Translations under genes and position numbers: made by a program
The notes under the pieces: generated by a model
What the model was told of the DNA's origin: nothing
The model's input: the letters and a program-made list of their open reading frames with translations, nothing else
Databases searched by the model: none
Shown: one piece after another, positions 1 to 64,000 of the stretch
Layout: each line of letters starts with the position of its first letter
How positions within the stretch are numbered: the first letter of the stretch is position 1
DNA from: Escherichia phage vB_EcoM_005
Length of the DNA stretch: 64,000 bases
Direction: 5' to 3' (one strand)
Sequence record: MK295203

Positions 1-1
1 T

Positions 2-847
2 ATGTCACAGGCAATTAATCAAATTCGTTCTGAAGTTAAAAAAGTTATTAAATTTGGTCGTATTCCACTGAATAAAGAAGTGGTTGAAAAGGTTTTGGCC
101 ATGATGTGGGAAAAGTTTGAAGTTTGTATTTCTGTAGATGAATTCACTAAAATCTTTGACAAGACTAAAGGTTTGTTTACGTTAGAAGACCGAGTCATGA
201 AATCTCTTCACAGGGCCGGTATGTTGACTCGTGCTAACGCCAGAATTATTCTTAGAAATTATAACAAAGGCTATGACCTCTACGGTCGTTTAATCCCGGC
301 GATGTCATTTGATGAAGTTGTTAAAGACCTTAATGCCAACCAACGACGTCTACTGGCTCTTGGCGCTCGCCTTGCAAAAGGTCTTGATAAACAAATGACC
401 TTTAAGACCAATGGTTCAGGCGATTGGATTATCTTTAGTATTGTTAACCACCCCAGAAATGAAAATGAGTATACTATTTCCCATTACAGTGGATGTCAAT
501 ACGACAACTGGAAGTTCCATCTGCGCTTAGCCCTGTCTGAATTAGAACAGCATGGTGTTCTTAGTTTTGGTGATGCCGAAACTGGAGTGGGTCAGCGTAT
601 TAAACTTTATAAAATTAAAGACCTGGCTGAAGAGCCTTCAGAACAAGCTCCTAAACCGGAACCTGTGCCAGTGCGCAGCAATGAGAAGCATCAATCCCAG
701 ATTGAGTATTTTAGCAATTTGCTTACTTGCTTGAATGTTACAATCCAACAACAAGATGATGAGATTTTCCGACTCTCTGGTCTGAATGCTAAAGCTAAGG
801 CTGAACGTCAAAAATATATCGATATCCTAAATCTTCTTAAGGATTAA
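2..847 (+). CDS. hypothetical protein (may be truncated at window edge)
   Basis: 281-aa ORF in the same orientation as the early gene block; no recognisable motif. Confidence 0.4.
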   Translation: MSQAINQIRSEVKKVIKFGRIPLNKEVVEKVLAMMWEKFEVCISVDEFTKIFDKTKGLFTLEDRVMKSLHRAGMLTRANARIILRNYNKGYDLYGRLIPAMSFDEVVKDLNANQRRLLALGARLAKGLDKQMTFKTNGSGDWIIFSIVNHPRNENEYTISHYSGCQYDNWKFHLRLALSELEQHGVLSFGDAETGVGQRIKLYKIKDLAEEPSEQAPKPEPVPVRSNEKHQSQIEYFSNLLTCLNVTIQQQDDEIFRLSGLNAKAKAERQKYIDILNLLKD

Positions 848-848
848 T

Positions 849-1064
849 ATGGCTACTTTAATTATTGGTTCTATTTTTGGATACCTTGTGATAGGATTCA
901 TTACTACCGTATTAATCCATAAATTCGATGGCCATTTTGAAAGAGGTGACAAGTATGATGCAGTATTCACTACCCTTGCATGGCCTATATTCTGGATTGT
1001 ATGTATTGTTTTGGTAGTAGTGTGGCCTATGGCTAAATTCTATGAAAAATTATTTGGACTTTAA
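849..1064 (+). CDS. small membrane protein
   Basis: 71 aa with two hydrophobic segments; ATG 1 nt after the upstream stop. Confidence 0.4.
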   Translation: MATLIIGSIFGYLVIGFITTVLIHKFDGHFERGDKYDAVFTTLAWPIFWIVCIVLVVVWPMAKFYEKLFGL

Positions 1065-1065
1065 T

Positions 1066-1848
1066 ATGAACATTAAAACACGTAAAGAATATTCTCGATA
1101 TGATTTTGATACCACACGTCGTATCGCTATTGACCGTCTGGCAGACTTTGGCCATATTTGTAATGGTAATTATACTTATGGTGTAGGTCGTAAAGGAACT
1201 TATATTGGTTCTTTGAACGATTATTGCCGTTGCCCGGCCCACCTGTTTGGTGCAACATTGCGAGCTAATATCAAAGACCTCTTGGCTACAGCAGGGCGTA
1301 TTTCTACGGTTCCTGTTAATATCAAAAATATTAATTTTACAGCTCGTAACCTGGTCATTAATATTTTGGCAGACGGTATTCAAGTTCGTTTCCGTCCTAC
1401 CTCAAAAGGTAATAAAGCCCTTCGTGAAGCATTTGAAACCGTTAATGTTAAACTAACTCGCGAATATCTTTTGTCTTACGCCCCTTATCAATCCCAACAA
1501 AAGGAACCACAAATGGAACGTCGTATCTCTATCTCTACATCTGCGGTATCATGTGACAGCGTAGGCCAGTATGCAGCCTATGACAAATTCAAAACCACCG
1601 CTGTGCCGAGTCCATTCAATTCCAAACCGTATCATTGGAAAATTGCACCTGATAATTCTATGGTGGTTACTAACCCTACGATGAAACCTATCGAGAAGTA
1701 TCATGAGGACTACATCCAGGAATCAATCCACCGTTTAAACGGTCAAATCGAAGATGAGAAAAAGAGTATCCAAGACGTATTGATTCGTATCAAGAACATG
1801 GAACTCCAGCGTGACAAGCTCCGCGCGGCAGTATTAGCTCTAAAATAA
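1066..1848 (+). CDS. hypothetical protein
   Basis: 260-aa ORF; ATG immediately after upstream stop (track ORF 1042 uses an earlier in-frame start). Confidence 0.45.
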   Translation: MNIKTRKEYSRYDFDTTRRIAIDRLADFGHICNGNYTYGVGRKGTYIGSLNDYCRCPAHLFGATLRANIKDLLATAGRISTVPVNIKNINFTARNLVINILADGIQVRFRPTSKGNKALREAFETVNVKLTREYLLSYAPYQSQQKEPQMERRISISTSAVSCDSVGQYAAYDKFKTTAVPSPFNSKPYHWKIAPDNSMVVTNPTMKPIEKYHEDYIQESIHRLNGQIEDEKKSIQDVLIRIKNMELQRDKLRAAVLALK

Positions 1849-1849
1849 T

Positions 1850-1879
1850 GTTTACATCCAAGGATGGATGGAGTATAAT
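1850..1879 (+). promoter_or_regulatory. T4-type early promoter (GTTTAC -35, 18-nt spacer, TATAAT -10)
   Basis: GTTTAC at 1850-1855, TATAAT at 1874-1879, followed by leader and GAGGAG RBS before ATG 1908. Confidence 0.5.
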
Positions 1880-1907
1880 CCTTTTATCAACTACTGAGGA
1901 GAATATC

Positions 1908-2819
1908 ATGACTCGTACTGAATACATCAATGCCTTTACTACGTATATCACTGCTGCCACCCCTCCATTAACCCCATACGAGGTAATAGTTTCTAATATC
2001 AATAAATGGGTAGACCAAATTGATGAAGCACTATCTGGTTGTTTCAAAGATGAAATCGAAAAGATTGCGAGTCGTTTGTTTATTTCTGATATCACGGAAA
2101 CTTTTAAAGGTTCTCGTTTGCTTTCACGCCTGGTCAATAAGGACATCCTTTCAGAGTTTGGCAAAGAGAAACATCCAGGTTCCAGCCATGTTGTTAGCTA
2201 TCAATGGTTTGGTGACGTTTTAAAAAGCTATGTCAAAATTAAAGGTGCCGATCCTAGTGGCCTATTTCCACAACGTTGGGCTGGTGAATTTAAGGCTAAC
2301 TCCGCATTAATTCTAAAAGCAGCAACCAAAACCTTTGTAAAGGGTGATTGTCGTACTATCCACCCTATGGCTAATTGCATGATTAAAACAAACAGCTATA
2401 AAGGGAAGGTACTTATTTCTATTATTTGGTCGCCTAGTCGGAAACCTAAAGAAGTTGAAGTTTCGAAATACCACGATATTTCCTACAATACCCTGAATAT
2501 GGTAGAACAGGCTTTAGCTTTGATGGATACAGTAGAGAAATATGAGATTCAAGAAATCAAACACCACTTAGGCTGGAAAGGATATGAAGTTTTAGTAACA
2601 GTTCGCGAAATCAAATGCCCTGTTCCAAAAACCGACGCTGAAATTTATCAAGAAAAATGTGAGGAAATTGTGAACACTGATAAAGAGCCTGCAACCTTAG
2701 AAGACCTGATTGATGAGCTGAATAGCCCGAGGCTATTGGCCTGTGCACAAATTACTAAATCCAAGTTACCAGAAGTCGTTGCGGACCGTCTTGAACAGGC
2801 TCTGGAGCTGCTGAAATGA
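1908..2819 (+). CDS. hypothetical protein
   Basis: 303 aa; start set at ATG preceded by GAGGAG RBS and early promoter. Confidence 0.5.
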   Translation: MTRTEYINAFTTYITAATPPLTPYEVIVSNINKWVDQIDEALSGCFKDEIEKIASRLFISDITETFKGSRLLSRLVNKDILSEFGKEKHPGSSHVVSYQWFGDVLKSYVKIKGADPSGLFPQRWAGEFKANSALILKAATKTFVKGDCRTIHPMANCMIKTNSYKGKVLISIIWSPSRKPKEVEVSKYHDISYNTLNMVEQALALMDTVEKYEIQEIKHHLGWKGYEVLVTVREIKCPVPKTDAEIYQEKCEEIVNTDKEPATLEDLIDELNSPRLLACAQITKSKLPEVVADRLEQALELLK

Positions 2820-3148
2820 AACAACGTTTAGCTGAAGATATTGCTTCAACAACCAATACAGGTTTATTGGAATTTATTAAAGCCGAGGATGTTGAAGCTG
2901 AATTGGTTGGTAAGATTCATGGTGATGAGTATAGTGATGTCGTTAATTGGGACGCTGTGATGGCCATGGTTGAACGTCGTGAAAAAGCTTCTAAGAACGT
3001 TCCGAACTGTCCTATGTGTGGAACTGAACAGGTCCAGTTGGTTCAATGGCGGCATAATCCACTTCAGTATAAATGTCGCATGTGTAAACACAAATTTGAG
3101 CGAGACGAAAATGGCAAAGCGCAAAGAATATGTAGAGGCGGCCGATAA
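2816..3148 (+). CDS. zinc-ribbon protein
   Basis: CPMCG...CRMCKHKF cysteine pairs; ATGA overlap with upstream gene. Confidence 0.45.
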
Positions 3149-3347
3149 GGCGGTCCGCGAACTTACTCTAGCTTATTATAAAGAGCACGGTAAATTTCCT
3201 GACAGTTATTCAGTTTTAAAATCTGCTTTAACTCGCTCGTATAATAATATACTATCTGATGTGTATGATTTAAAATATGAGCACATGGAAAAATATGGAA
3301 CAGAACTTGACCGTTCTGAAGCATTCAAACAAATATTAGGAATTTAA
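3111..3347 (+). CDS. hypothetical protein
   Basis: 78-aa ORF from internal ATG of track ORF 2970-3347. Confidence 0.4.
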
Positions 3348-3348
3348 A

Positions 3349-3513
3349 ATGGATGTGATGCCGGAAAAAGGTGTATTTGATGATGAGAAGATTGCTGAAC
3401 TCCTGGCTTCTCTTGGACGTGAATCTCAGGTAGGTTTGACTATGCCTCAGGTATTTGCTCCGGACGGAACTTCTATTGGTGGCTTTGACCAATTGCGAGC
3501 ATATTTCAAATGA
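3349..3513 (+). pseudogene. nrdC: thioredoxin NrdC, C-terminal remnant lacking the CxxC half
   Basis: 54-aa ORF MDVMPEKGVFDDEKIAELL...TMPQVFAPDG..IGGFDQLRAYFK matches my recollection of the C-terminal two thirds of T4 NrdC; no N-terminal CxxC segment in any frame upstream. Confidence 0.5.
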
Positions 3514-3800
3514 TTGAATTAAATGAACAGACTATTTTTCTAGGTGATGGTACCGAAGATGACCTGGAATATAAACTATACGAATATATGGTTTGGCTGG
3601 CTAAAGCAGAAGGTATTGACTTTGCTGTAGCTCACCCGTATGGCGAGAACACCGTTGTAATCGGTGGCACTGCTTATGAAGTCCAATGGCAATACGTTGG
3701 GCTTGAATCCGAAGAATTTGAAGAAGATGAACACGGTGATTGGCACCCAGTCGGCCCTTGGTACTGGGAAGATGGTGAACCCGATTTTGAAGTAGCATAA
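3510..3800 (+). CDS. hypothetical acidic protein
   Basis: 96-aa ORF, ATGA start/stop overlap. Confidence 0.45.
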   Translation: MIELNEQTIFLGDGTEDDLEYKLYEYMVWLAKAEGIDFAVAHPYGENTVVIGGTAYEVQWQYVGLESEEFEEDEHGDWHPVGPWYWEDGEPDFEVA

Positions 3801-3941
3801 AGGCCGTCTGATTGAACATTCGCTTTATGAACTTTCGGATTCAGGTTCTTTACCTGACCTAGAATCCGATTTGATTAAAGCTGCTGCTGACTATATCCAT
3901 TGGCTTGAAGCTCAACTTCGCTTTGCTGATAAGGCGTTCTG

Positions 3942-4118
3942 ATGAAAACTAAATTAGTCTATACCGAAAAGTTGGATGGCAGTAAGGTCTGGAAACTTCT
4001 TATCAAAGGAAGTCCTACCGACCAGTTTATGGCCACCTGTGTAGGATTGTATACTCGCCCTACCAAAAAGATGATTCGTCAATTTAAACGGTTGCATCGT
4101 TCGTTCTATAATGTTTAA
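3942..4118 (+). CDS. hypothetical protein
   Basis: 58-aa ORF (below track cutoff), TGATG overlap with preceding reading frame. Confidence 0.3.
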   Translation: MKTKLVYTEKLDGSKVWKLLIKGSPTDQFMATCVGLYTRPTKKMIRQFKRLHRSFYNV

Positions 4119-4156
4119 TAAATACCTATATCTAATTATTATTAAAGGTATAGGTC

Positions 4157-5131
4157 ATGCAAGATTTCGGACATTGGGCGGTATTTGAAGAAACCGATAT
4201 TAAAAACCATATTGGATTTGTATACGTAATCACTTTTGAAGATGGCAAAAAATATGTAGGTGCTAAAAAGATTTGGAAACGAATTAAAGCTGCACCTTGC
4301 ACATTTAAACGCGGCCCTAAAAAAGGATTTGAAGAATCTGATTGGAAAACCTATACCTCATCATCTAATGAACTAAACGCAATGATAGAAAAGGGTATAA
4401 GTCCTAAAGAGTACCTTATTGTAGGATGGTATCCTACTTGGGGTAAAACTCTTATGGCAGAAATGGAAATGCAATTAGCCAATGATGTTTTACGAGACCC
4501 TATGTGGCTTAACAAGCAAATTGGCGGACATTTCAACCCTAACTGCTTTGACGATTTAACCGCTGACGAAGTTGGCAAGTATATTAAATCTGGGTGGCAA
4601 TTTGGTCGTTCTAAAACAGAAAAACATTCTGTTACCTATAATTGCTCTAAATTTACTATATGGGACTATCAAGAAAATAAAGCAGTGGAAGTTCTAAATC
4701 AAAATGAGTTTGCTCGTAATAATGATTTAAGTAGCAACCATCTAACTAGACTACTTCAAGGAACTCTCGACCTTATTAAAGATCGCTGGGGACTTCCACC
4801 AGATATTGCTCGTCAGCGTTATAAATTTCAGGACGTTTCTTCAGGAACAAAATTTTTATCTAATTCTGAGTTAGAAGAATTTTACGGTATGACTCGCGGT
4901 CAGGCTAACAAAGCCGTTAAAGATGGAAGAGCCGTTAAATTGGTAGTCGAAAGCAAAGAAGACCACATTAAAAAACTTGGCTCTATCGAATTGGTAAAAA
5001 CCGAAAAGACAAAAGTTACGTCTCAAGTAATGCTTAACAGTTTTAAAGATATAGTTAATCCTATGACCACTGCCGAAAAATCAGAAATGATTGAATGGTT
5101 GGAAAGTTATATAACTTATTTGAAATCTTAA
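4157..5131 (+). CDS. GIY-YIG homing endonuclease (seg-like)
   Basis: N-terminal GFVYVITFEDGKKYVGAKK (GIY...YVG) motif; 324 aa typical of free-standing T-even seg genes. Confidence 0.6.
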   Translation: MQDFGHWAVFEETDIKNHIGFVYVITFEDGKKYVGAKKIWKRIKAAPCTFKRGPKKGFEESDWKTYTSSSNELNAMIEKGISPKEYLIVGWYPTWGKTLMAEMEMQLANDVLRDPMWLNKQIGGHFNPNCFDDLTADEVGKYIKSGWQFGRSKTEKHSVTYNCSKFTIWDYQENKAVEVLNQNEFARNNDLSSNHLTRLLQGTLDLIKDRWGLPPDIARQRYKFQDVSSGTKFLSNSELEEFYGMTRGQANKAVKDGRAVKLVVESKEDHIKKLGSIELVKTEKTKVTSQVMLNSFKDIVNPMTTAEKSEMIEWLESYITYLKS

Positions 5132-5260
5132 TGAGGAAATCGCTTAAATGATTAATTTTTATGGCTATACATTTTATGCTTTAGCCGAATCTCTGAACGA
5201 TGCGGTTCGTATTATGGGTGTTGAGTATCCTGCTCAATGGATATTTGTTGTAACTAATAC

Positions 5261-5488
5261 ATGGACTATCGTATGAACAAATTTCGTAATGCCGTTTCCG
5301 ATATCCTGGCTAATATCACATTAGTTCTGTTTATCGTATGCCTTTTAATCCTGGCTATTCCGTTTGGATTGCTGTTCATGATTATTGGTGCTCTGAGTAC
5401 TGAAAAAGGTCTTGAAGGGTCCGAGTTCGACAAACGAATCCAGGCTGTTCATAGTGTTATTTCTAAAATGATGAAGGTGAAAGAATGA
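5261..5488 (+). CDS. small membrane protein
   Basis: 75 aa with one long hydrophobic stretch. Confidence 0.4.
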   Translation: MDYRMNKFRNAVSDILANITLVLFIVCLLILAIPFGLLFMIIGALSTEKGLEGSEFDKRIQAVHSVISKMMKVKE

Positions 5489-5784
5489 AACGTTTTGAAG
5501 AATATGTAGCTACTAATTGGACCGCATGGGACAAGTTTGGTGATGATTGGTACTTCCATGACTGTGACCTGAACCCGGAATTCTTTGTCGATAAGGAAGA
5601 AGACCTTAAAGACATCTATGCTCTGTCAGAGATTCATGGTATTAAACCAACCGTTTATTTCTCTTTCGATGACACAGGTTTTCTTGTACAGGTTTACGTC
5701 CCATACAACACTAATGATGACGAAGAAGTTATCAAAACTTGGGACTACCAAGGAGTTATTTCCTATGGACCAAAAGTTAACTAA
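5485..5784 (+). CDS. hypothetical acidic protein
   Basis: 99-aa ORF with ATGA overlap. Confidence 0.45.
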   Translation: MKRFEEYVATNWTAWDKFGDDWYFHDCDLNPEFFVDKEEDLKDIYALSEIHGIKPTVYFSFDDTGFLVQVYVPYNTNDDEEVIKTWDYQGVISYGPKVN

Positions 5785-5983
5785 AATCGAAATCTACGGT
5801 ATCCCTGAGACAGTCATGGATGACAAGCCTCTTATAGTATCATTGGCCAAACGTGCCGGCTTCAAGAGCTTAGCGATACGCTATCCTGTCATATTTGTCG
5901 ATAATAAGAAAATAGAAAATATTCCTGCCTTTAAGTCACTTTTGATTGAACTTGGTTATGACCGAGATTTAATTGAAGATTAG
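5765..5983 (+). CDS. hypothetical protein
   Basis: 72-aa ORF starting MDQKLTK inside track ORF 5585-5983. Confidence 0.35.
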   Translation: MDQKLTKIEIYGIPETVMDDKPLIVSLAKRAGFKSLAIRYPVIFVDNKKIENIPAFKSLLIELGYDRDLIED

Positions 5984-5984
5984 T

Positions 5985-6013
5985 GTTTACTTCCTCTCCT
6001 CACGTGTTATAGT
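5985..6013 (+). promoter_or_regulatory. T4-type early promoter
   Basis: GTTTAC 5985-5990, 17-nt spacer, TATAGT 6008-6013, then CCTATCAAC leader and GAGGAG RBS. Confidence 0.5.
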
Positions 6014-6042
6014 CTATCCTATCAACACATGAGGAGAACATT

Positions 6043-6219
6043 ATGACTATCCAAGATAAAGAAATTAAAGTCAACCAGTATTATTCAATCAACGGCAAAG
6101 CTGTTCTAGTAACTGAAATATCTAGCCTGGATGTGTGGTATACCATAATTGACCTTAATATTAAAATGATTTGTGACCGTGGTGTATTTTGTTCGATAGC
6201 TAAGGAAATCAAATTATGA
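6043..6219 (+). CDS. hypothetical protein
   Basis: 58-aa ORF directly downstream of early promoter and RBS. Confidence 0.35.
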   Translation: MTIQDKEIKVNQYYSINGKAVLVTEISSLDVWYTIIDLNIKMICDRGVFCSIAKEIKL

Positions 6220-6470
6220 GCCTGAAATTACATTCAATGAAAAATGTCGTCACCCTTAATCTTGATGATGAACGTTTGATTTTTATCACCACCACAGATA
6301 AAAATATTGAAATCGCTAACGGCCCGAAAACTTATTGCTGTCCTGTTAAGAATTGGAAACGCGTAACATTTCTTACTCTGGCCGAACGCCTGAAAGATAT
6401 TAAGTTAGATTTGGATGTCAAAGATGTCCAATATATTAAAAATCTTATTGGATACAAACTGCTGAGGTAA
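6216..6470 (+). CDS. hypothetical protein
   Basis: 84-aa ORF, ATGA overlap. Confidence 0.45.
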   Translation: MSLKLHSMKNVVTLNLDDERLIFITTTDKNIEIANGPKTYCCPVKNWKRVTFLTLAERLKDIKLDLDVKDVQYIKNLIGYKLLR

Positions 6471-6472
6471 CT

Positions 6473-6766
6473 ATGGGTAAAACTATTCGTCGTAAAGAAT
6501 TGTCTGTAAAAGATTTTTATTATTCTGGACGCCGTAAAGCACCGGACGGCGTAAGTCAGGATTTGGTTGAAGAAAATATCTTCCGTTCTGACAAGTGGAA
6601 ACGTATGAGAGGCGTTGATTCCGAAGTTAAGAATGAAATGAACCGCCAACTTCGTAAAGAAGTGAGAAAGCTGAAAAAAGATGTTTACAACGACGATGAA
6701 CCTGATTACAATACTTCTCATCGAGTTGCAAAACGTAAATCAAACGAGTGTTATCGTTACAGCTGA
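6473..6766 (+). CDS. hypothetical basic protein
   Basis: 97 aa, Lys/Arg-rich. Confidence 0.45.
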   Translation: MGKTIRRKELSVKDFYYSGRRKAPDGVSQDLVEENIFRSDKWKRMRGVDSEVKNEMNRQLRKEVRKLKKDVYNDDEPDYNTSHRVAKRKSNECYRYS

Positions 6767-6773
6767 GGAAAAT

Positions 6774-6905
6774 ATGAATATTAAACGAATGCTTTTTAAG
6801 CAAGGGTTATATACTTTAAATTCTGCTCCAAAAGGCGATACAACCAAGGGGTCAGTAAATGACTGGGTTAAATTCATTGATGAAAATGGCAATTGGAAAA
6901 TTTAA
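6774..6905 (+). CDS. hypothetical protein
   Basis: 43-aa ORF with GAGGAA RBS. Confidence 0.3.
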   Translation: MNIKRMLFKQGLYTLNSAPKGDTTKGSVNDWVKFIDENGNWKI

Positions 6906-7106
6906 ATGAATCCTGAATCTAAATTATCACAGCGAATTGCTGAAGCTCGTCGTCAGTTCTTTGAAAATATGATGGCTCAAGGTATTGATGACGAAGTTTT
7001 TCTGAACTGGTTTTGGAATCACAAATATTCAGCTTGTTCAGGCGCTTTGTTAATTTCCGCAGCAATGATGTATGAAGGCTGGAAAGGTGCTAAAGCACAA
7101 AAATAG
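6906..7106 (+). CDS. hypothetical protein
   Basis: 66-aa ORF. Confidence 0.4.
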   Translation: MNPESKLSQRIAEARRQFFENMMAQGIDDEVFLNWFWNHKYSACSGALLISAAMMYEGWKGAKAQK

Positions 7107-7135
7107 TTTACAAACTCTTGGGACCAGAGTATAAT
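7106..7135 (+). promoter_or_regulatory. T4-type early promoter
   Basis: GTTTAC 7106-7111, TATAAT 7130-7135. Confidence 0.5.
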
Positions 7136-7174
7136 GGTCCTACGGATTATAACTTTAAAACTGAGGAAATTATT

Positions 7175-7504
7175 ATGTCACAAGCTATTAAAAACGTACT
7201 GAACTCTTTCGCTTTCGATAAAGTAAACGAACTGATGAAAACTGGTTTTGTAACTCCTCAGGTTCTTGACCAATGGGTTGCTGAACTGTTACCAATCATG
7301 CACTCTAAAGACCAGAAAATTGGTAAGAATGGTATTCGTGAAATCCTGGTTCAATATATCCTTGATGAATTCGATGTCGCAGCCTTTGGTGTCGAATCTA
7401 AAGCTTGGGCCCCTGGTGAAATCTCTGATAAAACTATCCGTCGTATGAAGAACCAGCGTAAGAAAAAATTCGTTGACCTTAAAATTGTTAAGGCGGCGAA
7501 ATGA
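7175..7504 (+). CDS. hypothetical protein
   Basis: 109 aa; start at ATG after GAGGAA RBS. Confidence 0.5.
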   Translation: MSQAIKNVLNSFAFDKVNELMKTGFVTPQVLDQWVAELLPIMHSKDQKIGKNGIREILVQYILDEFDVAAFGVESKAWAPGEISDKTIRRMKNQRKKKFVDLKIVKAAK

Positions 7505-7767
7505 TTAAAATAAAACTCTCTAATTACGATAAAAACTTGGAAATGATTGCTATGAAAGAAGAACTCCTGAATGATGTCCGCTTTACAGGTTATGCAGTTC
7601 AATTTAATGGTGATGGGGTTCTTCAAATTGAAGGCGACCACTTTATTATTGAATACGAATTTAAACAGTATTGGCTTTACGCGAAGGACGAAGTTGGCGG
7701 TGTTGATTACGTCGACGAGTTCGATAACCTAGATGATGCCTTGGAAGGAGCTCGATTCCTACAATGA
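7501..7767 (+). CDS. hypothetical protein
   Basis: 88-aa ORF, ATGA overlap. Confidence 0.45.
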   Translation: MIKIKLSNYDKNLEMIAMKEELLNDVRFTGYAVQFNGDGVLQIEGDHFIIEYEFKQYWLYAKDEVGGVDYVDEFDNLDDALEGARFLQ

Positions 7768-8027
7768 AACCCATATCCACCACCCTCGCCTACGAAGGTC
7801 TCGGATTTTTCTTAATAGATAACTGTATGGATGTTGAGTTTGTTTGTGGTGAGACTTCTTTAGTATGGAAGTCTCATATTTCCAAATACAACCATCGTGA
7901 ATATCCAGGTCTTTTTAAAGAATTTTGTGGATATATGTCTGAACACGGGTGTACTGATACAATTTCTTATTCCGAGTTCATACAAATCCTTGAAACAGTA
8001 TTTCAGGCTTATTGCTTACTCCGTTGA
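7764..8027 (+). CDS. hypothetical protein
   Basis: 87-aa ORF, ATGA overlap. Confidence 0.45.
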   Translation: MKPISTTLAYEGLGFFLIDNCMDVEFVCGETSLVWKSHISKYNHREYPGLFKEFCGYMSEHGCTDTISYSEFIQILETVFQAYCLLR

Positions 8028-8054
8028 TGCTTTAAAAGGGTCTTCAAATACTAT
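8028..8054 (+). promoter_or_regulatory. possible middle promoter (MotA-box-like TGCTTTA plus -10)
   Basis: TGCTTTA at 8028-8034, TACTAT at 8049-8054, upstream of gene 55. Confidence 0.3.
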
Positions 8055-8093
8055 GATATAATAGACCTATGATTTGAGTTATCTGAGGTAACA

Positions 8094-8651
8094 ATGACCA
8101 AAATTAAACTGACTAAAAATAATTATGTAAATAACAAGGAGCTTCTTAAAGCTATTACAAGTTGGAAGCAGGAATTATATGCTAATACCGACCCTAATAA
8201 AATCATTAGACAAAATGATACTATAGGATTGGCTATTATGCTTATAGCAGAAGGCCTCAGCAAGCGTTTCAACTTCTCAGGATATACCCAATCTTGGCGG
8301 CAGGAAATGATAGCTGATGGAATCGAAGCTTCGATTAAAGGTCTTCACAACTTCGACGAAACAAAATATGACAACCCACATGCATATATCACTATGGCTT
8401 GTTTTAATGCCTTCGTTCAGCGTATCAAAAAAGAACGTAAAGAAATGGCAAAGAAATATAGCTACTTCGTCCATAATGTCTATGACAGCAATGATGACGA
8501 CATGGTAGGTATTGCAGATGAAACCTTTATCCAAGATATCTACGACAAAATGACTCAGTATGAAACCTCTTTAACTAAAGCACCAGGGTCTGATAAGAGT
8601 GCCGAACCTAAAGTTGGTGAACTGGATTTTTTATATGGAACATCAGATTAA
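8094..8651 (+). CDS. 55: late-transcription sigma factor gp55
   Basis: 185 aa; long blocks ([51 protein letters not shown]) match my recollection of T4 gp55. Confidence 0.9.
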
Positions 8652-8865
8652 TATCACTCCACTTTTAGATGGAATGGAAGACTTCGAAGCACTCCCTTAT
8701 TTTATTAAATTGATATTACGGGATGTTAAAGGCCTTCCTATTGATATTGACCCACTTAACGTCAGGAATATTGAATTCACTTCTCCTGACAATAACGTAG
8801 ATTATCGTTATCATGTTGAGAACGCTAATTTCTACTTCACTATTGAATTGACTCCAAAGGATTAA
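8635..8865 (+). CDS. hypothetical protein
   Basis: 76-aa ORF overlapping the end of gene 55. Confidence 0.35.
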
Positions 8866-8866
8866 T

Positions 8867-9178
8867 ATGCAAAGCCATGACATTTCTCAATTGACTGATG
8901 AGCAAATTGAAGAAGCCCAGCAACGTTTAGAAGAGCACAATATTAAAGAAGCTAATTCTCAAGCGGCTAAGATTCTTAAGAAGAATGCTCGTGAAATCCG
9001 TCGTTTAAATCTCCATGCCCAAGGCGCTGTACTTGAAAACAACTTTGAAGCATATAAGTACGCTTTAATTAAATTACGTGGTATTTACCGTCAACCTGTT
9101 ACTGATGAACTTGTTCAATTGATGTGGGAATCTACCCGCAAACAAATTTGGGAAATCGTCAATGGCTCTAGTAAATAA
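8867..9178 (+). CDS. hypothetical protein
   Basis: 103-aa ORF. Confidence 0.45.
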   Translation: MQSHDISQLTDEQIEEAQQRLEEHNIKEANSQAAKILKKNAREIRRLNLHAQGAVLENNFEAYKYALIKLRGIYRQPVTDELVQLMWESTRKQIWEIVNGSSK

Positions 9179-9362
9179 ACCCTTTAAACGGCTTCTTATT
9201 GGAGCCGCCTTTAGACTTCGCTCATACGGTAATATCTGTATTAAGCAGTCCGAAACCGAATACAAAATGATGGGCCAATATTCTGATGGTATTTTTAAGA
9301 TTGAGCCTGTAGCCAAGGTTTGGGTAGATTCGCACCAACTTAAGAAATGGTGGCAACGATGA
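9162..9362 (+). CDS. hypothetical protein
   Basis: 66-aa ORF. Confidence 0.35.
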   Translation: MALVNKPFKRLLIGAAFRLRSYGNICIKQSETEYKMMGQYSDGIFKIEPVAKVWVDSHQLKKWWQR

Positions 9363-9420
9363 TAACATGGACAGGTGGCTAATGAAAGACGAATACGAAA
9401 AAGTTTAAGAGGTTGTATGA

Positions 9421-9594
9421 ATGACGAATTCGATGGATTTTGATAAGATTAAATCTGACAAAAACGAGATGATTCTTCAATTTGAAGCCGCTCGTATTAA
9501 AGCAGAAAACGAAGGTACTATTACATATAAGCCTATCAAGTTCAGGTCTTCTCATGAACCTCTGTATGGTGTATTAGTTGGTAAAGGAGCTTAG
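9421..9594 (+). CDS. hypothetical protein
   Basis: 57-aa ORF followed directly by a terminator hairpin. Confidence 0.3.
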   Translation: MTNSMDFDKIKSDKNEMILQFEAARIKAENEGTITYKPIKFRSSHEPLYGVLVGKGA

Positions 9595-9605
9595 GCTCCT
9601 TTTTT
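9586..9605 (+). terminator. rho-independent terminator
   Basis: GGAGC-TTAG-GCTCC hairpin followed by TTTTTT. Confidence 0.5.
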
Positions 9606-9634
9606 GCTTTCTGAATGGATGATAAAATAAATCT

Positions 9635-10390
9635 ATGAAATACATCACATACCTGACAATATATTCCGGGACTAAGCTTCCACCGTTTTATATAGGGTCT
9701 ACCACTTTGGAGAAGCATTTAAAAGGATACCACGGGAGTGTCCTTTCTAAAGCATATAAAGAAATCTATAAAAATGAGCTTTTAGAGCACCCAGAATTAT
9801 TTGACTCATGTATTGTAAGTGAACACCCTACAAGAGAAGAGGCTTTAGAAGCTGAAAGAATGTACCAGTTAAGAACCGATGCGGCCCAAAATCCTCTATT
9901 CTTTAATAGGGCTGTCGCAGCTCCTAAAGGATTCTTTGGGCTTTCGCTACCTAAAGAGCAACACCCTCTTTACGGCTCTCATAATGCTAAAGGGTATATT
10001 CATTCCTATAATCCTGTTACATTGGAACAAACCTTTGCACCTACAGTCCCCGAAGGATATGTAGAAGGTCGTTCACCTAATTATAAAGCATCTAGTCATA
10101 ATAAGGGCAGGAAGTGGTATAACAATGGTGTTGACAAAGGATTATTTGTAGAAGGAAAACAACCCGAATCTTGGGTTCTTGGTGGTTTTCTAACCGATGA
10201 GCATAAGAAAAACTTGAAAAGAACTGATGGGATATATGACGGCAATTATCACAATTTAGTTTATAAAATTTTTAAGCCTACCGTTACAATTGTTAGACCT
10301 AAGAAAATCTGGGTTAATGACGGCATAAAAAGCTTTATGATTTCTGAGATAGAATTTAATAGTGAAATACATTATAAAGGTAGATTATGA
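9635..10390 (+). CDS. GIY-YIG homing endonuclease
   Basis: N-terminal YITYLTIYSGTKLPPFYIGST motif; NUMOD-like H/S-rich linker repeats; sits where T4 has alpha-gt. Confidence 0.6.
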   Translation: MKYITYLTIYSGTKLPPFYIGSTTLEKHLKGYHGSVLSKAYKEIYKNELLEHPELFDSCIVSEHPTREEALEAERMYQLRTDAAQNPLFFNRAVAAPKGFFGLSLPKEQHPLYGSHNAKGYIHSYNPVTLEQTFAPTVPEGYVEGRSPNYKASSHNKGRKWYNNGVDKGLFVEGKQPESWVLGGFLTDEHKKNLKRTDGIYDGNYHNLVYKIFKPTVTIVRPKKIWVNDGIKSFMISEIEFNSEIHYKGRL

Positions 10391-11409
10391 AAATTTTGAA
10401 TATAGGCGATTTGCATATCGGAGTAAAAGCCGACGACCCCTGGATTCAAGAAATCCAGCTTAACGGTATTAAACAGGCGGTAGAATATTCTAAAGCAAAC
10501 AATATTGATACGTGGATTCAATATGGTGATTGGTTCGATGTACGCAAGGCTATCACCCATAAATGTATGGAATTTAATCGTGGTCTAGTGGAAATTATCA
10601 GTGATGCAGGTATTAAAGTCCACGTTATAATTGGCAACCACGATGCAACGTTTAAAAATAGCATAACTCCTAATGCGGTTTCTGAACTTCTTACTCAGTA
10701 TGAAAATTTTACTATTTACGAGAAACCTACTACGGTTAACTTTGATGGCACTGAAATTGATTTGATTCCATGGATGTGTGAAGAAAACACGACTGATATC
10801 ATGGACCATATCAAAAATACTACTGCAGATTTCTGTATAGGTCACTGGGAATTAAATGGTTTCTATTTCTATAAAGGAATGAAATCTCACGGTTTAGAAC
10901 CTGATTTCCTTAAGAAGTATAAGCAAGTATGGTCTGGCCACTTCCACACCATTTCCGATGCAGCAAACGTTAAGTATATTGGTACGCCATGGACCCTGAC
11001 TGCAGGTGATGAAAATGACCCTCGCGGCTTCTGGATTTTCGATACAGAAACTCATAAGATGGATTTTGTCATCAATGAAACCTGTTGGCACCGTAAGATT
11101 CATTATCCTAACGCGACTATCGATTACAAAGATTTTACAAATATCGCAGTTCGTGTTATAGTCGATAAAATCGATGACGGGCTTACTAAGTTCGAATCTG
11201 AACTTGAAAAGGTTGTCCACTCTTTACGTATTGTGTCTAAGGTAGATAACAGTGTTGATATCGATGATTCTGAAGAGGAAGATGAAGTCAAGTCCCTCTT
11301 GGACATGATGTATGATTATATCGATGCCCTTCCTGACGGCCACACTGAAGACGATGTTAAAGCCCTTAAGACTATGGCTGCACAACTTTATAATGAGGTT
11401 ACACGATGA
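10387..11409 (+). CDS. 47: recombination nuclease subunit gp47 (Mre11-like)
   Basis: 340 aa; phosphoesterase motifs DLHIG, GNHD, GHWE, GHFH; synteny with 46. Confidence 0.9.
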   Translation: MKILNIGDLHIGVKADDPWIQEIQLNGIKQAVEYSKANNIDTWIQYGDWFDVRKAITHKCMEFNRGLVEIISDAGIKVHVIIGNHDATFKNSITPNAVSELLTQYENFTIYEKPTTVNFDGTEIDLIPWMCEENTTDIMDHIKNTTADFCIGHWELNGFYFYKGMKSHGLEPDFLKKYKQVWSGHFHTISDAANVKYIGTPWTLTAGDENDPRGFWIFDTETHKMDFVINETCWHRKIHYPNATIDYKDFTNIAVRVIVDKIDDGLTKFESELEKVVHSLRIVSKVDNSVDIDDSEEEDEVKSLLDMMYDYIDALPDGHTEDDVKALKTMAAQLYNEVTR

Positions 11410-11669
11410 CTTTAGACGAATTCAAAAAATCAGGCCTCGAACTAGAACACGACTGTATCGTTATTGATGACGATGGACAGCCTAGTACAATCAAGTTCTG
11501 GTTCGAGGCCGTGAGCACCCGTGATACCAACGAGCTTATTAAAGTCTATGTTGCCACCGATTGGGCTGTGGAATTTAGCTTTAATGTAATGGTAGATGAT
11601 ACTCCAGAAACATTAATCCATATGGCTGAATCATGCATCAAGGATGCTTATAACGATGAAGACTTTTAA
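11406..11669 (+). CDS. hypothetical acidic protein
   Basis: 87-aa ORF between 47 and 46. Confidence 0.4.
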   Translation: MTLDEFKKSGLELEHDCIVIDDDGQPSTIKFWFEAVSTRDTNELIKVYVATDWAVEFSFNVMVDDTPETLIHMAESCIKDAYNDEDF

Positions 11670-13140
11670 GTTAAAGAAAGTAACGTATAAAAATATTATG
11701 TCGGTAGGCCAGCAACCTATTACAATCCAACTTGATAAGGTCCAAAAGACCTTAGTCACCGGTAAAAATGGCGCTGGGAAATCTACGTTCCTTGAAGCCG
11801 TTACATTTGCTCTGTTCGGTAAGCCTTTTCGTGATGTTAAGAAAGGGCAATTAATTAACTCAAGTAATAAGAAAGACCTTTTGGTCGAACTGTGGATGGA
11901 ATATGATGGCAAAGAATACTACATCAAACGTGGGCAAAAACCCAACGTTTTTGAAATCTCTTGTGACGGTGAACGTCTTGATGAATCTGCCAGCAGTAAA
12001 GACTTCCAAGCGGAATTTGAACAGCTTATCGGAATGTCCTACACAAGCTTCAAACAGATTGTCGTACTTGGTACAGCAGGGTATACCCCTTTCATGGGTT
12101 TGTCGACCCCTGCGCGAAGAAAGCTCGTCGAAGACCTCTTAGAGGTTTCTGTATTAGCGGATATGGATAAGCTGAACAAATCTTTGATTCGTGAGACTAA
12201 TAGCCAAATCCAAGTAATCGACGTTAAACAGGATTCTATTACCCAGCAAATTAAAATTTATAATGACAACGAAGAACGTCAGCGTAAATTATCCGGGGTC
12301 ATCGTCGATGATGACCCTAGCGACTCTATGAGTGACCTGAGTAATAAAGGATTTGCAATCAAGAATGATATGGCAACCTTTACTAAGGTCGTGAAATTAT
12401 ACGAAACCGGCGGTAGTTGTCCTACATGTATGCAAGGATTGGAAGAGCACGGAAATATCCTTACTAAAATTAAGGATAAGAATTTTGAGCTTCAAAAATC
12501 TTTGGATAAGATTAATGAGCAGTACCAAGAACTCAAGCTCATTAAGGACCAAGTAACCGAACAACGTAATAAAGCGTTGGCTATTAAATCTCAGATAGCT
12601 ACTCATAAGCAACAAGCCATTACTGCCGTAGAGAAAGCTAAAAAAGTTAAAGTATTAATCGACCAAGCAGCTGCTGAGTTCGTAAGTAATGCCGAAGAGA
12701 TTGCCGCGCTTCAAGCAGAGCTTGATAAAATCGTCTCTACCAAATCGTCCTTAGTAATGGAAAAATATCATCGTATTATGGAAGCCGACTACGTCTTTAC
12801 ACTGGACGAAGAGTTCAATGAGACGATTAAATCACGTGGACGTGAAGACTTTAGTTATGCTTCATTTTCACAGGGTGAGAAAGCACGTATTGATATCGCA
12901 CTACTTTTTACATGGCGTGATATTGCTTCTAAGGTATCAGGTGTTAATATCAGCACGTTAATTCTTGATGAGGTATTTGACAGTGCTACTGACGCTGAAG
13001 GCGTTAAGACCATTGCAACCATCTTGAATAGCCTTGAGGATACGAACGTGTTCATTATTTCTCACCGAGACCATGACCCACAAGCTTATGGCCAGCATCT
13101 TCAAATGAAGAAAGTTGGACGATTCACGGTGATGGAATGA
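11656..13140 (+). CDS. 46: recombination ATPase gp46 (Rad50-like)
   Basis: Walker A GKNGAGKST, signature SFSQGEKARI, Walker B TLILDEVFD, H-loop FIISHRDH; coiled-coil middle. Confidence 0.9.
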   Translation: MKTFKLKKVTYKNIMSVGQQPITIQLDKVQKTLVTGKNGAGKSTFLEAVTFALFGKPFRDVKKGQLINSSNKKDLLVELWMEYDGKEYYIKRGQKPNVFEISCDGERLDESASSKDFQAEFEQLIGMSYTSFKQIVVLGTAGYTPFMGLSTPARRKLVEDLLEVSVLADMDKLNKSLIRETNSQIQVIDVKQDSITQQIKIYNDNEERQRKLSGVIVDDDPSDSMSDLSNKGFAIKNDMATFTKVVKLYETGGSCPTCMQGLEEHGNILTKIKDKNFELQKSLDKINEQYQELKLIKDQVTEQRNKALAIKSQIATHKQQAITAVEKAKKVKVLIDQAAAEFVSNAEEIAALQAELDKIVSTKSSLVMEKYHRIMEADYVFTLDEEFNETIKSRGREDFSYASFSQGEKARIDIALLFTWRDIASKVSGVNISTLILDEVFDSATDAEGVKTIATILNSLEDTNVFIISHRDHDPQAYGQHLQMKKVGRFTVME

Positions 13141-13328
13141 GTGATTTTATAACAGGCCAGCATCTGTTGGCCGTTCCTGAACTAAAGCGGTATGTTTTAG
13201 TTAATAACTTCTCTGGAGACGAACATCTTGTTACTGAAGATTATCTCCGAAATGCTTTTAAGTCAGAGTATGATAGAATCATGTCGAACAGGAACCCTGC
13301 CTGGTTCGTTTATGAATACTTTGATTAA
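13137..13328 (+). CDS. hypothetical protein
   Basis: 63-aa ORF, ATGA overlap with 46. Confidence 0.4.
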   Translation: MSDFITGQHLLAVPELKRYVLVNNFSGDEHLVTEDYLRNAFKSEYDRIMSNRNPAWFVYEYFD

Positions 13329-13336
13329 ACGTTAAG

Positions 13337-13360
13337 TGCTTTAAAATATTGATTTATAAT
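13337..13360 (+). promoter_or_regulatory. middle promoter (MotA box plus -10)
   Basis: TGCTTTA at 13337-13343 about 18 nt upstream of TATAAT 13355-13360. Confidence 0.45.
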
Positions 13361-13390
13361 ACATCTACCAACCAAATGAGAGAAAATATT

Positions 13391-13804
13391 ATGTTTGCCA
13401 ACGCTATTACTGTTAAAGATATCCAAGTTAAAACCATTCGTACTGATTCCAACCCACATAATCAAAACCGTATCCGTAAATCATGGGTACTGAATATTGA
13501 TACCAACTCTGCACGTCGCCTGCAATCTCTTCCACAAGAAACTAAGTTCATGCTCTACGGTATCATTGATAACGACGTATCCGATAAGTGGGTAGAAATT
13601 ATGCGTCGCCACTATAATGATTCACTGGCCGCAGGTGCTAAACTGGTTATCGACCGTGATGGTTCTGAACGTCTCGAAGATGATTATTGCGTAGATTTTG
13701 ACGAACAACTGCTTGAAGCTGGTGCTATTGTTGCTTCCCAGATTCCAGAGTATATTGAATCTCTGCCTGAATCCATTCGTAAACAAATGATCGTTATTGC
13801 TTAA
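13391..13804 (+). CDS. hypothetical protein at the T4 rpbA position (RpbA-like by synteny only)
   Basis: 137-aa ORF between 46 and 45 downstream of a middle promoter; no sequence-level confirmation. Confidence 0.4.
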   Translation: MFANAITVKDIQVKTIRTDSNPHNQNRIRKSWVLNIDTNSARRLQSLPQETKFMLYGIIDNDVSDKWVEIMRRHYNDSLAAGAKLVIDRDGSERLEDDYCVDFDEQLLEAGAIVASQIPEYIESLPESIRKQMIVIA

Positions 13805-13832
13805 TTAATTTTTGACTTGATAAGGAAACATT

Positions 13833-14531
13833 ATGAAATTCTCTAAAGAAACTCTGAACATTCTGAAAAACTTCTCCGGTATTAACCCAGGTATCATGCT
13901 TAAACCTGGTAACACTATTCTAACTCGTTCAGTAACGGGTGCAAGTTATGGTGAAGCTACTGTAAATGACACCTTTGATATCGAAGCCGCAATTTATGAT
14001 TTGAACGGCTTCTTAAGTATTCTGTCATTGGTATCTGATAGTGCTGAAGTTTCGGTAAGTGAAGACCAAACCACTTTAATTATTAAAGACCAACGTTCAA
14101 CTATTAAGTGGCCTATTGCCGACCCAAGCACAATTGCATTCCCAAGCAAAGCTATTCCGTTCCCAGTGGCTGAAGTTATTTTTGACCTTAAAGCTGAAGA
14201 TTATCAACAGTTGATGCGGGTGTCCTCTGGACTGAGTATTGATACATTTGCTATTACTGTAGACAATGGTAAAATTGTAATCAATGGTTACAAACAAGTT
14301 GATGATAAGGACCTGGCACGCCCATTGTATTCCTTAGTGGTTGCAGACCATGATGGCCCTGAATTCAAATTCATTATTAACAAAACTAATATGAAAATGA
14401 TGCCGGCCGATTACCATGTTCTGTTATGGGCACGCGGTGAAGGTCAGGACGCTCGTTTCGCTGCTAAGTTTGAAGGTTCACAAGCTTCTTACGTATTAGC
14501 TATGGAAGCAGGCTCAAGCCACTCGTTCTAA
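13833..14531 (+). CDS. 45: sliding clamp gp45
   Basis: 232 aa; near-colinear with my recollection of T4 gp45 (SGINPGIML, AAIYDLNGFL, NKTNMKMMPADY, LLWARGEG). Confidence 0.92.
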   Translation: MKFSKETLNILKNFSGINPGIMLKPGNTILTRSVTGASYGEATVNDTFDIEAAIYDLNGFLSILSLVSDSAEVSVSEDQTTLIIKDQRSTIKWPIADPSTIAFPSKAIPFPVAEVIFDLKAEDYQQLMRVSSGLSIDTFAITVDNGKIVINGYKQVDDKDLARPLYSLVVADHDGPEFKFIINKTNMKMMPADYHVLLWARGEGQDARFAAKFEGSQASYVLAMEAGSSHSF

Positions 14532-14995
14532 TGTATATATGTTATCATAATACGATAACCAACACTAAAACCAAGTGTGTCTATCATTATTTTGGTAGAC
14601 ACCGTGTTACTGCTGAAGAATACTACGGTACAGGTAAGTTTGTTAAGAAATGCAAACGAGAAAATGCTATTACTCCAGGTCTTTGGGAGTTTTGTGTTGA
14701 AGTTATCCATACAGTGGATACGTTTAAAGAAGCCAAGATTATTGAAGAAGAGCTTGTTAAAGAAGGCATATCAAAATATGGTATCCTTTGTGTTAATAAG
14801 AATCCTGGTGGTGATGGCGGTGTGGATTACCACACCGAAGAATCTAAACGTAAAATGTCAGAAACTAGAACAGGAAAATCAAGAATATTTTCCGAAAGTC
14901 ATAAAGAAAATTTAAGTAAACGAGCCAGAAAATACTCTGATGTTTGGTCCGAACCTGTATATTCAAATCTTAAAACCATTTGGCTGGAAACAGGT
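14531..14995 (+). CDS. degenerate GIY-YIG/NUMOD endonuclease-like module, in frame with gene 44
   Basis: 155 codons with no stop before the gp44 Met; VYHYFG...YYGTGK (GIY-YIG-like) and HTEESKRKMSE / SESHKENLSK (NUMOD3-like); start overlaps gene 45 stop (TAATG). Confidence 0.45.
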
Positions 14996-15967
14996 ATGTT
15001 ATTAAATGGTTTAACTATTAATGAAAACGACTTCATGTGGGAACAGAAATATCGTCCAGGTACTTTATCTGAGTGTATTCTGCCTGCGCATGATAAAGAA
15101 ACCCTCCAAGCCATTGTTAATAAGGGCCTAATCCCTAACATTATCCTAGTCTCTGCTTCACCAGGCACAGGTAAAACTACCGTAGCTAAAGCATTGTGTG
15201 CTGATACAAATTCAGATATGCTGTTTGTTAACGGTTCTGACTGCCGTATTGATTTCGTTCGTAACGAACTTACTCGTTTTGCATCTTCTAAATCTATCGA
15301 AGGTAAGCGTAAGGTAATTGTTATCGACGAATTCGACCGCGCTGGTGTTGCTGAAGCTCAACGTCACCTTCGTTCGTTCTTAGAAGCCTATTCCTCAAAC
15401 TGTTCTGTAATTATTACAGCAAACAATATTGATGGTATTATCGGTCCACTTCAATCCCGTTGTCGTGTTATTAAATTTGGTGAAGCCACTCCAGCCGACC
15501 AAACATCCATGATGAAAGAAATGATTCATCGTGCTGTAGCAATCTGTAAAAACGAAAATATCGAAGTCGAAGACCTTAAAGTTATTGCCGCTTTAGTTAA
15601 ACAAAACTTTCCTGACTTCCGTAAAACAGTTAACCAACTGGACCGTTACTCATCCAGTGGTAAAATCGATACAGGCATTTTGAGTATTGTAATGAATACC
15701 AATTCGCCTATCGATGAAGTAGTGGCTGCACTTAAAGATAAAAACTTTAAAGAACTCCGTGCATTAGCTCCACGCCATGTCAATGACTATTCCAACTTTA
15801 TTATGTCACTGGCTAACGAACTCTATGGTAAATTGCCTGGACCAAGCATTGTTAGAATGTATGAAATTGTCGGTGAAAATAACCAATACCACGGTATTGC
15901 GGCTAACCCAGAAATTCACATGACTTATCTGTTCATCCAACTTGCTCTGGAGCTCCAATGGCTATAA
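14996..15967 (+). CDS. 44: clamp-loader large subunit gp44
   Basis: AAA+ Walker A SPGTGKTT, Walker B VIVIDEFD, sensor IITANN; high identity to my recollection of T4 gp44 from MLLNG..EQKYRPG onward. Confidence 0.9.
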   Translation: MLLNGLTINENDFMWEQKYRPGTLSECILPAHDKETLQAIVNKGLIPNIILVSASPGTGKTTVAKALCADTNSDMLFVNGSDCRIDFVRNELTRFASSKSIEGKRKVIVIDEFDRAGVAEAQRHLRSFLEAYSSNCSVIITANNIDGIIGPLQSRCRVIKFGEATPADQTSMMKEMIHRAVAICKNENIEVEDLKVIAALVKQNFPDFRKTVNQLDRYSSSGKIDTGILSIVMNTNSPIDEVVAALKDKNFKELRALAPRHVNDYSNFIMSLANELYGKLPGPSIVRMYEIVGENNQYHGIAANPEIHMTYLFIQLALELQWL

Positions 15968-16530
15968 GTCTTTTTGATGATGACGTTGAACTGAACGAAC
16001 ATGAAGTTGCTTGGAAACAACGTAACGATGCTGCTATTCAAGCCTTGGCCGATTCATTTAAAGAAAAGGCTGAAAACGAATTGTTTGCCATTATGAACGA
16101 TATCACATATGGTAAGAACCAACGTAACTTGGCTCAGTCGGAAAACTACAATCAATTTTGGCTCGATAATAGTTTGAGCCAACATGTGGATTGCATTATG
16201 CAGGCTGCAATGGTTAACTGTTTGAAACTTGATGACCAAAGTCATTTCAACTATCTTTTACATGCCGTTCCTAAGGGTAAGAGATTTGGTAAATGGGCTA
16301 AGGCCCATGATGATGAAGTTAGTGTAGTTTTTATTACTCGTTTATTGATGAAATACCATTCAATTAATAATGATGACGCTTATCGTTATCTCGAGACTTA
16401 TAAAATTAAAGGCCATCTTCCGGCAGTGCTTAAGAAGATGAAAGGGTTGGTTACTGACGAATTCCTGAAATCCGTAACCAAAAATGTTAAAGAACAAAAA
16501 GACTTGAAAAAGAAAGCATTGGAATGGTAA
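15958..16530 (+). CDS. 62: clamp-loader small subunit gp62
   Basis: 190 aa between 44 and regA; start overlaps 44 stop. Confidence 0.85.
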   Translation: MAISLFDDDVELNEHEVAWKQRNDAAIQALADSFKEKAENELFAIMNDITYGKNQRNLAQSENYNQFWLDNSLSQHVDCIMQAAMVNCLKLDDQSHFNYLLHAVPKGKRFGKWAKAHDDEVSVVFITRLLMKYHSINNDDAYRYLETYKIKGHLPAVLKKMKGLVTDEFLKSVTKNVKEQKDLKKKALEW

Positions 16531-16536
16531 ATTAAA

Positions 16537-16899
16537 ATGATTGAAATTACTCTGAAACAACCTGAAGACTTCTTGAAAGTGAAAGAGACCCTAACTCGTA
16601 TGGGTATCGCTAATAATAAAGAAAAGAAACTATATCAATCCTGCCACATTCTGCAAAAGCAAGGGCTATATTATATCGTCCACTTTAAAGAGATGTTGCG
16701 TATGGACGGCCGTCAAGTTGATATCGATGGTGAAGACTACCAACGTCGTGATTCAATTGCCCAGCTTCTTAAGGAGTGGGGACTGATTGATATTGTAGAT
16801 GAATCTGAACTGTTCGAAATCACCAATAACTTCCGTGTCATTTCCTTTAAGCAGAAAAATGACTGGGAACTACTGTCTAAGTACACCATTGGTAATTAA
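16537..16899 (+). CDS. regA: translational repressor RegA
   Basis: 120 aa; MIEITLK.PEDFLKVKETLTRMGIANNK...FRVISFKQK matches my recollection of T4 RegA. Confidence 0.92.
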   Translation: MIEITLKQPEDFLKVKETLTRMGIANNKEKKLYQSCHILQKQGLYYIVHFKEMLRMDGRQVDIDGEDYQRRDSIAQLLKEWGLIDIVDESELFEITNNFRVISFKQKNDWELLSKYTIGN

Positions 16900-17022
16900 T
16901 ATGATTCTTGAAATTTATAAGTTACTACATCCGGGACAGCAAGTCTTCCAGGCTATGATTAGAACTAAAGACGAATATGGCAATCCGTCTATTAAACGTT
17001 TTACAATAGAAATTTAAGCAAA

Positions 17023-17040
17023 GGGACTTCGGTCCCTTTT
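17023..17040 (+). terminator. rho-independent terminator
   Basis: GGGAC-TTCG-GTCCC hairpin followed by TTTT. Confidence 0.5.
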
Positions 17041-17098
17041 GGAGTATAATGATTCATCAACAAACAAAAGACAATCACTCGTCTATAAAGGAAATGAA

Positions 17099-19711
17099 AT
17101 GCAAGAATTCTATTTGACAGTCGAACAAATCGGTGATAATATTCTCGAACGTTACATCGATAAAAATGGTAACGAACGTAGTCGTGAAGTTCCTTACAAG
17201 CCTACAATGTTTATGCATGCTAATCCAGAGCAAGCCGTAAAATACATTGATATCTATGGTAAGGGTTGTGTTAAGAAAGAATTCGACTCTATGCGTGATG
17301 CATCCCAATGGATGAAACGTATGGACGATATGGGTCTCGAAGCCCTGGGTATGGACGACTATAAATTAGCCTATTTGTCTGATACCTATCGTAAAGAAAT
17401 CAAATACGATTCTTCTAAGATTCGTATTGCTAACTTCGACATCGAGGTAACATCTCCTGATGGATTCCCTGAACCAGCTCAGGCTAAACATCCTATCGAT
17501 GCCATTACCCACTACGACTCGATTGACGATAAATTCTATGTATTCGACCTTTTAGTTTCACCTTATGGTACCGTTGAAGAGTGGTCTATTAAAATCGCTG
17601 AGAAACTCCAAGAAGAAGGTGGTGACGAAGTTCCACAAGAAATCATTGACAAAATCGTTTATCTTCCGTTTAATTCCGAAGAAGAAATGATGCTTGAGTA
17701 TCTGAATTTCTGGCAGCAGAAAACTCCTGTTATTTTGACTGGTTGGAACGTTGAGTCGTTTGACGTACCATACGTTTATAACCGTCTGAAAAATCTGTTT
17801 GGTGAGAACACTGCTAAGCGATTAAGCCCACACCGTAAGACTCGTGTTAAAGTTATCGAGAACATGTATGGTGCTCGTGAAATTATTACACTGTTCGGTA
17901 TCTCTGTTCTGGATTATATCGACCTTTATAAAAAATTCAGCTTTACCAACCAGCCTTCTTATTCTTTGGATTATGTTTCTGAATATGAATTGAAAGTAGG
18001 TAAGTTGAAATATGATGGTCCAATCTCCAAGTTACGTGAGACGAACCACCAACGATATATTTCCTATAACATTATCGACGTATATCGTGTAGTGCAGATT
18101 GATATGAAACGCCAGTTCATTCTTCTGAGTTTGGACATGGGTTATTATGCTAAGATGCAGATTCAGTCGGTGTTCAGTCCAATTAAGACTTGGGACGCTA
18201 TTATCTTTAATAGCCTTAAAGAACAAGGCAAGGTCATTCCACAAGCTCGTTCACACGTGGTCCAACCTTATCCTGGTGCTTTCGTTAAGGAACCTATTCC
18301 TAACGCATACAAATATGTAATGAGTTTTGACCTTACATCTCTGTACCCGAGTATTATTCGACAAGTGAATATAAGCCCAGAGACCATCGCAGGCACATTC
18401 GCTAATGCACCGATACATGAATATATTGCCGGAACAGCTCCGCGTCCTAGCGACGTCTACAGTTGCTCTCCTAACGGCATGATGTACTATAAAGACCGTG
18501 ATGGTGTGATTCCTACAGAAATCACTAAGGTGTTCTTACAACGTAAAGAACATAAAGGTTATATGCTTGCAGCTCAACGTAATGGCGAGTTAATTAAAGA
18601 AGCATTAGAAAATCCTAATCTGTCAGTTGATAGTCCACTGGATATCGATTATCGTTTTGACTTCTCTGACGAAATCAAAGCCAAGATTAAAACGCTGTCA
18701 GCACCTTCTTTAAAAGAAATGTTGTTCAGAGCCGAACGTACTGAAGTCGCAGGTATGACTGCTCAGATTAACCGTAAGTTGCTTATCAACTCCCTTTATG
18801 GTGCACTTGGTAACGTATGGTTCCGTTACTATGACCTCAGGAACGCAACTGCAATCACACTGTTTGGTCAAATGGCCCTCCAATGGATTGAACGTAAGGT
18901 TAACGAATATCTGAACAGCGTGTGTAAGACTGAAAATCAGAAGTTCGTGCTCTATGGTGATACTGACTCCATTTATGTTAAGGCAGATGCAATCATCAAT
19001 AAAGTAGGCGAAGATAAATTCCGTGACACTAACCACTGGGTCGACTTCTTAGATAAATTTGCACGTGAACGTATGGAACCGGCTATTGATGCAGGCTTCC
19101 GTGAGATGTGCGAGTACATGAACAACAAACAACACTTGATGTTCATGGACCGAGAAGCTATCGCAGGTCCTCCACTTGGTTCTAAAGGTCTTGGTGGATT
19201 CTGGACAGGCAAGAAACGTTATGCACTTAACGTTTGGGACATGGAAGGCACTCGTTATGCCGAACCACACTTGAAAATCATGGGTCTCGAAACTCAGAAA
19301 TCAAGTACACCTAAAGCGGTTCAGAAAGCTCTGAAAGAATGTATCCGTCGTATGCTTCAGGAAGGCGAGGCATCTTTGCAAGAATATTTCAAACAGTTTA
19401 ATAAGGAATTTAACGAACTGGACTATGTAAGCATTGCAGCAGTATCCAGTGCTAACAACATCGAGAAATATAATGAAGGCGGATTGGTATATGTACTGCC
19501 ACTTAAAGAAGGCAACCCATTCGGTGAAGCCTGTATGGCATGGCCGTCAGGTATTGAACTTCCGATTCAGATTCGTGACCAAGTCCTCCGTTGGATGGAC
19601 TACAACGTACTGTTCCAAAAGACCTTTATCAAGCCTCTGACTGGTTTTACCGAGTCTGCTAAAATCGACTACGAGAAAAAAGCAACATTATTTGACATGT
19701 TTGACTTTTAA
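17099..19711 (+). CDS. 43: DNA polymerase gp43 (family B)
   Basis: 870 aa from MQEFYLTVEQIG; exonuclease FDIEV, pol motifs SLYPSII, NSLYG, YGDTDS; closest in my recollection to the RB69 polymerase. Confidence 0.95.
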   Translation: MQEFYLTVEQIGDNILERYIDKNGNERSREVPYKPTMFMHANPEQAVKYIDIYGKGCVKKEFDSMRDASQWMKRMDDMGLEALGMDDYKLAYLSDTYRKEIKYDSSKIRIANFDIEVTSPDGFPEPAQAKHPIDAITHYDSIDDKFYVFDLLVSPYGTVEEWSIKIAEKLQEEGGDEVPQEIIDKIVYLPFNSEEEMMLEYLNFWQQKTPVILTGWNVESFDVPYVYNRLKNLFGENTAKRLSPHRKTRVKVIENMYGAREIITLFGISVLDYIDLYKKFSFTNQPSYSLDYVSEYELKVGKLKYDGPISKLRETNHQRYISYNIIDVYRVVQIDMKRQFILLSLDMGYYAKMQIQSVFSPIKTWDAIIFNSLKEQGKVIPQARSHVVQPYPGAFVKEPIPNAYKYVMSFDLTSLYPSIIRQVNISPETIAGTFANAPIHEYIAGTAPRPSDVYSCSPNGMMYYKDRDGVIPTEITKVFLQRKEHKGYMLAAQRNGELIKEALENPNLSVDSPLDIDYRFDFSDEIKAKIKTLSAPSLKEMLFRAERTEVAGMTAQINRKLLINSLYGALGNVWFRYYDLRNATAITLFGQMALQWIERKVNEYLNSVCKTENQKFVLYGDTDSIYVKADAIINKVGEDKFRDTNHWVDFLDKFARERMEPAIDAGFREMCEYMNNKQHLMFMDREAIAGPPLGSKGLGGFWTGKKRYALNVWDMEGTRYAEPHLKIMGLETQKSSTPKAVQKALKECIRRMLQEGEASLQEYFKQFNKEFNELDYVSIAAVSSANNIEKYNEGGLVYVLPLKEGNPFGEACMAWPSGIELPIQIRDQVLRWMDYNVLFQKTFIKPLTGFTESAKIDYEKKATLFDMFDF

Positions 19712-19713
19712 GT

Positions 19714-19743
19714 GTTTACATACCACATGGAACGTGGTAGTAT
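19714..19743 (+). promoter_or_regulatory. T4-type early promoter
   Basis: GTTTAC 19714-19719, TAGTAT 19738-19743, CCTATCAAC leader. Confidence 0.5.
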
Positions 19744-19774
19744 CCTTCCTATCAACTACTTAGAGGAAATTACA

Positions 19775-20011
19775 ATGGAAGCTTTAATCGTTAGTGCTGG
19801 TGTTTTAGGATTCGGTTCTCTGGCTATTATGTTCATTGGTTACTTTTTACCATGGATTTTAGCTCTTCTGCGAGGCACTCGTAGTAATGTAGGAATTTTC
19901 TTCCTTAATCTCCTGTTAGGTTGGACGATGATTGGTTGGGTAGTGGCTTTAATCTGGGCTATCGCTGCTGAACGTAAATCAAATGCACAAATCATTATTG
20001 TTAAACAGTAA
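19775..20011 (+). CDS. small two-TM membrane protein at the T4 imm position (Imm-like by synteny)
   Basis: 78 aa, two hydrophobic helices, directly downstream of gene 43. Confidence 0.5.
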   Translation: MEALIVSAGVLGFGSLAIMFIGYFLPWILALLRGTRSNVGIFFLNLLLGWTMIGWVVALIWAIAAERKSNAQIIIVKQ

Positions 20012-20020
20012 GGGAATCCA

Positions 20021-20521
20021 ATGAAAAAGTTAATTATCGCAATGAGTATGCTCCTATCAGGTTGCGCAGTCCAATATGGTGATGCAGTTTCGGCCGATGA
20101 AGTTGGTAAAGCTCGTATCGCAGCTGAACAGAAACAATTCGATGGCGAAATGAAATTCCGTGCAGGTTCAGGACTTGTGTATACCCGAGCTAATAATCAA
20201 TGTGGTAATAACTGTGCAAAATATGCTCAACATGAAATCGAATTCCAACGTGAACAAGAGTCCAAGCGTGAAGCGGTACTAGCCAAACACCAGGCAGAAA
20301 TGAAGCGCCAAGATGATTTGTATAAAAAGCAGAAATTGTATGCGATGTGCGTAAACCATATCAATCTACAGATTTCTATCCATGAGGCCCGTTATTACGA
20401 AATGCTCGAAACCGAGAGCTTTGATAAGGCCCGTGATTATAAGAAACAAATCAATAAGCTCAAGACCAAAGTGCCGGCAGCAATAGAACAGTGTATCGAA
20501 ATCGGTAAAGATAAGATTTAA
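20021..20521 (+). CDS. predicted lipoprotein
   Basis: signal peptide with lipobox LLSGC; 166 aa. Confidence 0.5.
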   Translation: MKKLIIAMSMLLSGCAVQYGDAVSADEVGKARIAAEQKQFDGEMKFRAGSGLVYTRANNQCGNNCAKYAQHEIEFQREQESKREAVLAKHQAEMKRQDDLYKKQKLYAMCVNHINLQISIHEARYYEMLETESFDKARDYKKQINKLKTKVPAAIEQCIEIGKDKI

Positions 20522-20581
20522 GCAGTATCAATTTATTAAAAATAGTGTATAATGTACCTACATTCACTTGAGGAACAGATA

Positions 20582-22255
20582 ATGAAAAAGGTTGTTATTT
20601 TAGGCGCAGGTCTTGGCTCACGGTTGTATCCAATTACTAACGAAATCCCGAAGGTATTGGTTAACTACAAACAACATACAGTACTAAAACATTTATATGA
20701 TTTGTATAGTAACCAATCAGATGAAATTATTCTGGTTATTCACAGCAAATTTAACGACCTCGTTAAAGGCTATATTAAATCCATTAACATGATTAATAGT
20801 GATAAGCCTAAATTCACTATTCGTAACGTAGATGTGGCCAATGGTTCAGCTCATGCTATCGATTGCATTGCTGAAGATATCATTGGCCATAACGTCCTGT
20901 TTAACTGGTGTGACATCATTCCTGAGGGTCATAAAGTTGAGTGGGATAACGACTACTGTTATACCTACGGGACTGACTGTCGTTTTACATTTGAAGAACC
21001 GTACTTGCGTGAAATTGGTACTGGCGGTGGCGTGGTTGGTTTGTATCAGGTGGCTAATTGGACAGGTTTCGACCGTTCTAATTATGGTGAAGACCTTGCC
21101 GATAACCTAGATTCAATGGTCTATTTGACTGAACGTAAGCTAGACTTTGTAGTTGATGTCGGTGACAAATTGAAACTGGCTAAGGCCCATGAAGAATCCG
21201 AAATTAACCGTGAATTTAATAAATTAGAGTTCACTGAGAATCTGGCTATTAAAGTACCAACTAACGAATTAGGTAAAGAAATCCAATCTAAAGAAATCAA
21301 TTGGTATAATTCTATTGATTCTGAATTTGTTCCGAGCATTGTAGACTTTGCTCCAGGCGAATTCATTAAAATGGAACGTATCTTTGGTCGCACCATGGCA
21401 GATGCCTACCGGTTTATGTCTAAAGAAACTAAAGTCCTCATGGTTTATAAGGTCATTAGTGCATTACGTTCATTCGGTGGAACTATCGATAACCCATCTG
21501 ATGAGCAATGGTATTCCGATGTTAAGAAAGAAGTATTGGACAAGGTCCTGATTCGTAATGCTTCTATTGCCGGATTGATTGAAGGCTTTGCTCCACAGGG
21601 TATTACCCATGTCAATGACTTTAAGGTAGGCGACCCTGAAAAACTTCTTCGTCATGCACTAGAAATTCTGTCTGAACATAAAGAACCGTACCAACTTATT
21701 CATGGCGACCCGCACTACAGTAATATTATGTTGTCTGACGAAGGTGATATTAAAATCATCGACCCACGTGGTTATTTTGGTAATAGTTCTAAAGGCCCTG
21801 CGATTTATGATGAAGCTAAGGTGCTTTATTCTATCGATGGTTATGACAAATTTAACTCTGACCCTCTATGGGGTGGCTTAACCCGTAACGGAACTCGTGT
21901 ATTCGTTGATATTGAAAAGGTCATGCCTTTAGACGATATTCCGATGTGTACATTTAAGCACAAGCTCTGGATTGCTGTTATCTGGATGGCATTGGCAGGT
22001 TACTTTAAAAATAACCCTCTGAAAGCTCTGGGTGCTTATTACAATGGGCTATATCAACTGAGCGTGCTGCTGAAGCGGCATCCTCGTAAGCGTAAGCTTA
22101 TCACAGGTGAATTTGTCGATGAAGTTCGTGACCCTATTACGGCTCAAATTATCACTCGTTGTCCTGATAAGTGGGTTTTGCTTGACCAAGAAACTGGTGT
22201 AAAATATAAACCTACAGGTTCTACTGAACTCCACAAACAATGGAAGAAAATTTAA
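20582..22255 (+). CDS. bifunctional sugar-1-phosphate nucleotidyltransferase / APH-family kinase
   Basis: N-terminal ILGAGLGSRLYPIT...PK (sugar nucleotidyltransferase signature); C-terminal HGDPHYSNIML...IIDPRGYFG (aminoglycoside/choline-kinase-like catalytic loop). Confidence 0.6.
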   Translation: MKKVVILGAGLGSRLYPITNEIPKVLVNYKQHTVLKHLYDLYSNQSDEIILVIHSKFNDLVKGYIKSINMINSDKPKFTIRNVDVANGSAHAIDCIAEDIIGHNVLFNWCDIIPEGHKVEWDNDYCYTYGTDCRFTFEEPYLREIGTGGGVVGLYQVANWTGFDRSNYGEDLADNLDSMVYLTERKLDFVVDVGDKLKLAKAHEESEINREFNKLEFTENLAIKVPTNELGKEIQSKEINWYNSIDSEFVPSIVDFAPGEFIKMERIFGRTMADAYRFMSKETKVLMVYKVISALRSFGGTIDNPSDEQWYSDVKKEVLDKVLIRNASIAGLIEGFAPQGITHVNDFKVGDPEKLLRHALEILSEHKEPYQLIHGDPHYSNIMLSDEGDIKIIDPRGYFGNSSKGPAIYDEAKVLYSIDGYDKFNSDPLWGGLTRNGTRVFVDIEKVMPLDDIPMCTFKHKLWIAVIWMALAGYFKNNPLKALGAYYNGLYQLSVLLKRHPRKRKLITGEFVDEVRDPITAQIITRCPDKWVLLDQETGVKYKPTGSTELHKQWKKI

Positions 22256-22638
22256 TGTCGCATCGAGTAGAAAATAAGCCCCATTTATGTTTTGACATCG
22301 ATAATACAATCACGGTTTGGAACCATGACCGTGATTACGAAAACTTTAAACCGGACACCGAAATGGTGTCCATGATTAATAAGCTTTATGATGAAGGGTA
22401 CGAGATTACATTGTTCACTGCTCGTGGTATGACTTCATGTGGCCCTGGTCGAATCTTGGTTGAAGTAGTTCCTGCATTGGTTAAGAACCTTGAAAAGATT
22501 GGATTGAAATATCATAATCTGCTTACACATAAGCCGAGTTATACTTTTATCATCGATGACCGAGCAATCCGTCCTGACCACTTTAAAGAAATGGTTCGTG
22601 AAGGAACTCTTGAAACCTATAAGGCATATCATCCATGA
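22255..22638 (+). CDS. small HAD-superfamily phosphatase
   Basis: motif I FDIDNTIT (DxDxT), motif II TLFTARG, C-terminal IIDDR; 127 aa. Confidence 0.5.
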   Translation: MSHRVENKPHLCFDIDNTITVWNHDRDYENFKPDTEMVSMINKLYDEGYEITLFTARGMTSCGPGRILVEVVPALVKNLEKIGLKYHNLLTHKPSYTFIIDDRAIRPDHFKEMVREGTLETYKAYHP

Positions 22639-23171
22639 AACCAAAAATCATTGTTATCGACGGCCCGGATAATTCCGGGAAGTCCACTTTAATTGAATCA
22701 CTTTTATCTGATAAGAAATATCGTCTTATTGATTTTCCTAAAAAGATTAACGGTAAATGCATTTCATTAGGGACCGATAATGACAAGGCTTTAGTCGAGA
22801 CGTTGTATAAGTTTTTAGACCCTAATTTTGTCTACATCTTAGACCGTGGGTATCCTAGTAATATTGTTTACTCGGGATTCCTTCGTGGTGAAATGGACCC
22901 TTATGTAGAACTGGAAGATTGGAAAGGGTTTAAATCTGAATTCAATATTATTGAGGTTATTTTAACCCGTAACCCATTAGATGAAGACTTCGAAGATGAC
23001 CTTATTAAATTAACCAAAGATGAGTTCAACCTAACTATCCGGCAGTATGAAACATGTTTTGAAAACGTGTTTAAAATCTTAAATCACGACGGCCATAATA
23101 ATTTGCTTAATGTTGATATGGTAGAATTAAAACGTCTGAATGAATATATTGAAAATAAGGTGAATAAATGA
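22635..23171 (+). CDS. P-loop kinase (dNMP/thymidylate-kinase-like)
   Basis: N-terminal Walker A IVIDGPDNSGKST; 178 aa. Confidence 0.5.
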   Translation: MKPKIIVIDGPDNSGKSTLIESLLSDKKYRLIDFPKKINGKCISLGTDNDKALVETLYKFLDPNFVYILDRGYPSNIVYSGFLRGEMDPYVELEDWKGFKSEFNIIEVILTRNPLDEDFEDDLIKLTKDEFNLTIRQYETCFENVFKILNHDGHNNLLNVDMVELKRLNEYIENKVNK

Positions 23172-23866
23172 AACACATTACCGCTGTTAGTTTTGAAAAC
23201 GCGTTTAAGCAAATGAACGAAGAAATCCTGGAAGCTCCACAGTTTGCAGTTGATTCTCGTATCGGCCGTTGTTATGAAATTGGTTCTGCTTCGGTAGAAG
23301 TACTGGATGCAAGCACCTATAAATTCACCGACCCTCGTATTAATCGTATCAACTATGATTATGCCGAATCTTTCTGGAAATTTATGATTTCTGGTGGTAC
23401 TGATGCCGCCGAAGCATTTAAGGAATACCCTAATGTTGCTAAGTTCATTGATAAGCCGAAAAGTGACGTATTGCCTGCAAACTTCAACACTTTCTATGGA
23501 CCTCGAATTGTGGCCCAACTCCCAGCCCTACTTAAAGAGCTTAAAGAAAAGCCTAACTCGAGACGAGTTGTGTTCCAAATTCTCCAAGAACAAGACCAAG
23601 CTCTCCTTGATTCTGACGAATCCTTAGAATATCCGTGTACCGATTCGGTAACATATTATATTCGTGATGGACGTCTGTATGCACACACTCATATGCGTTC
23701 ACAGAACTGTGCTATCGTTATGCAGCTGGATTTCTATCTGCAGGGTAAACTGATGGCCTTTATTGCTGAACAGTGTGGTGTTGGTCTGGGTACGTATTCC
23801 CATACTATGGTTAGTGCACACGTGTTTGAACGTGATTTTGACTACGTTCGAGGATTCCTGAAATGA
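23168..23866 (+). CDS. thymidylate-synthase-fold pyrimidine hydroxymethylase (gp42-like)
   Basis: catalytic Cys context EYPCTDSVTYYIRD and MRSQN..D align with my recollection of T4 gp42 (FMCTNTVQYLIRD / MRSND); much more divergent from T4 than neighbouring core genes. Confidence 0.6.
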   Translation: MKHITAVSFENAFKQMNEEILEAPQFAVDSRIGRCYEIGSASVEVLDASTYKFTDPRINRINYDYAESFWKFMISGGTDAAEAFKEYPNVAKFIDKPKSDVLPANFNTFYGPRIVAQLPALLKELKEKPNSRRVVFQILQEQDQALLDSDESLEYPCTDSVTYYIRDGRLYAHTHMRSQNCAIVMQLDFYLQGKLMAFIAEQCGVGLGTYSHTMVSAHVFERDFDYVRGFLK

Positions 23867-24657
23867 GTCTGTTTATCGTTCCTATTTTCAGTATGCGTAG
23901 TTACGAAACAGGTGAATATGCCGTCCTTAAGGACGGTAATTTTCAACTCCATTTAAACCGTGCTCGCCCAGGTGATTATCTGGCTTATCCTAGAAATTCG
24001 AGCGATATCAAAGAATGTATTGAATTGTTTCCTGAACTGAATTTTGTGCCACTTTGGTATAAAGAAAATGCTTATGAAACTCGTAAACATTTTTGGTCTG
24101 AAAATGAGTTCGTCGTTGATTCATTAATTGAATACTATGACTGTTCAGGCTTAGTAACCGATATCACAGGTTATGATGGCACTCAGACTGTACAATTCAA
24201 CTTTAACATTACAATGGACCCTGAAGTTCCTCGTTATTATATCGATGAGTTTATTGATATCGACGTGTCTTCAGTTGAACGTTCGATTTATACTACAGTC
24301 CTGAATCAATGCCAGAAAGACGTCCTGGTGTCACGAGGTGCGTCCTCTGATAAGATTTTTGTAGACCAAAAGGTAATTAATCCCGCAGTAATTGAGCGTT
24401 ACTCTGAAGGTCTAGCGCCTATTAAAATTGATGGTATTTTCCATCCATTCCGTATCTCAGATAAATGCTACCAATTCGAAAGAGTTGTAGACCAAGCTGC
24501 GGCCGTATATTATCAGATTCTGAAATCAAGACCTCATATCATTTATCATGAGAATCCTGGTTTAGTATTCCATCCTGGTCTGGCTGAATTCATTTATTTC
24601 GGTGCCCACATCCATTCTGAGCACGAAATGCCAAGTTATGAGGACGTAGTATGCTAG
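23863..24657 (+). CDS. hypothetical protein at the T4 beta-gt position (candidate DNA glycosyltransferase)
   Basis: 264-aa ORF between gp42-like gene and uvsX; contains a DxD-like FIDIDVSS motif; no confident fold assignment. Confidence 0.45.
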   Translation: MSLFIVPIFSMRSYETGEYAVLKDGNFQLHLNRARPGDYLAYPRNSSDIKECIELFPELNFVPLWYKENAYETRKHFWSENEFVVDSLIEYYDCSGLVTDITGYDGTQTVQFNFNITMDPEVPRYYIDEFIDIDVSSVERSIYTTVLNQCQKDVLVSRGASSDKIFVDQKVINPAVIERYSEGLAPIKIDGIFHPFRISDKCYQFERVVDQAAAVYYQILKSRPHIIYHENPGLVFHPGLAEFIYFGAHIHSEHEMPSYEDVVC

Positions 24658-24782
24658 GTCCTTTATTGCTTTTTATAATTTTGTTATTATTCTCTTTCGG
24701 AGCCTTGTTATTATTATGCTGGCTCGAGAAACGAGAAGTCCGGAAGATAGTCGATAAGGCTATCAACCGAGGAATAAAATAA
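24651..24782 (+). CDS. small membrane peptide
   Basis: 43-aa hydrophobic ORF below track cutoff. Confidence 0.3.
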   Translation: MLGPLLLFIILLLFSFGALLLLCWLEKREVRKIVDKAINRGIK

Positions 24783-24859
24783 CGCTGTAAATGTGAAGTG
24801 ATATAATTACCCTATCTTAAAACGTGAGTAAAATATAATGGTGCCTATGGAAAAATATA

Positions 24860-26032
24860 ATGTCCGATTTAAAATCCCGTTTGATTAAAGCTTCTACTTC
24901 TAAAATGACTGCCGACCTGACCAAATCTAAATTGTTTAATGGTCGTGACGAAGTTCCTACTCGTATCCCTATGCTGAATATTGCATTAGGTGGTGCGTTG
25001 AATGCAGGCTTACAATCAGGTTTGACAATCTTTGCTGCTCCATCTAAACACTTTAAAACGTTGTTTGGACTTACCATGGTTGCGGCATATATGAAGAAAT
25101 ATCCAGACGCAATTTGTTTGTTCTATGACTCTGAGTTCGGTGCTTCAGAATCTTATTTCCGTTCGATGGGTGTTGATTTGGAACGTGTGGTTCATACACC
25201 AATCCAGTCGGTCGAACAGCTTAAAGTTGATATGACTAACCAGTTAGAAGAAATTACTCGTGGCGAAAAGGTTATTATCTTTATCGACTCCATTGGTAAT
25301 ACTGCTTCTAAGAAAGAAACCGAAGATGCTTTGAACGAGAAAGTTGTAGGTGATATGACTCGTGCTAAGTCACTGAAATCTCTGTTCCGTATCGTAACAC
25401 CTTATCTGACCATCAAGGATATCCCTTGTGTAGCAATTAACCACACTGCTATGGAAATTGGTGGAATGTATCCTAAAGAGATTATGGGTGGCGGTACTGG
25501 TATTCTGTACTCTGCTTCTACCGTGTTCTTTATCTCTAAACGTCAGGTTAAAGATGGTACTGAGCTCACTGGTTATGACTTCACACTGAAGGCTGAGAAA
25601 TCTCGTACGGTTAAAGAGAAGTCAACGTTCCCTATCACCGTTAACTTCGAAGGTGGCATTGACCCGTTTAGTGGATTGCTTGAAATGGCTACTGATATCG
25701 GCTTTGTCGTGAAACCTAAAGCAGGTTGGTATAATCGTGCATTCCTTGACGAAACCACGGGTGAAATGGTTCAAGAAGAAAAAGCATGGCGTGCTAAAGC
25801 TACCGATTGTGTTGAGTTCTGGGGACCGCTGTTTAAACATGCTCCGTTCCGTGAAGCAATCGAGAATAAGTATAAGCTTGGTGCAATTAATTCTATTAAA
25901 GAAGTTGACGATGCAGTGAACGACCTTATTAACTCTCGTGTCTCTAAGAACGTTGCTGTTAAATTAGGTGGAAATACCCAAAGCGCCGCTGATATCGAAA
26001 ACGATTTAGAAGAGATGGATTTAGATGACTGA
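24860..26032 (+). CDS. uvsX: recombinase UvsX (RecA-like)
   Basis: 390 aa; MSDLKSRLIKASTSK, Walker A AAPSKHFKT, near-colinear with my recollection of T4 UvsX. Confidence 0.95.
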   Translation: MSDLKSRLIKASTSKMTADLTKSKLFNGRDEVPTRIPMLNIALGGALNAGLQSGLTIFAAPSKHFKTLFGLTMVAAYMKKYPDAICLFYDSEFGASESYFRSMGVDLERVVHTPIQSVEQLKVDMTNQLEEITRGEKVIIFIDSIGNTASKKETEDALNEKVVGDMTRAKSLKSLFRIVTPYLTIKDIPCVAINHTAMEIGGMYPKEIMGGGTGILYSASTVFFISKRQVKDGTELTGYDFTLKAEKSRTVKEKSTFPITVNFEGGIDPFSGLLEMATDIGFVVKPKAGWYNRAFLDETTGEMVQEEKAWRAKATDCVEFWGPLFKHAPFREAIENKYKLGAINSIKEVDDAVNDLINSRVSKNVAVKLGGNTQSAADIENDLEEMDLDD

Positions 26033-26354
26033 TTTATCTGATTTAGATAATTTCGTTAAAGATACCGAAGAGGGTCCTAGTGACCCTCGGTATTATGAGA
26101 AATCATTAGATATAATCCGTAAGTCAATGGGTTCTGTTAAGCAGGAAATTATGCTTACTTTACCCGATGGCACTGCTCACATCGTTTATGTGATGAATAT
26201 TGTTATTGAGAAAGATGGAAAAGTGTCGGTTGATTTCGGAACACCTTCCGAAGACCGAAAAGAAGAGCTAGCGCTTCATGTAGAAAAATGTGTTACAATG
26301 CAAATACAAGAAGAACTGGATAAAATTAAATCTAAGAGGTGGTGGAAATGGTAG
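26025..26354 (+). CDS. hypothetical protein at the T4 gene 40 position
   Basis: 109-aa ORF between uvsX and 41; synteny only. Confidence 0.4.
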   Translation: MTDLSDLDNFVKDTEEGPSDPRYYEKSLDIIRKSMGSVKQEIMLTLPDGTAHIVYVMNIVIEKDGKVSVDFGTPSEDRKEELALHVEKCVTMQIQEELDKIKSKRWWKW

Positions 26355-27780
26355 AAACTATTTTGGCTCAACTGCTAGGCAATAGTGATTATTTCACTAA
26401 GGTCTGGCCTTATATGAATGATTCTTATTTTGACCAGGGTCCTGCAAAGACCCTTTTCAAAGAAATTAAAAAACACGTCAATGAATATAATGCAGTGCCT
26501 TCTAAGAACGCATTGAGCATTGCATTAGATAACAGTACGCTTTCAGAAGTTGAACATCAGGGCGCTAAAGAGCTTTTAAGTTCACTGAATGCCGGACCTG
26601 AAGACCAAGAATGGTTGGTTAAAGAGACGGAGAAATACGTTCAGAAAGCAGCGATGTATAATGCAACTTCAAAAATCATTGAAATCCAAACTAATGCCGA
26701 CCTTCCGGTTGAGCAACAAAATAGAAAACTTCCAGGTATTGGTGCTATTCCTGGATATCATGCGTGATGCATTATCGATTTGTTTCGATTCTGAATTAGG
26801 TCATGACTGGATGGATGACTATGAAGAACGATTCAAAAGTTATTCCGATAAAGCACGTAAGGTTCCGTTCCGTCTTAATATTCTGAATAAGATTACCAAG
26901 GGTGGTGCCGAGTTTGGTTACTGAAAACGTATTGTTGGCAGGAACAAACGTAGGTAAGTCTCTTGGCCTGTGTTCATTGGCTGCTGATTACCTTCAATCA
27001 GGTTACGATGTTCTTTATATCTCCATGGAGATGGCAGAGGAAGTATGTGCTAAGCGTATAGATGCCAACCTTCTGGATGTATCGCTGGATGATATCGATG
27101 ATGGTCATGTCTCTTGGCCTGAATATAAAGCTAAGATGGATAAATGGCGTTCAACTGCTACCTTAGGTCGTTTAAAGATTAAACAGTATCCTACTGGTGG
27201 TGCTAATGCCGATACCTTCCGTGCATTATTAAACGAATACAAGCTCAAACAAAACTTTGTGCCGCAGGTCGTTATCGTCGACTACTTGGCCATTTGTGCA
27301 TCGTCTCGTACTAAAGTTTTCTCTGAAAACAGTTACGGATTGATTAAGATGGTAGCCGAAGAACTACGTGGACTGGCAGTAGAGAAGAAATTATTGTTGT
27401 GGACAGCAGCCCAGACTACTCGTGGTGCGAACGTTGCGGCCGAAATCGATATGGCTGATATTGCTGAATCATTTGGTATTGCACATACTGCAGACTTCAT
27501 GTTAGGTGTGGTCGAGACAGAAGAGTTTGCTCAGATGGGTATGCAAATGGTTAAGCAGCTTAAATCTCGTTACGGCGATAAGAGCTACTACAACAAATTT
27601 AAGATTGGCGTTAAGAAAGGAAACCAACGTTGGTATGAAGTTGAAGACGATTCCAACCCAGGCCCGGTGAACACTGTTCGTGAGGCTACAGGTGAGATGA
27701 ATCGTCAAGCCGAGGTCAATCGTCAGACGCGTGTTAATAGAAGTGATTTAGACGATTTAGCAGCATCTATCAAATTTTAA
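26348..27780 (+). CDS. 41: replicative DNA helicase gp41 (DnaB-like), interrupted by two apparent +1 indels
   Basis: three consecutive ORFs in three frames (to 26767, 26589-26924, 26902-27780) together colinear with my recollection of T4 gp41; Walker A GTNVGKS; frame changes near 26754 and 26918. Confidence 0.85.
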
Positions 27781-27800
27781 GGAGCTTCGGCTCCTTTTTT
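27781..27800 (+). terminator. rho-independent terminator
   Basis: GGAGC-TTCG-GCTCC hairpin followed by TTTTTT. Confidence 0.6.
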
Positions 27801-27809
27801 GTTTTAAGG

Positions 27810-27838
27810 GTTTACATCTCCTATAGGCATGATACTAT
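27810..27838 (+). promoter_or_regulatory. T4-type early promoter
   Basis: GTTTAC 27810-27815, 17-nt spacer, TACTAT 27833-27838, AGACCTATCAAC leader. Confidence 0.55.
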
Positions 27839-27862
27839 AGACCTATCAACTTGGAGAACAAA

Positions 27863-28180
27863 ATGAAAACCATCGATTGCAAAGCAGAACATAAAGTGTA
27901 TTACCATGGAAGTTGTAGTGTTGCTAATATCGGTAATATGCTTTGTCCTCCTGAGGAAACAGGAGTTCTGTCTGAAACCGGTCGTAAGAAAAACCTAAAT
28001 CGTGTGTTCTTTACTGAAGATATCGGTTTGGCTAAGATTTATGCAGGACGCGCAGCTCGTTCAGTGGGAGGAGAACCTCGTCTTTATCGTGTAATTGCTC
28101 CGGTAGATGTGGTTTGTTTAAATGATACTAAAGGCGCCACAGTTTATCATGCTGAATGGGCCTTCTGTGAGGAAATCTAA
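27863..28180 (+). CDS. hypothetical protein
   Basis: 105-aa ORF downstream of early promoter. Confidence 0.45.
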   Translation: MKTIDCKAEHKVYYHGSCSVANIGNMLCPPEETGVLSETGRKKNLNRVFFTEDIGLAKIYAGRAARSVGGEPRLYRVIAPVDVVCLNDTKGATVYHAEWAFCEEI

Positions 28181-28375
28181 ATGCCCGAATCAATTAAAGT
28201 AAAATTTGTCGGCCATTTCGCCAACGGTGATACTGCTACCAAAGAAGTTTCAGTACGTGAAAATGATATTGTGTGGGTGGCCACTCAATTCGCTGAAGTC
28301 AATGGCATTCTAGTCAAGGCCTACGTCGACGACGTAGAAGTTTATGAACACGATGCTCGCATTGAGGAAATCTAA
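28181..28375 (+). CDS. hypothetical protein
   Basis: 64-aa ORF. Confidence 0.4.
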   Translation: MPESIKVKFVGHFANGDTATKEVSVRENDIVWVATQFAEVNGILVKAYVDDVEVYEHDARIEEI

Positions 28376-28516
28376 ATGGAAGAATTTGAATGTGTAGTAT
28401 GTGGCTGTTCAGTCTATGAAGACCAAGCGGTATTTGATGCTTGGGATAACGCAACCTGTTTAGACTGTGACGGCGAATTCGAAGAAATTGCCCATAAACA
28501 TGAAGGTGAGGAATAA
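28376..28516 (+). CDS. small zinc-ribbon protein
   Basis: 46 aa with CVVCGC...CLDCDG cysteine pairs. Confidence 0.35.
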   Translation: MEEFECVVCGCSVYEDQAVFDAWDNATCLDCDGEFEEIAHKHEGEE

Positions 28517-28756
28517 ATGAATATTACCTTAATGAAACCAACTCCCAGTTCTTTTTGGAACAAATCTTTTGGTAAGCATAATATGTTTATCCAACGTACT
28601 GTAAGCAACTGGGAACTGGTTCTTTCAGTCGGTCACAACGATTATGAACAAGAATACGTAGAGTTCTTCGAATTTCCTGTGAAGCCTACTAAGCGTCAGA
28701 TTCGTCAGACAAAACGTAAATTCCGTAAAATTTATTTGGAAGATTCGTTAAAATAA
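28517..28756 (+). CDS. hypothetical basic protein
   Basis: 79-aa ORF, ATGA overlap. Confidence 0.4.
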   Translation: MNITLMKPTPSSFWNKSFGKHNMFIQRTVSNWELVLSVGHNDYEQEYVEFFEFPVKPTKRQIRQTKRKFRKIYLEDSLK

Positions 28757-28757
28757 A

Positions 28758-28787
28758 GTTTACAACGGTCTATGGTAGTGATACTAT
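28758..28787 (+). promoter_or_regulatory. T4-type early promoter
   Basis: GTTTAC 28758-28763, TACTAT 28782-28787, AGACCTATCAAC leader, GAGGAG RBS. Confidence 0.55.
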
Positions 28788-28815
28788 AGACCTATCAACT
28801 AACGAGGAGTTAAAA

Positions 28816-29109
28816 ATGAAAAAGTTATTAATCGCAGCAATCCTTACAGTAGCATCATGTGGCACGGCTCCAGTAACTGCCGGATTGGATAAAGACCTTT
28901 GTGAATGGTCTATGACTGCAGACCAAGAATCGGTTGAACATCAGATTTATGCCGATATCATGAACATCACTAAACGCGACCGCCCTGATATGGCTAAAGA
29001 AGTGTCAGACCAATTAGCTTCAGGTGGTGTTATGCAATATAACTATGTTTTGTATTGCGATGCCAATTTCGATAACAAAAATATCGTTAAAGAGGTGACA
29101 GATGAATAA
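28816..29109 (+). CDS. predicted lipoprotein
   Basis: signal peptide with lipobox VASC; 97 aa. Confidence 0.5.
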   Translation: MKKLLIAAILTVASCGTAPVTAGLDKDLCEWSMTADQESVEHQIYADIMNITKRDRPDMAKEVSDQLASGGVMQYNYVLYCDANFDNKNIVKEVTDE

Positions 29110-29542
29110 GATTAACAGAAATTTAGTTATCAAAAAACTTTGTTGTAAAAATCCAAATGCACAAGCATACAGGATGTTTTGGAGCGACGACCACCAATAC
29201 CTGGGTTATTTTCTTGTTGATAGTGATGATAGAATTACAATGGCCCATAAACTTCTTAACAGAGAATTAAACCATTGGCAAGAACTTATTGCGGTGAGGT
29301 CTAAATTATTTTCATGTAATGCAATGCATCAATTGGTTTATTTTTTCGCTGAAGGTATTCCTGACAAGGTTGAGTTTGATGGATTCGAATTTAAAGATAT
29401 CTTCCCGGACAACGAATTGAACGACTGCGTTAATATGGATATCCCTAGCAAGTACATCAAAAATAGTCTGTTGAAAATTCTGGAAGCCCCGGTTTATTCA
29501 ATTGATGACCAAATTTTTAATGCTTTTATGAATCGAGGTTAA
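29102..29542 (+). CDS. hypothetical protein
   Basis: 146-aa ORF. Confidence 0.45.
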   Translation: MNKINRNLVIKKLCCKNPNAQAYRMFWSDDHQYLGYFLVDSDDRITMAHKLLNRELNHWQELIAVRSKLFSCNAMHQLVYFFAEGIPDKVEFDGFEFKDIFPDNELNDCVNMDIPSKYIKNSLLKILEAPVYSIDDQIFNAFMNRG

Positions 29543-29543
29543 T

Positions 29544-29765
29544 ATGTTTGTCTTAACTCAATTCTCTAAAGCAGTGTATAGTTACTCTTGTCAATGGGAA
29601 GTCTTTATCGATTCTCCTTCACCTAAGTACGGTGTTTTTGGACGAGTAACTACTCAAGCTTATGTTGCACGGCCTACTAAGCGTCAGATTCGTAAACTTA
29701 AAAAGGCTCATCGCCAACTGATTAAAAGAAGGGAACAATATGAGTGCAATGTGTACGGGCTCTAA
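29544..29765 (+). CDS. hypothetical protein
   Basis: 73-aa ORF. Confidence 0.4.
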   Translation: MFVLTQFSKAVYSYSCQWEVFIDSPSPKYGVFGRVTTQAYVARPTKRQIRKLKKAHRQLIKRREQYECNVYGL

Positions 29766-29931
29766 GATTTCTGTATTCGAGTTATTCGAAGAATATGAAA
29801 TCGTATCAAAAGACCAAGAAGCTATCCATATTATTGCTGGTGATGGTGTGACTTGGATTATTCCACTGTACCACGAAGATACCTATGAAGTCACTGATGC
29901 AAATGGTGATAAAGCTATTTTCGTAATATAA
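29740..29931 (+). CDS. hypothetical protein
   Basis: 63-aa ORF. Confidence 0.4.
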   Translation: MSAMCTGSKISVFELFEEYEIVSKDQEAIHIIAGDGVTWIIPLYHEDTYEVTDANGDKAIFVI

Positions 29932-29947
29932 ATAAGGCCAGGAGCCT

Positions 29948-30109
29948 ATGAAATCTTTTAAAGAAGTTATGAACGAAGATATGGTCGCAGGCGATGCAGG
30001 TGGTAATCCTACTGCTATTGCCTCCGGAACTACCTCAGGCGCAGTCGTCAACAAAGGGCCTGAACAAATCCCATCTAAAAAGCGTAAAGAAAAATCCGAA
30101 AACGAATGA
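29948..30109 (+). CDS. hypothetical protein
   Basis: 53-aa ORF; same frame as the downstream endonuclease remnant, separated by a TGA. Confidence 0.3.
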   Translation: MKSFKEVMNEDMVAGDAGGNPTAIASGTTSGAVVNKGPEQIPSKKRKEKSENE

Positions 30110-30145
30110 TATAATGGCTCTATTAATTTAGAGTATGATAAGTAC

Positions 30146-30676
30146 ATGGGTTCAGGAGGGCCTTTAAGTAGGGCAAAGGAAAAATACGGGCTGGAAAATT
30201 TCGAAAGAGAAATTCTAGAGTTTTTCCCTAATGAAGACCTAATGAACGAAGCTGAGGCAGCTATAGTAACTAAAGAATTTATTAAAAGACCCGATGTTTA
30301 TAATGCTGTGCCGGGCGGCAGAAGTTTTAGAGTAGGCCCGACGGAAAATTATGATTCTAAACGGCATTCAGAAGTCCAGATAAAAAGCTGGGATAATCCT
30401 GAAAAAAGGGCCAAGCAAGCCAAAACTATAAAAGCTATCGCATGGAAAGAATGGGATAATTTAGAGGAAGTAAAAATCCGACATAAAGAATCCTGCAGTA
30501 AAGCACAAAGAAAACATAAAGCCTGGAAAGATTATAATGTATTAAAAGAGATTTGGGTTAAATTAGGAAAACCTGGATACGGTAGGTTTAATAATGAATT
30601 AATTAAGCTTGGTTACGAAAAAAGAAATTACCAAAGAATGGTAGATGCTTTTAATAAAGAGGAAGAACTAGTATGA
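30146..30676 (+). pseudogene. GIY-YIG homing endonuclease remnant (N-terminally truncated)
   Basis: begins inside the catalytic domain (KYMGSGG...KEKYGLENFEREILE); NUMOD-like linker; C-terminal module shared with the two HNH ORFs downstream. Confidence 0.5.
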
Positions 30677-30927
30677 GTTTTGTAGACAGAGAATTTGCTT
30701 TAAGAGCTTTTCAAACACTGCCAAAATTTAGACAAGTTACCGGAAGCGATTTTAAGCTTAACGCAAGGTGCCCTATTTGTGGTGACTCACAGAAAGACGA
30801 ACATAAAGCTCGTTTTTGGGCTTATCCTGTGAATGATGGTGGCATTATGTTGCACTGCTTCAATTGCGATGCTAGTTTAGGAATTAAGAAGTATCTATAC
30901 GAATACGAGCCTGATTTATATCGTTAA
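30673..30927 (+). CDS. 61: DNA primase gp61, N-terminal zinc-binding domain as a separate ORF
   Basis: FKLNARCPICGDSQKDEHKARFW...HCFNC matches my recollection of the T4 gp61 zinc ribbon; ORF stops after EPDLYR. Confidence 0.8.
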   Translation: MSFVDREFALRAFQTLPKFRQVTGSDFKLNARCPICGDSQKDEHKARFWAYPVNDGGIMLHCFNCDASLGIKKYLYEYEPDLYR

Positions 30928-30940
30928 GATGCCTGTCATC

Positions 30941-31144
30941 GAAAAGCTTAATTTCTGTGAACGATTAGATAGAATGCCAAACGACCATCCTATTATCAAA
31001 TATGTGACACTACGTTGCATTCCTGAAAACAAATGGAATCGTGAAAAGCTTAATTTCTGTGAACGATTAGATAGAATGCCAAAGGACCATCCTATTATCA
31101 AATATGTAACACTACGTTGCATTCCTGAAAACAAATGGAATCGC
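30941..31144. repeat. tandem duplication, 2 x 102 bp (in frame) within primase
   Basis: two copies differing at 3 positions. Confidence 0.8.
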
Positions 31145-31496
31145 TTATGGTTTACTAAAGAATGGCCGGCATTGGTGAACTCTGTCAATCCAGGGACCTA
31201 TTCTAAATTGAAATGCCTGAGCCTCGTTTGGTTATTCCAATTTTCAATAAGAATAAACAAATTGAAAGTTTTCAGGGTCGAGCCTTACGTAAAGATGCTC
31301 CACAAAAATATATTACAATACGTTGTGGTTTACTAAAGAATGGCCGGCATTAGTTAACTCTGTGAATCCAGGGACCTATTCTAAAGAAATGCCTGAACCT
31401 CGTTTGGTTATTCCAATTTTCAATAAGAATAAACAAATTGAAAGTTTTCAGGGTCGAGCCTTACGTAAAGATGCTCCACAAAAATATATTACAATA
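31145..31496. repeat. tandem duplication, 2 x about 178 bp within primase
   Basis: copies nearly identical; copy 1 carries a small indel and the period is not a multiple of 3. Confidence 0.8.
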
Positions 31497-31592
31497 AGTT
31501 GGTGTGGGTAATGGAAGGCCCTATTGACTCTTTGTTTGTTCCGAATGCAATAGCAATTACTGGCGGGTCGTTGGACTTGGCTATGGTTCCAT

Positions 31593-31690
31593 GTAAAGAA
31601 ACTCGTGCCTGGGTAATGGACAATGAACCCCGCCATCCGTTGTAAAGAAACACGTGCCTGGGTAATGGACAATGAACCCCGCCATCCTGA
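31593..31690. repeat. tandem duplication, 2 x 49 bp within primase
   Basis: GTAAAGAAAC(T/A)CGTGCCTGGGTAATGGACAATGAACCCCGCCATCC repeated. Confidence 0.8.
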
Positions 31691-31719
31691 CACAATTAAG
31701 CGTATGCAACGATTAGTTG

Positions 31720-32370
31720 ATGCTGGCGAAAGGGTTCTATTCTGGGACAAGAGGAAAATTAAGAGGTTCTAAGCGGTCTTTATCATATTATACGGAAGAA
31801 CACCATGTTATACCTAGATGTATGAATGGTTCTGATGATAAAAACAATTTAGTTGCTTTATTGCCAAGAGAACACTTTGTAGCTCATAGGCTTTTAACAA
31901 AAATATATCCCGAAGTAAAAGGTCTACATTATGCTGTTAATTTAATGAGATATAATAAAGGAGTTAAATTAACTAGTAGAACTATAGCCACGTTAAGAGA
32001 AAATAACGCTAAAGCATTTTCAGGAAAAAATAACCCGATGTTTGGTAAACCTTCCTGGATTAGAGGGATGAAAACTCCTGAAGAAACTAAAGCCAAAATG
32101 CGCCTGGCTCATAAAGATAAAATTATATCTGATGAAGCCAAGGCCAATATGAGTAAAGCTAGAAAAGGAAGATTTAGTGGTAAAGATTCCCCTAGATATG
32201 GTTTGCCAAATCCTAGGCGTGGAGAAATATGGAATAGTTACGATATGCTTTATGAATTATGGGTTTACAATAATAAACCTAAACGCACCAAATTTAATAA
32301 AATAGCTGTTGATAATGGATATCCTGATATTTGTTATCGACGAATGATAGAAAACTTTAATAGGAAATAA
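31720..32370 (+). CDS. HNH homing endonuclease
   Basis: EEHHVIPRCMNGSDDKNNLVALLPREHFVAH (HNH motif); NUMOD-like repeats; first ATG lies inside the last codons of the primase fragment in another frame. Confidence 0.65.
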   Translation: MLAKGFYSGTRGKLRGSKRSLSYYTEEHHVIPRCMNGSDDKNNLVALLPREHFVAHRLLTKIYPEVKGLHYAVNLMRYNKGVKLTSRTIATLRENNAKAFSGKNNPMFGKPSWIRGMKTPEETKAKMRLAHKDKIISDEAKANMSKARKGRFSGKDSPRYGLPNPRRGEIWNSYDMLYELWVYNNKPKRTKFNKIAVDNGYPDICYRRMIENFNRK

Positions 32371-32374
32371 TATA

Positions 32375-32512
32375 ATGGCATTTTTTAACGAATGTAGTGG
32401 TTTGATTTCTGGTGTTGATAAAGCTGAGGAAGCTTATTTTAATGCTCTGATTCACGAAGATAATTTATTTATTCGCTTTAATCTAACAGTTTATAATTAT
32501 CTAACTTATTAA
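32375..32512 (+). pseudogene. dCTPase gp56 N-terminal fragment (diverged partial duplicate)
   Basis: MAFFNECSGLISGVDKAEEAYFNALIHED then out-of-family tail; 52 bp identical to the start of the next copy. Confidence 0.5.
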
Positions 32513-32535
32513 TGAATTGAAAAAGGAAAAATATA

Positions 32536-32955
32536 ATGGCACACTTTAACGAATGCGCAAACCTGATTGCTGGTGTTGATAAAGCTGAGGAAGCTTATTT
32601 TAATGCTCTGATTCACGAAGATAAGGACCCTCTGCAGGTTATGTTGCGTGAACAGAAAGATTGTATTGACGATGAATTCCGTGAACTTCTGACTTCCCTC
32701 GGTGAAATGTCTAAAGGTGAGAAAGATGCATCTGCTGTATGGAAAAAATGGAAAGCCCGTTACCCGGAAGCACAAGCCAAACCTATTTCAGAAATGTCTC
32801 CTGAAGACCAGCTTGAAATTAAATTTGAACTCATTGATATTATGCACTTCGTATTCAATATGGCTATTGGCTTGAATATGTCGGCTGAAGAAATGTTTAA
32901 ACTTTATTACCTGAAAAATAAACACAACTTTGAACGCCAGGACAATGGATATTAA
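32536..32955 (+). CDS. 56: dCTP pyrophosphatase gp56 (MazG-like), copy 1
   Basis: 139 aa; MAHFNECA..., KDCIDDEFRELLTSLGEMS, EDQLEIKFELIDIMHF, KLYYLKNKHNF match my recollection of T4 gp56; lacks about 32 internal residues relative to T4. Confidence 0.8.
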   Translation: MAHFNECANLIAGVDKAEEAYFNALIHEDKDPLQVMLREQKDCIDDEFRELLTSLGEMSKGEKDASAVWKKWKARYPEAQAKPISEMSPEDQLEIKFELIDIMHFVFNMAIGLNMSAEEMFKLYYLKNKHNFERQDNGY

Positions 32956-33379
32956 TTTCAAATCCGTTCTTAAAGAAAAGTTCCCGCAATGGGAACTTTT
33001 AGAAGATAAACCTGAATATAACCGTCATCCTGATGACTTGGCTACTGCAGGTGAAGTTGTTGATTGGTTGCGCAATCAGAAAGATTATATTGATGATGAA
33101 TTCCGCGAACTTCTGACTTCTCTTGGTGGCATGAGCAATGGCGAAAAAGATGCGAGCGCTGTATGGAAGCCTTGGAAAGCTCAACATGCTGAACGTCGTG
33201 AAACCCTGATTAACGATTTGTCTCCTGAAGACCAGCTCGAAATTAAATTCGAAATGATTGATATTCTGCACTTTGTTCTGAATATGTTCCAAGGTCTTGG
33301 ACTGACTGCTGAAGAAATCTTTAAACTGTATTACCTGAAAAATAAACACAACTTTGAACGCCAGGACAATGGATATTAA
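32945..33379 (+). CDS. 56: dCTP pyrophosphatase gp56 (MazG-like), copy 2 with a different N-terminus
   Basis: 144 aa; carries the HPDDLATAGEVVDWLRNQKDYIDDEF segment missing from copy 1 but lacks the MAHFNEC N-terminus; last 90 nt identical to copy 1. Confidence 0.7.
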   Translation: MDINFKSVLKEKFPQWELLEDKPEYNRHPDDLATAGEVVDWLRNQKDYIDDEFRELLTSLGGMSNGEKDASAVWKPWKAQHAERRETLINDLSPEDQLEIKFEMIDILHFVLNMFQGLGLTAEEIFKLYYLKNKHNFERQDNGY

Positions 33380-33412
33380 TTTCAAATCCGTTCTTAAAGA
33401 AAAGTTCCCGCA

Positions 33413-34210
33413 ATGGGAACTTTTAGAGGTCATGATTACTTAAAAATTATAGATAAGTATAAACTAAACGTCCATACCAAATCTAAAACTGAAGCTCATC
33501 ATATACTTCCGAAGTGTGCATTTCCAGAATACAGCGATTTTAAAATCTCTCCTTGGAATAGGGTGTATCTTCCTATATACCAACACATATATGTTCATTA
33601 TCTTTTGTGCTCAACTAAGGTGTCGGGTTTGCTTAATGCATTCCAGAGAATGACACTAACAAATAGTGCCCAGTTTAAGAAGCTTTCTGATTTAGAGAAA
33701 GACCTTACTATTAAGTTATGGGCCGATAAACGTGGGGAGTGGATAGAGCAAGACATTCTCCGTAAAAGAAAATCCTTTATGTATTCTAATTTTGATTTCT
33801 GGTATAATGACTGGATTTCGCGGGATATGCCTCGCTATCGAAGATATTGGGGAGTTTTGGTTGAAGAAAATAATCCGGAAGTTTTAGGTACCCACAAAAA
33901 TAGTTTATTGACAGTGGTAAAAGATTTTTGTTTGAGATACGCAGAAGAACATAATTTATCTGAAGAAGAAGTTTTGAGTCTTCAAAAATTAAAACAGTCT
34001 TCAGAAAAAGCTTTAAAAGATAAAGGAAAAACTTTAAGTAAAACTGCTAGAGGCAATCAACTCAAATGGAATTATGAAACTGAGCTTAGGAATTTATGGA
34101 TTGCTAATAACAAACCAAAATATGTGAATTTCAGAAAGCTAGTGGTTAGCTTAGGCTACCCGGATGAAAATTATATAAACATGATAAAGAGGTTTGAAAA
34201 TGGGTTCTGA
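33413..34210 (+). CDS. HNH homing endonuclease
   Basis: TEAHHILPKCAFPEYSD...NRVYLP...HIYVH (HNH motif); start codon lies within a 92-bp repeat derived from gene 56. Confidence 0.65.
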   Translation: MGTFRGHDYLKIIDKYKLNVHTKSKTEAHHILPKCAFPEYSDFKISPWNRVYLPIYQHIYVHYLLCSTKVSGLLNAFQRMTLTNSAQFKKLSDLEKDLTIKLWADKRGEWIEQDILRKRKSFMYSNFDFWYNDWISRDMPRYRRYWGVLVEENNPEVLGTHKNSLLTVVKDFCLRYAEEHNLSEEEVLSLQKLKQSSEKALKDKGKTLSKTARGNQLKWNYETELRNLWIANNKPKYVNFRKLVVSLGYPDENYINMIKRFENGF

Positions 34211-34316
34211 GATGTTGCTTTGGGCCATAGTCTTCCTTTTATTCTTAATTGGGTTGGGGATTTATAGAATTACTGGCCTATTAGAACGACAGTTTAAAGA
34301 TGGCCAGTAATTAAGT

Positions 34317-34324
34317 TATAAATA
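34317..34324 (+). promoter_or_regulatory. T4 late promoter (TATAAATA)
   Basis: exact TATAAATA 32 nt upstream of the soc start. Confidence 0.55.
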
Positions 34325-34355
34325 CACCTGTAATTAAACAACAAAGGAGTTAATT

Positions 34356-34589
34356 ATGGGTGGTTTCGTTAATATCAAAACCTTTACGCATCCGGCCGGT
34401 GAAGGTAAAGAAGTTAAAGGTACCGAGGTTTCTGTCCCGTTTGAGATTTATTCAAACGAGCACCGTATTGCAGACTCTCATTATCAGACTTTCCCTTCAG
34501 CCGTTGCAGCCTACTCAACCGTAGTGACTGATGCTGCTGACTGGAAGACCAAAAACGCGGCGATGTTTACGCCAACTGATATTGTTTAA
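34356..34589 (+). CDS. soc: small outer capsid protein Soc
   Basis: 77 aa; GFVNIKTF, HYQTFPSAVAAYSTV match my recollection of T4 Soc. Confidence 0.8.
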   Translation: MGGFVNIKTFTHPAGEGKEVKGTEVSVPFEIYSNEHRIADSHYQTFPSAVAAYSTVVTDAADWKTKNAAMFTPTDIV

Positions 34590-34595
34590 TTATAA

Positions 34596-34618
34596 GGAAC
34601 CTTCGGGTTCCTTTTTTT
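34596..34618 (+). terminator. rho-independent terminator
   Basis: GGAACC-TTCG-GGTTCC hairpin followed by TTTTTTT. Confidence 0.6.
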
Positions 34619-34628
34619 GGTTTTAAGG

Positions 34629-34660
34629 GTTTACTTTTTAGGAAGGTTGTGTTAAGATGG
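34629..34660 (+). promoter_or_regulatory. possible early promoter
   Basis: GTTTAC 34629-34634 with a weak -10 candidate downstream. Confidence 0.35.
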
Positions 34661-34684
34661 TATTATCTTATAGAGGAGAACACT

Positions 34685-34894
34685 ATGTTAAATCGTTGGA
34701 TTAAACCAAATAAAACTTTGGATGAAATTATCGCTAATCATGTATTGAAAAAGTACTTTTATACTCCTTGGTATACCGAAGTTATTGTCCATTCATTTAT
34801 GATGCATGAAGACGGTTCTATCGAATTTAATGCCGAAATCCGTCACGAGACTGATGATATTGATAAGGTTGAATTTAAACGAGGTTTCTTATGA
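34685..34894 (+). CDS. hypothetical protein
   Basis: 69 aa; ATG after AGAGGAG RBS. Confidence 0.4.
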   Translation: MLNRWIKPNKTLDEIIANHVLKKYFYTPWYTEVIVHSFMMHEDGSIEFNAEIRHETDDIDKVEFKRGFL

Positions 34895-35220
34895 TTCGTT
34901 GGCTTAAGAATTTTTTCAAGATTACCCCTGGCGAAGGGCCGGTTCCTATTAGTCCATCAGACGTTAAGTTAAGGGAATATGTTTATGTGGGCGATGGTAT
35001 GATGGAAGAAGTTATCCGTCAACCTGAAAAAGCCGGTAATGTAGGCCCGGGTGCCCTTCCTTTGAATTCTAAAAAGTTTAAAGAGCATCTAGAAGCTCGT
35101 CGCACAAGCCATATTGATACTACTCCTATTATGGTTGCGGCTGCTGTCAGTTCTTGGACCGGTGATTCGTCTTATTCTGACTCAGGAAGCTGTGGCTCAT
35201 CGTCCGGCTCGTGTGATTAA
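34891..35220 (+). CDS. hypothetical protein with Ser/Gly/Cys-rich tail
   Basis: 109-aa ORF. Confidence 0.45.
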   Translation: MIRWLKNFFKITPGEGPVPISPSDVKLREYVYVGDGMMEEVIRQPEKAGNVGPGALPLNSKKFKEHLEARRTSHIDTTPIMVAAAVSSWTGDSSYSDSGSCGSSSGSCD

Positions 35221-35420
35221 TGAAACCTTTATCATGGCTTAAAGATTGGCTAGACCGTCCTGGCGATTATCTTGATGACGGGTGGTTAGACCAAGCCAAT
35301 GCAGAAATGAAACGTGACTCCGAAGAATGGATTCTTAAAGGTATCCGTGAAGAACGTGAAAAGAAATTAGAACGCGAAGCCCTTAGGATTATGCGTGATA
35401 TCTATGGGGATAAATCATGA
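35220..35420 (+). CDS. hypothetical protein
   Basis: 66-aa ORF. Confidence 0.4.
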
Positions 35421-35584
35421 CTATTAAAGAGGCTGAAGAACGTGCTAAAGAGGCATTGGATTTGCTTCTTAAAATCGGTAGTAAAATGATGGAAGAAAAC
35501 GAGAAATACATCCAAGAAAATAAAATTCCGGATGGCCCTTTAGTAGGTAAACTAAGAAGAGGAAAACATAATGAAAGTCTATGA
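35417..35584 (+). CDS. hypothetical protein
   Basis: 55-aa ORF below track cutoff. Confidence 0.3.
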
Positions 35585-35963
35585 ACTAGAATTCTTTGTT
35601 CGTGATTCTGCCAGACAAACACGTCCTTATGATGCTACGCCGTGTCTTATCCTTGTCGATAATGGTACGAATTCTATAACCCAGTTAGAAACACGATTAA
35701 AAGATATTTGTTATCGTTATCCGGCAGACCCATATACCGAAGGAACAATGGACCTTTTCTATAAAGATACCGATAGAATGTCCAATGAACGTCTTAAAGG
35801 CCGTACTTATCTGATTTCCGCTACCGAAGACCTTACTGAAGTCGAACGTCAGATTTGGAAACACTTTGATATTGGATTGCGCTTTACCATGACTGAAGAC
35901 GCTATTTTTGATGCTAAGGTACGAGCTCGTATGTACGAATACGGTCCTATCGGTGGTTACTAA
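35571..35963 (+). CDS. hypothetical protein
   Basis: 130-aa ORF. Confidence 0.45.
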
Positions 35964-36151
35964 TGGACTTATTTGATATGTTTGTCATTCCGGACCCTGA
36001 GCCTGAAACAACTCAGGAGCCGCCTGTTGACCTTGTCAACGAACTTGATATTATTATACAGAAGCATGGTTTTAAGTTGCCTAAAGATGCTCTTAGCGAC
36101 CTAGCTTCTTATTACTTAGACCCTCCACCCTGGGCCCCTTGGGTAAAATAA
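35963..36151 (+). CDS. hypothetical acidic protein
   Basis: 62-aa ORF. Confidence 0.4.
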   Translation: MDLFDMFVIPDPEPETTQEPPVDLVNELDIIIQKHGFKLPKDALSDLASYYLDPPPWAPWVK

Positions 36152-36152
36152 A

Positions 36153-36182
36153 GTTTTACACCTCCTCCCTTCATGTTATAAT
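36153..36182 (+). promoter_or_regulatory. early promoter (GTTTTAC variant)
   Basis: GTTTTAC 36153-36159, TATAAT 36177-36182. Confidence 0.45.
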
Positions 36183-36206
36183 GACCTCTAAATCACTGGA
36201 GGTCAT

Positions 36207-36776
36207 ATGAACATCGAACAAAAATGTCTTTATCAAGACCGAATCAATTCCAAATTCTCAAAACACGAACAGAATCTTTTAGAAAAATGTCTGGATGCTA
36301 AAAAGGACCCTAACTTCCATTACGACCTTGATAAGCTAGTTCGTAAGCATGTTACTTCAGCGGTTCCGGTAGAGCTTTATCGTGGGATTACCCCTATGGA
36401 ACTTGAGCAACTTGAAGTTCTTTCTGTTGGGTGTCAGTGGTCTCCTGGCCGGGTTACTTCTTTTAGTACACAATACTCTCAGGCTCGTCAGTTCGCAGGG
36501 GCATGGGAATATGGAACCAGAACCATTTTAAGTCTCAGGAATGCTCCATTCATTTTTGACTACTATAACCATGCTATCGACCTTGTTCTTGCAGGGAATG
36601 TGGATGAGCTTGAAATAGATGAAACCCGTATCGACCTCTACGATATGGTAGAAACTGAATGTGAGTTCATGGTCTCTAGCCTATCACGATTTGAGATTGT
36701 TGAAATCGAAACCATCAAAAGAGACCCGTACGAAATCGAGTACAAAACAATTCATTTAAAAATGTTGAATTTTTAG
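36207..36776 (+). CDS. ADP-ribosyltransferase (ModA/ModB family), paralogue 1
   Basis: R-S-ExE pattern: LYRGI, SFSTQYSQA, ETECEF; 189 aa; sits at the T4 modB/modA position. Confidence 0.5.
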   Translation: MNIEQKCLYQDRINSKFSKHEQNLLEKCLDAKKDPNFHYDLDKLVRKHVTSAVPVELYRGITPMELEQLEVLSVGCQWSPGRVTSFSTQYSQARQFAGAWEYGTRTILSLRNAPFIFDYYNHAIDLVLAGNVDELEIDETRIDLYDMVETECEFMVSSLSRFEIVEIETIKRDPYEIEYKTIHLKMLNF

Positions 36777-36805
36777 TTTACAGGCAAGGAAGCTTGTGGT
36801 ACTAT
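36776..36805 (+). promoter_or_regulatory. T4-type early promoter
   Basis: GTTTAC 36776-36781, TACTAT 36800-36805, CTATCAAC leader, GAGGAG RBS. Confidence 0.5.
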
Positions 36806-36830
36806 CTTTCTATCAACTGAGGAGAATAAT

Positions 36831-37445
36831 ATGTTATATCCAAGCCATAAATTAGCAGAATTTATCAACAACGCCAAATGCGACGATTTCCGTGAGAATA
36901 CTCAGATAGAAATTGATGAGGTGTATTCTGATTTAGAACAGAGCACTCTCTGGCAGTGTATGGAAAATAAACCGGATACTATCCAGGAAACTCTGAACAA
37001 AATTATTCGTAAGAACCTGACTTCTGTAGTGCCCGACAAATTGTACCGTGGGATTTCTAAGAAGACTATGGCATATCTTGAATCTACGATGTGCGTAGGC
37101 GCCGTAATTGAATTCGACCGAGTAATGAGCTTCTCAAAAGATTTCAATGTGGCTCGTAACTTCGCATCTTATAACTTCTACGGCACATTTAATATCTTTT
37201 GTATTAATGATGCACCGTTTGTGTACAATTATCAGGAAGAAATCTTTAAAATGTTATGTGCCGCGCCCCCTGAAGAGTTCCCGGGAGCATTTCCTGAATC
37301 TACCCGTGTAGCAAACTTACAATTAATAAATGATGAAGATGAGATGATGTTCCCTGCGGGAACTACGCTGCGCGTAGACTCTATTGAGAGAAATCCTAAA
37401 TGGAATAATTACACCATTTGGAATCTTTCCGTTCTTTCTTACTGA
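36831..37445 (+). CDS. ADP-ribosyltransferase (ModA/ModB family), paralogue 2
   Basis: LYRGIS, SFSKDFNVA, DEDEMMF; 204 aa. Confidence 0.5.
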   Translation: MLYPSHKLAEFINNAKCDDFRENTQIEIDEVYSDLEQSTLWQCMENKPDTIQETLNKIIRKNLTSVVPDKLYRGISKKTMAYLESTMCVGAVIEFDRVMSFSKDFNVARNFASYNFYGTFNIFCINDAPFVYNYQEEIFKMLCAAPPEEFPGAFPESTRVANLQLINDEDEMMFPAGTTLRVDSIERNPKWNNYTIWNLSVLSY

Positions 37446-37514
37446 ACCACCCGGTTTAATTGAAAGGCAAAGTCCTTGATTCATTATACCGTCGAAAATT
37501 TAAAGCAAAAAAGT

Positions 37515-37543
37515 GTTTACTTTATCAAGCAACGTGATACTAT
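37515..37543 (+). promoter_or_regulatory. T4-type early promoter
   Basis: GTTTAC 37515-37520, TACTAT 37538-37543, AGACCTATCAAC leader. Confidence 0.55.
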
Positions 37544-37582
37544 AGACCTATCAACTAATCGTCCGTAAGATGAGAAAAAATT

Positions 37583-38317
37583 ATGACTACTGAATTTGAT
37601 TTAAAAGTTTACAAACGTCGCGAACATACTAAAGCCTCTGCCAAGAAACGCGGTAAGGACTTTAACCTATCTAGCAAGTACATTCGTAGACTTCTTGAAC
37701 AAAAAGTGTGTGCATATTCAGGCGAGCGCTTTGATGAGAATTCGGATAGTGATAAGATTTCGTTTGAACGCTTTAACAACGATATAGGTTATATCGAAGG
37801 TAATGTAATCCCAGTTAAAGTTAAGTACAACTGGTTGCGCGCTGATTTGTCTTTAGATGAATTGAAACGTGCACAGACTCGTTTAGCGTCCCGTATTTCA
37901 GGTAGTTCTAAAATGCCTAATAGTTTTAAAGTTACCCCCGATAATTATTATAAAATTCGTAAAATCGTTAAAAATATTAAAGATACCCAAAGAGGCCTTA
38001 AAAAGCGTGAAAAACGTCTTAAGGACCTTATTAAATCAGGAGCCACTGATAATACCCCTTCTGTCATCGCGGTTAAGGCTCGTATCCATGGTTCTAACGC
38101 TTCAATCGGTACTATGGAAAAAGGCCTTAAATCTTTAATTGGTGGACCTGATTGGCGTGTCAAGTTTAAATTGTCTGAAGCAGAAACGCGTTACGATATG
38201 TATGATAAAATTATTCAAGGTCTGGAGCGTTTAGAACACCTTTCTTTTATTGACAAAATGAAGTTGAAAAAAGGTCTTCCGCTGAATGCTTCAATTTTTT
38301 CACTGATTAGAGGTTAA
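37583..38317 (+). CDS. hypothetical basic protein at the T4 srd position
   Basis: 244-aa ORF between the ADP-ribosyltransferases and dda; synteny only. Confidence 0.35.
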   Translation: MTTEFDLKVYKRREHTKASAKKRGKDFNLSSKYIRRLLEQKVCAYSGERFDENSDSDKISFERFNNDIGYIEGNVIPVKVKYNWLRADLSLDELKRAQTRLASRISGSSKMPNSFKVTPDNYYKIRKIVKNIKDTQRGLKKREKRLKDLIKSGATDNTPSVIAVKARIHGSNASIGTMEKGLKSLIGGPDWRVKFKLSEAETRYDMYDKIIQGLERLEHLSFIDKMKLKKGLPLNASIFSLIRG

Positions 38318-38318
38318 C

Positions 38319-38618
38319 GTGATGTACTATGCATACGTATTAGTTCACAAGGACAAAGATGGGTATGAAATTCCATTGGAATATGAAGGAAAGGTGACCT
38401 TATATTCCACAAAAGCCGCTGCTGATTTCGAATGTGCTGGGTATTCATACACTACAAAACAATATTTAAGTAAGGGACGCATTGAAACAGTGTACACACC
38501 TAGAAAATGGTGGTTTGATAAGCGGGAAACAAAAACCGTATATCCTACTGAAGAACGGGCCCGAGAACTTAAATTAGTTTTAGACACTTTATATGTTAAG
38601 CGAGTAAAATTGGCATGA
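38319..38618 (+). CDS. hypothetical protein
   Basis: 99-aa ORF. Confidence 0.45.
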   Translation: MMYYAYVLVHKDKDGYEIPLEYEGKVTLYSTKAAADFECAGYSYTTKQYLSKGRIETVYTPRKWWFDKRETKTVYPTEERARELKLVLDTLYVKRVKLA

Positions 38619-39819
38619 TTACATTTGAAGACTTGAACATCGGCCAGAGGACGGCTTTTAAAGAAATCATTGAAGCTATTAAACGACGTAAGGGTGAATG
38701 GATTACATTGAACGGCCCTGCTGGTACGGGTAAAACAACCCTTACCAAATTTATTCTTGACCATCTAGTCAAGAATGGTGAACTCGGTAACAACGCGAAG
38801 CTCCTGACTTGAGCAAATGTAATGTGCTGGTTGTTGATGAAGGCTCGATGATTGACGGTAAGCTGTTTAAGATTATCGAATCTTCCGTGCCTCCATGGTG
38901 TACTGTATTAGGGATTGGCGACAGAGCTCAGCTACAGCCAGTGGAACCGGGAAGTGATGGTAGTCCACAGTTGTCTCCGTTCTTTACTCATCCAAAAATC
39001 AAGCAATTGCATTTGACCGAAGTAATGCGTAGTAATGCTCCTATTATTGAGGTGGCTACGGAAATCCGTAATGGTGGATGGTTTAGAGATTGTGTATTCG
39101 AAGGACACGGTGTCCATGGCTTTAAATCTCAAACTGCTTTAAAAGATTTTATGATGAATTATTTTTCCATCGTAAAAGACGCGGATGCCTTATTTGAAAA
39201 TAGGATGTTTGCTTATACAAATAAATCGGTTGAAAAGCTGAATAGCATTATTCGTAAAAAGCTTTATGAAACCGATGCACCTTATATCAAGGGTGAAATC
39301 CTAGTGATGCAAGAGCCTTTTATTAAGGAACTTGAATACGACGGTAAGAAATTCTCTGAAACCATTTTTAATAACGGCCAAATGGTTCGTATTCTGGATG
39401 TGAACCACACCTCATTGTTCTTGTCTGCCAAGGATGTAGGCACCCGTCAAATGATTAATTACTGGGACCTGCAAGTAGAATCCGTTGATGAAGACGACGA
39501 GTACTACGTAGAGCATTTAAAGGTTATCGATGAGGCTTCGGTTGAGAAGTTCCATTATTTCTTGGCTAAGGTTGCTACTGAGTACAAAGCCATGCGTGGT
39601 AGTGGTAAGAAACCTAAGTGGGCCGATTTTTGGAAAGCTAAGAGAATGTTCACTAAGGTTCGAGCTCTTCCTGTGAGCACTGTTCATAAATCGCAGGGCC
39701 TCACAGTCCAGAACAGTTTCATCTATACACCGTGTATGCATATGGCTGATGTGAGTTTAGCTTCACAGCTAGCTTATGTTAGTATTACTCGTGCTCGTAC
39801 TGATGCTTATTACGTTTGA
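38615..39819 (+). pseudogene. dda: DNA helicase Dda, split by internal deletion and frame change
   Basis: N-terminal ORF with Walker A NGPAGTGKTTLTKFI stops at 38812; second ORF from 38809 resumes at APDLSKCNVLVVDEGSM (Walker B); about 43 residues including motif Ia are missing. Confidence 0.75.
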
Positions 39820-39826
39820 GGAAAAT

Positions 39827-40066
39827 ATGATTAAAGTAACTAAAGACCAATTTTATAAGTTGAAATTTGAAACTGAATATATTATTAAGGTCAACCAAGA
39901 CGATACCAATATCAGTGGCAAGGCTCATAAGGTCTTGCATTCTCTTAAAGAGATTGAAAGTGATTTTATTGCAATACAAAAACTGATGGACGACAATATC
40001 TCTTCGGTTTATATTGAAGACTACACCGTCGGCCAAATCCGAGACCTTATGAGGTATGTTAAATGA
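39827..40066 (+). CDS. hypothetical protein
   Basis: 79-aa ORF from internal ATG with RBS. Confidence 0.4.
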   Translation: MIKVTKDQFYKLKFETEYIIKVNQDDTNISGKAHKVLHSLKEIESDFIAIQKLMDDNISSVYIEDYTVGQIRDLMRYVK

Positions 40067-40482
40067 AAGATATAATTATTGACTTTGAAACCTTTGCCAC
40101 TACCCAAAATGCAGCGGTTATCGACCTCGCCGTAATTGCTTACGACCCTAATCCAGCCTTTGACTTTCCTATCTTAGTCGACCTAATCCGTGATGCTTAT
40201 CGTTCTGAAGGTGTTCCTGAGAATGAAATTGATACCAGTAAATTAGAACCGGTTAAATTCTGGAACCAACGCGATATCCGTACAGCCATTGAAGCATATT
40301 CACTAACTCGTGGATTGAGCATGTGTCCTCTGCCTAACGGAACATTGAAGGGCTTTGTTGCTCATGACTCCATCCATGACTGTGCTAAGGATATCTTGAT
40401 GCTGAAATATGCCCAACGATACGCCTTGAGCCTGGAAGATGTCCCTGAGAATCCAGACCCATTAAGTATAAAAAATCGATAA
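40063..40482 (+). CDS. dexA: exonuclease A DexA (DEDDh), with large internal in-frame deletion
   Basis: IIIDFET (motif I) and HDSIHDCAKDILML (motif III) match my recollection of T4 DexA; 139 aa versus about 227 aa in T4. Confidence 0.7.
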   Translation: MKDIIIDFETFATTQNAAVIDLAVIAYDPNPAFDFPILVDLIRDAYRSEGVPENEIDTSKLEPVKFWNQRDIRTAIEAYSLTRGLSMCPLPNGTLKGFVAHDSIHDCAKDILMLKYAQRYALSLEDVPENPDPLSIKNR

Positions 40483-40486
40483 AAGT

Positions 40487-40515
40487 GTTTACTTCTCCTC
40501 ATGACATGATATTAT
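40487..40515 (+). promoter_or_regulatory. T4-type early promoter
   Basis: GTTTAC 40487-40492, 17-nt spacer, TATTAT 40510-40515, CCTATCAAC leader, GAGGAG RBS. Confidence 0.55.
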
Positions 40516-40542
40516 CTACCCTATCAACATGAGGAGAACAAA

Positions 40543-41052
40543 ATGAAAATTTATCGAGTGGAGTCATCGTTCAGTATCTTAGATAACAGCGATGTTATAG
40601 CAATCACTCACCAACAGTGCCGCCAATTAACACCGTATAGAGGCTCGTTTGATGAATGGAGCGAAGGTTGGTTATTAGAAGTAGGTTTCGACAAACCTAA
40701 TTTTAGACACCACCATACCAATAATAAAAATATTCCGCTACCAGGTCAAGACAAGTTGTTGGTGGAAAATTCTAATAAAACCATTCGAACTAAGTGGAAC
40801 CAGCCTGATTATGAAGGCTGTGATGATTATATTCCAGGTTGGTTTGTTAATCTCTACCATTTTGCTTTTGCCAGTGAGTATGATATGATGCGCTGGTTCA
40901 CTCGTGAAGAGCGTGAAGAATTATCTTCTAAAGGATTCTATCTTGCTGTTTACGAAATACCTGAAGATGAGGTTGTCATTGGTGGCCGTCAAGTAATGTT
41001 CCGCAAATCCTATGCCGAACTCGTAGATTTTATTGAAATGAGAAAATTATGA
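40543..41052 (+). CDS. hypothetical protein
   Basis: 169-aa ORF. Confidence 0.45.
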   Translation: MKIYRVESSFSILDNSDVIAITHQQCRQLTPYRGSFDEWSEGWLLEVGFDKPNFRHHHTNNKNIPLPGQDKLLVENSNKTIRTKWNQPDYEGCDDYIPGWFVNLYHFAFASEYDMMRWFTREEREELSSKGFYLAVYEIPEDEVVIGGRQVMFRKSYAELVDFIEMRKL

Positions 41053-41594
41053 AATTTAATTACAACCCTAAATATACCTCAAATCCAGCAGCTAAGCTGA
41101 TTGATTTTGATGTTTTAAGCACATATGTATGCCCTGTTAAACCACTGGAAATTAAGGAAACCGCTATGACTACCACTATTGAAATCGGCAAAACCTACAA
41201 ACTGGTTGAACCTGAAATTAAAACTAAGGCCATGATTTCCGGCCATAAAACTCTGACTGATGTTTTTGGCGAAGGCGAATTTATTGTTGAAGAATTTGCC
41301 AAAAGTGAGTGGTTCTCTAAAGCCTATATTCTCCACGGCCGTCGATTAGATAATAACAAAATAGAGAAAATCTTGGTTTATGAAGCAGAGTTCATCCTGT
41401 TCCAAGAAGTTGAAGAACAAGGCCCTACCGACCTGCTGTGTGCTGCTGTGTCTATCCGTCGTCCTTTTGATAATCCTATCTGTGGTTGGGTAACAGACCA
41501 GTGGGTTGAAGACGGTGTTGAGCTGCTGAACGTTGTACATGCTGGTGATTTTAGCGTAGTACCTCGTAGTGCAGTGGTTAATGTATTGAATTAA
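41049..41594 (+). CDS. hypothetical protein (paralogue of 41667-42233)
   Basis: C-terminal GWVTDQWVEDGVELLNVVHAGDFSVVP shared with the next gene. Confidence 0.45.
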   Translation: MKFNYNPKYTSNPAAKLIDFDVLSTYVCPVKPLEIKETAMTTTIEIGKTYKLVEPEIKTKAMISGHKTLTDVFGEGEFIVEEFAKSEWFSKAYILHGRRLDNNKIEKILVYEAEFILFQEVEEQGPTDLLCAAVSIRRPFDNPICGWVTDQWVEDGVELLNVVHAGDFSVVPRSAVVNVLN

Positions 41595-41596
41595 TA

Positions 41597-41625
41597 GTTT
41601 ACTTTATCGAGAGCCATGTTATAAT
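41597..41625 (+). promoter_or_regulatory. T4-type early promoter
   Basis: GTTTAC 41597-41602, 17-nt spacer, TATAAT 41620-41625. Confidence 0.55.
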
Positions 41626-41666
41626 GGCTCTCATGGAGAATAAACCTTTAACCAAGAGAGAAAATT

Positions 41667-42233
41667 ATGATTACTATTTCCGATATCGGCGGTATTGTTC
41701 GTGTATCCAAAAAGTCTCGTTCAAAAGCCGCGGGCTGTTTAGTTGAAGTTGTTAGCATCCAACTTAAAGAAGGTGTCAGTGAAGAAAATTCTGAAGTAAA
41801 AGTGCGTATCATTCCTAAAAATGGCCAGACTGAAACTCAATTCGCTTATGTGCGTGCTAAATTCTTGGAATCGACTGAATTTACCGGATACATCGCTCCT
41901 GTTGTTGAAGAAGTTGAATCTCACGATGGGTATGTATGTGAAAGCAATGATATCCGTGGCGTAGTAGCTCAAGACGTTGAAACTATTGACCAATCTCATG
42001 TGGGTGTAGATTTCAAATGGAAATTAGGCTCGGGTGTCTTTTTCGTTTCTCCTAAGCCGTTTAAATATTATGACGAACCTTTCGGTACTTACGAAACTAC
42101 TAGCATGTCCGGTTATATCACAGACCAATGGGTTGAAGAAGGTGTTAAACTCTATAACATCGTATTCCTTGGAACCTTTAAGGTTGTCCCTGAAAGCTTT
42201 ATTGTTGAATATGCCAATATTCATCGTGCATAA
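41667..42233 (+). CDS. hypothetical protein (paralogue of 41049-41594)
   Basis: C-terminal GYITDQWVEEGVKLYNIVFLGTFKVVP. Confidence 0.45.
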   Translation: MITISDIGGIVRVSKKSRSKAAGCLVEVVSIQLKEGVSEENSEVKVRIIPKNGQTETQFAYVRAKFLESTEFTGYIAPVVEEVESHDGYVCESNDIRGVVAQDVETIDQSHVGVDFKWKLGSGVFFVSPKPFKYYDEPFGTYETTSMSGYITDQWVEEGVKLYNIVFLGTFKVVPESFIVEYANIHRA

Positions 42234-42309
42234 AGTTTTAAAAAAACAGTATACAATATGGTAGGGTAGTGATAAGATTACCCTATCAACAAATGAGAGG
42301 AAAATAAAA

Positions 42310-42429
42310 TGGCTAAAGCTACTGTGAACTCGACTCGTGAAGAATTTGAAGATGTTCTGTTCAACCCTGATTTAATTGAAATCACTGCTGAAGGCACCGA
42401 CTTCTGGAAGGAAACTTATAATGTCTAAT
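42310..42429 (+). CDS. hypothetical small protein
   Basis: 39-aa ORF with RBS. Confidence 0.25.
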
Positions 42430-42630
42430 GAAGCTAAATTTGAACCAAGCGATTTCCCTTTGACTAAAATCACTATGGAAATGGGTTTAGTTGGCAGTGA
42501 AGACGAAGACCAGTCTGAAGATGCCGCCCCATCTGAACCTAGTGATTTCCCTTTGACTAAAATCACTATCTCTAATAATTCTGAAGCCTGGACTGTTTAC
42601 CAGATGTTGAAAGCTCACTTTAAGGAATAA
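42421..42630 (+). CDS. acidic protein with internal EPSDFPLTKIT repeat
   Basis: 69 aa; 11-residue motif occurs twice. Confidence 0.4.
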   Translation: MSNEAKFEPSDFPLTKITMEMGLVGSEDEDQSEDAAPSEPSDFPLTKITISNNSEAWTVYQMLKAHFKE

Positions 42631-42631
42631 T

Positions 42632-42808
42632 ATGCCACTTTATGATTATAAATGCCAATCTGAAGACTGTGCAAAAGAATACGAAAAAATCAAGAAAATC
42701 TCTGAAAGAGATAATGATGTTTGTCCTGATTGCCATCGGCTGGCTGTTCGGTTAGTCTCGGCTCCTAAACATGTTAATGGCGGTTTTTACGACCTGCTGA
42801 CTAAGTGA
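42632..42808 (+). CDS. zinc-ribbon protein
   Basis: 58 aa; YKCQSEDC...CPDC cysteine pairs. Confidence 0.4.
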   Translation: MPLYDYKCQSEDCAKEYEKIKKISERDNDVCPDCHRLAVRLVSAPKHVNGGFYDLLTK

Positions 42809-42814
42809 GAAATT

Positions 42815-43075
42815 ATGAAATATATTAATCGTTCTATTGCAGCTCTCGTATTAGCAGTTTCGTTGGTTGGATGTACTGATGCTGATAATGCTACCCGTGT
42901 ATTGGATGCAAATGGCTACGAACAAATCCAAATCACAGGATACAACCTATTCGGCTGTTCTGAAGATGATTTCCAACGTACAGGCTTTATTGCTGTGGGT
43001 CCGACAGGTAAAAGGGTTGAAGGAACTGTTTGTTCTGGATTATTCTTTAAAAAGTCGACCATTCGATTTGATTAA
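42815..43075 (+). CDS. predicted lipoprotein
   Basis: signal peptide with lipobox LVGC; 86 aa. Confidence 0.5.
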   Translation: MKYINRSIAALVLAVSLVGCTDADNATRVLDANGYEQIQITGYNLFGCSEDDFQRTGFIAVGPTGKRVEGTVCSGLFFKKSTIRFD

Positions 43076-43091
43076 GGGCTTCGGCCCTTTT
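43076..43091 (+). terminator. rho-independent terminator
   Basis: GGGC-TTCG-GCCC hairpin followed by TTTT. Confidence 0.5.
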
Positions 43092-43141
43092 ATGCTTTAA
43101 GTGAAATGGGATAATATTCTCCTACTACATGAGGAAATAAC

Positions 43142-44989
43142 ATGATTAAGAATGAAATTAAAGTACTGTCCGACATTGAACATATCAAAAAACGTAGTGG
43201 GATGTATATTGGCTCCAGTGCTAATGAAGCTCACGGTCGATTCCTGTTTGGTAATTTTACACAGGTAAACTATGTTCCTGGACTGGTTAAATTAATTGAC
43301 GAAATCATTGATAACTCTGTCGATGAAGCTATTCGTACCAATTTTAAATTCGCAAACAAAATTGATGTTCAAATTAAGAATAACCAGGTTTCGGTTTCTG
43401 ATAATGGTCGTGGTATTCCACAAGCAATGGTTACCGACCAAAACGGTGAACAGATTCCAGGTCCTGTAGCCGCATGGACTATTCCAAAGGCAGGTGGTAA
43501 CTTTGGAGATGACGCTGAGCGTAAGACAGGTGGCATGAATGGTGTCGGTAGTAGTTTAACTAATATCTTCTCTGTTTTGTTCACAGGCATCACCTCTGAT
43601 GGTGAGAATGAGATTACTGTCAACTGTTCCAATGGAATGGAAAACAAAGGTTGGTCTACTAAGAAATCTAAAGGTAAGGGTACTTCGGTTATATTCACTC
43701 CGGACTTTAATCATTTCGAAGAAAATAGCCTGTCACAAATTTATCTGGATATTACATTAGACCGATTGCAAACTCTGGCCGTAATTTATCCTGATATTCA
43801 ATTTACTTTTAATGGTAAAAAAGTAGATGGCAACTTTAAAAAGTATGCTAAGCAATTTGGTGAAGACTTTGTAATCCAAGAAACTGATAACGTTTCGATG
43901 GCATTTACTCCTTCTCCGGATGGGTTCCGTCAACTGACTTATGTAAACAATATCCACACCAAGAATGGCGGTCACCACGTTGAATGCGTATTCGATGATA
44001 TCTGTGAGCACCTTCTGCCAGGTATTAAAAAGAAATACCGTGGAATTGAAGTGACTAAAGCTCGTGTTAAAGAATGCCTTACGATGGTGATGTTCATTCG
44101 TGATATGAGCAACATGCGTTTTGATTCACAGACTAAAGAGCGCTTAACATCTCCTTTTGGTGAGATTCGTAATCATATCCAAATTGATGCTAAGAAAATT
44201 GCCACAGCTATTCTTAAGGTCGATGGGTTGATTATGCCTATCGTTGAAGCCGCTTTAGCACGTAAATTAGCAGCTGAAAAGGCCGCCGAAACTAAAGCCG
44301 CTAAGAAAGCTTCTAAAGCCAAGGTCCATAAGCATATTAAAGCTAACTTATATGGCAAAGATGCTGATACAACCCTGTTCCTAACCGAAGGTGATTCCGC
44401 TATGGGTCCTTTCATTGAAGTTCGTAATAAAGACCTTCAAGGCGGTTACCCATTACGTGGTAAGGTTATGAATACCTGGGGAATGACAGCAACAGATATC
44501 ATGAAGAACAAGGAACTATTTGATATCTGTGCAATCACTGGATTGGTTATTGGTGAACCTGCAGAGAAAACCAACTATCGTAATATCGCCATCATGACCG
44601 ATGCCGATGTGGATGGTACTGGTTCGATTTATCCATCATTGCTAGCCTTCTTTAGTCAATGGCCTGAATTGTTCGAACAAGGCCGAGTACGATTCTGTAA
44701 AACTCCGGTGATTATTGCTCAGGTTGGTAAAGAACAAGAATGGTTCTATGATGTGCCTAGTTATACCAAAGCTAAGGACTCTCTACCAAAACACTCCATT
44801 CGTTATATCAAAGGACTAGGTTCTCTTGAGAAGGCTGAATACCGTCGAATGATTCAAGACCCTAAATTTGATGTTGTTCAATTACCTGAAGATTGGAAAG
44901 AACAGTTTGAAATGCTCCTTGGTAATGACCCTCAACTCCGCACGGTTATATCTGGACTGATACTAGACCTCAGTTTGCAGAATACGTGA
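43142..44989 (+). CDS. 39: topoisomerase II ATPase subunit gp39 (GyrB-like), continuous ORF
   Basis: 615 aa; ATPase and TOPRIM-region motifs; covers the region split into 39 and 60 in T4. Confidence 0.9.
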   Translation: MIKNEIKVLSDIEHIKKRSGMYIGSSANEAHGRFLFGNFTQVNYVPGLVKLIDEIIDNSVDEAIRTNFKFANKIDVQIKNNQVSVSDNGRGIPQAMVTDQNGEQIPGPVAAWTIPKAGGNFGDDAERKTGGMNGVGSSLTNIFSVLFTGITSDGENEITVNCSNGMENKGWSTKKSKGKGTSVIFTPDFNHFEENSLSQIYLDITLDRLQTLAVIYPDIQFTFNGKKVDGNFKKYAKQFGEDFVIQETDNVSMAFTPSPDGFRQLTYVNNIHTKNGGHHVECVFDDICEHLLPGIKKKYRGIEVTKARVKECLTMVMFIRDMSNMRFDSQTKERLTSPFGEIRNHIQIDAKKIATAILKVDGLIMPIVEAALARKLAAEKAAETKAAKKASKAKVHKHIKANLYGKDADTTLFLTEGDSAMGPFIEVRNKDLQGGYPLRGKVMNTWGMTATDIMKNKELFDICAITGLVIGEPAEKTNYRNIAIMTDADVDGTGSIYPSLLAFFSQWPELFEQGRVRFCKTPVIIAQVGKEQEWFYDVPSYTKAKDSLPKHSIRYIKGLGSLEKAEYRRMIQDPKFDVVQLPEDWKEQFEMLLGNDPQLRTVISGLILDLSLQNT

Positions 44990-45074
44990 CTATTACAGTC
45001 GAAACATGGGACGGCGAAGTTTACCAAACCCGCGGACAAGTCTATAAGGTCGATTCAAGTAACTAAACTAATAA

Positions 45075-45092
45075 GGGCCTTCGGGCCCTTTT
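45075..45092 (+). terminator. rho-independent terminator
   Basis: GGGCC-TTCG-GGCCC hairpin followed by TTTT. Confidence 0.5.
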
Positions 45093-45096
45093 CGGG

Positions 45097-45126
45097 GTTT
45101 ACAAAGACCTGTGGTTATGATAGGAT
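45097..45126 (+). promoter_or_regulatory. possible early promoter
   Basis: GTTTAC 45097-45102 with TATGAT/TAGGAT -10 candidates. Confidence 0.35.
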
Positions 45127-45143
45127 TATCTAGAGGTGAGAAT

Positions 45144-45467
45144 ATGATTATGCAAGATAACAGTATAGTAAACACGGACAACCTGGCTTTATCCTTTATG
45201 GAAACTGCCATACGAAATTGTAAGGATGAAGGAATAGTGACTACAAGCGGTAAGGGACTTGAATACCTTAAGGCTGTAAAATCTATTGCCTTAAAGATTA
45301 AAGATAACCAGGCGCTCTCTCCTGTGGTCCAGGAAAAGGTTTTAGAGATAATGTATCGCCATCGGGAGCACAAGAGTACAATGGGTGCTATGAGAAGAAT
45401 TCTGGCTGAACTGGGTTCTACCAGAGAATATGTTCAACATGAGATAGTTAAAAATGACAAACTTTAA
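45144..45467 (+). CDS. hypothetical protein
   Basis: 107 aa; ATG after AGAGGTGAG RBS. Confidence 0.4.
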   Translation: MIMQDNSIVNTDNLALSFMETAIRNCKDEGIVTTSGKGLEYLKAVKSIALKIKDNQALSPVVQEKVLEIMYRHREHKSTMGAMRRILAELGSTREYVQHEIVKNDKL

Positions 45468-45657
45468 AGTCAATATCGATTTGTTCGATAAAGCTGTTCA
45501 TAAAGAATTCCGGCTAATCCAGCGATTTTTTGATATCAATGCGGCTGAGGATTTTAAAGAACGCTTTAAAGAAATTAGATATAAAATACTCAACGACATC
45601 GCTACTAAGGACGAGCTCCTTGAAGTGGCAGATATTTTTAAACGTAACCTGAATTGA
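45454..45657 (+). CDS. hypothetical protein
   Basis: 67-aa ORF. Confidence 0.4.
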   Translation: MTNFKVNIDLFDKAVHKEFRLIQRFFDINAAEDFKERFKEIRYKILNDIATKDELLEVADIFKRNLN

Positions 45658-45664
45658 GAAAAAT

Positions 45665-47677
45665 ATGATTATTGAAACCGAAAAAGAACAAATCATTGGT
45701 AATGGCGCTAAGTCCACAGGCTTTACTATCCAGGCATCGCCTAAGGTCTTTAAAATTCTGTCATCAGACCTTTATAGTAATAAAGTACGTGCTGTAGTAC
45801 GCGAACTGATTACTAACATGATTGATGCTCATATTCTGAATGGTAATAAAGAACGTTGGAAAGTACAGGTTCCTGGTAAACTGGACCCACGTTTCGTATG
45901 CCGTGATTTCGGTCCGGGCATGAGTGATTTCCAGATTCGTGGTAATGATGAAGAACCGGGGCTGTATAATTCTTATTTTGCTTCTTCTAAAACCTCTTCT
46001 AACGATTTCATCGGTGGATTTGGACTTGGTTCAAAATCTCCATTCAGTTATACGGAAACGTTTAATATCACGTCATGGCATAACGGTGACACAGTTCCTG
46101 TAGATGAGTCAGATTTCCGTAAGTTTGAAACCGAAATTCGTTATATCATGCGCCCATTTGTTGGTCTTGGGGATGTTGACGGTGTTGAAGTTAATTATTT
46201 CCCTGAATTCGAAGACTACTACCCAGTAACTGATACAGGTTATGGCGATTTCGAACGTTCAGGTCTTTATGCTGTTTATGGTGGTATTGTCTACCCATTA
46301 GATTCAGCTTATAATAAAGGCACATGGATGCGTACTCGTCACGATGTAGTTTATATTAAGTTCCCTATGGGTTCACTGGATATTGCTCCGTCTCGTGAAG
46401 TGCTGTCTCTTGATAAACGCACGATGGAAAATATTGCAACCCGTATCGAAGCACTGGATGCAGTGGTCTTTAAAAATGATACTAAGGAATGGGTTGAATC
46501 CGATAATCCACGTCATGTTTATCGTGACCTCTCTAACCTTGGTTATAGTGCTCGTGATTATCTTTCTAAAAGAGGTATTACTAAACAGTTCACAACTGAA
46601 AAATTAACATACGAGAAATTATACCAGCGTTATACACTTCAAAACGACCTTCTTAATTTAGGCGTTGTTTACGAAGTTTGTATGGACCCACGTTTGAAAC
46701 GAATTAAGTCGAGTGGTAATACTTCTTCAGTAGCAGGACTTAGTAATTCTGCTTCAGCCAAGAAAATTGTTAAAGAGCACAATATTCCTAAATACGGAAC
46801 TGACCTTATTTTCGTCGACCCTAATTCAATGTTGCAAATGCAGCAGCTTGAAAAGGTTAAAGAACTTTTTAAAGGTGATACAATTCATTTTTATAAAGTC
46901 TCTGAACTGAATAAAATTGTTAAGCCATGGATTCCGGTTACTGTTCGTTCATCAGAACCTCGGCCTAAAACACCAAGTGCTTATCGTTGGTTCATTAAAG
47001 ATGGGCGCTGGCAAACCGAGACCATGTATTTGACCGCTGCAGAAGCAGAAGAAATTACAGGTTATGTGCTGTTCGGCAGCCGTTCTGATATCATGGGAAT
47101 GGATGAAGCTTATGGTATCTTTGACATCAATACCACTACCATGTGCCGTATGGCCAATTTGATTGGTGCTACCGAATTCCATATCATTCGCCCTCAGATT
47201 GCCAAAAAGATTAAAAAGTTAGGCCAGTGCGAATGCTTGATGGAAACCACGTTAGAAGCTTATGCCGAAGCATTAGATGCTGTAGATATTGATGATTATA
47301 TTGGCAGTAATACCCGTGCAAGGTATTATCTTGAAATCATCGCTAAGTTCCCTGAGCTTGGTTTCATGACTAAGTATTTCAGTGACAAGCCAGTGTCTGA
47401 AACATATACTCGTCTGAGCAATTTCTATGATATATTCCGTTATATGAATTTCCATGGTTATATCACTGATGATAAATTGAATATCACCAAGAGAATTTGT
47501 AACAATACGTTTAATACGTTAACCAATAATGCTTCAAGCAACAATGATAAAATGACTGTACAGTTTGAATCCGATTACCATTTAGTTTCGGACTACATGT
47601 ATCGTCGTGGAACATCCATTACCGAGGCTTCTGTAGCTCAAATCGTTAAATTCATGAAAGCCGTGGAAGCGGCTTAA
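45665..47677 (+). CDS. rIIA: RIIA protein
   Basis: 670 aa; N-terminal IGNGAKSTGF, LYSNKVRA..RELITN, RFVCRDFGPGMS, IGGFGLGSKSPFSY match my recollection of T4 rIIA. Confidence 0.9.
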   Translation: MIIETEKEQIIGNGAKSTGFTIQASPKVFKILSSDLYSNKVRAVVRELITNMIDAHILNGNKERWKVQVPGKLDPRFVCRDFGPGMSDFQIRGNDEEPGLYNSYFASSKTSSNDFIGGFGLGSKSPFSYTETFNITSWHNGDTVPVDESDFRKFETEIRYIMRPFVGLGDVDGVEVNYFPEFEDYYPVTDTGYGDFERSGLYAVYGGIVYPLDSAYNKGTWMRTRHDVVYIKFPMGSLDIAPSREVLSLDKRTMENIATRIEALDAVVFKNDTKEWVESDNPRHVYRDLSNLGYSARDYLSKRGITKQFTTEKLTYEKLYQRYTLQNDLLNLGVVYEVCMDPRLKRIKSSGNTSSVAGLSNSASAKKIVKEHNIPKYGTDLIFVDPNSMLQMQQLEKVKELFKGDTIHFYKVSELNKIVKPWIPVTVRSSEPRPKTPSAYRWFIKDGRWQTETMYLTAAEAEEITGYVLFGSRSDIMGMDEAYGIFDINTTTMCRMANLIGATEFHIIRPQIAKKIKKLGQCECLMETTLEAYAEALDAVDIDDYIGSNTRARYYLEIIAKFPELGFMTKYFSDKPVSETYTRLSNFYDIFRYMNFHGYITDDKLNITKRICNNTFNTLTNNASSNNDKMTVQFESDYHLVSDYMYRRGTSITEASVAQIVKFMKAVEAA

Positions 47678-47691
47678 TCTAAGGAAATATT

Positions 47692-48660
47692 ATGTACAAT
47701 ATTAAATGTCTGGCTAAATCTGAACAAGAGAAAGTAGTTTCCCTCTATAAATCCGGTAATTATACCCAGCAAGAACTAGCTGACTGGTATAGTGTTTCGG
47801 TTGATACCATTCGTAAAGTCCTGAAAAATGCTAATGGAGCTGGACAGGCCCAGGTAGTTATTACCGGAAATATCAAAGTAACGGTTCCTAACGAGCCTCG
47901 TGTAGTTCCTGTTGAAGTTACTATTGGCGGCTCTCGCCCTGAAATTATTTGGAATGCTAGTTCTAAATTCGTGTCCATCACTGAAGGTCGTACAGTATGG
48001 AACACCACTAATAAGAACAAACATTTTGATGCCATCGTACAGGCTCTTAAAGAATCCCGTTTTGATGACGCGATTAAACTGATTTCTATTAAAGAAGCCG
48101 TTAAGGCATTTGTTAAAGGCAACGTTCGTATTGAAGGTGGACGTCTGGTTTACCAAGGCGTTGAATTGCGTTCAGGGTTGATTGACCGTATTATTGCTTC
48201 AATGGAAAATGGCGAAGACTTTGAATTCTACCTGCCTTTCCTTGAAAACCTGTTAGAAAACCCAAGCGAAAAAGCTGTACAACGTTTGTTCGACTTCCTG
48301 GTTGCAAACGACATCAAAATTACTGAAGATGGTCACTTTATTGCGTGGAAGGTGGTTAACTCTGATTACACCGACTGCCGTACCGGTACGTTTGATAACT
48401 CACCAGGCAAACCGGTTAAAATGCCTCGTTCACGTGTAAATAACGACGACACAGTAACTTGTTCAAGCGGTCTGCACGTTTGCTCTCGTAGCTATATCGG
48501 TCATTTTGGTAACTCAAGCTGTAAAGTAGTATCATGTAAAGTTAACCCACGTGATGTTGTTAGTATTCCGGTCGATTACGGTGATGCTAAAATGCGTGTA
48601 TGTTATTATGAAGTTCTGGAAGACGTCACTGAACAGTTCGCAAACGAATACAAATACTAA
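47692..48660 (+). CDS. rIIB: RIIB protein
   Basis: 322 aa; MYNIKCL, SGNYTQQELADW, FEFY.PFLENLLENPS.KAV, CSSGLHVCS match my recollection of T4 rIIB. Confidence 0.9.
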   Translation: MYNIKCLAKSEQEKVVSLYKSGNYTQQELADWYSVSVDTIRKVLKNANGAGQAQVVITGNIKVTVPNEPRVVPVEVTIGGSRPEIIWNASSKFVSITEGRTVWNTTNKNKHFDAIVQALKESRFDDAIKLISIKEAVKAFVKGNVRIEGGRLVYQGVELRSGLIDRIIASMENGEDFEFYLPFLENLLENPSEKAVQRLFDFLVANDIKITEDGHFIAWKVVNSDYTDCRTGTFDNSPGKPVKMPRSRVNNDDTVTCSSGLHVCSRSYIGHFGNSSCKVVSCKVNPRDVVSIPVDYGDAKMRVCYYEVLEDVTEQFANEYKY

Positions 48661-48670
48661 ATCAATAAAC

Positions 48671-48686
48671 GGAGGCTTCGGCCTCC
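48671..48686 (+). other. stable RNA hairpin without U-tract
   Basis: perfect GGAGGC-TTCG-GCCTCC stem-loop just after rIIB. Confidence 0.35.
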
Positions 48687-48698
48687 TAAGAGGAAATT

Positions 48699-48896
48699 AT
48701 GTTAGATTACCAAGCACGTGTAATTGATGAATACGCCCAACTGGTTTTGAAAATTAATGCTCTCGAAGAGTTTATTAAAGGCAGTGTTTTTGAAACTCTT
48801 GATATCCGTCAACAAGGGTTACTGATTGCGCAACTGGACGCGATGGGTGCTTATGCTCATTGTTTAGAAGTTCGTATTTCTTATTTCGGTGAGTAA
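48699..48896 (+). CDS. hypothetical protein
   Basis: 65-aa ORF. Confidence 0.4.
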   Translation: MLDYQARVIDEYAQLVLKINALEEFIKGSVFETLDIRQQGLLIAQLDAMGAYAHCLEVRISYFGE

Positions 48897-48897
48897 A

Positions 48898-49197
48898 ATG
48901 ATTAATTACCTGAATGTCGGTGAACGTGATATCAAGATTTCTAATTTGCGTGGGTTCCATAAAGCAGGTACTGTTTATTGTGCTAAGCTCGTTAAACATC
49001 CTGGTGATGTTCATTACGCTTTTTTAGAATGCGATGAGGTGGTCGAAGGTGAATTTCCTTTAGCAGATTCTGATACTTTAGAACCCGACGACCGAATTTA
49101 TTACGGTGAACTTCATATTCGAGGCATTTATGGTGAAGACGAACCCGGGACTACTCCGATTGGCAGCGATGCCGACATTTACCCTGAAGACATCTGA
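48898..49197 (+). CDS. hypothetical acidic protein
   Basis: 99 aa from ATG (track ORF starts at upstream GTG). Confidence 0.4.
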   Translation: MINYLNVGERDIKISNLRGFHKAGTVYCAKLVKHPGDVHYAFLECDEVVEGEFPLADSDTLEPDDRIYYGELHIRGIYGEDEPGTTPIGSDADIYPEDI

Positions 49198-49210
49198 TTT
49201 AACAGGTGAA

Positions 49211-49687
49211 ATGAAGGTCAAGATTAAGGATACCGTATTGTATTCCTTAAGCCAAGACCCGTCCCAAGATAAGAAAGAAGTATTGACTCGGTGTGTAATT
49301 GCAACGTATGCCGAGTACATGGTTGCTGATTGGTTGAAAGGATACGTTAACAGTGGTCTGGAAGACCATGACGACCCTTATACCTATGCATGGGATGTTT
49401 TAGCTCATCCTATGTATTGTGGACTTCGTGTAGAGGTCAAGACCCATCAATCAGATTCTAAGTGGATTTCCTGCACCACAGGATACTCGGGTGACTTCCC
49501 TTATGGAACAGGGATTAACCTGGGTCCGCTCTTGAATCATAAAGTTGCAGACTGTATAATCATATTCGACACTTCAGTAAATGAGGCAGGCGATGTCCTG
49601 TTCACTCCTAAGTTCTCTGGTGACAGAGAAGCCATCAAAAAGCTAGTCCGTAAGAGCAATTACAACGGCTGGTATCTCGCCTTATAA
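49211..49687 (+). CDS. possible PD-(D/E)xK nuclease at the T4 denB position
   Basis: 158 aa; D...EVK-like signature (WDVLAHP...LRVEVKTHQ); position after rIIB corresponds to denB in T4; weak. Confidence 0.35.
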   Translation: MKVKIKDTVLYSLSQDPSQDKKEVLTRCVIATYAEYMVADWLKGYVNSGLEDHDDPYTYAWDVLAHPMYCGLRVEVKTHQSDSKWISCTTGYSGDFPYGTGINLGPLLNHKVADCIIIFDTSVNEAGDVLFTPKFSGDREAIKKLVRKSNYNGWYLAL

Positions 49688-49699
49688 TTTAAAATAAGT

Positions 49700-49729
49700 G
49701 TTTACATACGCCATGGATGGTGTTACTAT
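49700..49729 (+). promoter_or_regulatory. T4-type early promoter
   Basis: GTTTAC 49700-49705, TACTAT 49724-49729, CCTATCAAC leader. Confidence 0.55.
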
Positions 49730-49757
49730 CTTCCTATCAACTAATGAGGAAAACAAA

Positions 49758-50024
49758 ATGGATATCAAATTATATTACGCTAAACACAAAGTTACAGGTA
49801 TGGTTGTTGCCGCTATGTATGACGCGTCAGGTGAAGGTGATGATGTTACTACAGAGTTATCTCTTTCTGAATGTAAATTTCTCCGTCCCTTAATCGCATC
49901 AAAGGAAGATTTACAAAAACTTATCGACGGTAAACTAGATAATGTTGACGGCATAGATATTCTTTATGACCTCCGCACTGCATTGTACAGGGGATTGATT
50001 GAGATAAAAGAGGTGGTGTTTTGA
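49758..50024 (+). CDS. hypothetical protein
   Basis: 88-aa ORF. Confidence 0.45.
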   Translation: MDIKLYYAKHKVTGMVVAAMYDASGEGDDVTTELSLSECKFLRPLIASKEDLQKLIDGKLDNVDGIDILYDLRTALYRGLIEIKEVVF

Positions 50025-50114
50025 GTAGCAAAACGTGGTGCCTTATTTGGATGGCCTGTATCCCAGTGATCTGTGTATGTTTTAGTTTATTGTTGTGGAA
50101 ATTGGCATAAATCA

Positions 50115-50143
50115 GTGTACATCTCCATTAATCATGATACTAT
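50115..50143 (+). promoter_or_regulatory. early promoter (GTGTAC -35 variant)
   Basis: GTGTAC 50115-50120, 17-nt spacer, TACTAT 50138-50143, AGACCTATCAAC leader. Confidence 0.45.
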
Positions 50144-50169
50144 AGACCTATCAACTAATGGAGATGATT

Positions 50170-50280
50170 ATGAAAAACTTACTTAAAGCAATTTGGAACA
50201 TGTTTGTGTTGTTAATGGTATTGAGCATTTTCCCAATCGTTTTTATGATTGACCATGTACGTGTATTCTTTAACTTCTGA
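50170..50280 (+). CDS. small membrane peptide
   Basis: 36-aa hydrophobic ORF after the promoter. Confidence 0.3.
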   Translation: MKNLLKAIWNMFVLLMVLSIFPIVFMIDHVRVFFNF

Positions 50281-50290
50281 GGAAAATATT

Positions 50291-50503
50291 ATGAAACTTT
50301 TTAAAGATGTTGCAGTTGGTGAGAGCTTTGTATTGCATAACGGCCAACAACTGATTCGCATTTCTCCTTTGCAAGTTGGGACCGAATTACAACCTGTTAA
50401 TGCTACAGACCTTTATGATTCGACTAAGCGTTTTTGTGTAGGTCCTAGTGTACAGTGCCTTACTGTTGATGAGTTGATGGCTATTTCTGTTGACGCTGAA
50501 TAA
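50291..50503 (+). CDS. hypothetical protein
   Basis: 70-aa ORF with RBS. Confidence 0.4.
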   Translation: MKLFKDVAVGESFVLHNGQQLIRISPLQVGTELQPVNATDLYDSTKRFCVGPSVQCLTVDELMAISVDAE

Positions 50504-50513
50504 GGAAATTATC

Positions 50514-50858
50514 ATGTCTAAAATCTTTTTTGGTAATGCTAAGGTAATGTTCTTTAAACAACTCAGCCTTCAGGATGCATCGCTGGCATTCAATCAAAGT
50601 ATGATTCCTGGTGTAGATTCAAAAATTATGATGGGCGCCGATTTCGTTTTCGTTCAAGACCCGGAAACAGGCTTTTATCGGTTCATTAAATTTCGTATGA
50701 GTATGGACCCGTATTATCATAGCGGCTATTATGTAAGCTATGAAAATGTTATCAAAGAACTACGTGATACTTATGGACAGGCTTTGAATCCACTGAACAA
50801 GGTTTATAATGCTACCTTTTATACGAGCGGATTTATTTTAGAACAGCTACAAAAATAG
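50514..50858 (+). CDS. hypothetical protein
   Basis: 114-aa ORF with RBS. Confidence 0.4.
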   Translation: MSKIFFGNAKVMFFKQLSLQDASLAFNQSMIPGVDSKIMMGADFVFVQDPETGFYRFIKFRMSMDPYYHSGYYVSYENVIKELRDTYGQALNPLNKVYNATFYTSGFILEQLQK

Positions 50859-50886
50859 TTTACAACCTCGAGAATCATGTTATAAT
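50858..50886 (+). promoter_or_regulatory. T4-type early promoter
   Basis: GTTTAC 50858-50863, 17-nt spacer, TATAAT 50881-50886. Confidence 0.55.
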
Positions 50887-50935
50887 GGTTCTCGTTGACT
50901 GGATAACAAAACATTAATCTACTGAGGAAATTGAT

Positions 50936-51385
50936 ATGAATACTTATATGACTCGCCGTAACGTTCTGTCTGCTGGTGCTACTACTGTTGCTTATGTTAA
51001 GAACGGTGAATACCAAAATGGTAAACCTTCTAAAGAAATCTCTGCTCAGCCAGGCTTCTACTTCTTTGTTAAAGGTGGAGCTGATTCTCGTGTCGTAGCG
51101 GCTCGTTTTTATGTCGGTAATCAACGTTCTGCTCAAGGCCTCGATGGTATCGTGGCTAACATTCGTAAGAAACGTTCTCAATCAGCTCGCACTATGGCAG
51201 TGAACGGTGTGGTGTATGAAGTTCTTTATGTACCGGCTTCTAAAATGAAACCTCTGACTACCGGTTTTGGTAAGGGTCAAATTGCAATGGCTTTCACTCG
51301 CAATCATAGTTCCGATCTCCAGACACTGGAAGAAATGAACCGTATGTTGGCTGATAACTTTAAATTCATTCTGCAGGCGTACTAA
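50936..51385 (+). CDS. hypothetical protein (T4 ndd region)
   Basis: 149-aa ORF between rIIB and 52; synteny only. Confidence 0.35.
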
Positions 51386-51472
51386 TGAGCAATTTCCATA
51401 ACGAACATGTGATGCAGTTCTATCGTAACAATCTTAAAACTAAAGGCGTCTTCGGACGCTAATGAGGAAAAT

Positions 51473-51685
51473 ATGATTATCCTAGTTTTTATTGAACTTA
51501 TTATGGCTATTGTCTGTTCAGTTTGCTTCTTTTTAGGTGTGTGGACCCCTGGTCCGGTATTCTTAAGTTTTCTGTTTATTGGCTGGATTCTTTCTACTTC
51601 TGCCGGTTTACTTAAGATGATTAAAAATCTCCGATGTTATTATGGCTATTCATTCACTAGTATGGTAAAATTATGGCTGATGTAA
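51473..51685 (+). CDS. small membrane protein
   Basis: 70 aa, two hydrophobic segments, immediately upstream of 52. Confidence 0.4.
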   Translation: MIILVFIELIMAIVCSVCFFLGVWTPGPVFLSFLFIGWILSTSAGLLKMIKNLRCYYGYSFTSMVKLWLM

Positions 51686-52860
51686 TTGATACCCTTTTTA
51701 AACAGGCTTTAGATGTTTACGATGATTCTTTCACTCGTCGTGACTTAAAAAGTATTATCGACAATGAAGCATTGGCTTATGCAATGTATACTGTCGAAAA
51801 CCGAGCCATTCCAAATATGATTGATGGCTTTAAACCTGTACAACGTTTTGTGGTTGCTCGTTGTCTTGATATGGCTCGTGGTAATAAAGAAAAATTCCAC
51901 AAACTCGCTTCTATTGCTGGTGGCGTAGCCGACCTTGGATATCACCATGGTGAAGGTTCTGCTCAGGAAGCAGGGGCTTTGATGGCTAACACATGGAACA
52001 ACAACTATCCATTGTTAGATGGTCAGGGTAACTTTGGTTCCCGATTGGTTCAAAAAGCTGCAGCCTCTCGTTATATTTTTGCTCGTATCGGAAGTAACTT
52101 TGCAAAAGTTTATAAGGACACAGAATATGCTCCGGTTCATGCGGATGTCGAACATAAGCCACCGGCTTTTTATCTGCCTATTATTCCTACTGTTCTTCTT
52201 AATGGCGTTTCCGGTATTGCAACTGGTTATGCAACTAATATTCTTCCTCATAGTTTTGATTCTGTTAAGAAAGCTGTATTGCAAGTTCTTCAGGAAAAAC
52301 GAGTAACCAAACCCAAAGTGGCTTATCCGGAATTCCGCGGTGAAGTTGTTGAAATTGAACCGGGTAGTTATGAGATTCGTGGAACGTATAAGTTCACATC
52401 TCGAACCCAAATGCATATCACGGAAATCCCGTACAAATATGACCGTGAAACATATGTGGCCAAGATATTAGACCCTCTGGAAGACAAAGGGTATATCACA
52501 TACGATGATGATTGTGATGAGAATGGTTTCGGCTTCAAGGTTAAGATTCGTAAAGAATATGAATTGCCTACTGATGAAGATAAGAAACACGAAAAACTCA
52601 TGAAGGACTTCGGGTTAATCGAACGTCGTTCACAAAACCTGACCGTCATTAATGAAAAAGGTAAACTTAAGGTTTACGAAGATGCAGTTGAACTGATTCG
52701 TGATTTCGTTGAGGTCCGTAAGACCTTTGTACAAAAACGTATTGATGGTAAAATCATCGAAACCGAAGAAGCTTTTAAACTGGCATTGGCTAAAGCCACA
52801 TTCATCAAAGATGTTATTGATGGCGTAGTGGTTATCCAAGGTAAGACCGAAAACCACTGA
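51673..52860 (+). CDS. 52: topoisomerase II medium subunit gp52 (GyrA-like)
   Basis: 395 aa; DGFKPVQRFV, LDGQGNFGS, active-site region AASRYIFAR; shorter than the roughly 440 aa I recall for T4, and a +1 frame continues briefly past the stop. Confidence 0.85.
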   Translation: MADVIDTLFKQALDVYDDSFTRRDLKSIIDNEALAYAMYTVENRAIPNMIDGFKPVQRFVVARCLDMARGNKEKFHKLASIAGGVADLGYHHGEGSAQEAGALMANTWNNNYPLLDGQGNFGSRLVQKAAASRYIFARIGSNFAKVYKDTEYAPVHADVEHKPPAFYLPIIPTVLLNGVSGIATGYATNILPHSFDSVKKAVLQVLQEKRVTKPKVAYPEFRGEVVEIEPGSYEIRGTYKFTSRTQMHITEIPYKYDRETYVAKILDPLEDKGYITYDDDCDENGFGFKVKIRKEYELPTDEDKKHEKLMKDFGLIERRSQNLTVINEKGKLKVYEDAVELIRDFVEVRKTFVQKRIDGKIIETEEAFKLALAKATFIKDVIDGVVVIQGKTENH

Positions 52861-53001
52861 TGTTGTAACTGAGTATGTTAAAGATTTGGAGGCTCTATGA
52901 GCCTTGGAGTCGAGTTCTTGTTACTCTGTATCTTTGCTGTTATCCTAGGCCTGGCGACAGGCTTAGCTATAGGTTTAATAGCAGCCCACTTTAAAAAGTA
53001 A

Positions 53002-53024
53002 GGAACCTTCGGGTTCCTTTTTTT
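53002..53024 (+). terminator. rho-independent terminator
   Basis: GGAACC-TTCG-GGTTCC hairpin followed by TTTTTTT. Confidence 0.6.
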
Positions 53025-53043
53025 GGGTTTAGTGCAAAAAAGT

Positions 53044-53072
53044 GTTTACATCTGCTTTAAACATGATACTAT
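53044..53072 (+). promoter_or_regulatory. T4-type early promoter
   Basis: GTTTAC 53044-53049, 17-nt spacer, TACTAT 53067-53072, AGACCTATCAA leader. Confidence 0.55.
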
Positions 53073-53110
53073 AGACCTATCAAATAAATGAACTGAAACG
53101 GAGATACAAA

Positions 53111-53743
53111 ATGTCTAAAATTACTTATATCATCAAAGCTTCTGAAGACGTCCTGAATGAAAAAACTGCTTCGATCTTAGTACATATCATCAAGCATAAC
53201 TTCATCACTTCAGGCGAAGTCCGTGAAGCCCTGAGTGAGCAATTTAGTGCAGCAGTGGTTAACTCTAACATCGGTGTATTGATTAAGAAAGGATTCATCG
53301 AAAAATCTGGTGACGGTTTAGTGGCTACAGGTGAAGCAATGGACCTGGTTCAAAAAGCTGCTGACCTGTTCGCTTCTGAAAATGCTCCAGAGATGTTGGA
53401 AAAACGTAAAACGCGTAGTTCACGTGGTGTTACTCCTGAAATGGTAACACTGGCTGATGAAGTTAAAGCTTTATTAGAAGACCGTATCGAGATTCGTGAA
53501 ATTGCTGAAAACCGTAGCAACCTTGAAGTTCGATTCGCTAAACGTACCAATGGTATTCGTCAAATTGAAGTCCGTCGTGATGGCATGATGCGCATCTTCG
53601 GTTATAATATGACCGATAAAGAAAAACAAGTGTTTACTTCCTTGAATCTTGATGTTAAGATTAAGACCGGTGGTAAGAATACTTATATCGACTTCCAAAA
53701 CGTATCATCTGAAGTTATCAAAATCGTAACCAACGCAATTTAA
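53111..53743 (+). CDS. motA: middle-transcription activator MotA
   Basis: 210 aa; MSK.TYIIKAS.DVLNEKTA, VVNSNIGVLIKKG..EKSGDGL, KRTNGIR, MRIFGY match my recollection of T4 MotA. Confidence 0.9.
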   Translation: MSKITYIIKASEDVLNEKTASILVHIIKHNFITSGEVREALSEQFSAAVVNSNIGVLIKKGFIEKSGDGLVATGEAMDLVQKAADLFASENAPEMLEKRKTRSSRGVTPEMVTLADEVKALLEDRIEIREIAENRSNLEVRFAKRTNGIRQIEVRRDGMMRIFGYNMTDKEKQVFTSLNLDVKIKTGGKNTYIDFQNVSSEVIKIVTNAI

Positions 53744-53761
53744 CTGACTGAGGAAATTATT

Positions 53762-53977
53762 ATGAACAAGCTGAATATTGTTAATGAACTTCGTCGTTGT
53801 GCAGAACCTACTCAAGAAGGTTGGGACATTTGGTACCATGGCGCTTATCTCGGCACTATTGTTAAGATTAAAGCAGGTAAATACTTAATCATCCGTGGTG
53901 GTTCTGAAGCTTCTATGGGAATTCGCAAGAACTTCATGGCGGCAATCAGCACCTTTGTCTTTATGGCAGCGTATTAA
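53762..53977 (+). CDS. hypothetical protein
   Basis: 71-aa ORF. Confidence 0.4.
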   Translation: MNKLNIVNELRRCAEPTQEGWDIWYHGAYLGTIVKIKAGKYLIIRGGSEASMGIRKNFMAAISTFVFMAAY

Positions 53978-53989
53978 AGGATGGTTCAA

Positions 53990-54328
53990 ATGATTCCGAT
54001 GGAACTTAACTGGGACGGTGAAGGTCATTCCCTTAAATTGATTGAAGAACAACGTAATGATTGGGACGAGCGTGTAGCTTTGGTAAGCGGTATTAAGAAA
54101 ATTTACCAACTCGATCTCCAGATTGATAACGTTTATCTTGAATTTGGTATGCAGTTATTACGATTTCTTGAGATTATTTTTATTGAAAAGGTAAATATAA
54201 CTTCGTATGGCGAGGGCCAAACAGTTAATATTAAATTATCATCCTATTATAAAGGCGAGTTAATTGAAACTGCCACCAAAATTCAAGAATTTGCTAAAGA
54301 TAACGGCCATAAGGTGATTTTCAAATGA
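53990..54328 (+). CDS. hypothetical protein
   Basis: 112-aa ORF with AAGGA RBS. Confidence 0.4.
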
Positions 54329-54813
54329 ATCCATTAAAAGGTAAAGCATTATCCTTTAAAGACCGTATGGCTTTATTAGATAAAGCTCTTTCTCGTGAGA
54401 CGCCTGAAAGTCTAGCAGCTAAATTACGGGCATATGGTGATTACACCGAATATACAGAAGAGGATGTTTTAGAAGAGGTTCCTGAAATCTGTTGGCAAAT
54501 CGCTCATTGGAACAATAATGAAAAATATCAGCGCAGGATTGTGTGCGCAGCCAACCGCTTTAAGTTAAAAGACGGTGGGACTCTGGTTATTCCTGGCGCT
54601 CGTCATTATTCTAAAGATATGGCTGAAGTTCTCGACCAGGTAAGTGATAAACTTGTATCAGACCATGTTTGTGGTGATGACCAAGGATTTATTGACCAAT
54701 ATTCAAACTATTGGACTCGCGAAGAAGCAATGATTATTGCGACTTATGCTAATCAAGTTCGTATTGAACGTGGTGGCAGTGAAAAAGAACTTTACTCTGA
54801 GGACCTTTACTAA
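54325..54813 (+). CDS. hypothetical protein, tandem paralogue A
   Basis: 162 aa; [31 protein letters not shown]...[20 protein letters not shown]. Confidence 0.5.
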
Positions 54814-54907
54814 TGAATCTTAAACAACTCCAGATTGATGCAATCGAAGCCCATATTAATCATGTTAAACGTCTTACCCTCTGGCAACGTGTTAAAGGAT
54901 GGTTCAA

Positions 54908-55396
54908 ATGAATCCATTAAAAGGTAAAGAATTATCCTTTAAACACCGTTTGGCTTTATTAGATAAAGCTCTTTCTCGTGAGACGCCTGAAAGTCTAGCA
55001 GCTAAATTACAGGCCTATGGTGATTACACCGAATATACGGAAGAGGATGTTCTAAAAGAAGTCCCTGAAATCTGTTGGCAAGTGGCCCATTGGTGTGAAG
55101 ACCAAAAATTCCAGCGTCGAATTGTATGTGCTGCAAACCGTTTTAAGTTAAAAGATGGTGGAACTCTGGTTATTCCTGCGACACGTCATTACTCTAAAGA
55201 TATGGGTGCGGTTATCAAGGCAGTTGAAGATAAATTGGTAACACGATTTGTCTGTGATGATGACCAAGGCTTTGTCGACCAATATGGTAATTATTGGACT
55301 CGTGAAGAAGCAATGATAATTGCAACATATGCTAATCAGGTTCGTATTGAACGTGGTGGTAGTGAAAAAGAACTTTACTCTGAGGACCTTTACTAA
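54908..55396 (+). CDS. hypothetical protein, tandem paralogue B
   Basis: 163 aa; same domain as 54325-54813, mosaic of identical and diverged blocks. Confidence 0.5.
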
Positions 55397-55417
55397 TGAA
55401 TCTTAAACAACTCCAGA

Positions 55418-55678
55418 TTGATGCAATCGAAGCCCATATTAATCATGTTAAACGCACTGAATGCCACGGTGGAAGATAATTGGGGAACTTATGTAAACCA
55501 ACCGGCTTGGGATGCTTTAGACCACGAATATATAAAGAATATTAGTTCTAAGACAATCCACGGGAATATGGAAGGGTTGAAGCCATTCCTACGTGATATG
55601 TATATTGCAACTAATAAAGAAATTATCAGCTCTCTTGAATATCAATTAAGGAAATTACGTGAACAATCTGGTAGCTAA
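55418..55678 (+). CDS. hypothetical protein (second copy at 56899-57111)
   Basis: 86-aa ORF; C-terminal 70 residues repeated nearly identically 1.4 kb downstream. Confidence 0.4.
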   Translation: MMQSKPILIMLNALNATVEDNWGTYVNQPAWDALDHEYIKNISSKTIHGNMEGLKPFLRDMYIATNKEIISSLEYQLRKLREQSGS

Positions 55679-55800
55679 GCACGACTCATAAGGACAAGAA
55701 GAAAAACTTTAAAGAGTCTAAACGTAAACAGAAACATAAGGGTAAAGGCTATGAGTCATAACTTAGAGAATACCGTAACAGGCATGCGTACACGGGACAT

Positions 55801-55829
55801 GTTTACAATCCCTAAGGATATGTTAGTAT
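55801..55829 (+). promoter_or_regulatory. T4-type early promoter (copy 1)
   Basis: GTTTAC 55801-55806, 17-nt spacer, TAGTAT 55824-55829. Confidence 0.5.
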
Positions 55830-55870
55830 AGCCCTATCAGATAATGACGTACTGAATTGAAGAGAATATT

Positions 55871-56005
55871 ATGACTAAAATTGAAATCGTTTCCGAAATT
55901 GCCACTATTGTTTCCATTTTGATTAAAACGGATTGTGAAGACATCATGCAACGTCGTGATGAGTTTATGAACATGTTTACAATCCCTAAGGATATGTTAG
56001 TATAG
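55871..56005 (+). pseudogene. asiA 5' duplicate, truncated at the repeat junction
   Basis: MTKIEIVSEIATIVSILIKTDCEDIMQRRDEF then reads into the repeated promoter sequence and stops. Confidence 0.5.
55975..56003 (+). promoter_or_regulatory. T4-type early promoter (copy 2)
   Basis: identical to the 55801-55829 promoter. Confidence 0.5.
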
Positions 56006-56044
56006 CCCTATCAGATAATGACGTACTGAATTGAAGAGAATATT

Positions 56045-56320
56045 ATGACTAAAATTGAAATTGTTTCCGAAATTGCTACTATTGTTTCCATTTTGATTAA
56101 AACGGATTGTGAAGACATCATGCAACGTCGTGATGAGTTTATTGCCTTTTTGAATGAGTTGGGTATTCGTAATGAACATGGAAAGGAACTTAATGGTTTG
56201 TCTTATAACAAATTATTTAAGTCTTTAACTGAAGATGAACGTGACACTCTTATTGAGCAATTTAATGAAGGATATGAAGATATACACCGTTATTTAATGA
56301 TGTATACCTCCAATTTCTAA
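56045..56320 (+). CDS. asiA: anti-sigma-70 factor AsiA
   Basis: 91 aa; TIVSILIK...FIAFLNE.G..HEG..LN..S..K....LTE...TLIEQFNEGYE..HRYL.MYT matches my recollection of T4 AsiA. Confidence 0.85.
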   Translation: MTKIEIVSEIATIVSILIKTDCEDIMQRRDEFIAFLNELGIRNEHGKELNGLSYNKLFKSLTEDERDTLIEQFNEGYEDIHRYLMMYTSNF

Positions 56321-56643
56321 CGTGTTCGACCTAATGTCCTTCCGGCTTGACCGCACATAGACGAAAGTCTAGGAAATCCTAAATCCGGTTTGGCGCCTTT
56401 TTGAATGAGTTAGGTATTCGTAATGAACATGGAAAGGAACTTAATGGTTTGTCTTATAACAAATTATTTAAGTCTTTATCTGAAGATGAGCGTGAAACTC
56501 TTATTGAGCAATTTAATGAAGGATATGAAGATATACACCGTTACTTAATGATGTATACCTCCAATTTCTAACGTGTTCGACCTAATGTCCTGCCCGGCTT
56601 GACCACACATAGACGAAAGTCTAGGAAATCCTAAATCCGGTTT
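56144..56643. repeat. tandem duplication, 2 x about 250 bp (asiA 3' half plus the convergent holin 3' end)
   Basis: copy 1 56144-56392, copy 2 56395-56643, about 97% identical. Confidence 0.8.
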
Positions 56644-56907
56644 GATATCATACCAGTACAACGATATCGAGCCGGCGTAGACGTTATCCAAATTAAAAAA
56701 CGGGCATGAAAACATATACGTGAATTGTGTTTTCTTCTTTGTAGGAAGGAATACAGTTTCAGTACTTGATTCAAAGATATCATACCAGTACAACGATATC
56801 GAGCCGGAGTAGACGTTATCCAAATTAAAAAACGGGCATGAAAACATATACGTGAATTGTGTTTTCTTCTTTGTAGGAAGGAATACAGTTTCGATGTCAT
56901 GGTGGAA
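56644..56907. repeat. tandem duplication, 2 x 132 bp (in frame, 44 codons of holin)
   Basis: copies differ at one position. Confidence 0.8.
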
Positions 56908-57111
56908 GACAACTGGGGAACTTATGTCAACCAACCGGCTTGGGATGCCTTAGACCACGAATATATAAAGAATATTAGTTCTAAGACAATCCATGGTAAT
57001 ATGGAAGGGTTGAAGCCGTTCCTACGTGATATGTATATTGCAACTAATAAAGAAATTATCAGCTCTCTTGAATATCAATTAAGGAAATTACGTGAACAAT
57101 CTGGTAGCTAA
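56899..57111 (+). CDS. duplicate copy of the 55418-55678 ORF, embedded within the holin region
   Basis: 70-aa ORF about 93% identical at DNA level to 55469-55678. Confidence 0.35.
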   Translation: MVEDNWGTYVNQPAWDALDHEYIKNISSKTIHGNMEGLKPFLRDMYIATNKEIISSLEYQLRKLREQSGS

Positions 57112-57133
57112 GCACGAGGGTACTTGATTCAAA

Positions 57134-57339
57134 ATAGTTCCCGTTAACTCCCGCCATATATTCTACTGACGTTTTGTCAATTGGAAACCCTCCCGTATTT
57201 TTTGCGTCTACCGTTTCCGGTAATTTACCCTCGTAGATAGTTCCCGTTAACTCCCGCCATATATTCTATTGACGTTTTGTCAATTGGAAACCCTCCCGTG
57301 TTTTTTGCGTCTACCGTTTCCGGTAATTTACCCTCGTAG
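57134..57339. repeat. tandem duplication, 2 x 103 bp within holin
   Basis: copies differ at 2-3 positions; period not a multiple of 3. Confidence 0.8.
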
Positions 57340-57343
57340 GCCA

Positions 57344-57461
57344 CCATATCCACAAAATAATTCATGTTGGTTGGTCTAAAAGAATATATTGCTGTGAAGG
57401 AGCAACCATATCCACAAAATAATTCATGTTGGTTGGTCTAAAAGAATATATTGCTGTGAAG
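57344..57461. repeat. tandem duplication, 2 x about 62 bp within holin
   Basis: 56 bp identical in both copies; creates the stop ending the N-terminal holin ORF. Confidence 0.8.
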
Positions 57462-57763
57462 TCTGCGCCTGAAGAAGAATGCACTATTCGGAGCTGCTCG
57501 ATAGCCGCAATTTTAAATCTATTGTCCTGGTCTTGTCTAATCATTTCAGTATAAGAGGCATAAGTTGTCTCTTTATAAAAGTTTAGAATATACTCGCCTT
57601 TATACCAAACCAATGCCATAAAGAACAATAATATCACGACTAGGACCCGGGAAAAAACTACTTTCCCGGAAGAAGTATCTTTAAAAATTCTATCAAGAAG
57701 TCCAAAAAGTAGGTCTGATAATGATATTCCTACTTTTGGTTCCATACTTTTCTCCTTTAAAGA

Positions 57764-57771
57764 TATTTATA
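57764..57771 (-). promoter_or_regulatory. T4 late promoter (TATAAATA) for holin
   Basis: minus-strand TATAAATA followed by AAGGAG RBS and the holin ATG. Confidence 0.55.
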
Positions 57772-57787
57772 ATTTAATACTTTCGTA

Positions 57788-58561
57788 TTATAACCAAGAG
57801 CCGTAGATAGTGCCTGTAGCGCCCCATGAAGGAGAACTTCCGAATACCGCTCTACCAGGAGCACCACCACCCGACCTGGATAAGTTATTACCCCATCCAT
57901 TGCCACCAGCGCCTCCAGCATCACCGCCATTGCCACCGCCAAATTGGCTTGTATTACCACCGCCACCTGGACCATCATAACTAGCATTGCCGCCTGGCCA
58001 ATTAACACCACCGCCGCCGAGACCAAATGGTCGACCGCCTCCACCACCTGCTGTAGAATTTGCAGGCCAACTATTCTGTAATGATACGGCACCACCGCCA
58101 CCACCACCGGAGGCTATCACACCATAATTCCAAATGCGAAGTCGTCCACCAATATCATTTTGGATTACGTCACCACCATTAGTGCCTGGGCTTCCATTTA
58201 CTGTACCGTTGCCACCTCGGCCCCACATATGAACACCACCATGAATATTCAAAGTAACATATTCGTTAGGGGTATCACCGTACATAAAGAACAATGGAAC
58301 ATCTTTAGTATATGATACTAAGTTGCCTGTGATATTAAACACTATAGGAGCACCACCGGCTTCAAAACAACGGTCACGAAACCATTGACCGTTAAAGTTA
58401 TGGTCTGCGCCAAGGGTATGAATAACCTCAACAGAACGGCCTATCATATTACTCATCCAAAACGGAGCGCCCATTCTCAATCGCTGGGCGGCGCCGCCCA
58501 TCCAATTTTGTCCTGTATTAACTACTGCAGACCATCCTACCCACGGTCCTTCAACTGCCAT
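57788..58561 (-). CDS. 38: tail-fibre adhesin gp38 (T2-type, glycine-rich)
   Basis: 257 aa with multiple polyglycine stretches (GGGGGG, GGGGG) typical of T2-like gp38 receptor-recognition adhesins; directly downstream of 37. Confidence 0.8.
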
Positions 58562-58573
58562 ATAAACCTCCAA

Positions 58574-58587
58574 GGGGCCGAAGCCCC
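58574..58587 (-). other. GC-rich hairpin between 37 and 38
   Basis: GGGGC-TTCG-GCCCC on the minus strand, no U-tract, immediately before the gp38 RBS. Confidence 0.3.
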
Positions 58588-58592
58588 TCTTA

Positions 58593-61316
58593 TTATTTTA
58601 ACAATGATTTAATTAATGCTTTAAGTTCTTCAATCTCTGATTTCAATTCTGCTATTTCTGCAGTGTGCTCATTGATTGCAGCCGTATTTAAACCAATTAC
58701 ACCGTTATAGTTTAAACGAAGTAAAGCTTCACCATTGGGGTCGCCTTCAACCAATTCAGGTAAAATAGCTTGAACTTCTTGAGCAATTAAACCAGCGTTA
58801 GGTTCCCATTTCTGATTACCTTCTTCGTCAGTTCCAGCGTTTCTGCATATAAGTGTAACCGTTAATTTTAGAAAGCTTCTGGGAAGCATTTTCAAATTTA
58901 ACAAGGTCTTTTTTAACACGAATATCAGAACGGACATAAACATCTCGAACATACGTAGAATAGGCATCGCTTTGTTGGACTAAATGGCCAAAAGAAATAA
59001 TAGCCCTTCCTGTTTCAGTCCACAAAGCACCATGGGTATCCCAAAGACCTTCTATTGAACATCGCAACACCTTGTGGAGATAAAATTAACCTCGCCATTA
59101 GGGTTAATATTAATACCGCCTTGGGATTGGAAGCTCCAGAAGGCTAAACCGTTATCAGCACCACCATTACCTACATACCAGTTATCAACGCCACCTTTTT
59201 TACCCTTAACATAACCTGCTTCATCTGCTGGATAATCAATAACAACAGCATCCGAGTTGGTTTTAAGAGTTAAGCGGCCGGTCATCGTGTCGCCTTCTTT
59301 AGAAACACGAGTAGCAATGGCATCGCGAATATTAGTTACGTCGCCTGCTGAAGTAAATGTTTTCCAGATATCAGAGAAAATATTACCATTTCGGGCAATA
59401 GTAGCTTCACCACCACCGATCTGTACGTTATCCGGGAAGTTAACTGTACCATCAGCATTAAATCTTGAGGTATGACCTCCGGTCCCGTCTTCTTTAAGAT
59501 GGTGTAAAACAAAAGTACCAGATTCTATTTCAGTACCTAAAGACCAAACAGCTTTTCCTTGTAAGAATTTTTGCTTAACGATAGGATAATATTTACTTAC
59601 AGCGTCATCATCAATTTCTTGGAAAACAGGAGCGGCTTGTGCATATTGAATATCATAACCACCTGCACCTGCACCATGTCCACTGAATTTAATATAACCG
59701 TTTGCCGCAAAAGAAGCATAACTCAAATCTAGGTCAGGGCTTTCTTCTGAACGGCGGAAAATAGCACCGTAGTCATCGTTCCAAATTCTAAGGGCATTGA
59801 CAGCATTACCAGCAATAGTGCCAGAGGCGTTAACTTCTTTACCGACGTTGATGCTTTCGTTTACATTCATGCCACCATTTAAATGGGCTTCGACGTTATT
59901 ATCAGTCTTACGCTGAATATAATGCATCCAACCAACGTCATCAGATATTTCCATTACGTTTTTGCGGTCACCGGCGACATTAGTAAAGGTGTTACCCCAA
60001 ACGTTGATAGTCATGTTATCAACTGAACTATTTCCTGTAGTATTTCCTCTGAACATCAGAGTAGATGCATTGTTGCGGCCGTCAATATTAACCGAACCAC
60101 CAACAACATCAATATTACCAGGAGTAACTAACAAACCACCGTGAGTATTAACGTTTGTCGTGCCCTTACCACGGAAATAGTGATGATAATTTCCACCTTG
60201 ATAATAACCTAAAAGAGTTTGACCGTCGCCATACGCGTTATTATCATGATAAGTGACAACCGTCGCCAAAGCATAGTTTTCCGACGGAGGAGTGGTTAAA
60301 TCGGTACCGTTTACAGAATAACCCATAACCATTTTTCTAAGACTGGTGGTTTCTGCCGGGCCGTTCAGGAAAGTTCTTGTTCCGTTGTTTACATTAAAGA
60401 AATATCCGTCTTGGTACCATTGTAAGCCGGTATCATTATCGCCAAGAGCAATTGAAGCTGTTCCTAATTCAGAATATCCTTTAGAACCGTTCGGAAGACC
60501 GACCGACATGGAATGACCAGCTTTCAATCCACCAGACCATGTAAATGACCAAAGGTAGGCGTCTAATCCATCGCCTGCATACCAGGTTATCCCATCATTG
60601 TCTTTAACTTCATGGAATATACCTGCTCCTACAGCATTTCGCATAACACGAAGGTGGTTAATAGCCGTTTCACTTTCTGCCAATGGGCTATTATCGGCCA
60701 TTGAATAGATATCATAATCGCCAGCCTTCTTCCCGTTTGTAATAACTTTATCGGTCAGAATTTGTGGAGACGAAATAGATTTCCATGCTGATACTTCGGG
60801 CGAAGTAAATAGGCCGCTGCCTGAAAATGCATAAGTGCTTTCGCTACCAGCGGCGTAGTCTTGAACCCTGATATTAACTACCTGAGTTGTCAAACCTGCA
60901 TTATTAGGAGAAAAGATAATACCACGTTCACGTGATGCACCGTCAAAGAATCTCAAATGAGAAGTTGAAGCACTCTTAGAAATAAGTTCTCCGCCTTCAG
61001 TCATTATCTGACCTGCAGCAATAATATCACGAGTTACACGAGCAATACCGGTTAAATTAAAATCACCTGTTTGGGTAAAGGTACCATTTAGGGTATAATC
61101 ACCGGTTTGATTGTAGTTACCGTTATGAATAACGTTTCCGTCGATATTACCACCTTTAGCAAAGCCAAGGTCGATGATGGCACCGGTATCGTCTTTAGTA
61201 AAAAGTAATCGGTCCTTTAAGTTAATAGCCAGTTCGCCTTCAGCCAACTGGGCCGGTGTTGGACGTACACCGGCCACTTTACTTCTTTTAAATTGGATTT
61301 GCTTTAAAGTAGCCAT
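58593..61316 (-). CDS. 37: long tail fibre distal subunit gp37 with C-terminal S74-type intramolecular chaperone domain, two apparent frameshifts near the C-terminus
   Basis: N-terminus [17 protein letters not shown]...[13 protein letters not shown] matches my recollection of T4 gp37; main ORF 59052-61316; chaperone domain (RSDIRVKKD autocleavage-type motif, [17 protein letters not shown]) continues in two other frames (58828-59070, 58593-58967). Confidence 0.8.
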
Positions 61317-61324
61317 AATGCCTC

Positions 61325-61972
61325 TTAATAATAACCAAAATCTTGAATAGAATCTTTAATAACAATCTGGTCAAAACGAGGAACGTGTCCTGCGTCAGAG
61401 GCCGGATTCAGCGAAATAAAGTTAGGAGCAGCAAGTACTCCGGTCATTGTTTGCATGTTAGTATTATTTATTTGGACCTGTTTTGCGTTATCTACTAACG
61501 ATAATCCTACTTGAGCTTTAGTAGGGGTGTTCCCTGGGCTGAATACGCGACCTGATTCGTCATATACTTGGCGGAATAATGAATCACCCATTACTATAAG
61601 GCGTTTAGCACCTACTGCCGTATTTGGGTCGAATATCACGAACGGCGTACCATCTTCCGTTTCATATCCAAAAGCACCTTTAATACGGAAAGAAGCTGTG
61701 AACGGGGCTCCGCCAGTTCTTGCTCCTAATTTAATACCGTATCCATTAGTATCATTAAAGGTCAAACCTTTTTCAAAATACACGTTATTCTGGTAATTGC
61801 CACCATTTGCTTTTGAAACAAAGTCGTTATCAGCAGCTTGTGGTTTATTATATTCGGTGTAAACTTTATATGTTTTGTAAAGAAGGTCGTTTGATACAGG
61901 CGTTAAGGGAAAATTACCTTGGTGCCATAATACTGAACCTCCTGCTGTAGAACCTAATTTTAAATCTGCCAT
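61325..61972 (-). CDS. 36: tail fibre subunit gp36
   Basis: 215 aa; MADLK.GST.GGSV.WHQGNFPL, YNKPQAADNDFVSKANGG, HVPRFDQIVIKDS.QDFGYY match my recollection of T4 gp36. Confidence 0.85.
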   Translation of the reverse strand: MADLKLGSTAGGSVLWHQGNFPLTPVSNDLLYKTYKVYTEYNKPQAADNDFVSKANGGNYQNNVYFEKGLTFNDTNGYGIKLGARTGGAPFTASFRIKGAFGYETEDGTPFVIFDPNTAVGAKRLIVMGDSLFRQVYDESGRVFSPGNTPTKAQVGLSLVDNAKQVQINNTNMQTMTGVLAAPNFISLNPASDAGHVPRFDQIVIKDSIQDFGYY

Positions 61973-62003
61973 TTGAGTTTCCTTTGGGAGTTATAGCCTT
62001 TTA

Positions 62004-62013
62004 TATATTTATG
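62004..62013 (-). promoter_or_regulatory. possible late promoter (CATAAATATA)
   Basis: near-consensus late box about 40 nt upstream of gene 36. Confidence 0.3.
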
Positions 62014-62020
62014 GTCGTAG

Positions 62021-62047
62021 AAAACGAAAAAGGAACCCGAAGGTTCC
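62021..62047 (-). terminator. rho-independent terminator after gene 35
   Basis: minus-strand GGAACC-TTCG-GGTTCC hairpin followed by a T-rich run. Confidence 0.5.
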
Positions 62048-63169
62048 TTAATATTTTTCTCTAAATTCAGCGACCCAAACCTGGCCAGGTTTAGTGCCTG
62101 TTTTATCATATAGCTGGGCTATGGTAGTACCCATATTTTTAGTTTCCGTACCAAAGTTCATACGAATACCATTAACACCAAATTCAGCAGGTTTTGGCTG
62201 AGGTTCTGATTCAGATATCTCACCGAACATAACATTTCGAACTCCGCCTTGGCCAGCCGAAGCTGTTTTTCTGGCATAAATGGTAAAGTCTGTAGTACCT
62301 TCAGGGACCATTACTACCCGTTCAAATGTCATCCATGCACCAGCAGGAACGTTGGAAGGAACTTCCATATTAACTGTCCCGGTTAAAGCACCTGAGGCAT
62401 TAAAAAATCTAACAGACATCTGAGAGGTCCCGACGTCTTTTAAAGCTTGGTCACACATTAATTGAAACTTAAGGTAAAAGAATTCGCCTGGTTTCATATT
62501 ATAATCTGTTAATGGGGTAGTAGGAGATTCTGTAGGAAATCGCTTAATTTCATCTCCCTCATTGCTTAGATAAGTGTTTTCATCTTCAACAATTCTGACA
62601 GGATATCCTGTACCGCCAACATCACTGATATCGTCAAATACCACTTCTAATGGAGTAGAAACATCTTCGACAAGCACCCCATCATTATAAAGCACATGTT
62701 CCATTACTATAGCATTCCTTCCTGAAACATAAAATGCTGAATAAGACGGCTCAAAACGGTCTATTAGCCATTTAGTCGGGAATGCAGTGCTTCCTGCTGC
62801 ACGGAACCAATCAATAAGTTTTTGTGAAGCATTTAATCTACCTGAGGATATTAAACAAACTATTCTATTGGCTGGTATAGAATTTATATACGTTATAAAA
62901 GCTTCAGATATAACATCAAAATCTTTTGTAAAACTATAAGTTTTGTTAGCAACTATTTTAGGTTCGGTGCTAACATCGATTTCTATAAGGTTTAATCCAT
63001 TTTGAAAATTCTGGGAACCGAAGTTCCCATCTTGAAATTTAACATATGCTTTTGTGGTAGACTTAGTACAACTACCCGCTATACTAAGTTTATACCTTAC
63101 AGCATTGTTTTCAGATAATGTAGGAACCTGGACATATCCTTGTCCAAATTCTGCCATAAATCTTTCCAT
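62048..63169 (-). CDS. 35: tail fibre hinge protein gp35
   Basis: 373 aa, same size as T4 gp35, between 34 and 36; assignment mainly by synteny. Confidence 0.7.
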   Translation of the reverse strand: MERFMAEFGQGYVQVPTLSENNAVRYKLSIAGSCTKSTTKAYVKFQDGNFGSQNFQNGLNLIEIDVSTEPKIVANKTYSFTKDFDVISEAFITYINSIPANRIVCLISSGRLNASQKLIDWFRAAGSTAFPTKWLIDRFEPSYSAFYVSGRNAIVMEHVLYNDGVLVEDVSTPLEVVFDDISDVGGTGYPVRIVEDENTYLSNEGDEIKRFPTESPTTPLTDYNMKPGEFFYLKFQLMCDQALKDVGTSQMSVRFFNASGALTGTVNMEVPSNVPAGAWMTFERVVMVPEGTTDFTIYARKTASAGQGGVRNVMFGEISESEPQPKPAEFGVNGIRMNFGTETKNMGTTIAQLYDKTGTKPGQVWVAEFREKY

Positions 63170-63177
63170 AATACCTC

Positions 63178-64000
63178 TTATTCAATCCACTCAAACTTAA
63201 CGGATTTAGTGACCGGGTCAGGAATAATACGAACGTTACCAATACGTAACCAATCAAGGATTGTAATGTTACCCATTGTAGCGTTATCGGCAGGCAATGC
63301 ACCAACATCTTCAGCGGAAGGAGGGTTATCCGCTGTATAGACCATAGAGAACGTAGTCCACGCGTTTTTATTCTTCTGCCAGGTACGTGTATAACGAATA
63401 GTACCGCCATTCAGTCCTGTAGGATAGCACACCCAATCCTGATAACATGAATCCAATGTATTACCAAACTGGGTTAACGTACCAGGATATTTAACTTCCT
63501 TATCACGAACAGAATAATCAAACCAAGTACCACGTAATTTCTGACCTGACGTACCGAGAACCTCGTCACCAAAACTACCGTCTTCGTTACGATAACGAAT
63601 AGCCGGAGAACTAAATGCACCAGTTTCTGTTAACCAACCAGAAGCATTCCATACCTCATCAGAAACACCGGCAGGTTTAGATTGGGCCGTATCAATATTA
63701 ACCTGACGTTTAGTTTTCATCGTCCAATAACCCGGGAACAGGTTAAATGTGGCTGAATCATTGATATCGACAGACCAGAAGCCAACTGTTTCTGCAGTAG
63801 GAACCTGCGATGCTAATGTAGGCTTCGTACCAAATGCACGAACTGGAGCATTAACACGGAGAACACCTGTCATTGTGTCGCCGGCCTGGTTAACGAAGTT
63901 TCTATCTACAATTTCTACAGCGTTTTTCTCGGTCAGAACTTTATAAGCACCACCGCCATTAGCTATGATATTTCCTGCGTCTAATGTTTTGAGCACTAAA
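63178..64000 (-). CDS. 34: long tail fibre proximal subunit gp34, C-terminal part (continues beyond window)
   Basis: open frame runs to the window edge; position upstream of 35. Confidence 0.7.
   Translation of the reverse strand, partial: LVLKTLDAGNIIANGGGAYKVLTEKNAVEIVDRNFVNQAGDTMTGVLRVNAPVRAFGTKPTLASQVPTAETVGFWSVDINDSATFNLFPGYWTMKTKRQVNIDTAQSKPAGVSDEVWNASGWLTETGAFSSPAIRYRNEDGSFGDEVLGTSGQKLRGTWFDYSVRDKEVKYPGTLTQFGNTLDSCYQDWVCYPTGLNGGTIRYTRTWQKNKNAWTTFSMVYTADNPPSAEDVGALPADNATMGNITILDWLRIGNVRIIPDPVTKSVKFEWIE

Follow-up and report, generated by a model that had tools for sequence, protein, structure and literature searches.

Gene interruptions in the genome record of Escherichia phage vB_EcoM_005 very probably arose during assembly or finishing

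Genes in the window and the source record

The window, meaning the whole 64-kb stretch of DNA that was analysed (positions in it carry the prefix w), includes genes 41, 43, 44, 46, 39, 52, 56, 61 and 37 together with uvsX, dda, dexA, rIIA, asiA and t, and its biological content is ordinary for a T4-like phage of the JS98/IME08 type. The open reading frames (ORFs), aberrant ones included, were found to be the annotated proteins of the deposited Escherichia phage vB_EcoM_005, a T4-like Dhakavirus with a record of 155,101 bp. Exact matches to proteins of this phage were obtained for the non-aberrant rIIB, motB, gp38, gp36, gp35 and motA, and also for eight ORFs bearing lesions (gp39, gp43, rIIA, the gp41 fragment, gp52, dexA, a gp44 fusion and gp37). 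As these eight are its annotated proteins, the lesions were already part of the deposited vB_EcoM_005 record and did not first appear in the window. Each of the matching proteins, the eight included, is known from one contig only, and no Logan, ENA or other read-derived source was found for the phage-specific proteins of the window.

The window was aligned throughout with the genomes of E33, Bp7 and QL01, and with those of IME08, UPEC01, WG01 or DK-13 where they cover a site. Outside the lesions, most window proteins are 97–100% identical to those of relatives. The lesions are absent from the relatives, and E33, Bp7, QL01, IME08, UPEC01 and WG01 all carry the missing sequence (four to six compared per site). 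The first-pass annotation, made from the sequence alone, had advised that sequence quality be checked before biological interpretation, and this advice was sound, as the catalogue of lesions makes the record unsafe to interpret. It had placed the lesions between w26348 and w59070; the breaks there are real, but the lesions start at w1440, well outside that range. It had also stated that gene 41, holin gene t and gene 37 cannot be read as single ORFs, which was confirmed: gene 41 lies in three frames, t is rearranged, and gene 37 is in three ORFs.

w26348–27780, forward strand: gene 41 (replicative helicase), three frames, +1 at w26752 (T, in CC_GG) and +1 at w26918 (T to TT)
w58596–61316, reverse strand: gene 37 (distal tail fibre), +1 at w58837, +1 at w59086, ~482 nt absent at w59053–59070 and 99 nt absent at w59737

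The first fragment of gene 41 (139 aa) is AZV01074.1 of vB_EcoM_005. The gene 37 ORFs encode 754, 80 and 124 aa, and the N-terminal 754-aa ORF is AZV01135.1.

Deletions of a fixed length

Relative to E33, Bp7 and QL01, alignment identified 18 deletions in the 64-kb window that each measure exactly 99 nt (33 codons), and the same deletions were seen against IME08, UPEC01, WG01 or DK-13 where covered.

after w1440 (w1440/1441, the first of the 18), w2782, w3351, w4562 and w5818: 99-nt deletions
after w12296 and w12774: two 99-nt deletions in gene 46
w19485/19486, forward strand: 99-nt deletion in gene 43
after w16915, w24503, w35708, w42376 and w51626: 99-nt deletions elsewhere
after w32644: 99-nt deletion in gene 56
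after w44940: 99-nt deletion at the end of gene 39
after w46089 and w46748: two 99-nt deletions in rIIA
after w59737: 99-nt deletion in gene 37
after w53958 and w55794: near-99 deletions of 98 nt and 94 nt, respectively

This class of lesion, which is the largest and the most diagnostic, had been overlooked previously. Genes 43, 46 and 39 and rIIA had been described, with uvsX, as intact. That holds for uvsX, but the other four, though their frames are open, have changed in size because of 99-nt deletions that keep the reading frame. Gp43 has 870 aa, compared with 903 aa in the listed Dhakavirus gp43 proteins, and the gap aligns to residues ~797–829 of the solved RB69 polymerase, which are present in RB69 gp43. 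At the gene 43 site, each of the best six of 47 matching records gives a two-piece alignment that spans 299 nt, and these six therefore have the 99 nt. Gp46 is without 66 aa. The rIIA protein has 670 aa rather than 736; its alignment shows two clean gaps of 33 aa, outside which identity is 95%, and all homologues among the matches listed are of 725–744 aa except the window's own. Gp39 has lost its stop codon and has 615 aa instead of 605.

Deletions of other lengths were found in further genes, as follows.

w14531–15967, forward strand: gene 44 fusion, 478 aa, an upstream ORF and gp44 (319–330 aa in relatives) being joined in one reading frame
w38787–38788, forward strand: 127-nt deletion in dda causing a frameshift, with aa 1–58 in one frame and aa 102–443 in another
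w40156–40157, forward strand: in-frame 255-nt deletion in dexA, 139 aa compared with 224
w52848–52849, forward strand: 152-nt deletion in gene 52, gp52 truncated to 395 aa compared with 442–459

At the gp44 fusion, Bp7, which alone among the references carries the upstream ORF, has ~112 nt at w15001 that the window lacks. The deletions in dda, dexA, gene 52 and gene 61, and the arn.3b duplication (see below), had also been missed.

Comparison with E33, Bp7 and QL01 revealed no microhomology at the ends of the 99-nt deletions, and the deletions do not fall on a 99- or 100-nt grid (spacings in E33 include 577 and 758 nt). No excess of polymorphic sites was seen at the ends of the deletions, nor at any fixed offset, and genotype switching is not enriched at the deletion junctions (permutation test with E33 and Bp7 alleles, p=0.45). 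The 3' side departs from E33 in its first 1–3 bases at 11 of 21 deletion junctions, whereas on the 5' side the three bases always match; at several junctions, the Bp7 and QL01 alignments likewise end 1–3 nt short. We know of no biological process that repeats one deletion length at unrelated sites, and the fixed size points to an origin in software.

One such origin would be scripted editing or file handling after assembly, unrelated to the duplications. A constant length is typical of software, and at the deletion junctions there is neither a genotype switch nor any sign of an assembly-graph branch point. However, the spacing lacks the fixed grid that dropped file lines would leave, the one-sided scar of 1–3 bases is common to deletions and duplication joins, and deletions of 94–482 nt occur as well, making this origin unlikely.

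Single-base insertions and duplicated segments

Six +1 insertions were found, at w26752, w26918, w55455, w56592, w58837 and w59086, in the contexts CC_GG, GG_TAC, CG_AC, CT_GC, CA_CG and AAAA_TAA (CC[T]GG, GG[T]TAC, CCA[G]CG and AAAA[T]TAA for those in genes 41 and 37). The frameshifts in genes 41 and 37 had been put down to homopolymer changes, but none of their four insertions lies in a run of three or more of the inserted base, and two are only T to TT. Plain base-calling error, such as 454 or Ion Torrent homopolymer miscalls, acting as a class apart from the duplications, would fit frameshifts that consist of single-base insertions, and two of the six (w26918 and w59086) do copy the neighbouring base. 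The other four do not, however, no run of three or more of the inserted base is present at any of the six, and all are gains; single-base losses, or any further uncompensated single-base indel in coding sequence, were not found in the 64-kb window. Moreover, the insertion at w55455 is located at the end of a 583-nt duplication, and fillers of 1–3 nt are typical of bad joins. Base-calling error is thus quite improbable, and homopolymer error was rejected on the absence of runs and the presence of gains only. Programmed frameshifting or translational bypass was also rejected, as gene 41 is uninterrupted in E33, Bp7, IME08 and QL01, and gene 37 in UPEC01 and WG01.

The near-identical tandem duplications previously noticed in 61, 56, asiA and t are present (TRF scores of 185–946), at w30941–31687 in 61, w32375–33427 in 56 and w55797–57461 in asiA/t.

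w30673–31751, forward strand: remnant of gene 61 (primase)
w30941–31041/31043–31143, w31145–31322/31323–31498 and w31592–31638/31641–31687: gene 61 tandem duplications
w30924, w31497 and w31751/2: gene 61 deletions of ~83 nt, 54 nt and 438 nt (the last removing the C-terminus)
w32375–33427, forward strand: gene 56 in pieces, with no complete gene left
w32375–32461, forward strand: gene 56 piece 1, aa 1–29, 100% match to E33
w32466–32646, forward strand: piece 2, upstream region and aa 1–37, QL01-like, then the 99-nt deletion at w32644
w32645–33007, forward strand: piece 3, 3' part, DK-13-like (92%)
w33003–33367, forward strand: piece 4, 3' part, QL01-like (98%), continuing into a homing-endonuclease ORF
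w54289–55455, forward strand: tandem duplication (583 nt) covering arn.3b and the beginning of arn.2
w55797–57461: asiA/t duplication series, five abutting segment pairs (AA'BB'CC'..)
w55797–55968/55971–56142, w56144–56394/56395–56645 and w56644–56760/56776–56892: asiA/t pairs 1–3
w57134–57236/57237–57339 and w57340–57399/57402–57461: asiA/t pairs 4–5
w56320–57745, reverse strand: holin gene t, scrambled, with duplications of ~62, 103, 132 and 251 nt and a foreign 224-nt piece
w56894–57117: misplaced 224-nt copy of the arn.2 region inside t, 100% identical to QL01, vB_EcoM_FB, PSD9 and LQ5

Of the arn.3b copies, the first has 97.8% identity with Bp7 and 86.5% with E33, and the second 96.6% with E33 and 86.3% with Bp7; the extra C at w55455 frameshifts arn.2. 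One asiA copy is intact (w56045–56320), and the second is partial with an additional G at w56592. The 224-nt piece in t comes from 1.4 kb away, where the in-place copy (w55461–55684) is 96.0% identical to the same four phages. One asiA/t duplication junction was tested and was absent from all records listed.

The copies of each duplication differ at natural Dhakavirus polymorphisms, each copy being nearer another genotype, and about half of the ~36 differences are alleles seen in E33, Bp7 or IME08, in linked blocks. Seven of ten duplication joins have 1–3 non-templated bases, and the duplicated segments abut serially in two clusters. The allele patterns are best explained if the pieces come from two or more related Dhakavirus genotypes. 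Of the two origins proposed earlier for the duplications, assembly of a heterogeneous population is favoured, the copies being alleles of different genotypes, and real rearrangement is disfavoured by the junction geometry. The earlier division into two independent classes of lesion is doubtful, as deletions and duplications have the one-sided 1–3-nt scar in common.

Gene 56 is flanked by mobE (w31822–32367) and a second endonuclease ORF (w33413–34210), and a duplication between two homing-endonuclease genes could in principle be real. Invasion by a homing endonuclease might have left a partial duplication of its target at this locus alone: a gene 56–endonuclease arrangement exists in DK-13 and T4-type phages, and the mutual identity of the copies climbs from 79% to 97% toward the endonuclease, resembling a co-conversion gradient. 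However, a 99-nt deletion and a repeated N-terminal piece are also present here, gene 56 is nowhere complete, three different genotypes are represented among the pieces, and no record in the searched collection covers even 80% of the locus in one place. Such an event has little probability.

Real interruptions in T4-type phages include splits by homing endonucleases and, in T4, the split of gene 39/60 with its translational bypassing. Such splits are shared across a lineage, and the halves still function. The window is similar in that homing-endonuclease genes adjoin 61 and 56, but the breaks in 41, t, 37 and dda contain no endonuclease ORF, and in all relatives these genes run without a break. 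Splitting by a homing endonuclease was rejected because an endonuclease ORF is missing from those breaks and because the gene 56 pieces overlap, one having a 99-nt deletion.

It is very improbable that a minority of the rearrangements truly arose as co-infecting Dhakaviruses recombined; candidates would be the partial duplication of gene 56 beside a homing endonuclease and the arn.3b duplication of 583 nt, in which alleles 87% identical stand in tandem. If true, these would capture an intermediate of endonuclease-driven allele exchange.

Origin of the lesions and use of the record

Real amplifications comprise whole genes in identical copies under selection. PMC10853763 describes segmental amplification of dmd-tifA in T4 selected by toxIN, and tandem duplications and segmental amplifications do form in T4-type phages. 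The window likewise has tandem repeats in a T-even genome, but here segments of 47–583 nt are doubled once, genes are destroyed, and the copies are set apart by foreign alleles; the window has one tifA homologue, which is intact. A real tandem duplication or segmental amplification was rejected, because the copies carry alleles from different genotypes and genes 61, t and 56 are disrupted by them. That all lesions are real, in a heterogeneous or partly defective stock such as recombinants of co-infecting Dhakaviruses maintained by complementation, is extremely unlikely even though unequal crossing-over between such phages would give copies with natural alleles: recombination cannot produce 18 exact 99-nt deletions, five duplicated segments follow one another exactly, end against end, with junk bases where they meet, a piece from 1.4 kb away lies inside t, several growth-required genes are hit together, the gene 43 deletion and one asiA/t junction are in none of the records listed, and every protein with a lesion is known from a single contig.

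In T4, genes 41, 43, 46, t and 37 are required for plaque formation, and the name vB_EcoM_005 presumably denotes a cultured, plaque-forming myovirus. The regularities seen (18 deletions of 99 nt, one-sided 1–3-nt scars and serially abutting duplications) are not biological. It is therefore very likely, judging from the sequence, that the interruptions are errors made in assembling or finishing the record and not features of a viable phage; the stage of origin is what we infer from these patterns. Pieces would have been put together end to end at wrong offsets, so that skipping forward gave a deletion, most often of exactly 99 nt, and stepping back a tandem duplication. Bad joins of this kind could also account for the isolated +1 insertions, where zero offset and a junk base may add one base. 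The pieces may have come from at least two Dhakavirus genotypes through a mixed lysate or cross-contamination, and the two 'copies' at piece overlaps would be different alleles for that reason. Counting against this account, three specific models of it gained no support: genotype switches are not enriched at junctions, polymorphism is not in excess at deletion ends, and a grid is absent. The sequence away from the lesions looks good, which is unusual for a generally poor assembly.

One-record lesions, alleles in series, a misplaced fragment, joins with junk bases and a recurring fixed-length loss are shared with chimeric mis-assembly of a mixed sample. However, the usual signatures of the latter are collapsed repeats or overlaps of k-mer length, whereas the fixed unit here is a 99-nt deletion, which was matched to no known assembler behaviour. 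Escherichia phage Bp7 (NC_019500) is also a low-quality Dhakavirus record, with a split gene 46 and a split motA annotated, but its defects are far fewer and of another kind, as Bp7 has sequence at every 99-nt site.

The broken genes are almost certainly a problem of data quality and not of biology, and the practical point is one of database hygiene. UniProt entries exist for truncated or fused vB_EcoM_005 proteins (gp43, rIIA, gp39, gp44, gp52 and gp37), and vB_EcoM_005 sequences, such as the TifA homologue, have already been used in experiment design (PMC10853763). The record is worth flagging because vB_EcoM_005 is a RefSeq genome (YP_ accessions) and the sole isolate listed under the species Dhakavirus ecom005. 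As missing, duplicated and scrambled segments lower the measured genome similarity, species demarcation could be affected, and vB_EcoM_005 would be a misleading source of gene content, pseudogenes, tail-fibre variants or 'novel' fusion proteins.

Gene content and identity of the record

The sequence is that of a T4-like myovirus of the genus Dhakavirus, in the JS98/IME08/Bp7/QL01 group. The best public matches in a nucleotide search of the 'phages' collection shared 93–95% identity with it over long stretches, and most of the window proteins are 97–100% identical to those of phage vB_EcoM-E33 (E33), which indicates an underlying divergence that is natural and largely synonymous.

Arrangement of genes in the window
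plus strand: early genes, nrdC to 47, 46, 45, 44, 62, regA, 43, uvsX, 40, 41, 61, mobE, 56, dda, 39, rIIA, rIIB, 52 and motA, to asiA
minus strand: t, 38, 37, 36, 35, 34

An exact-protein cluster look-up matched rIIB, motB, gp38, gp36, gp35 and motA to vB_EcoM_005 proteins (GenBank AZV01xxx; RefSeq YP_0101006xx). Eight ORFs bearing deletions, duplications or other lesions were likewise exact matches, so the lesions are those of the public record itself and none was added to the window. They were found in the vB_EcoM_005 record alone when it was compared with relatives and listed records. This record is 155,101 bp long versus 165–173 kb in relatives; as deletions and duplications approximately cancel inside the window, the large losses must be elsewhere in the record.

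Compared with E33, Bp7 and QL01, the window is without the whole of gene 46.1 (~204 nt; coordinates 11656–11660) and of the small ORF QL01_81 (~158 nt; coordinates 3505–3522), and these absences may be natural gene-content differences rather than lesions. Apparent pairs of 1-nt indels, seen in the alignments of gp55, modA and motB, were set aside as effects of clustered natural substitutions; gp55 alone was checked directly, and its protein is gapless. The Bp7 annotation (NC_019500) has gene 46 and motA each split into two CDS, and arn.3 and rIIA.1 are also split, thus the use of Bp7 as a reference also calls for care. The gp38 adhesin (coordinates 57791–58561, minus strand) is 96% identical to gp38 of UPEC01, a Gaprivervirus, but its identity to the E33 and WG01 proteins is only 64–66%. 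It clusters with the RB51/RB68-type gp38, and its sequence suggests that the receptor-binding module was exchanged between genera, a common type of natural mosaicism.

A literature search found no paper describing phage vB_EcoM_005, and one that uses its TifA homologue. In that study the vB_EcoM_005 tifA was synthesised and tested as one of a panel of additional Escherichia coli/Pectobacterium phage homologues, and this panel neutralised no ToxN (PMC10853763). The tifA (61.4) homologue (coordinates 28517–28756) is intact, with 96–99% identity to its QL01, IME08 and Bp7 counterparts, and the lesions of the record are not the cause of the TifA result.

Deletions of constant length

Exactly 99 nt were missing at 18 sites in the window when it was compared with E33, Bp7 and QL01, and with IME08, UPEC01, WG01 or DK-13 where these covered the site. 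No microhomology was found at the deletion ends.

Deletions in the window
99 nt: after 1440, 2782, 3351, 4562, 5818, 12296, 12774, 16915, 19485, 24503, 32644, 35708, 42376, 44940, 46089, 46748, 51626 and 59737
98 nt: after 53958
94 nt: after 55794
112 nt
127 nt: dda, frameshift
152 nt: gp52, truncated
255 nt: dexA
83, 54 and 438 nt: gene 61
~482 nt: gene 37

As 99 nt equals 33 codons, reading frames remain open, and this explains why the first-pass annotation, made from the sequence alone, took genes 43, 46, uvsX, 39 and rIIA to be intact. uvsX is indeed normal, but the other four are merely open and altered in length: gp43 has 870 aa instead of 903, gp46 is without 66 aa, rIIA has 670 aa instead of 736, and gp39, its stop codon lost, has 615 aa instead of 605. 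The 99 nt missing from gene 43 are present in the best 6 of 47 matching records, and against the solved RB69 enzyme the window polymerase covers residues 1–796 and then resumes at ~830, showing that ~33 structured residues are gone. The rIIA homologues among the matches listed are all 725–744 aa, the window's own protein excepted, and pairwise alignment revealed two clean gaps of 33 aa each, outside which identity is 95%. A search of 5.8 billion proteins found no intact but otherwise identical rIIA closer than the general Dhakavirus cluster. The recurrence of one length at unrelated coding and intergenic sites points to the signature of a program, not to biology.

Duplications, junctions and broken genes

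The tandem duplications reported earlier in gene 61, gene 56 and asiA/t were confirmed. In asiA/t, five consecutive segments are each doubled (AA'BB'CC'DD'EE') and a piece from 1.4 kb upstream has been placed inside t; the same pattern of serial doubling was seen in gene 61.

Path through window coordinates 55797–57771, in E33 coordinates
part 1: 55753–55924, back to 55751–56174, back to 55926–56308, back to 56174–56291
part 2: foreign block 55306–55529, then 56291–56407, back to 56306–56468, back to 56408 onward

Approximately half of the copy-to-copy differences are E33, Bp7 or IME08 alleles in linked blocks, and not random variants. In a 177-nt duplication in gene 61 the first copy resembles E33 and the second Bp7/IME08, while a 583-nt duplication joins a Bp7-like arn.3b allele (97.8%) to an E33-like allele (96.6%), and these two alleles share only 87% identity. 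The 224-nt block misplaced into t matches QL01, vB_EcoM_FB, PSD9 and LQ5 at 100%, whereas the copy at the proper site matches the same phages at 96.0%. Gene 56 consists of four overlapping pieces that are E33-, QL01- and DK-13-like, one of them with a 99-nt deletion. As the copies match different phages, at least two Dhakavirus genotypes supplied sequence, and the suggestion in the first-pass annotation that a mixed population may have played a role was right.

An intergenic repeat, GTTTACA..N..TGATACTATAGACCTATCAACT (families D5 and D6), lies upstream of early genes and resembles the consensus of T4 early promoters. In its last two copies, a single promoter has been doubled by the asiA duplication.

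Copies of the repeat
27800–27862
28770–28800
37505–37567
50105–50167
53034–53096
55812–55842
55986–56016

At 7 of 10 duplication joins, 1–3 bases match neither flank (T, CGT, GT, GC, G, G, G). Similarly, the first 1–3 bases on the 3' side (plus strand) are unlike E33 at 11 of 21 deletion junctions, against a background mismatch rate of ~5%, whereas the three bases 5' of the junction agree with E33 at all 21. The Bp7 and QL01 alignments also end 1–3 nt short at several of the scarred deletion junctions. This common one-sided scar ties deletions and duplications together as wrong joins of separately derived pieces, and the division of the lesions into two independent classes is thus probably wrong. 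A +1 insertion at position 55455 sits at the end of the 583-nt duplication, and isolated +1 insertions are plausibly joins of zero offset.

As had been noted, gene 41, holin t and gene 37 are not readable as single ORFs. Gene 41 runs through three frames via +1 insertions at 26752 and 26918, and the lesions of gene 37 are two +1 insertions (58837 and 59086), the ~482-nt gap (59053–59070) and the 99-nt deletion at 59737. However, the insertions in 41 and 37 had been described as homopolymer changes, and none of them lies in a homopolymer, their contexts being CC[T]GG, GG[T]TAC, CCA[G]CG and AAAA[T]TAA.

Origin of the lesions

The lesions are almost certainly an artefact of one public record and not biology. 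The gene 56 locus is the sole place where a real rearrangement is conceivable, and is flanked by two homing-endonuclease genes, but it too has lost 99 nt at one site and is made up of pieces from three genotypes.

Homing-endonuclease-like genes
9635–10390: upstream of gene 47, at the site of the QL01 HNH gene
30146–30676: mobE-like, upstream of gene 61
31822–32367: mobE, protein 100% identical to E33 mobE
33413–34210: downstream of gene 56, an arrangement shared with DK-13 and T4-type phages

The gene 61 and gene 56 duplication clusters are both inside this endonuclease-rich, strain-variable region, and the identity of gene 61 to relatives is only 76% over its first ~250 nt, which resembles a co-conversion tract.

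Elsewhere, a biological ALTERNATIVES, namely that the sequence represents a real heterogeneous or defective population, is highly improbable. Such a population cannot explain why a single length of 99 nt recurs, why the duplications abut in series, why there are junk bases, or how 41, 43, 46, t and 37 came to be lost all at once; in T4 genetics, these five genes are required for plaque formation. Programmed frameshifting and endonuclease-mediated gene splitting were rejected, as conservation in relatives fails for both.

We infer that the faults arose in assembly or finishing, from a sample that would have held two or more related phages. In de Bruijn assembly, contigs share an overlap of fixed k at the branch points of the graph, so trimming a fixed length from contig ends would remove a constant number of bases, and trimming of this kind before concatenation is a candidate for the constant loss per join. 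Joins between contigs of different genotypes found no support as the source of the 99-nt deletions, as switching between E33-like and Bp7-like alleles is no commoner at the junctions than at random positions (p=0.45). Loss of both arms of SNP bubbles in a k=99 graph, which would put a variant on the first or the last base of each deletion, or at a constant offset, was not supported either; four reference genomes showed no polymorphism enrichment at any of these positions, a weak test as the sample's own genotypes may differ. Dropped fixed-width file lines do not fit, as neighbouring deletions are 577 and 758 nt apart in E33 coordinates, and neither spacing is a multiple of 99 or 100.

The call for a quality check before interpretation was justified. 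The lesions are of low biological interest, and their practical value is as a warning on a RefSeq genome, vB_EcoM_005 being the sole isolate listed under the species Dhakavirus ecom005.

What the first reader, a model, noticed from the sequence alone, without database searches (positions are those of the whole stretch)
27810..27862. Family of at least 13 early promoters sharing a conserved initial transcribed sequence CCTATCAAC
Promoters at about 1850, 5985, 19714, 27810, 28758, 36776, 37515, 40487, 49700, 50115, 53044, 55801 and 55975 share GTTTAC, a 17-18 nt spacer and a TA(c/t)TAT -10 element, followed by (AGA)CCTATCAAC(TAA) and usually a GAGGAG ribosome-binding site. Conservation beyond the -10 element suggests a common 5' leader function, for example a processing or regulatory site; GGAG-containing ribosome-binding sites are the known targets of T4 RegB endoribonuclease.
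Basis: partly seen in the sequence, partly recalled or inferred. Interest (0 to 1): 0.4.

Follow-up and report, generated by a model that had tools for sequence, protein, structure and literature searches.

The report
T4-type early promoter start-site block
The repeated CCTATCAAC sits on the transcription start point of the well-known strong early promoters of T4-like phages; it is real and non-random, but T4 itself has it, so it is ordinary rather than new.

Summary
CCTATCAAC occurs 9 times, all on the + strand (0.37 expected). Every copy lies 3-4 nt after the -10 box of a GTTTAC-N17/18-TGnTAnnnT promoter in front of an ortholog of a T4 early gene.

The window comes from a Dhakavirus (a JS98/IME08-like T4-type phage). 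These are classical T4-type sigma-70 early promoters.

The block is not a free-standing leader element. CCT is the last 3 bp before the start (-3..-1), A is +1, and only ATCAAC is transcribed.

T4 carries the same block at about a third of its early promoters; its denV promoter matches the focal one at 40 of 42 nt. About a thousand T4-type phage records carry it. An Acinetobacter T4-like phage keeps the ATCAA start.

Mapped T4 middle promoters lack the block, so it is specific to the early class.

Best reading: a start-site module with a single purine in the RNA polymerase start window. It belongs to a paralogous family of promoter cassettes that are shuffled by recombination (PeSL-like) and often embedded in hairpins already annotated in T4 in 1986.

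RegB needs no sequence 5' of GGAG, so the processing-site idea is not supported.

Verdict: already known, low interest. The precise role of ATCAAC remains untested.

The parts
27779..27806 (+). Intrinsic terminator after gene 41 (AAGGAGC-TTCG-GCTCCTT, then a T run), directly upstream of the focal promoter
   Evidence: terminator scan; fold
27810..27865 (+). Focal early promoter cassette, driving the orf35 (RB69 orf040c-like) and dmd genes. -35 box GTTTAC 27810-15; 17-nt spacer with TGn 27830-32; -10 box TACTAT 27833-38; discriminator AGA; block CCTATCAAC 27842-50 with inferred +1 at A27845; GGAG 27853-56; ATG 27863-65
1850..1910 (+). Early promoter of nrdC.4. -10 box TATAAT; block variant TTTATCAAC 1883-1891; inferred +1 at 1886
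5985..6045 (+). Early promoter of a 55.6-like ORF. Exact block 6018-6026 in the 7-nt-discriminator register. The spacer is complementary to the SD region
19714..19777 (+). Early promoter of imm. Exact block 19748-19756 in the 7-nt-discriminator register
28758..28818 (+). Early promoter of sp (spackle). Exact block 28791-28799
36776..36833 (+). Early promoter of modA. Block variant TCTATCAAC 36809-36817
37515..37585 (+). Early promoter of srd. Exact block 37547-37555. The leader CGTCCGTAAGATG is shared with T4 srd, but the -10/block core differs
40487..40545 (+). Early promoter of motB.2. Exact block 40520-40528. Spacer TTCTCCTCAT pairs with ATGAGGAGAA, so in read-through RNA the -10 box and the block lie in the hairpin loop
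   Evidence: z = -3.55
42249..42311 (+). GTATAC / TAAGAT; exact block 42282-42290. Spacer TAGGGTA pairs with TACCCTA
49700..49760 (+). Early promoter of a hypothetical gene after denB. Exact block 49733-49741
50115..50172 (+). Early promoter (GTGTAC) of a small ORF upstream of ndd. Exact block 50147-50155. Spacer CATCTCCATTA pairs with TAATGGAGATG
53044..53113 (+). Early promoter of motA. Block variant CCTATCAAA 53076-53084
55801..55873 (+). asiA promoter copy 1. Block variant CCTATCAGA 55833-55841. Drives a truncated duplicate of the asiA 5' end and lies inside the scrambled stretch
55975..56047 (+). asiA promoter copy 2. Block variant 56007-56015. Drives full-length asiA
7106..7177 (+). Early-type promoter without the block (55.2-like gene). 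Its 35-nt core is identical to the T4 motB promoter. The arms GGGACC/GGTCC flank the -10 box
34629..34687 (+). Early-type promoter without the block (mrh.2)
36154..36209 (+). Early-type promoter without the block (modB; TTTTAC)
41597..41669 (+). Early-type promoter without the block (motB). The arms GAGAGCC/GGCTCTC flank the -10 box
45097..45146 (+). Early-type promoter without the block (rIIA.1-like), preceded by a terminator-like GGGCC-TTCG-GGCCC
50858..50938 (+). Early-type promoter without the block (ndd). The arms CGAGAATC/GGTTCTCG flank the -10 box

Best explanation
The element at 27810-27862 and its relatives are T4-type early promoters, read by unmodified host sigma-70 RNA polymerase in the first minutes of infection. 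Each has an A/T-rich upstream stretch, a GTTTAC -35 box, a 17-18 nt spacer ending in TGn, and a TAnnnT -10 box.

CCTATCAAC is the start-site module of this promoter class. CCT occupies -3..-1, A is +1, and TCAAC is +2..+6.

How it most likely works (inferred): the pyrimidine-A-pyrimidine layout leaves one purine in the polymerase's start window, 6-9 nt after the -10 box. Initiation is therefore fixed on that A, at the modal position 7 (position 8 in three promoters), giving a homogeneous pppA-U-C... 5' end.

Why the same nine letters recur, rather than just that composition (partly shown): T-even early promoters are a paralogous family of roughly 70-nt promoter-leader cassettes. These cassettes are duplicated, moved and homogenised by recombination between copies, as in PeSL-type shuffling.

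Many cassettes also carry an inverted repeat between the spacer and the sequence after the -10 box. In read-through RNA the -10 box, and often the block, then lie in or next to a hairpin.

Shown: the promoter anatomy, register, class specificity, distribution, cassette shuffling and hairpins. Inferred: the start-site and yield function of the block.
For: Statistics and strand bias.

Fixed register, 3-4 nt after the -10 box, with a TGn extended -10 at 17 of 19 promoters.

Gene context is T4 early-gene orthologs in a Dhakavirus.

Start register:
- The T4 record names 'early promoter Pe133295'. Coordinate 133295 is the 7th nt after the -10 box, an A in the same register as the block's A.
- The published E. 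coli RNA polymerase rule is start position 7>8>9>6>10 with a purine at the start (10.1101/239426).
- Block promoters have exactly one purine in positions 6-9.

Same block in T4: TACTAT AGACCTATCAAC at denV (40 of 42 nt identical to the focal promoter), ACAACTATCAAC at six or more promoters, TACCCTATCAAC at two to three. The pooled +1..+8 consensus is ATCAACTA.

Distribution:
- 70 IMG/VR loci, all in ~165-173 kb T4-like contigs or fragments of them.
- 983 phage records and 3378 places, mostly unannotated intergenic DNA.
- The Acinetobacter phage KARL-1 (Twarogvirinae) keeps AGTCAT|ATCAAC.

Class specificity: 25 mapped T4 middle promoters show no block.

Cassette mobility:
- The core of window promoter 7106 equals the T4 motB promoter at 35 of 35 nt, at a non-orthologous locus.
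- The srd leader is conserved, but the -10/block core is swapped.
- PeSL recombination crossovers were mapped between the -10 box and the SD/ATG (PMC2839356).

Hairpins:
- Each spacer pairs with its own downstream sequence better than with others': mean dG -9.6 against -7.1 kcal/mol in the window and -11.6 against -7.0 in T4, with 0 of 20000 permutations reaching the observed mean in either.
- The same inverted repeats are annotated in T4 record X04567.
Against: - No transcript 5' ends are available for this phage, so the start position is inferred.
- Six early-type promoters in the window and about two thirds of those in T4 work without the block. It is therefore not required for early promoter function.
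- T4 middle promoters start with the same polymerase and the same -10 box type without the block. A general RNA polymerase optimum therefore does not explain its restriction to the early class.
- Among six Dhakavirus genomes the block is not significantly less variable than the spacer or leader: 5 of 117 variable columns against 17 of 227 and 17 of 235. Purifying selection on the block itself is not demonstrated at that depth.
- Exact 20-25 nt identity among subfamily members (TGATACTATAGACCTATCAA) could be descent or gene conversion alone.
Confidence: 0.7

Rival explanations
1. The block has no function of its own. It is conserved only because early promoter cassettes are recent paralogs that are homogenised by recombination or gene conversion, so the block hitch-hikes next to the -10 box.
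For: - Subfamilies share long exact cores. TGATACTATAGACCTATCAA occurs at 27810, 28758, 37515, 50115 and 53044. T4 repeats GGTACTATACAACTATCAACTACTGATACGGATTTGGAGAATAAAATGA at several loci.
- Identical cassettes occur at non-orthologous loci in different genera.
- PeSL crossovers map between the -10 box and the SD.
- The within-genus test shows no extra constraint on the block.
Against: - The block is shared by subfamilies whose -6..-4 discriminators differ (AGA, ACA, TAC, CTT, CTA) and whose spacers and leaders are unrelated.
- It occurs in two registers relative to the -10 box.
- The ATCAA start persists in an Acinetobacter phage of another subfamily where -3..-1 differ.
- Conservation is concentrated on -3..+6 and is not spread evenly over the cassette.
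Confidence: 0.2
2. ATCAAC is a functional 5'-terminal RNA element of early mRNAs. It could be a determinant of stability, of 5'-end chemistry, of ribosome or S1 loading, or a processing signal.
For: - Leaders are very short (18-24 nt from +1 to ATG in most block promoters), so the 5' end lies close to the ribosome-binding site.
- Primary transcripts are predicted to be unstructured.
- The transcribed ATCAA part is the part kept in the distant phage KARL-1.
- The block matches the published NAD-capping anti-consensus GYYAWSS at -2, -1, +2 and +3. It would therefore bias 5' ends towards triphosphate.
Against: - The untranscribed CCT is at least as conserved as ATCAAC.
- RegB/S1 needs sequence 3' but not 5' of GGAG (PMC1702504; PMC3014915).
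- The block never occurs inside transcripts away from a promoter.
- There is no Rfam match.
- Early promoters lacking the block show no general G-poor or unstructured 5' rule.
Confidence: 0.1
3. The block is a DNA operator overlapping the start site for an early-class-specific regulator. One candidate is the still unidentified mechanism that shuts off T4 early promoters 2-5 min after infection.
For: - The block is specific to early promoters and absent from mapped middle promoters.
- It overlaps +1, a classical operator position.
- It is conserved across T4-like genera.
- Early promoter shut-off is described as 'not completely understood' (PMC3014915).
Against: - Only about a third of T4 early promoters and about two thirds of those in the window carry it, whereas shut-off is described for the whole class.
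- It has no dyad symmetry of its own.
- There is no candidate binding protein.
- Nothing in the sequence data requires a binding factor.
Confidence: 0.06
4. These are promoters for a phage single-subunit RNA polymerase, because TACTATAGA resembles the SP6/T7-type core ACTATAG.
For: Subfamily A contains ACTATAGA at -10..-4. The resemblance to the SP6 promoter core is recalled from memory.
Against: - The resemblance is limited to one subfamily.
- The conserved features are those of sigma-70 promoters: a -35 box, a 17-18 nt spacer, TGn and TAnnnT.
- The same promoters in T4 are host-polymerase early promoters (PMC2988021).
Confidence: 0.01

Closest known systems
Bacteriophage T4 early promoters (sigma-70 'uber' UP/-35/TGn/-10 promoters; Hinton 2010, PMC2988021; Nolan et al. 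2006, PMC1524935)
   Same: - -35 box GTTTAC, A-rich -40s, TGn extended -10 and TAnnnT -10 box.
- Location and orientation in front of early genes.
- C-rich -3..-1, as noted for RB69, RB49 and 44RR.
- The same CTATCAAC start block is present in T4 itself; the denV promoter is 40 of 42 nt identical to the focal one.
   Different: Only frequency differs. The block is at about two thirds of early promoters in this Dhakavirus window and at about one third in T4. There are 15-16 matches to the core per Dhakavirus genome against 1-4 in T4-type genomes.
PeSL, promoter-early stem-loop cassettes of RB49/phi1 (Arbiol et al. 2010, PMC2839356), and the 'PeSL-like' T-even elements of Repoila et al. 1994 as cited there
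   Same: - A repeated early promoter plus an overlapping or adjacent stem-loop.
- Cassettes at variable, non-orthologous positions next to small ORFs.
- Conserved -10-to-SD sequence where PeSL crossovers were mapped.
   Different: - Stems are AT-richer and lack the polyG/polyC arms.
- The -35 box is the T4 type (GTTTAC), not TTGACA.
- Mini-circles were not tested here.
- The PeSL authors themselves call the T-even elements analogs, not homologs.
Inverted repeats annotated around the T4 denV and regB (ORF 61.9) promoters in GenBank X04567 (58.3-65.5 kb early region)
   Same: The architecture is identical: the 5' arm lies in the -35/-10 spacer, the -10 box in the loop, and the 3' arm runs over the block and the ribosome-binding site. 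They are annotated as potential terminators of the upstream gene.
   Different: None in kind. The window has its own set of arms, and only a subset of them cover the SD.
RegB/S1 cleavage sites, GG*AGRAYARAA (Durand et al. 2006, PMC1702504)
   Same: Several leaders downstream of the block carry good matches. 27810 and 40487 match at 11 of 11 positions.
   Different: The site lies at and 3' of GGAG. No 5' context is required, so CCTATCAAC is not part of it.

Membership tests
T4-type early promoter | -35 hexamer GTTTAC (T4 variant of TTGACA) | tested here: met
   12 of the 13 listed sites are exact and 50115 has GTGTAC. The composite pattern gives 19 hits, all on the + strand, against 1.94 expected.
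T4-type early promoter | 17-18 nt spacer ending in an extended -10 TGn, then a TAnnnT -10 hexamer | tested here: met
   TG at -15/-14 in 17 of 19 promoters; T-12, A-11 and T-7 invariant.
T4-type early promoter | A/T-rich UP-like region around -40 to -46 | tested here: met
   A/T fraction is 0.7-1.0 in the 10 nt upstream of the -35 box for 17 of 20 promoters. The exceptions are 34629 (0.6), 45097 and 55801.
T4-type early promoter | Upstream of, and co-oriented with, early genes | tested here: met
   Orthologs of nrdC.4, imm, dmd region, sp, modB, modA, srd, motB.2, motB, cef, ndd, motA and asiA.
T4-type early promoter | Transcription by unmodified host RNA polymerase immediately after infection, with a mapped 5' end | not testable with these tools
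   Only indirect evidence: the register of T4 'Pe133295' and the published start-site rule.
PeSL cassette (RB49/phi1) | Strong early promoter plus an overlapping or adjacent stable stem-loop | tested here: met
   Complementarity between each spacer and its own downstream sequence beat 20000 of 20000 permutations. About 9 of 19 promoters in the window rank 1-2 for their own partner. Fold z = -3.55 at 40487.
PeSL cassette (RB49/phi1) | GGGG...CCCC-type stems and a sigma-70 consensus TTGACA -35 box | tested here: not met
   Arms are mixed or AT-rich (TTCTCCTCAT, CATCTCCATTA, TAGGGTA), and the -35 box is GTTTAC.
PeSL cassette (RB49/phi1) | Recombination between copies (mini-circles, ORF shuffling) | tested here: inconclusive
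   Indirect only: an identical core at non-orthologous loci in T4 and the window, and a swapped promoter core at srd. Mini-circles are not testable here.
PeSL cassette (RB49/phi1) | The stem-loop acts as a terminator or attenuator of upstream transcription | not testable with these tools
   Most promoter-embedded stems lack a following T run. Separate canonical terminators precede some promoters.
RegB/S1 target site | Single-stranded GGA(G) followed by the A-rich consensus RAYARAA | tested here: met
   This applies to the leaders, not to the block. Matches are 11 of 11 at 27810 and 40487, and 10 of 11 at 36776 (GGAG) and 42249, 49700 (GGA only).
RegB/S1 target site | The conserved block contributes to recognition | tested here: not met
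   From the literature: sequence 3' but not 5' of GGAG is required (PMC1702504, outline section 14; PMC3014915, section 8).
Known structured RNA family (Rfam) | Match at the gathering score | tested here: not met
   0 matches in the whole window.

The most novel reading that the evidence does not exclude
The start-site block, and especially the transcribed AUCAA that is kept even in an Acinetobacter T4-like phage, might be the cis-target of an early-class-specific factor conserved across Straboviridae. One possibility is the unidentified mechanism that abruptly shuts off early promoters. Another is a system that sets the 5'-end chemistry or fate of immediate-early mRNAs, since the block matches the NAD-capping anti-consensus.
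Probability: 0.07. Interest if true: 0.7.

Novelty: already known. Interest (0 to 1): 0.18.

Why it matters
As it stands, the finding mainly gives a clean annotation of about 20 early promoters with inferred start sites in a Dhakavirus genome. It also shows that the extended early promoter consensus of T-even phages includes a start-site module, (C)CT|ATCAAC, that is specific to the early class and widespread in T4-type phages.

Reviews note 'additional regions of consensus' in T4 early promoters whose role is unexplained, and say that early promoter shut-off is not completely understood. The block is therefore a cheap, well-defined target for mutagenesis. The sequence evidence here does not point beyond ordinary start-site definition in a recombining promoter family.

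Tried and rejected
1. **SP6/T7-like single-subunit polymerase promoter** (ACTATAGA). Rejected: the conserved features are those of sigma-70 promoters and the resemblance is confined to one subfamily.

2. **General G-poor, unstructured 5' leader rule.** Rejected: G depletion at +1..+10 comes from the block itself. Early promoters lacking the block have G = 0.18, like T4 middle promoters at 0.19.

3. **SD masking as the general purpose of the promoter-embedded hairpins.** Not supported as a family property.
   - SD accessibility in read-through RNA is no lower with the native spacer than with another promoter's upstream region or a shuffled spacer (0.42 against 0.43 and 0.42 in the window; 0.39 against 0.43 in T4).
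   - The drop relative to primary transcripts is therefore non-specific on average.
   - Masking holds only for a subset: 5985, 40487 and 50115 in the window, and T4 166807, 136336, 62797, 53943 and 8218.

4. **RNA-level versus DNA-level stems.** Sense-strand stems are more stable than antisense ones in T4 (p = 0.001). Part of this is base composition; against cross-pairs p = 0.038. In the window the trend is not significant. The result is suggestive only.

5. **Purifying selection on the block among six Dhakavirus genomes.** Underpowered and not significant.

6. **NAD-capping promoter.** The block matches the anti-consensus, not the consensus.

7. **Covariation between the -13 base and the block** (TGATA/TATCA pairing). 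None seen: T at -13 coexists with TATCA.

8. **Literature.**
   - Full-text search for CTATCAAC found no paper discussing it in T4 promoters. The only phage hit was an incidental sequence in the IME08 termini paper.
   - Miller et al. 2003, Zuber et al. 2007 (JS98) and Desplats et al. 2002 (RB49) are not held in the library. Liebig & Rüger 1989, which I also recall as relevant, was not looked up.
   - I therefore could not check whether those papers name the start-site block explicitly. From memory, their logos and consensus extend past +1.
Full report
**Observation.**
The sequence at 27810-27865 reads GTTTAC-ATCTCCTATAGGCATGA-TACTAT-AGA-CCTATCAAC-TT-GGAG-AACAAA-ATG.
- Exact CCTATCAAC occurs 9 times in the 64 kb window, always on the + strand, against 0.37 expected. 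None of 100 shuffles reached 9.
- With one mismatch there are 23 hits against 13 expected. The excess is accounted for by the nine exact copies plus 36809 and 53076; the remaining 12 hits equal chance.
- The composite pattern GTTTAC-N17/18-TAnnnT gives 19 hits, all on the + strand, against 1.94 expected.
Eight have the exact block, two have one mismatch and three have two.
- A 14th member was missed at 42249.
- 55801 and 55975 are two copies of one promoter.
- Six more promoters of the same type lack the block: 7106, 34629, 36154, 41597, 45097 and 50858.

**What the window is.**
- Megablast places the window in the genus Dhakavirus (JS98, IME08, AnYang, Bp7), at 92-96% identity.
- The T4 early and middle genes are on the + strand in T4 order: nrdC region, 55, 47/46, 45, 44/62, regA, 43, imm, uvsX, 40, 41, dmd, sp, 61, 56, soc, mrh, modB/A, srd, dda, dexA, motB, 39, rIIA/B, denB, ndd, 52, motA, asiA. 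After these come t and the tail-fibre genes on the - strand.
- Each promoter lies in front of an ortholog of a T4 early gene or of a small ORF of the hyperplastic regions.

**Anatomy and register.**
- Aligned on the -10 box (n = 19, with the duplicate removed), T-12, A-11 and T-7 are invariant.
- T-15/G-14, the extended -10, is present in 17 of 19.
- Outside the hexamers the best-conserved positions are C-3 (12), C-2 (15) and T-1 (14), followed by A T C A A C.
- So CCT is the 3' end of the discriminator and only ATCAAC is transcribed.
- In 5985, 19714 and 40487 the block sits one base further from the -10 box, giving a 7-nt discriminator.
- Three things support this register:
  - The T4 RefSeq record refers to 'early promoter Pe133295'. 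Coordinate 133295 is the seventh base after the -10 box of the cd.2 promoter, an A in the same register.
  - The 25 mapped T4 middle-promoter starts listed by Hinton (PMC2988021) fall 6-8 nt after their -10 boxes in my extraction.
  - The published rule for E. coli RNA polymerase is start position 7>8>9>6>10 after the -10 box, with a purine at the start (10.1101/239426).
- Block promoters contain exactly one purine in positions 6-9: the A.
- I therefore infer that the block pins initiation to one A. This step is inference; no 5' ends exist for this phage.

**The block is not specific to this genome.**
- I rebuilt T4 (NC_000866) from four fetched pieces and scanned it. 34 early-type promoters pass the same filter, all on the early strand.
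- They include:
  - TACTAT AGACCTATCAAC at denV, 40 of 42 nt identical to the focal promoter.
  - TACTAT ACAACTATCAAC at imm.1, nrdC.10, nrdC.8, e.8, motA and ndd.6.
  - TACTAT TACCCTATCAAC at ndd.4 and trna.4.
  - Weaker variants at frd.1, ipI, regB, mobD.2 and asiA.
- Pooled over both genomes, +1..+8 reads ATCAACTA.
- An exact scan of IMG/VR for GTTTAC-N17/18-TANNAT-NNN-CCTATCAAC found 70 loci. All are in contigs of about 165-173 kb or in fragments of such genomes. JS98-size contigs carry 7-9 copies and the others carry 1-3.
- A 35-nt consensus core finds 3378 places in 983 phage records. Nearly all are ~165-175 kb T4-type genomes of Escherichia, Klebsiella, Shigella, Acinetobacter, Enterobacter, Salmonella and others, mostly in unannotated intergenic DNA. 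Dhakavirus genomes have 15-16 places each.
- In Acinetobacter phage KARL-1, of a different subfamily (Twarogvirinae), early-type promoters read TACTAT AGTCAT|ATCAAC and TATAAT AGTCAT|ATCAAA.
- The block is specific to the early class. The mapped T4 middle promoters use the same polymerase and the same -10 box type and show nothing like it.

**Why the same letters recur.**
The promoters form a paralogous family of cassettes.
- Subfamilies share exact cores of 20-45 nt.
- The 35-nt core of window promoter 7106, in front of a 55.2-like gene, is identical to the T4 motB promoter. T4 has only a 13-nt gap at that position, and the window's own motB promoter (41597) is different.
- At srd, the leader CGTCCGTAAGATG.GAGAAAAA is conserved between T4 and the window, but the -10/block core has been exchanged.
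- This matches the PeSL model of Arbiol et al. (PMC2839356). There, repeated early promoter/stem-loop cassettes recombine, with crossovers mapped between the -10 box and the SD/ATG. PeSL-like elements are mentioned for JS98 and for the T-even IP loci.
- Descent and recombination therefore explain much of the identity.
- Some constraint beyond hitch-hiking is suggested by three facts. The block is shared by subfamilies with different discriminators and unrelated spacers and leaders. It occurs in two registers. The ATCAA start survives in KARL-1.
- I could not demonstrate that constraint within the genus. Among six Dhakavirus genomes the block has 5 of 117 variable columns, against 17 of 227 in spacers and 17 of 235 in leaders, which is not significant.

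**Hairpins around the promoters.**
- The -35/-10 spacer is complementary to sequence downstream of its own -10 box far more than to that of other promoters. Mean duplex energy is -9.6 against -7.1 kcal/mol in the window and -11.6 against -7.0 in T4. No permutation out of 20000 reached the observed mean in either genome.
- In one class the 3' arm starts right after the -10 box (7106, 41597, 42249, 50858). Those promoters mostly lack the block, because that position is taken by the arm.
- In the other class the 3' arm covers the SD (5985, 40487, 50115), and the block lies in the loop.
- Read-through RNA across 40487 folds with z = -3.55, whereas the primary transcript is unstructured.
- This is not new. 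GenBank X04567, the T4 58.3-65.5 kb early region, already annotates 'imp. inverted repeat C/C'' and 'D/D'' around the denV and regB -10 regions. The 3' arm overlaps the ribosome-binding site, and the structure is called a potential terminator. The C' arm includes CTATCAAC.
- My attempt to generalise SD masking failed its controls.
- The evidence that the stems act in RNA is only suggestive. The within-genus changes at 41597 are G·U-compatible.

- The leaders do carry RegB-type sites. GGAG is present in 8 of the 13 listed promoters, and 27810 and 40487 match GG*AGRAYARAA at 11 of 11 positions.
- RegB homologs occur in 1136 T4-type phage records. I did not confirm one in a Dhakavirus specifically.
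- However, the RegB/S1 site needs sequence 3' and not 5' of GGAG.
- The block never occurs away from a promoter, one third of it is not transcribed, and Rfam finds nothing.
- A leader processing site is therefore not supported.
- For 5'-end chemistry, the block (C-3 C-2 T-1 A T+2 C+3 A+4) matches the NAD-capping anti-consensus GYYAWSS at the two strongest positions (-1 and +2) and at -2 and +3. It would favour ordinary triphosphate ends.

**Comparison and novelty.**
- These are T4-type early promoters. Every sequence-level defining feature is met. The functional features cannot be tested here.
- Reviews state that T4 early promoters show 'additional regions of consensus' beyond UP/-35/TGn/-10 (PMC2988021). 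They also report that RB69, RB49 and 44RR prefer C at -3..-1 (PMC1524935).
- I could not open Miller et al. 2003, Zuber et al. 2007 or Desplats et al. 2002 to see whether ATCAAC is named, and I did not attempt Liebig & Rüger 1989. No paper in the searchable library discusses it.
- From memory, not checked: other strong phage promoters also start AUC after a C-rich -3..-1, such as T7 A1 ...AGCC|ATCGAG and lambda PL ...GCAC|ATCAGC. That fits a start-site optimum.
- The kind is already known, and the block is present in the best-studied member. What remains open is its exact contribution, and why it is confined to the early class.

**Caveats on the window itself.**
- The stretch 55797-57400 is a shingled mosaic of overlapping segments relative to AnYang and Bp7. 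It includes the duplicated asiA promoter.
- Gene 41 carries two single-base insertions relative to IME08 that break the frame.
- Both suggest errors in the source assembly. The count of independent block-bearing promoters is therefore 13, not 14.

Noticed in passing
window 5985-6045, 7106-7150, 40487-40545, 41597-41640, 42249-42290, 50115-50172, 50858-50900 (and many T4 early promoters): The -35/-10 spacer is specifically complementary to sequence downstream of its own -10 box (0 of 20000 permutations). Read-through RNA would therefore form a hairpin with the -10 box in the loop. In a subset the 3' arm covers the SD. The same inverted repeats are already annotated in the 1986 T4 record X04567 as potential terminators. 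SD masking is not a general property of the family.
   Followed up: yes
window 55797-57400: This stretch is a shingled mosaic of overlapping, repeated segments relative to AnYang and Bp7. Direct repeats: 172 nt x2, 113 nt x2, 117 nt x2 and 103 nt x2, plus a translocated 223-nt piece. It covers the asiA promoter, asiA and the holin gene t. It is probably an assembly artefact or a local rearrangement, and it creates the 55801/55975 'pair'.
   Followed up: partly
window 26752 and 26918 (gene 41, 26339-27780): Two single-base insertions relative to IME08 gene 41 split the essential helicase gene into three ORFs. This suggests indel errors in the source sequence.
   Followed up: partly
window 7106-7140 vs T4 7215-7181 (minus strand); window 37515-37585 vs T4 11851: The 35-nt promoter core GTTTACAAACTCTTGGGACCAGAGTATAATGGTCC is identical in the window (in front of a 55.2-like gene) and in T4 (in front of motB), at non-orthologous loci. 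At srd the leader is conserved, but the -10/start core is exchanged. This is evidence for shuffling of promoter cassettes.
   Followed up: yes
window 27779-27806; also 45072-45096 and about 34604-34628 and 53020-53043: Canonical GC-stem/T-run terminators, or T-rich tails, sit immediately upstream of several early promoters, giving terminator-promoter junctions between transcription units.
   Followed up: partly
window 27830-27848, 40507-40526, 50135-50153 (and the T4 denV promoter): TGATA (extended -10 plus the first two bases of the -10 box) is the reverse complement of TATCA inside the block. Predicted read-through folds use this 5-bp pairing on top of the outer stem. The -13 base shows no covariation, so its significance is unclear.
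   Followed up: partly
window 6683-6712 and 53632-53661: Two perfect GTTTAC-N18-TAnnnT matches lie inside coding sequence: a 55.5-like gene, conserved at the same place in T4 at 41261, and motA. They could be internal promoters or chance matches within a conserved coding sequence.
   Followed up: no
window 1874-1891 (nrdC.4 promoter): The IME08 counterpart of this promoter (...GGATGGATGGAG|TATAATCTTTCTATCAAC...) is listed among the high-frequency read starts that Jiang et al. 2011 interpreted as preferred terminase cuts at TTGGA|G-like sites. The cut falls just before the -10 box. This is probably coincidental.
   Followed up: no

What the first reader, a model, noticed from the sequence alone, without database searches (positions are those of the whole stretch)
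30146..34210. Three endonuclease ORFs of two catalytic families share one C-terminal module
The GIY-YIG remnant (30146-30676) and the two HNH genes (31720-32370, 33413-34210) end with clearly related sequences: ...KEIWVKLGKPGYGRFNNELIKLGYEKRNYQRMVDAFNKEE, ...YELWVYNNKPKRTKFNKIAVDNGYPDICYRRMIENFNRK and ...RNLWIANNKPKYVNFRKLVVSLGYPDENYINMIKRFENGF. Each is preceded by NUMOD-like basic repeats. A shared tail on different nuclease domains suggests domain shuffling among the homing endonucleases of this phage. All three sit within 4 kb around genes 61 and 56, the most rearranged early region in the window.
Basis: seen in the sequence. Interest (0 to 1): 0.55.

Follow-up and report, generated by a model that had tools for sequence, protein, structure and literature searches.

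The report
Shared DNA-binding tail on phage homing endonucleases
Three selfish nuclease genes of a T4-like phage, built on two unrelated cutting domains, end in the same ~50-residue three-helix tail. That tail belongs to a widespread, uncatalogued probable DNA-binding module that T4's own MobD, SegA and SegF also carry, so this is a real but largely expected case of the known mix-and-match design of these enzymes.

Summary
The C-terminal ~50 residues of the three ORFs are significantly similar: BLASTP E = 5e-9, 3e-6 and 8e-10, and shuffle z = 10-16.

A profile built from these tails finds the same module at the C-termini of T4 MobD (HNH), SegA and SegF (GIY-YIG). It also finds 122 protein clusters in 1.84 billion representatives. 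At least 47 of those carry GIY-YIG and at least 38 carry HNH, with one to three tandem copies each.

No Pfam or NCBIfam model and no solved structure matches the module. It is not NUMOD1, 3 or 4, and it does not match the NUMOD2-like repeats of I-Bth0305I.

AlphaFold gives a confident helical bundle (pLDDT 86). The module is basic (mean net charge +3.6) and sits where I-TevI and I-HmuI carry their helix-turn-helix, so it is most likely a DNA-anchoring module.

The shuffling is ancient and family-wide, not local to this phage. The tails share 33-49% identity over their aligned residues, synonymous sites are close to saturated, and each gene has orthologues elsewhere with the same tail.

Only the first HNH gene has a detectable NUMOD3 repeat.

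As read, all three genes have damaged 5' ends. Genes 61 and 56 carry tandem duplications whose copies differ by 1-21%, which most likely reflects a chimeric assembly.

Modular tails shared between these nuclease families are established knowledge. Only this particular module appears uncatalogued.

The parts
30134..30676 (+). 5'-truncated seg-like GIY-YIG homing endonuclease gene between 61.1 and gene 61. The ORF is readable from the internal ATG at 30146 (176 aa).
   Evidence: PHROG 314 at 1.6e-19. Local GIY-YIG HMM at 7.7e-28. Full-length homologues P0002 (212 aa, 98% identical, PF01541), P0003 and P0004. P0004 lies directly upstream of the 341-aa gene in the gene-61 position on a 170.8-kb contig. 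Relative to the intact allele (L010, L011), 100 nt are replaced by a T at 30134.
30509..30673 (+). C-terminal module, copy on the GIY-YIG remnant (RKHKAWKDYNVLKEIWVKLGKPGYGRFNNELIKLGYEKRNYQRMVDAFNKEEELV).
   Evidence: BLASTP. Family HMM built from 133 module instances: E = 2.7e-21. The PHROG 314 match ends at residue 149 of 176, so the last 27 residues lie outside it.
31717..32370 (+). HNH1: MobE-annotated HNH homing endonuclease gene between genes 61 and 56. Its native first ~12 codons are replaced by internal gene-61 sequence.
   Evidence: PHROG 655 at 3.8e-48. Pfam HNH at 0.0026 and NUMOD3 at 1.4e-6. 96% identical to IME08 MobE from codon ~13 on. Junction at 31751/31752.
32212..32367 (+). 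C-terminal module, copy on HNH1 (PRRGEIWNSYDMLYELWVYNNKPKRTKFNKIAVDNGYPDICYRRMIENFNRK).
   Evidence: Family HMM E = 1.8e-25. AlphaFold2 model of this segment: pLDDT 85.9, helices at 7-12, 14-23, 29-38 and 47-55.
33369..34210 (+). HNH2: HNH homing endonuclease gene between gene 56 and soc, the site occupied by segF in T4. The native start is at 33369. A 5-nt insertion (AGGTC) shifts the frame near codon 20, so the longest ORF starts at 33413.
   Evidence: PHROG 655 at 7.9e-28 and PHROG 12434 at 3.1e-9. Local HNH HMM at 3.3e-25. Full-length homologues P0007 and P0008 (277-278 aa). Alignment with DK-13 and fPS-2 shows the insertion. Same gene at the same site in DK-13 and fPS-2. T4 segF lies between 56 and soc.
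34049..34207 (+). C-terminal module, copy on HNH2 (RGNQLKWNYETELRNLWIANNKPKYVNFRKLVVSLGYPDENYINMIKRFENGF).
   Evidence: Family HMM E = 1.4e-22. BLASTP.
33764..33865 (+). Possible degenerate second, upstream copy of the module inside HNH2 (KRKSFMYSNFDFWYNDWISRDMPRYRRYWGVLVE). The evidence is weak.
   Evidence: Family HMM domain i-E = 0.077, conditional E = 3.7e-4. BLASTP secondary alignment E = 0.41. The profile search reports two stretches in homologue P0007.
32945..33003 (+). Orphan duplicate of the first 19 codons of HNH2 (MDINFKSVLKEKFPQWELL), joined to a second, diverged copy of the gene-56 body.
   Evidence: ORF 32930-33379. Alignment of the two copies with DK-13 and fPS-2. 424-nt-period repeat with blocks at 79-97% identity.
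30673..31751 (+). Gene 61 (primase). The reading frame is broken by tandem duplications of period 102, 176-178 and 49 nt (copies 94-98% identical). The 3' ~140 nt are missing.
32375..33379 (+). Gene 56 (dCTPase) region. The 5' end is present twice (period 161 nt) and the body twice (period 424 nt; repeat blocks 79-97% identical).
   Evidence: (PF08761 on both bodies).
14927..15001 (+). Fourth, truncated copy of the module. This is the first ~25 residues of the tail of a seg-like GIY-YIG gene inserted between genes 45 and 44, here fused in frame to gp44 (ORF 14531-15967).
   Evidence: The intact Bp7 orthologue (192 aa, 98.8% identical) ends in a full module (E = 1.8e-10). The window has 113 nt replaced by one T. 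Pfam Gp44 domains lie on the rest of the ORF.

Best explanation
The three tails are copies of one autonomous ~50-residue protein module. Its consensus is R-K-x3-W-x5-L-x2-LW-x5-P-x4-F-[RK]-K-[IL]-A-V-x2-G-Y-P-D-x2-Y-x2-M-[VI]-x2-F.

The module belongs to the 'beads-on-a-string' DNA-recognition region of phage free-standing homing endonucleases. It folds as a small helical bundle with a helix-turn-helix-like helix 2 / G-Y-P turn / helix 3.

Inferred mechanism: the module anchors the enzyme on its target DNA at a distance from the cut, as the C-terminal helix-turn-helix does in I-TevI and I-HmuI. The N-terminal GIY-YIG or HNH domain, tethered by a basic (in HNH1, NUMOD3-containing) linker, then nicks or cleaves the endonuclease-free allele of the neighbouring gene (61 or 56) and drives homing with co-conversion.

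The module has been exchanged many times between GIY-YIG and HNH scaffolds across phages. The three genes in this window each inherited their tail with the whole gene; they did not swap tails with each other here.

Shown: homology of the tails, the module's distribution on both nuclease classes, tandem copies, the predicted fold, the basic charge, and conservation of the insertion sites.
Inferred: DNA binding, the anchoring role, and the target genes.
For: Homology: BLASTP E = 5e-9, 3e-6 and 8e-10; shuffle z = 10-16.

Same module in T4: an HMM built only from the three window tails, searched against all 2051 six-frame ORFs of T4 plus the window, hits the C-termini of MobD (2.5e-18), SegA (6.7e-9) and SegF (0.005). 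Nothing else scores below E = 0.1.

Distribution: 122 clusters at E <= 1e-3 in 1.84e9 representatives. Pfam on these gives NUMOD3 in 36, HNH in 13, SegE_GIY-YIG in 11 and GIY-YIG in 9. T4-seeded HMMs classify 47 as GIY-YIG and 38 as HNH. The module is almost always C-terminal and occurs in 1-3 tandem copies. Seven of the ten long unclassified proteins are also homing endonucleases (SegG-like, LEM-3-like GIY-YIG or HNH_3).

Shuffling: 38 of 105 modules have their nearest neighbour on the other nuclease class, with reciprocal cross-class pairs at 53-62% identity.

Chemistry: the conserved positions are core aromatic or aliphatic residues plus the G-Y-P turn. Basic residues concentrate in the N-terminal arm, before helix 2 and at the start of helix 2. 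Mean net charge is +3.6, and 93% of modules are positive.

Architecture precedent: reviews describe both phage endonuclease families as sharing small DNA-binding modules in varying combinations (PMC2988022, PMC2677866, PMC3664794).

Ancient origin: third-position identity 0.37-0.49. Orthologues with the same tails exist in IME08, DK-13, fPS-2 and metagenomic contigs.
Confidence: 0.7

Rival explanations
1. Recent, local domain shuffling: the three endonuclease genes of this phage exchanged their 3' ends with one another by recombination in the rearranged 61-56 region.
For: The genes lie within 4 kb, in a region that shows many junctions and duplications.
Against: The tails share 33-49% amino-acid identity over their aligned residues, 50-57% nucleotide identity and 37-49% third-position identity. 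No DNA repeat links them. Each full gene, tail included, has orthologues in other phages at the same site. The local duplications involve genes 61 and 56, not the tails.
Confidence: 0.04
2. The module is not a DNA-binding domain. Instead it is a protein-interaction or regulatory domain common to free-standing endonucleases, for example for dimerisation to make double-strand breaks or for docking on replication or recombination proteins.
For: There is no significant structural or sequence link to any DNA-binding family with a solved structure. Small helical bundles are generic. HNH enzymes of this type nick one strand (PMC2988022), so a partner-recruiting domain is conceivable.
Against: The module is strongly basic, with conserved Arg/Lys at the arm and at the start of helix 2. 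It occurs in variable tandem arrays of 1-3 copies, like DNA-reading repeats. It occupies the position of the helix-turn-helix in I-TevI and I-HmuI and follows NUMOD3 linkers in 36 of 122 clusters. Surface positions on helix 3 are the most variable, as expected if different copies read different sequences.
Confidence: 0.15
3. The module is the already-named 'NUMOD2' of Sitbon and Pietrokovski (2003), so nothing here is new.
For: That study surveyed the T4 Seg and Mob proteins for conserved non-catalytic motifs. NUMOD2 is described as helix-turn-helix-like and as typically appearing twice per protein (PMC3239194). It has no Pfam entry, which would explain the empty Pfam result.
Against: The I-Bth0305I repeats, reported as significantly similar to NUMOD2, are not recognised by the module profile (E = 0.69). 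hhalign gives 0.6% probability. The original paper could not be read.
Confidence: 0.3
4. The similarity is a compositional artefact of basic, helical, AT-rich-encoded C-termini.
For: The regions are Lys/Asn-rich and the genome is AT-rich.
Against: Composition-adjusted BLASTP E-values are 1e-6 to 1e-10. Shuffles that preserve composition never reach the observed scores. Ten invariant columns in the 7-sequence alignment (R6, W11, L17, W21, P27, F32, G40, Y41, Y46, F53) are mostly aromatic or structural residues. The profile picks out only homing endonucleases from whole genomes.
Confidence: 0.01

Closest known systems
[quoted passage not shown]
   Same: An N-terminal nuclease domain, a basic linker (NUMOD3 in HNH1) and a small C-terminal helical module. 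The same module type is found on both nuclease families in varying numbers and combinations.
   Different: The terminal module is not NUMOD1, 3 or 4: Pfam gives no hit at E <= 10. It does not match the T4 NUMOD1-type helix-turn-helix segments (hhalign 0.2%) or the I-Bth0305I NUMOD2-like repeats (0.6%). It has its own W/LW/KP/F/GYP/Y/M/F signature.
T4 MobD (HNH), SegA and SegF (GIY-YIG)
   Same: They carry the same module at their C-termini (2.5e-18, 6.7e-9 and 0.005 with the window-only profile; 2.4e-22, 1.5e-16 and 1.6e-7 with the family profile). They are free-standing genes inserted between conserved genes.
   Different: They sit at different insertion sites, except that the segF site (56|soc) is occupied here by an HNH gene. 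SegF keeps only the first half of the module recognisably.
SegF-mediated 'intronless homing' at gene 56 (Belle, Landthaler and Shub 2002, as cited in PMC2330249)
   Same: A free-standing endonuclease gene lies immediately downstream of gene 56, overlapping its 3' end. Gene 56 is polymorphic around it.
   Different: The enzyme here is an HNH protein rather than the GIY-YIG SegF. Cleavage of gene 56 by it is an inference and has not been tested.
Homeodomain / Myb-like three-helix DNA-binding domains

Membership tests
Modular (NUMOD-type) phage homing endonuclease architecture | N-terminal GIY-YIG or HNH (His-Me finger) catalytic domain | tested here: met
   HNH1 and HNH2: PHROG 655 and 12434, local HNH HMM at 1.3e-34 and 3.3e-25, and HH...N...H motifs visible in the sequence. 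GIY ORF: PHROG 314 at 1.6e-19. The window copy lacks the first ~36 residues, but the intact homologue P0002 has PF01541.
Modular (NUMOD-type) phage homing endonuclease architecture | C-terminal region built from small modules, including NUMOD3 minor-groove helices | tested here: inconclusive
   NUMOD3 is found in HNH1 only (1.4e-6). It is not detected in the GIY remnant or HNH2 at E <= 10. Across the family it is present in 36 of 122 clusters.
Modular (NUMOD-type) phage homing endonuclease architecture | The same non-catalytic module occurs on different nuclease families | tested here: met
   47 GIY-YIG and 38 HNH clusters carry it. One member is HNH_3-type (P0090). T4 MobD versus SegA and SegF.
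Modular (NUMOD-type) phage homing endonuclease architecture | The module binds DNA and confers target-site recognition | not testable with these tools
   Indirect evidence only: positive charge, fold resemblance and position in the protein.
NUMOD1 / IENR1 helix-turn-helix (PF07453) | Match to the family profile | tested here: not met
   No Pfam hit for any tail at E <= 10. hhalign against T4 NUMOD1-type segments (I-TevI, MobB, I-TevII, SegD) gives 0.2% probability.
NUMOD3 (PF07460) and NUMOD4 (PF07463) | Match of the tail itself to the family profile | tested here: not met
   The NUMOD3 hit in HNH1 lies at residues 99-111, upstream of the tail.
NUMOD2 (Sitbon and Pietrokovski 2003) | Similarity to the NUMOD2 block, represented here by the I-Bth0305I N-terminal repeats said to resemble it | tested here: inconclusive
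   The family HMM does not detect I-Bth0305I (E = 0.69). hhalign gives 0.6% probability. The original block and its member list could not be read, so identity with NUMOD2 is not excluded.
Free-standing homing endonuclease gene (intronless homing) | Optional gene inserted between conserved genes, present in some relatives and absent in others | tested here: met
   The GIY gene is absent in IME08 and E33, where the flanks are otherwise identical, and present in L003, L010-L012. HNH2 is absent in IME08 and E33 and present in DK-13 and fPS-2. HNH1 is absent in JS98, QL01 and WG01 and present in IME08.
Free-standing homing endonuclease gene (intronless homing) | Site-specific cleavage of the endonuclease-less allele and biased inheritance | not testable with these tools
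   Requires cleavage assays and mixed infections.

The most novel reading that the evidence does not exclude
The tail is a previously uncatalogued DNA-binding module family (in effect a 'NUMOD5') with these properties:
- It is absent from Pfam, NCBIfam and the PDB.
- It is present in at least 122 protein clusters at 50% identity.
- It is used singly or in tandem arrays of up to three.
- It has been swapped so often between GIY-YIG and HNH scaffolds that more than a third of copies have their closest relative on the other nuclease type, with up to 62% identity.

If different copies read different sequences, the family would be a natural library of small, portable DNA-recognition units, usable for engineered monomeric nucleases in the way the I-TevI domains have been used.
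Probability: 0.4. Interest if true: 0.45.

Novelty: new member of a known kind. Interest (0 to 1): 0.3.

Why it matters
[quoted passage not shown] The finding therefore does not change understanding.

What it adds is a specific, well-delimited module that the curated domain libraries miss. This leaves the recognition regions of T4 MobD, SegA and SegF, and of hundreds of relatives, unannotated.

Defining the module would:
- improve annotation of 'hypothetical' phage genes;
- give a handle for predicting endonuclease targets;
- offer small DNA-binding units for engineering.

The window also illustrates how clusters of homing endonuclease genes coincide with stretches that assemble badly.

Tried and rejected
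1. The word-indexed homologue search with the 3-tail alignment returned one protein. The search with HNH2 returned two. Both were too shallow to build deep alignments.
2. The full-length AlphaFold2 model of HNH2 from a 3-sequence alignment failed (pLDDT 38.6). It could not be used to test the putative second module copy or the HNH fold.
3. Foldseek against the PDB gave nothing significant. The sequence profile against the PDB gave nothing below E = 0.28. The afdb50 library was unavailable.
4. Identity with NUMOD2 could not be settled. I located I-Bth0305I via Vsr and 3R3P and compared profiles with a negative result. The 2003 NUMOD paper and the 2002 SegF paper are not held.
5. I asked whether endonucleases of different class at the same site share closer tails. 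The T4 SegF and HNH2 tails at 56|soc are not especially similar by eye. The cross-class pair P0015/P0033 (62% identical modules) both sit next to terminase genes, but of different terminase families. I drew no conclusion.
6. I considered that the 61/56 duplications are biological segmental amplification. I judged this unlikely because the copies differ by 1-21%, break essential reading frames, and recur in a second zone at 54.3-57.5 kb.

Full report
**Where the window comes from.** The window is the early-gene region of a T4-type phage of the Dhakavirus group (JS98, IME08, E33). A megablast of 30000-34400 finds these phages at 93-97% identity. No record covers more than 57% of the stretch. In IME08 and E33 the gene order is 61.1, 61 (primase), a gene annotated mobE, 56 (dCTPase), then soc.

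**The three ORFs.** All three exist as described.
- 30146-30676 (176 aa) matches the GIY-YIG homing endonuclease family PHROG 314 at 1.6e-19.
- 31717-32370 (217 aa) matches the HNH homing endonuclease family PHROG 655 at 3.8e-48.
- 33413-34210 (265 aa) matches PHROG 655 at 7.9e-28.
- Pfam sees HNH (weakly) and NUMOD3 (1.4e-6) only in the 217-aa protein.

- BLASTP on the full proteins aligns the tails. The GIY protein matches HNH1 at E = 5e-9 and HNH2 at E = 3e-6 through the C-terminal ~50 residues; the HNH1-HNH2 alignment (E = 8e-10) also spans the shared HNH region.
- Smith-Waterman scores of the tails alone exceed all 2000 composition-preserving shuffles, with z = 10-16.
- In an alignment of the tails and their close homologues, ten columns are invariant: R, W, L, W, P, F, G, Y, Y, F.

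**The module is not peculiar to this phage.**
- An HMM built only from the three window tails was run against every six-frame ORF of at least 40 aa in T4 plus the window (2051 sequences). Beyond the three window tails it hits the C-termini of T4 MobD (2.5e-18), SegA (6.7e-9) and SegF (0.005). Nothing else scores below E = 0.1. T4 itself therefore carries the module on one HNH and two GIY-YIG enzymes.
- A full HMMER search of 1.84 billion cluster representatives, using a 7-sequence tail profile, gives 122 clusters at E <= 1e-3 and 45 at E <= 1e-10.
- Pfam on those 122 gives NUMOD3 in 36, HNH in 13 (plus 7 matches to other HNH families), SegE_GIY-YIG in 11 and GIY-YIG in 9.
- HMMs seeded with T4 Seg and Mob N-termini classify 47 clusters as GIY-YIG and 38 as HNH. 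Most of the 37 unclassified clusters are short fragments.
- Of the ten long unclassified proteins, seven are SegG-like or LEM-3-like GIY-YIG or HNH_3 enzymes.
- The module is nearly always C-terminal. In many proteins it occurs two or three times in tandem, for example in P0009 and P0012.

**How much shuffling, and when.**
- Among 105 modules on classified proteins, 38 have their nearest relative on the other nuclease class. Reciprocal cross-class pairs reach 53-62% identity. The same-class fraction is 0.64, against 0.50 +/- 0.06 for shuffled labels. Exchange between scaffolds has therefore been frequent.
- Within this window, the tails share only 33-49% amino-acid identity over their aligned residues. 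Third-codon-position identity is 0.37-0.49.
- No DNA repeat links the tail-coding segments.
- Each gene has orthologues elsewhere that already carry the same tail, at the same site. IME08 MobE is 96% identical over the whole protein and identical in the tail. The HNH gene of DK-13 and fPS-2 lies between 56 and soc. P0002, P0003 and P0004 are full-length seg homologues, and P0004 sits immediately upstream of the 341-aa gene in the gene-61 position on a 170.8-kb contig.

**What the module is.**
- No Pfam family matches any tail even at E <= 10. NCBIfam has nothing relevant. No PDB sequence scores better than E = 0.28.
- AlphaFold2 on the HNH1 tail with the 7-sequence alignment gives a confident model: pLDDT 85.9, with helices at 7-12, 14-23, 29-38 and 47-55.
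- Independent BFVD models of T4-like homing endonucleases superpose on it at TM 0.75-0.86.
- Over 133 aligned module instances, the conserved positions are core residues (W8, L14, W18, F29, Y43, M46, F50), P24 and the G37-Y38-P39 turn.
- Basic residues concentrate at positions 3-4, at 23 and 28, and at 30-31 (the start of helix 2). The least conserved positions lie on helix 3.
- Mean net charge is +3.6, and 93% of instances are positive.
- Taken with its position after basic or NUMOD3 linkers, this is the profile of a helix-turn-helix-like DNA anchor. It would be analogous to the C-terminal helix-turn-helix of I-TevI and I-HmuI (described in PMC2988022 and PMC3664794). DNA binding itself is inferred, not shown.

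**Relation to named modules.**
- Reviews state that the DNA-binding regions of both phage endonuclease families are 'beads on a string' of small modules (PMC2988022). [quoted passage not shown] The concept is therefore known.
- The module is not NUMOD1, 3 or 4.
- NUMOD2 has no Pfam model. The only accessible description says the I-Bth0305I N-terminal repeats resemble it and resemble helix-turn-helix motifs (PMC3239194).
- I recovered I-Bth0305I from phage 0305phi8-36. The module profile does not detect it (E = 0.69), and hhalign gives 0.6% probability.
- The 2003 NUMOD paper is not held. Identity with the original NUMOD2 therefore cannot be excluded; I put it at about 0.3.

**State of the genes in this window.** All three genes are damaged at their 5' ends as read.
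- The seg gene has 100 nt replaced by a single T at 30134. This removes its start codon and the GIY...YIG hairpin.
- HNH1 has its first ~12 codons replaced by internal gene-61 sequence, at a junction that also removes the last ~140 nt of gene 61.
- HNH2 starts at 33369 and carries a 5-nt insertion near codon 20. A duplicate of its first 19 codons sits at 32945-33003, joined to a second copy of gene 56.
- Genes 61 and 56 contain tandem duplications with periods of 102, 176-178, 49, 161 and 424 nt. Copies are 79-98% identical and break both reading frames. A second zone of the same kind lies at 54.3-57.5 kb.
- Diverged tandem copies inside essential genes are not what a viable phage or a fresh duplication would show. 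A chimeric assembly of co-occurring strains is the most economical explanation, with breakpoints where endonuclease-containing and endonuclease-free haplotypes diverge. This remains unproven.
- The module finding does not depend on the assembly, because intact orthologues carry the same tails.

**Verdict.** The phenomenon is a well-known design principle. The specific module appears to be missing from curated libraries, so I rate it a new member of a known kind, of modest interest.

Noticed in passing
window 14531-15967 (module fragment at 14927-15001): A seg-like GIY-YIG gene inserted between genes 45 and 44 is fused in frame to the gp44 clamp-loader subunit, giving a 478-aa ORF. The intact Bp7 orthologue (192 aa) ends in a full copy of the same tail module. 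The window has 113 nt replaced by one T, which removes two-thirds of the module, the stop codon and the first four codons of gene 44.
   Followed up: yes
window 30941-31687 and 32356-33427: Genes 61 and 56 carry tandem duplications (periods 102, 176-178, 49, 161 and 424 nt) whose copies differ by 1-21% and break the reading frames. This is probably a chimeric assembly of co-occurring strains rather than biology.
   Followed up: partly
window 54320-57461: A second zone of near-tandem duplications (periods 583, 1433, 251, 174, 132, 103 and 62 nt; copies 87-99% identical) lies downstream of motA. It includes two 162-165-aa ORFs and two 84-86-aa ORFs that are allelic-looking copies of each other.
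   Followed up: no
window 4157-5131: An intact 324-aa SegE-type GIY-YIG endonuclease (PF19835, 7.8e-34). Neither module profile matched it in the six-frame ORF searches, and by eye its C-terminal region looks NUMOD1/helix-turn-helix-like. The phage therefore uses more than one kind of recognition tail.
   Followed up: partly
P0005 (131 aa, on a 30-kb metagenomic contig): A natural internal-deletion derivative of the seg gene found upstream of gene 61. It keeps the first ~43 residues and the tail module but lacks the middle, which suggests these genes decay repeatedly in nature.
   Followed up: no
L014 (P0015) and L015/L016 (P0033): A GIY-YIG enzyme and an HNH enzyme whose modules are 62% identical both lie next to large-terminase genes, though of different terminase families. 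The contigs lack T4-type neighbouring genes, and one is a contig of an NCBI genome assembly (GCA_033021395.1). The module family therefore extends beyond T4-type phages.
   Followed up: partly
window 27800-27862, 37505-37567, 50105-50167, 53034-53096: A 63-nt direct-repeat family shares the core GTTTACA-N15-TGATACTATAGACCTATCAAC. It looks like a family of T4-type early promoters with a conserved transcript start region.
   Followed up: no
L001 4545-5093 (phage E33): The gene annotated mobE in E33 is called from an internal Met (MNGSDDK...). It lacks the first ~36 residues, including the HH of the HNH motif. The gene's 5' end may be damaged or mis-called in that published genome too.
   Followed up: no
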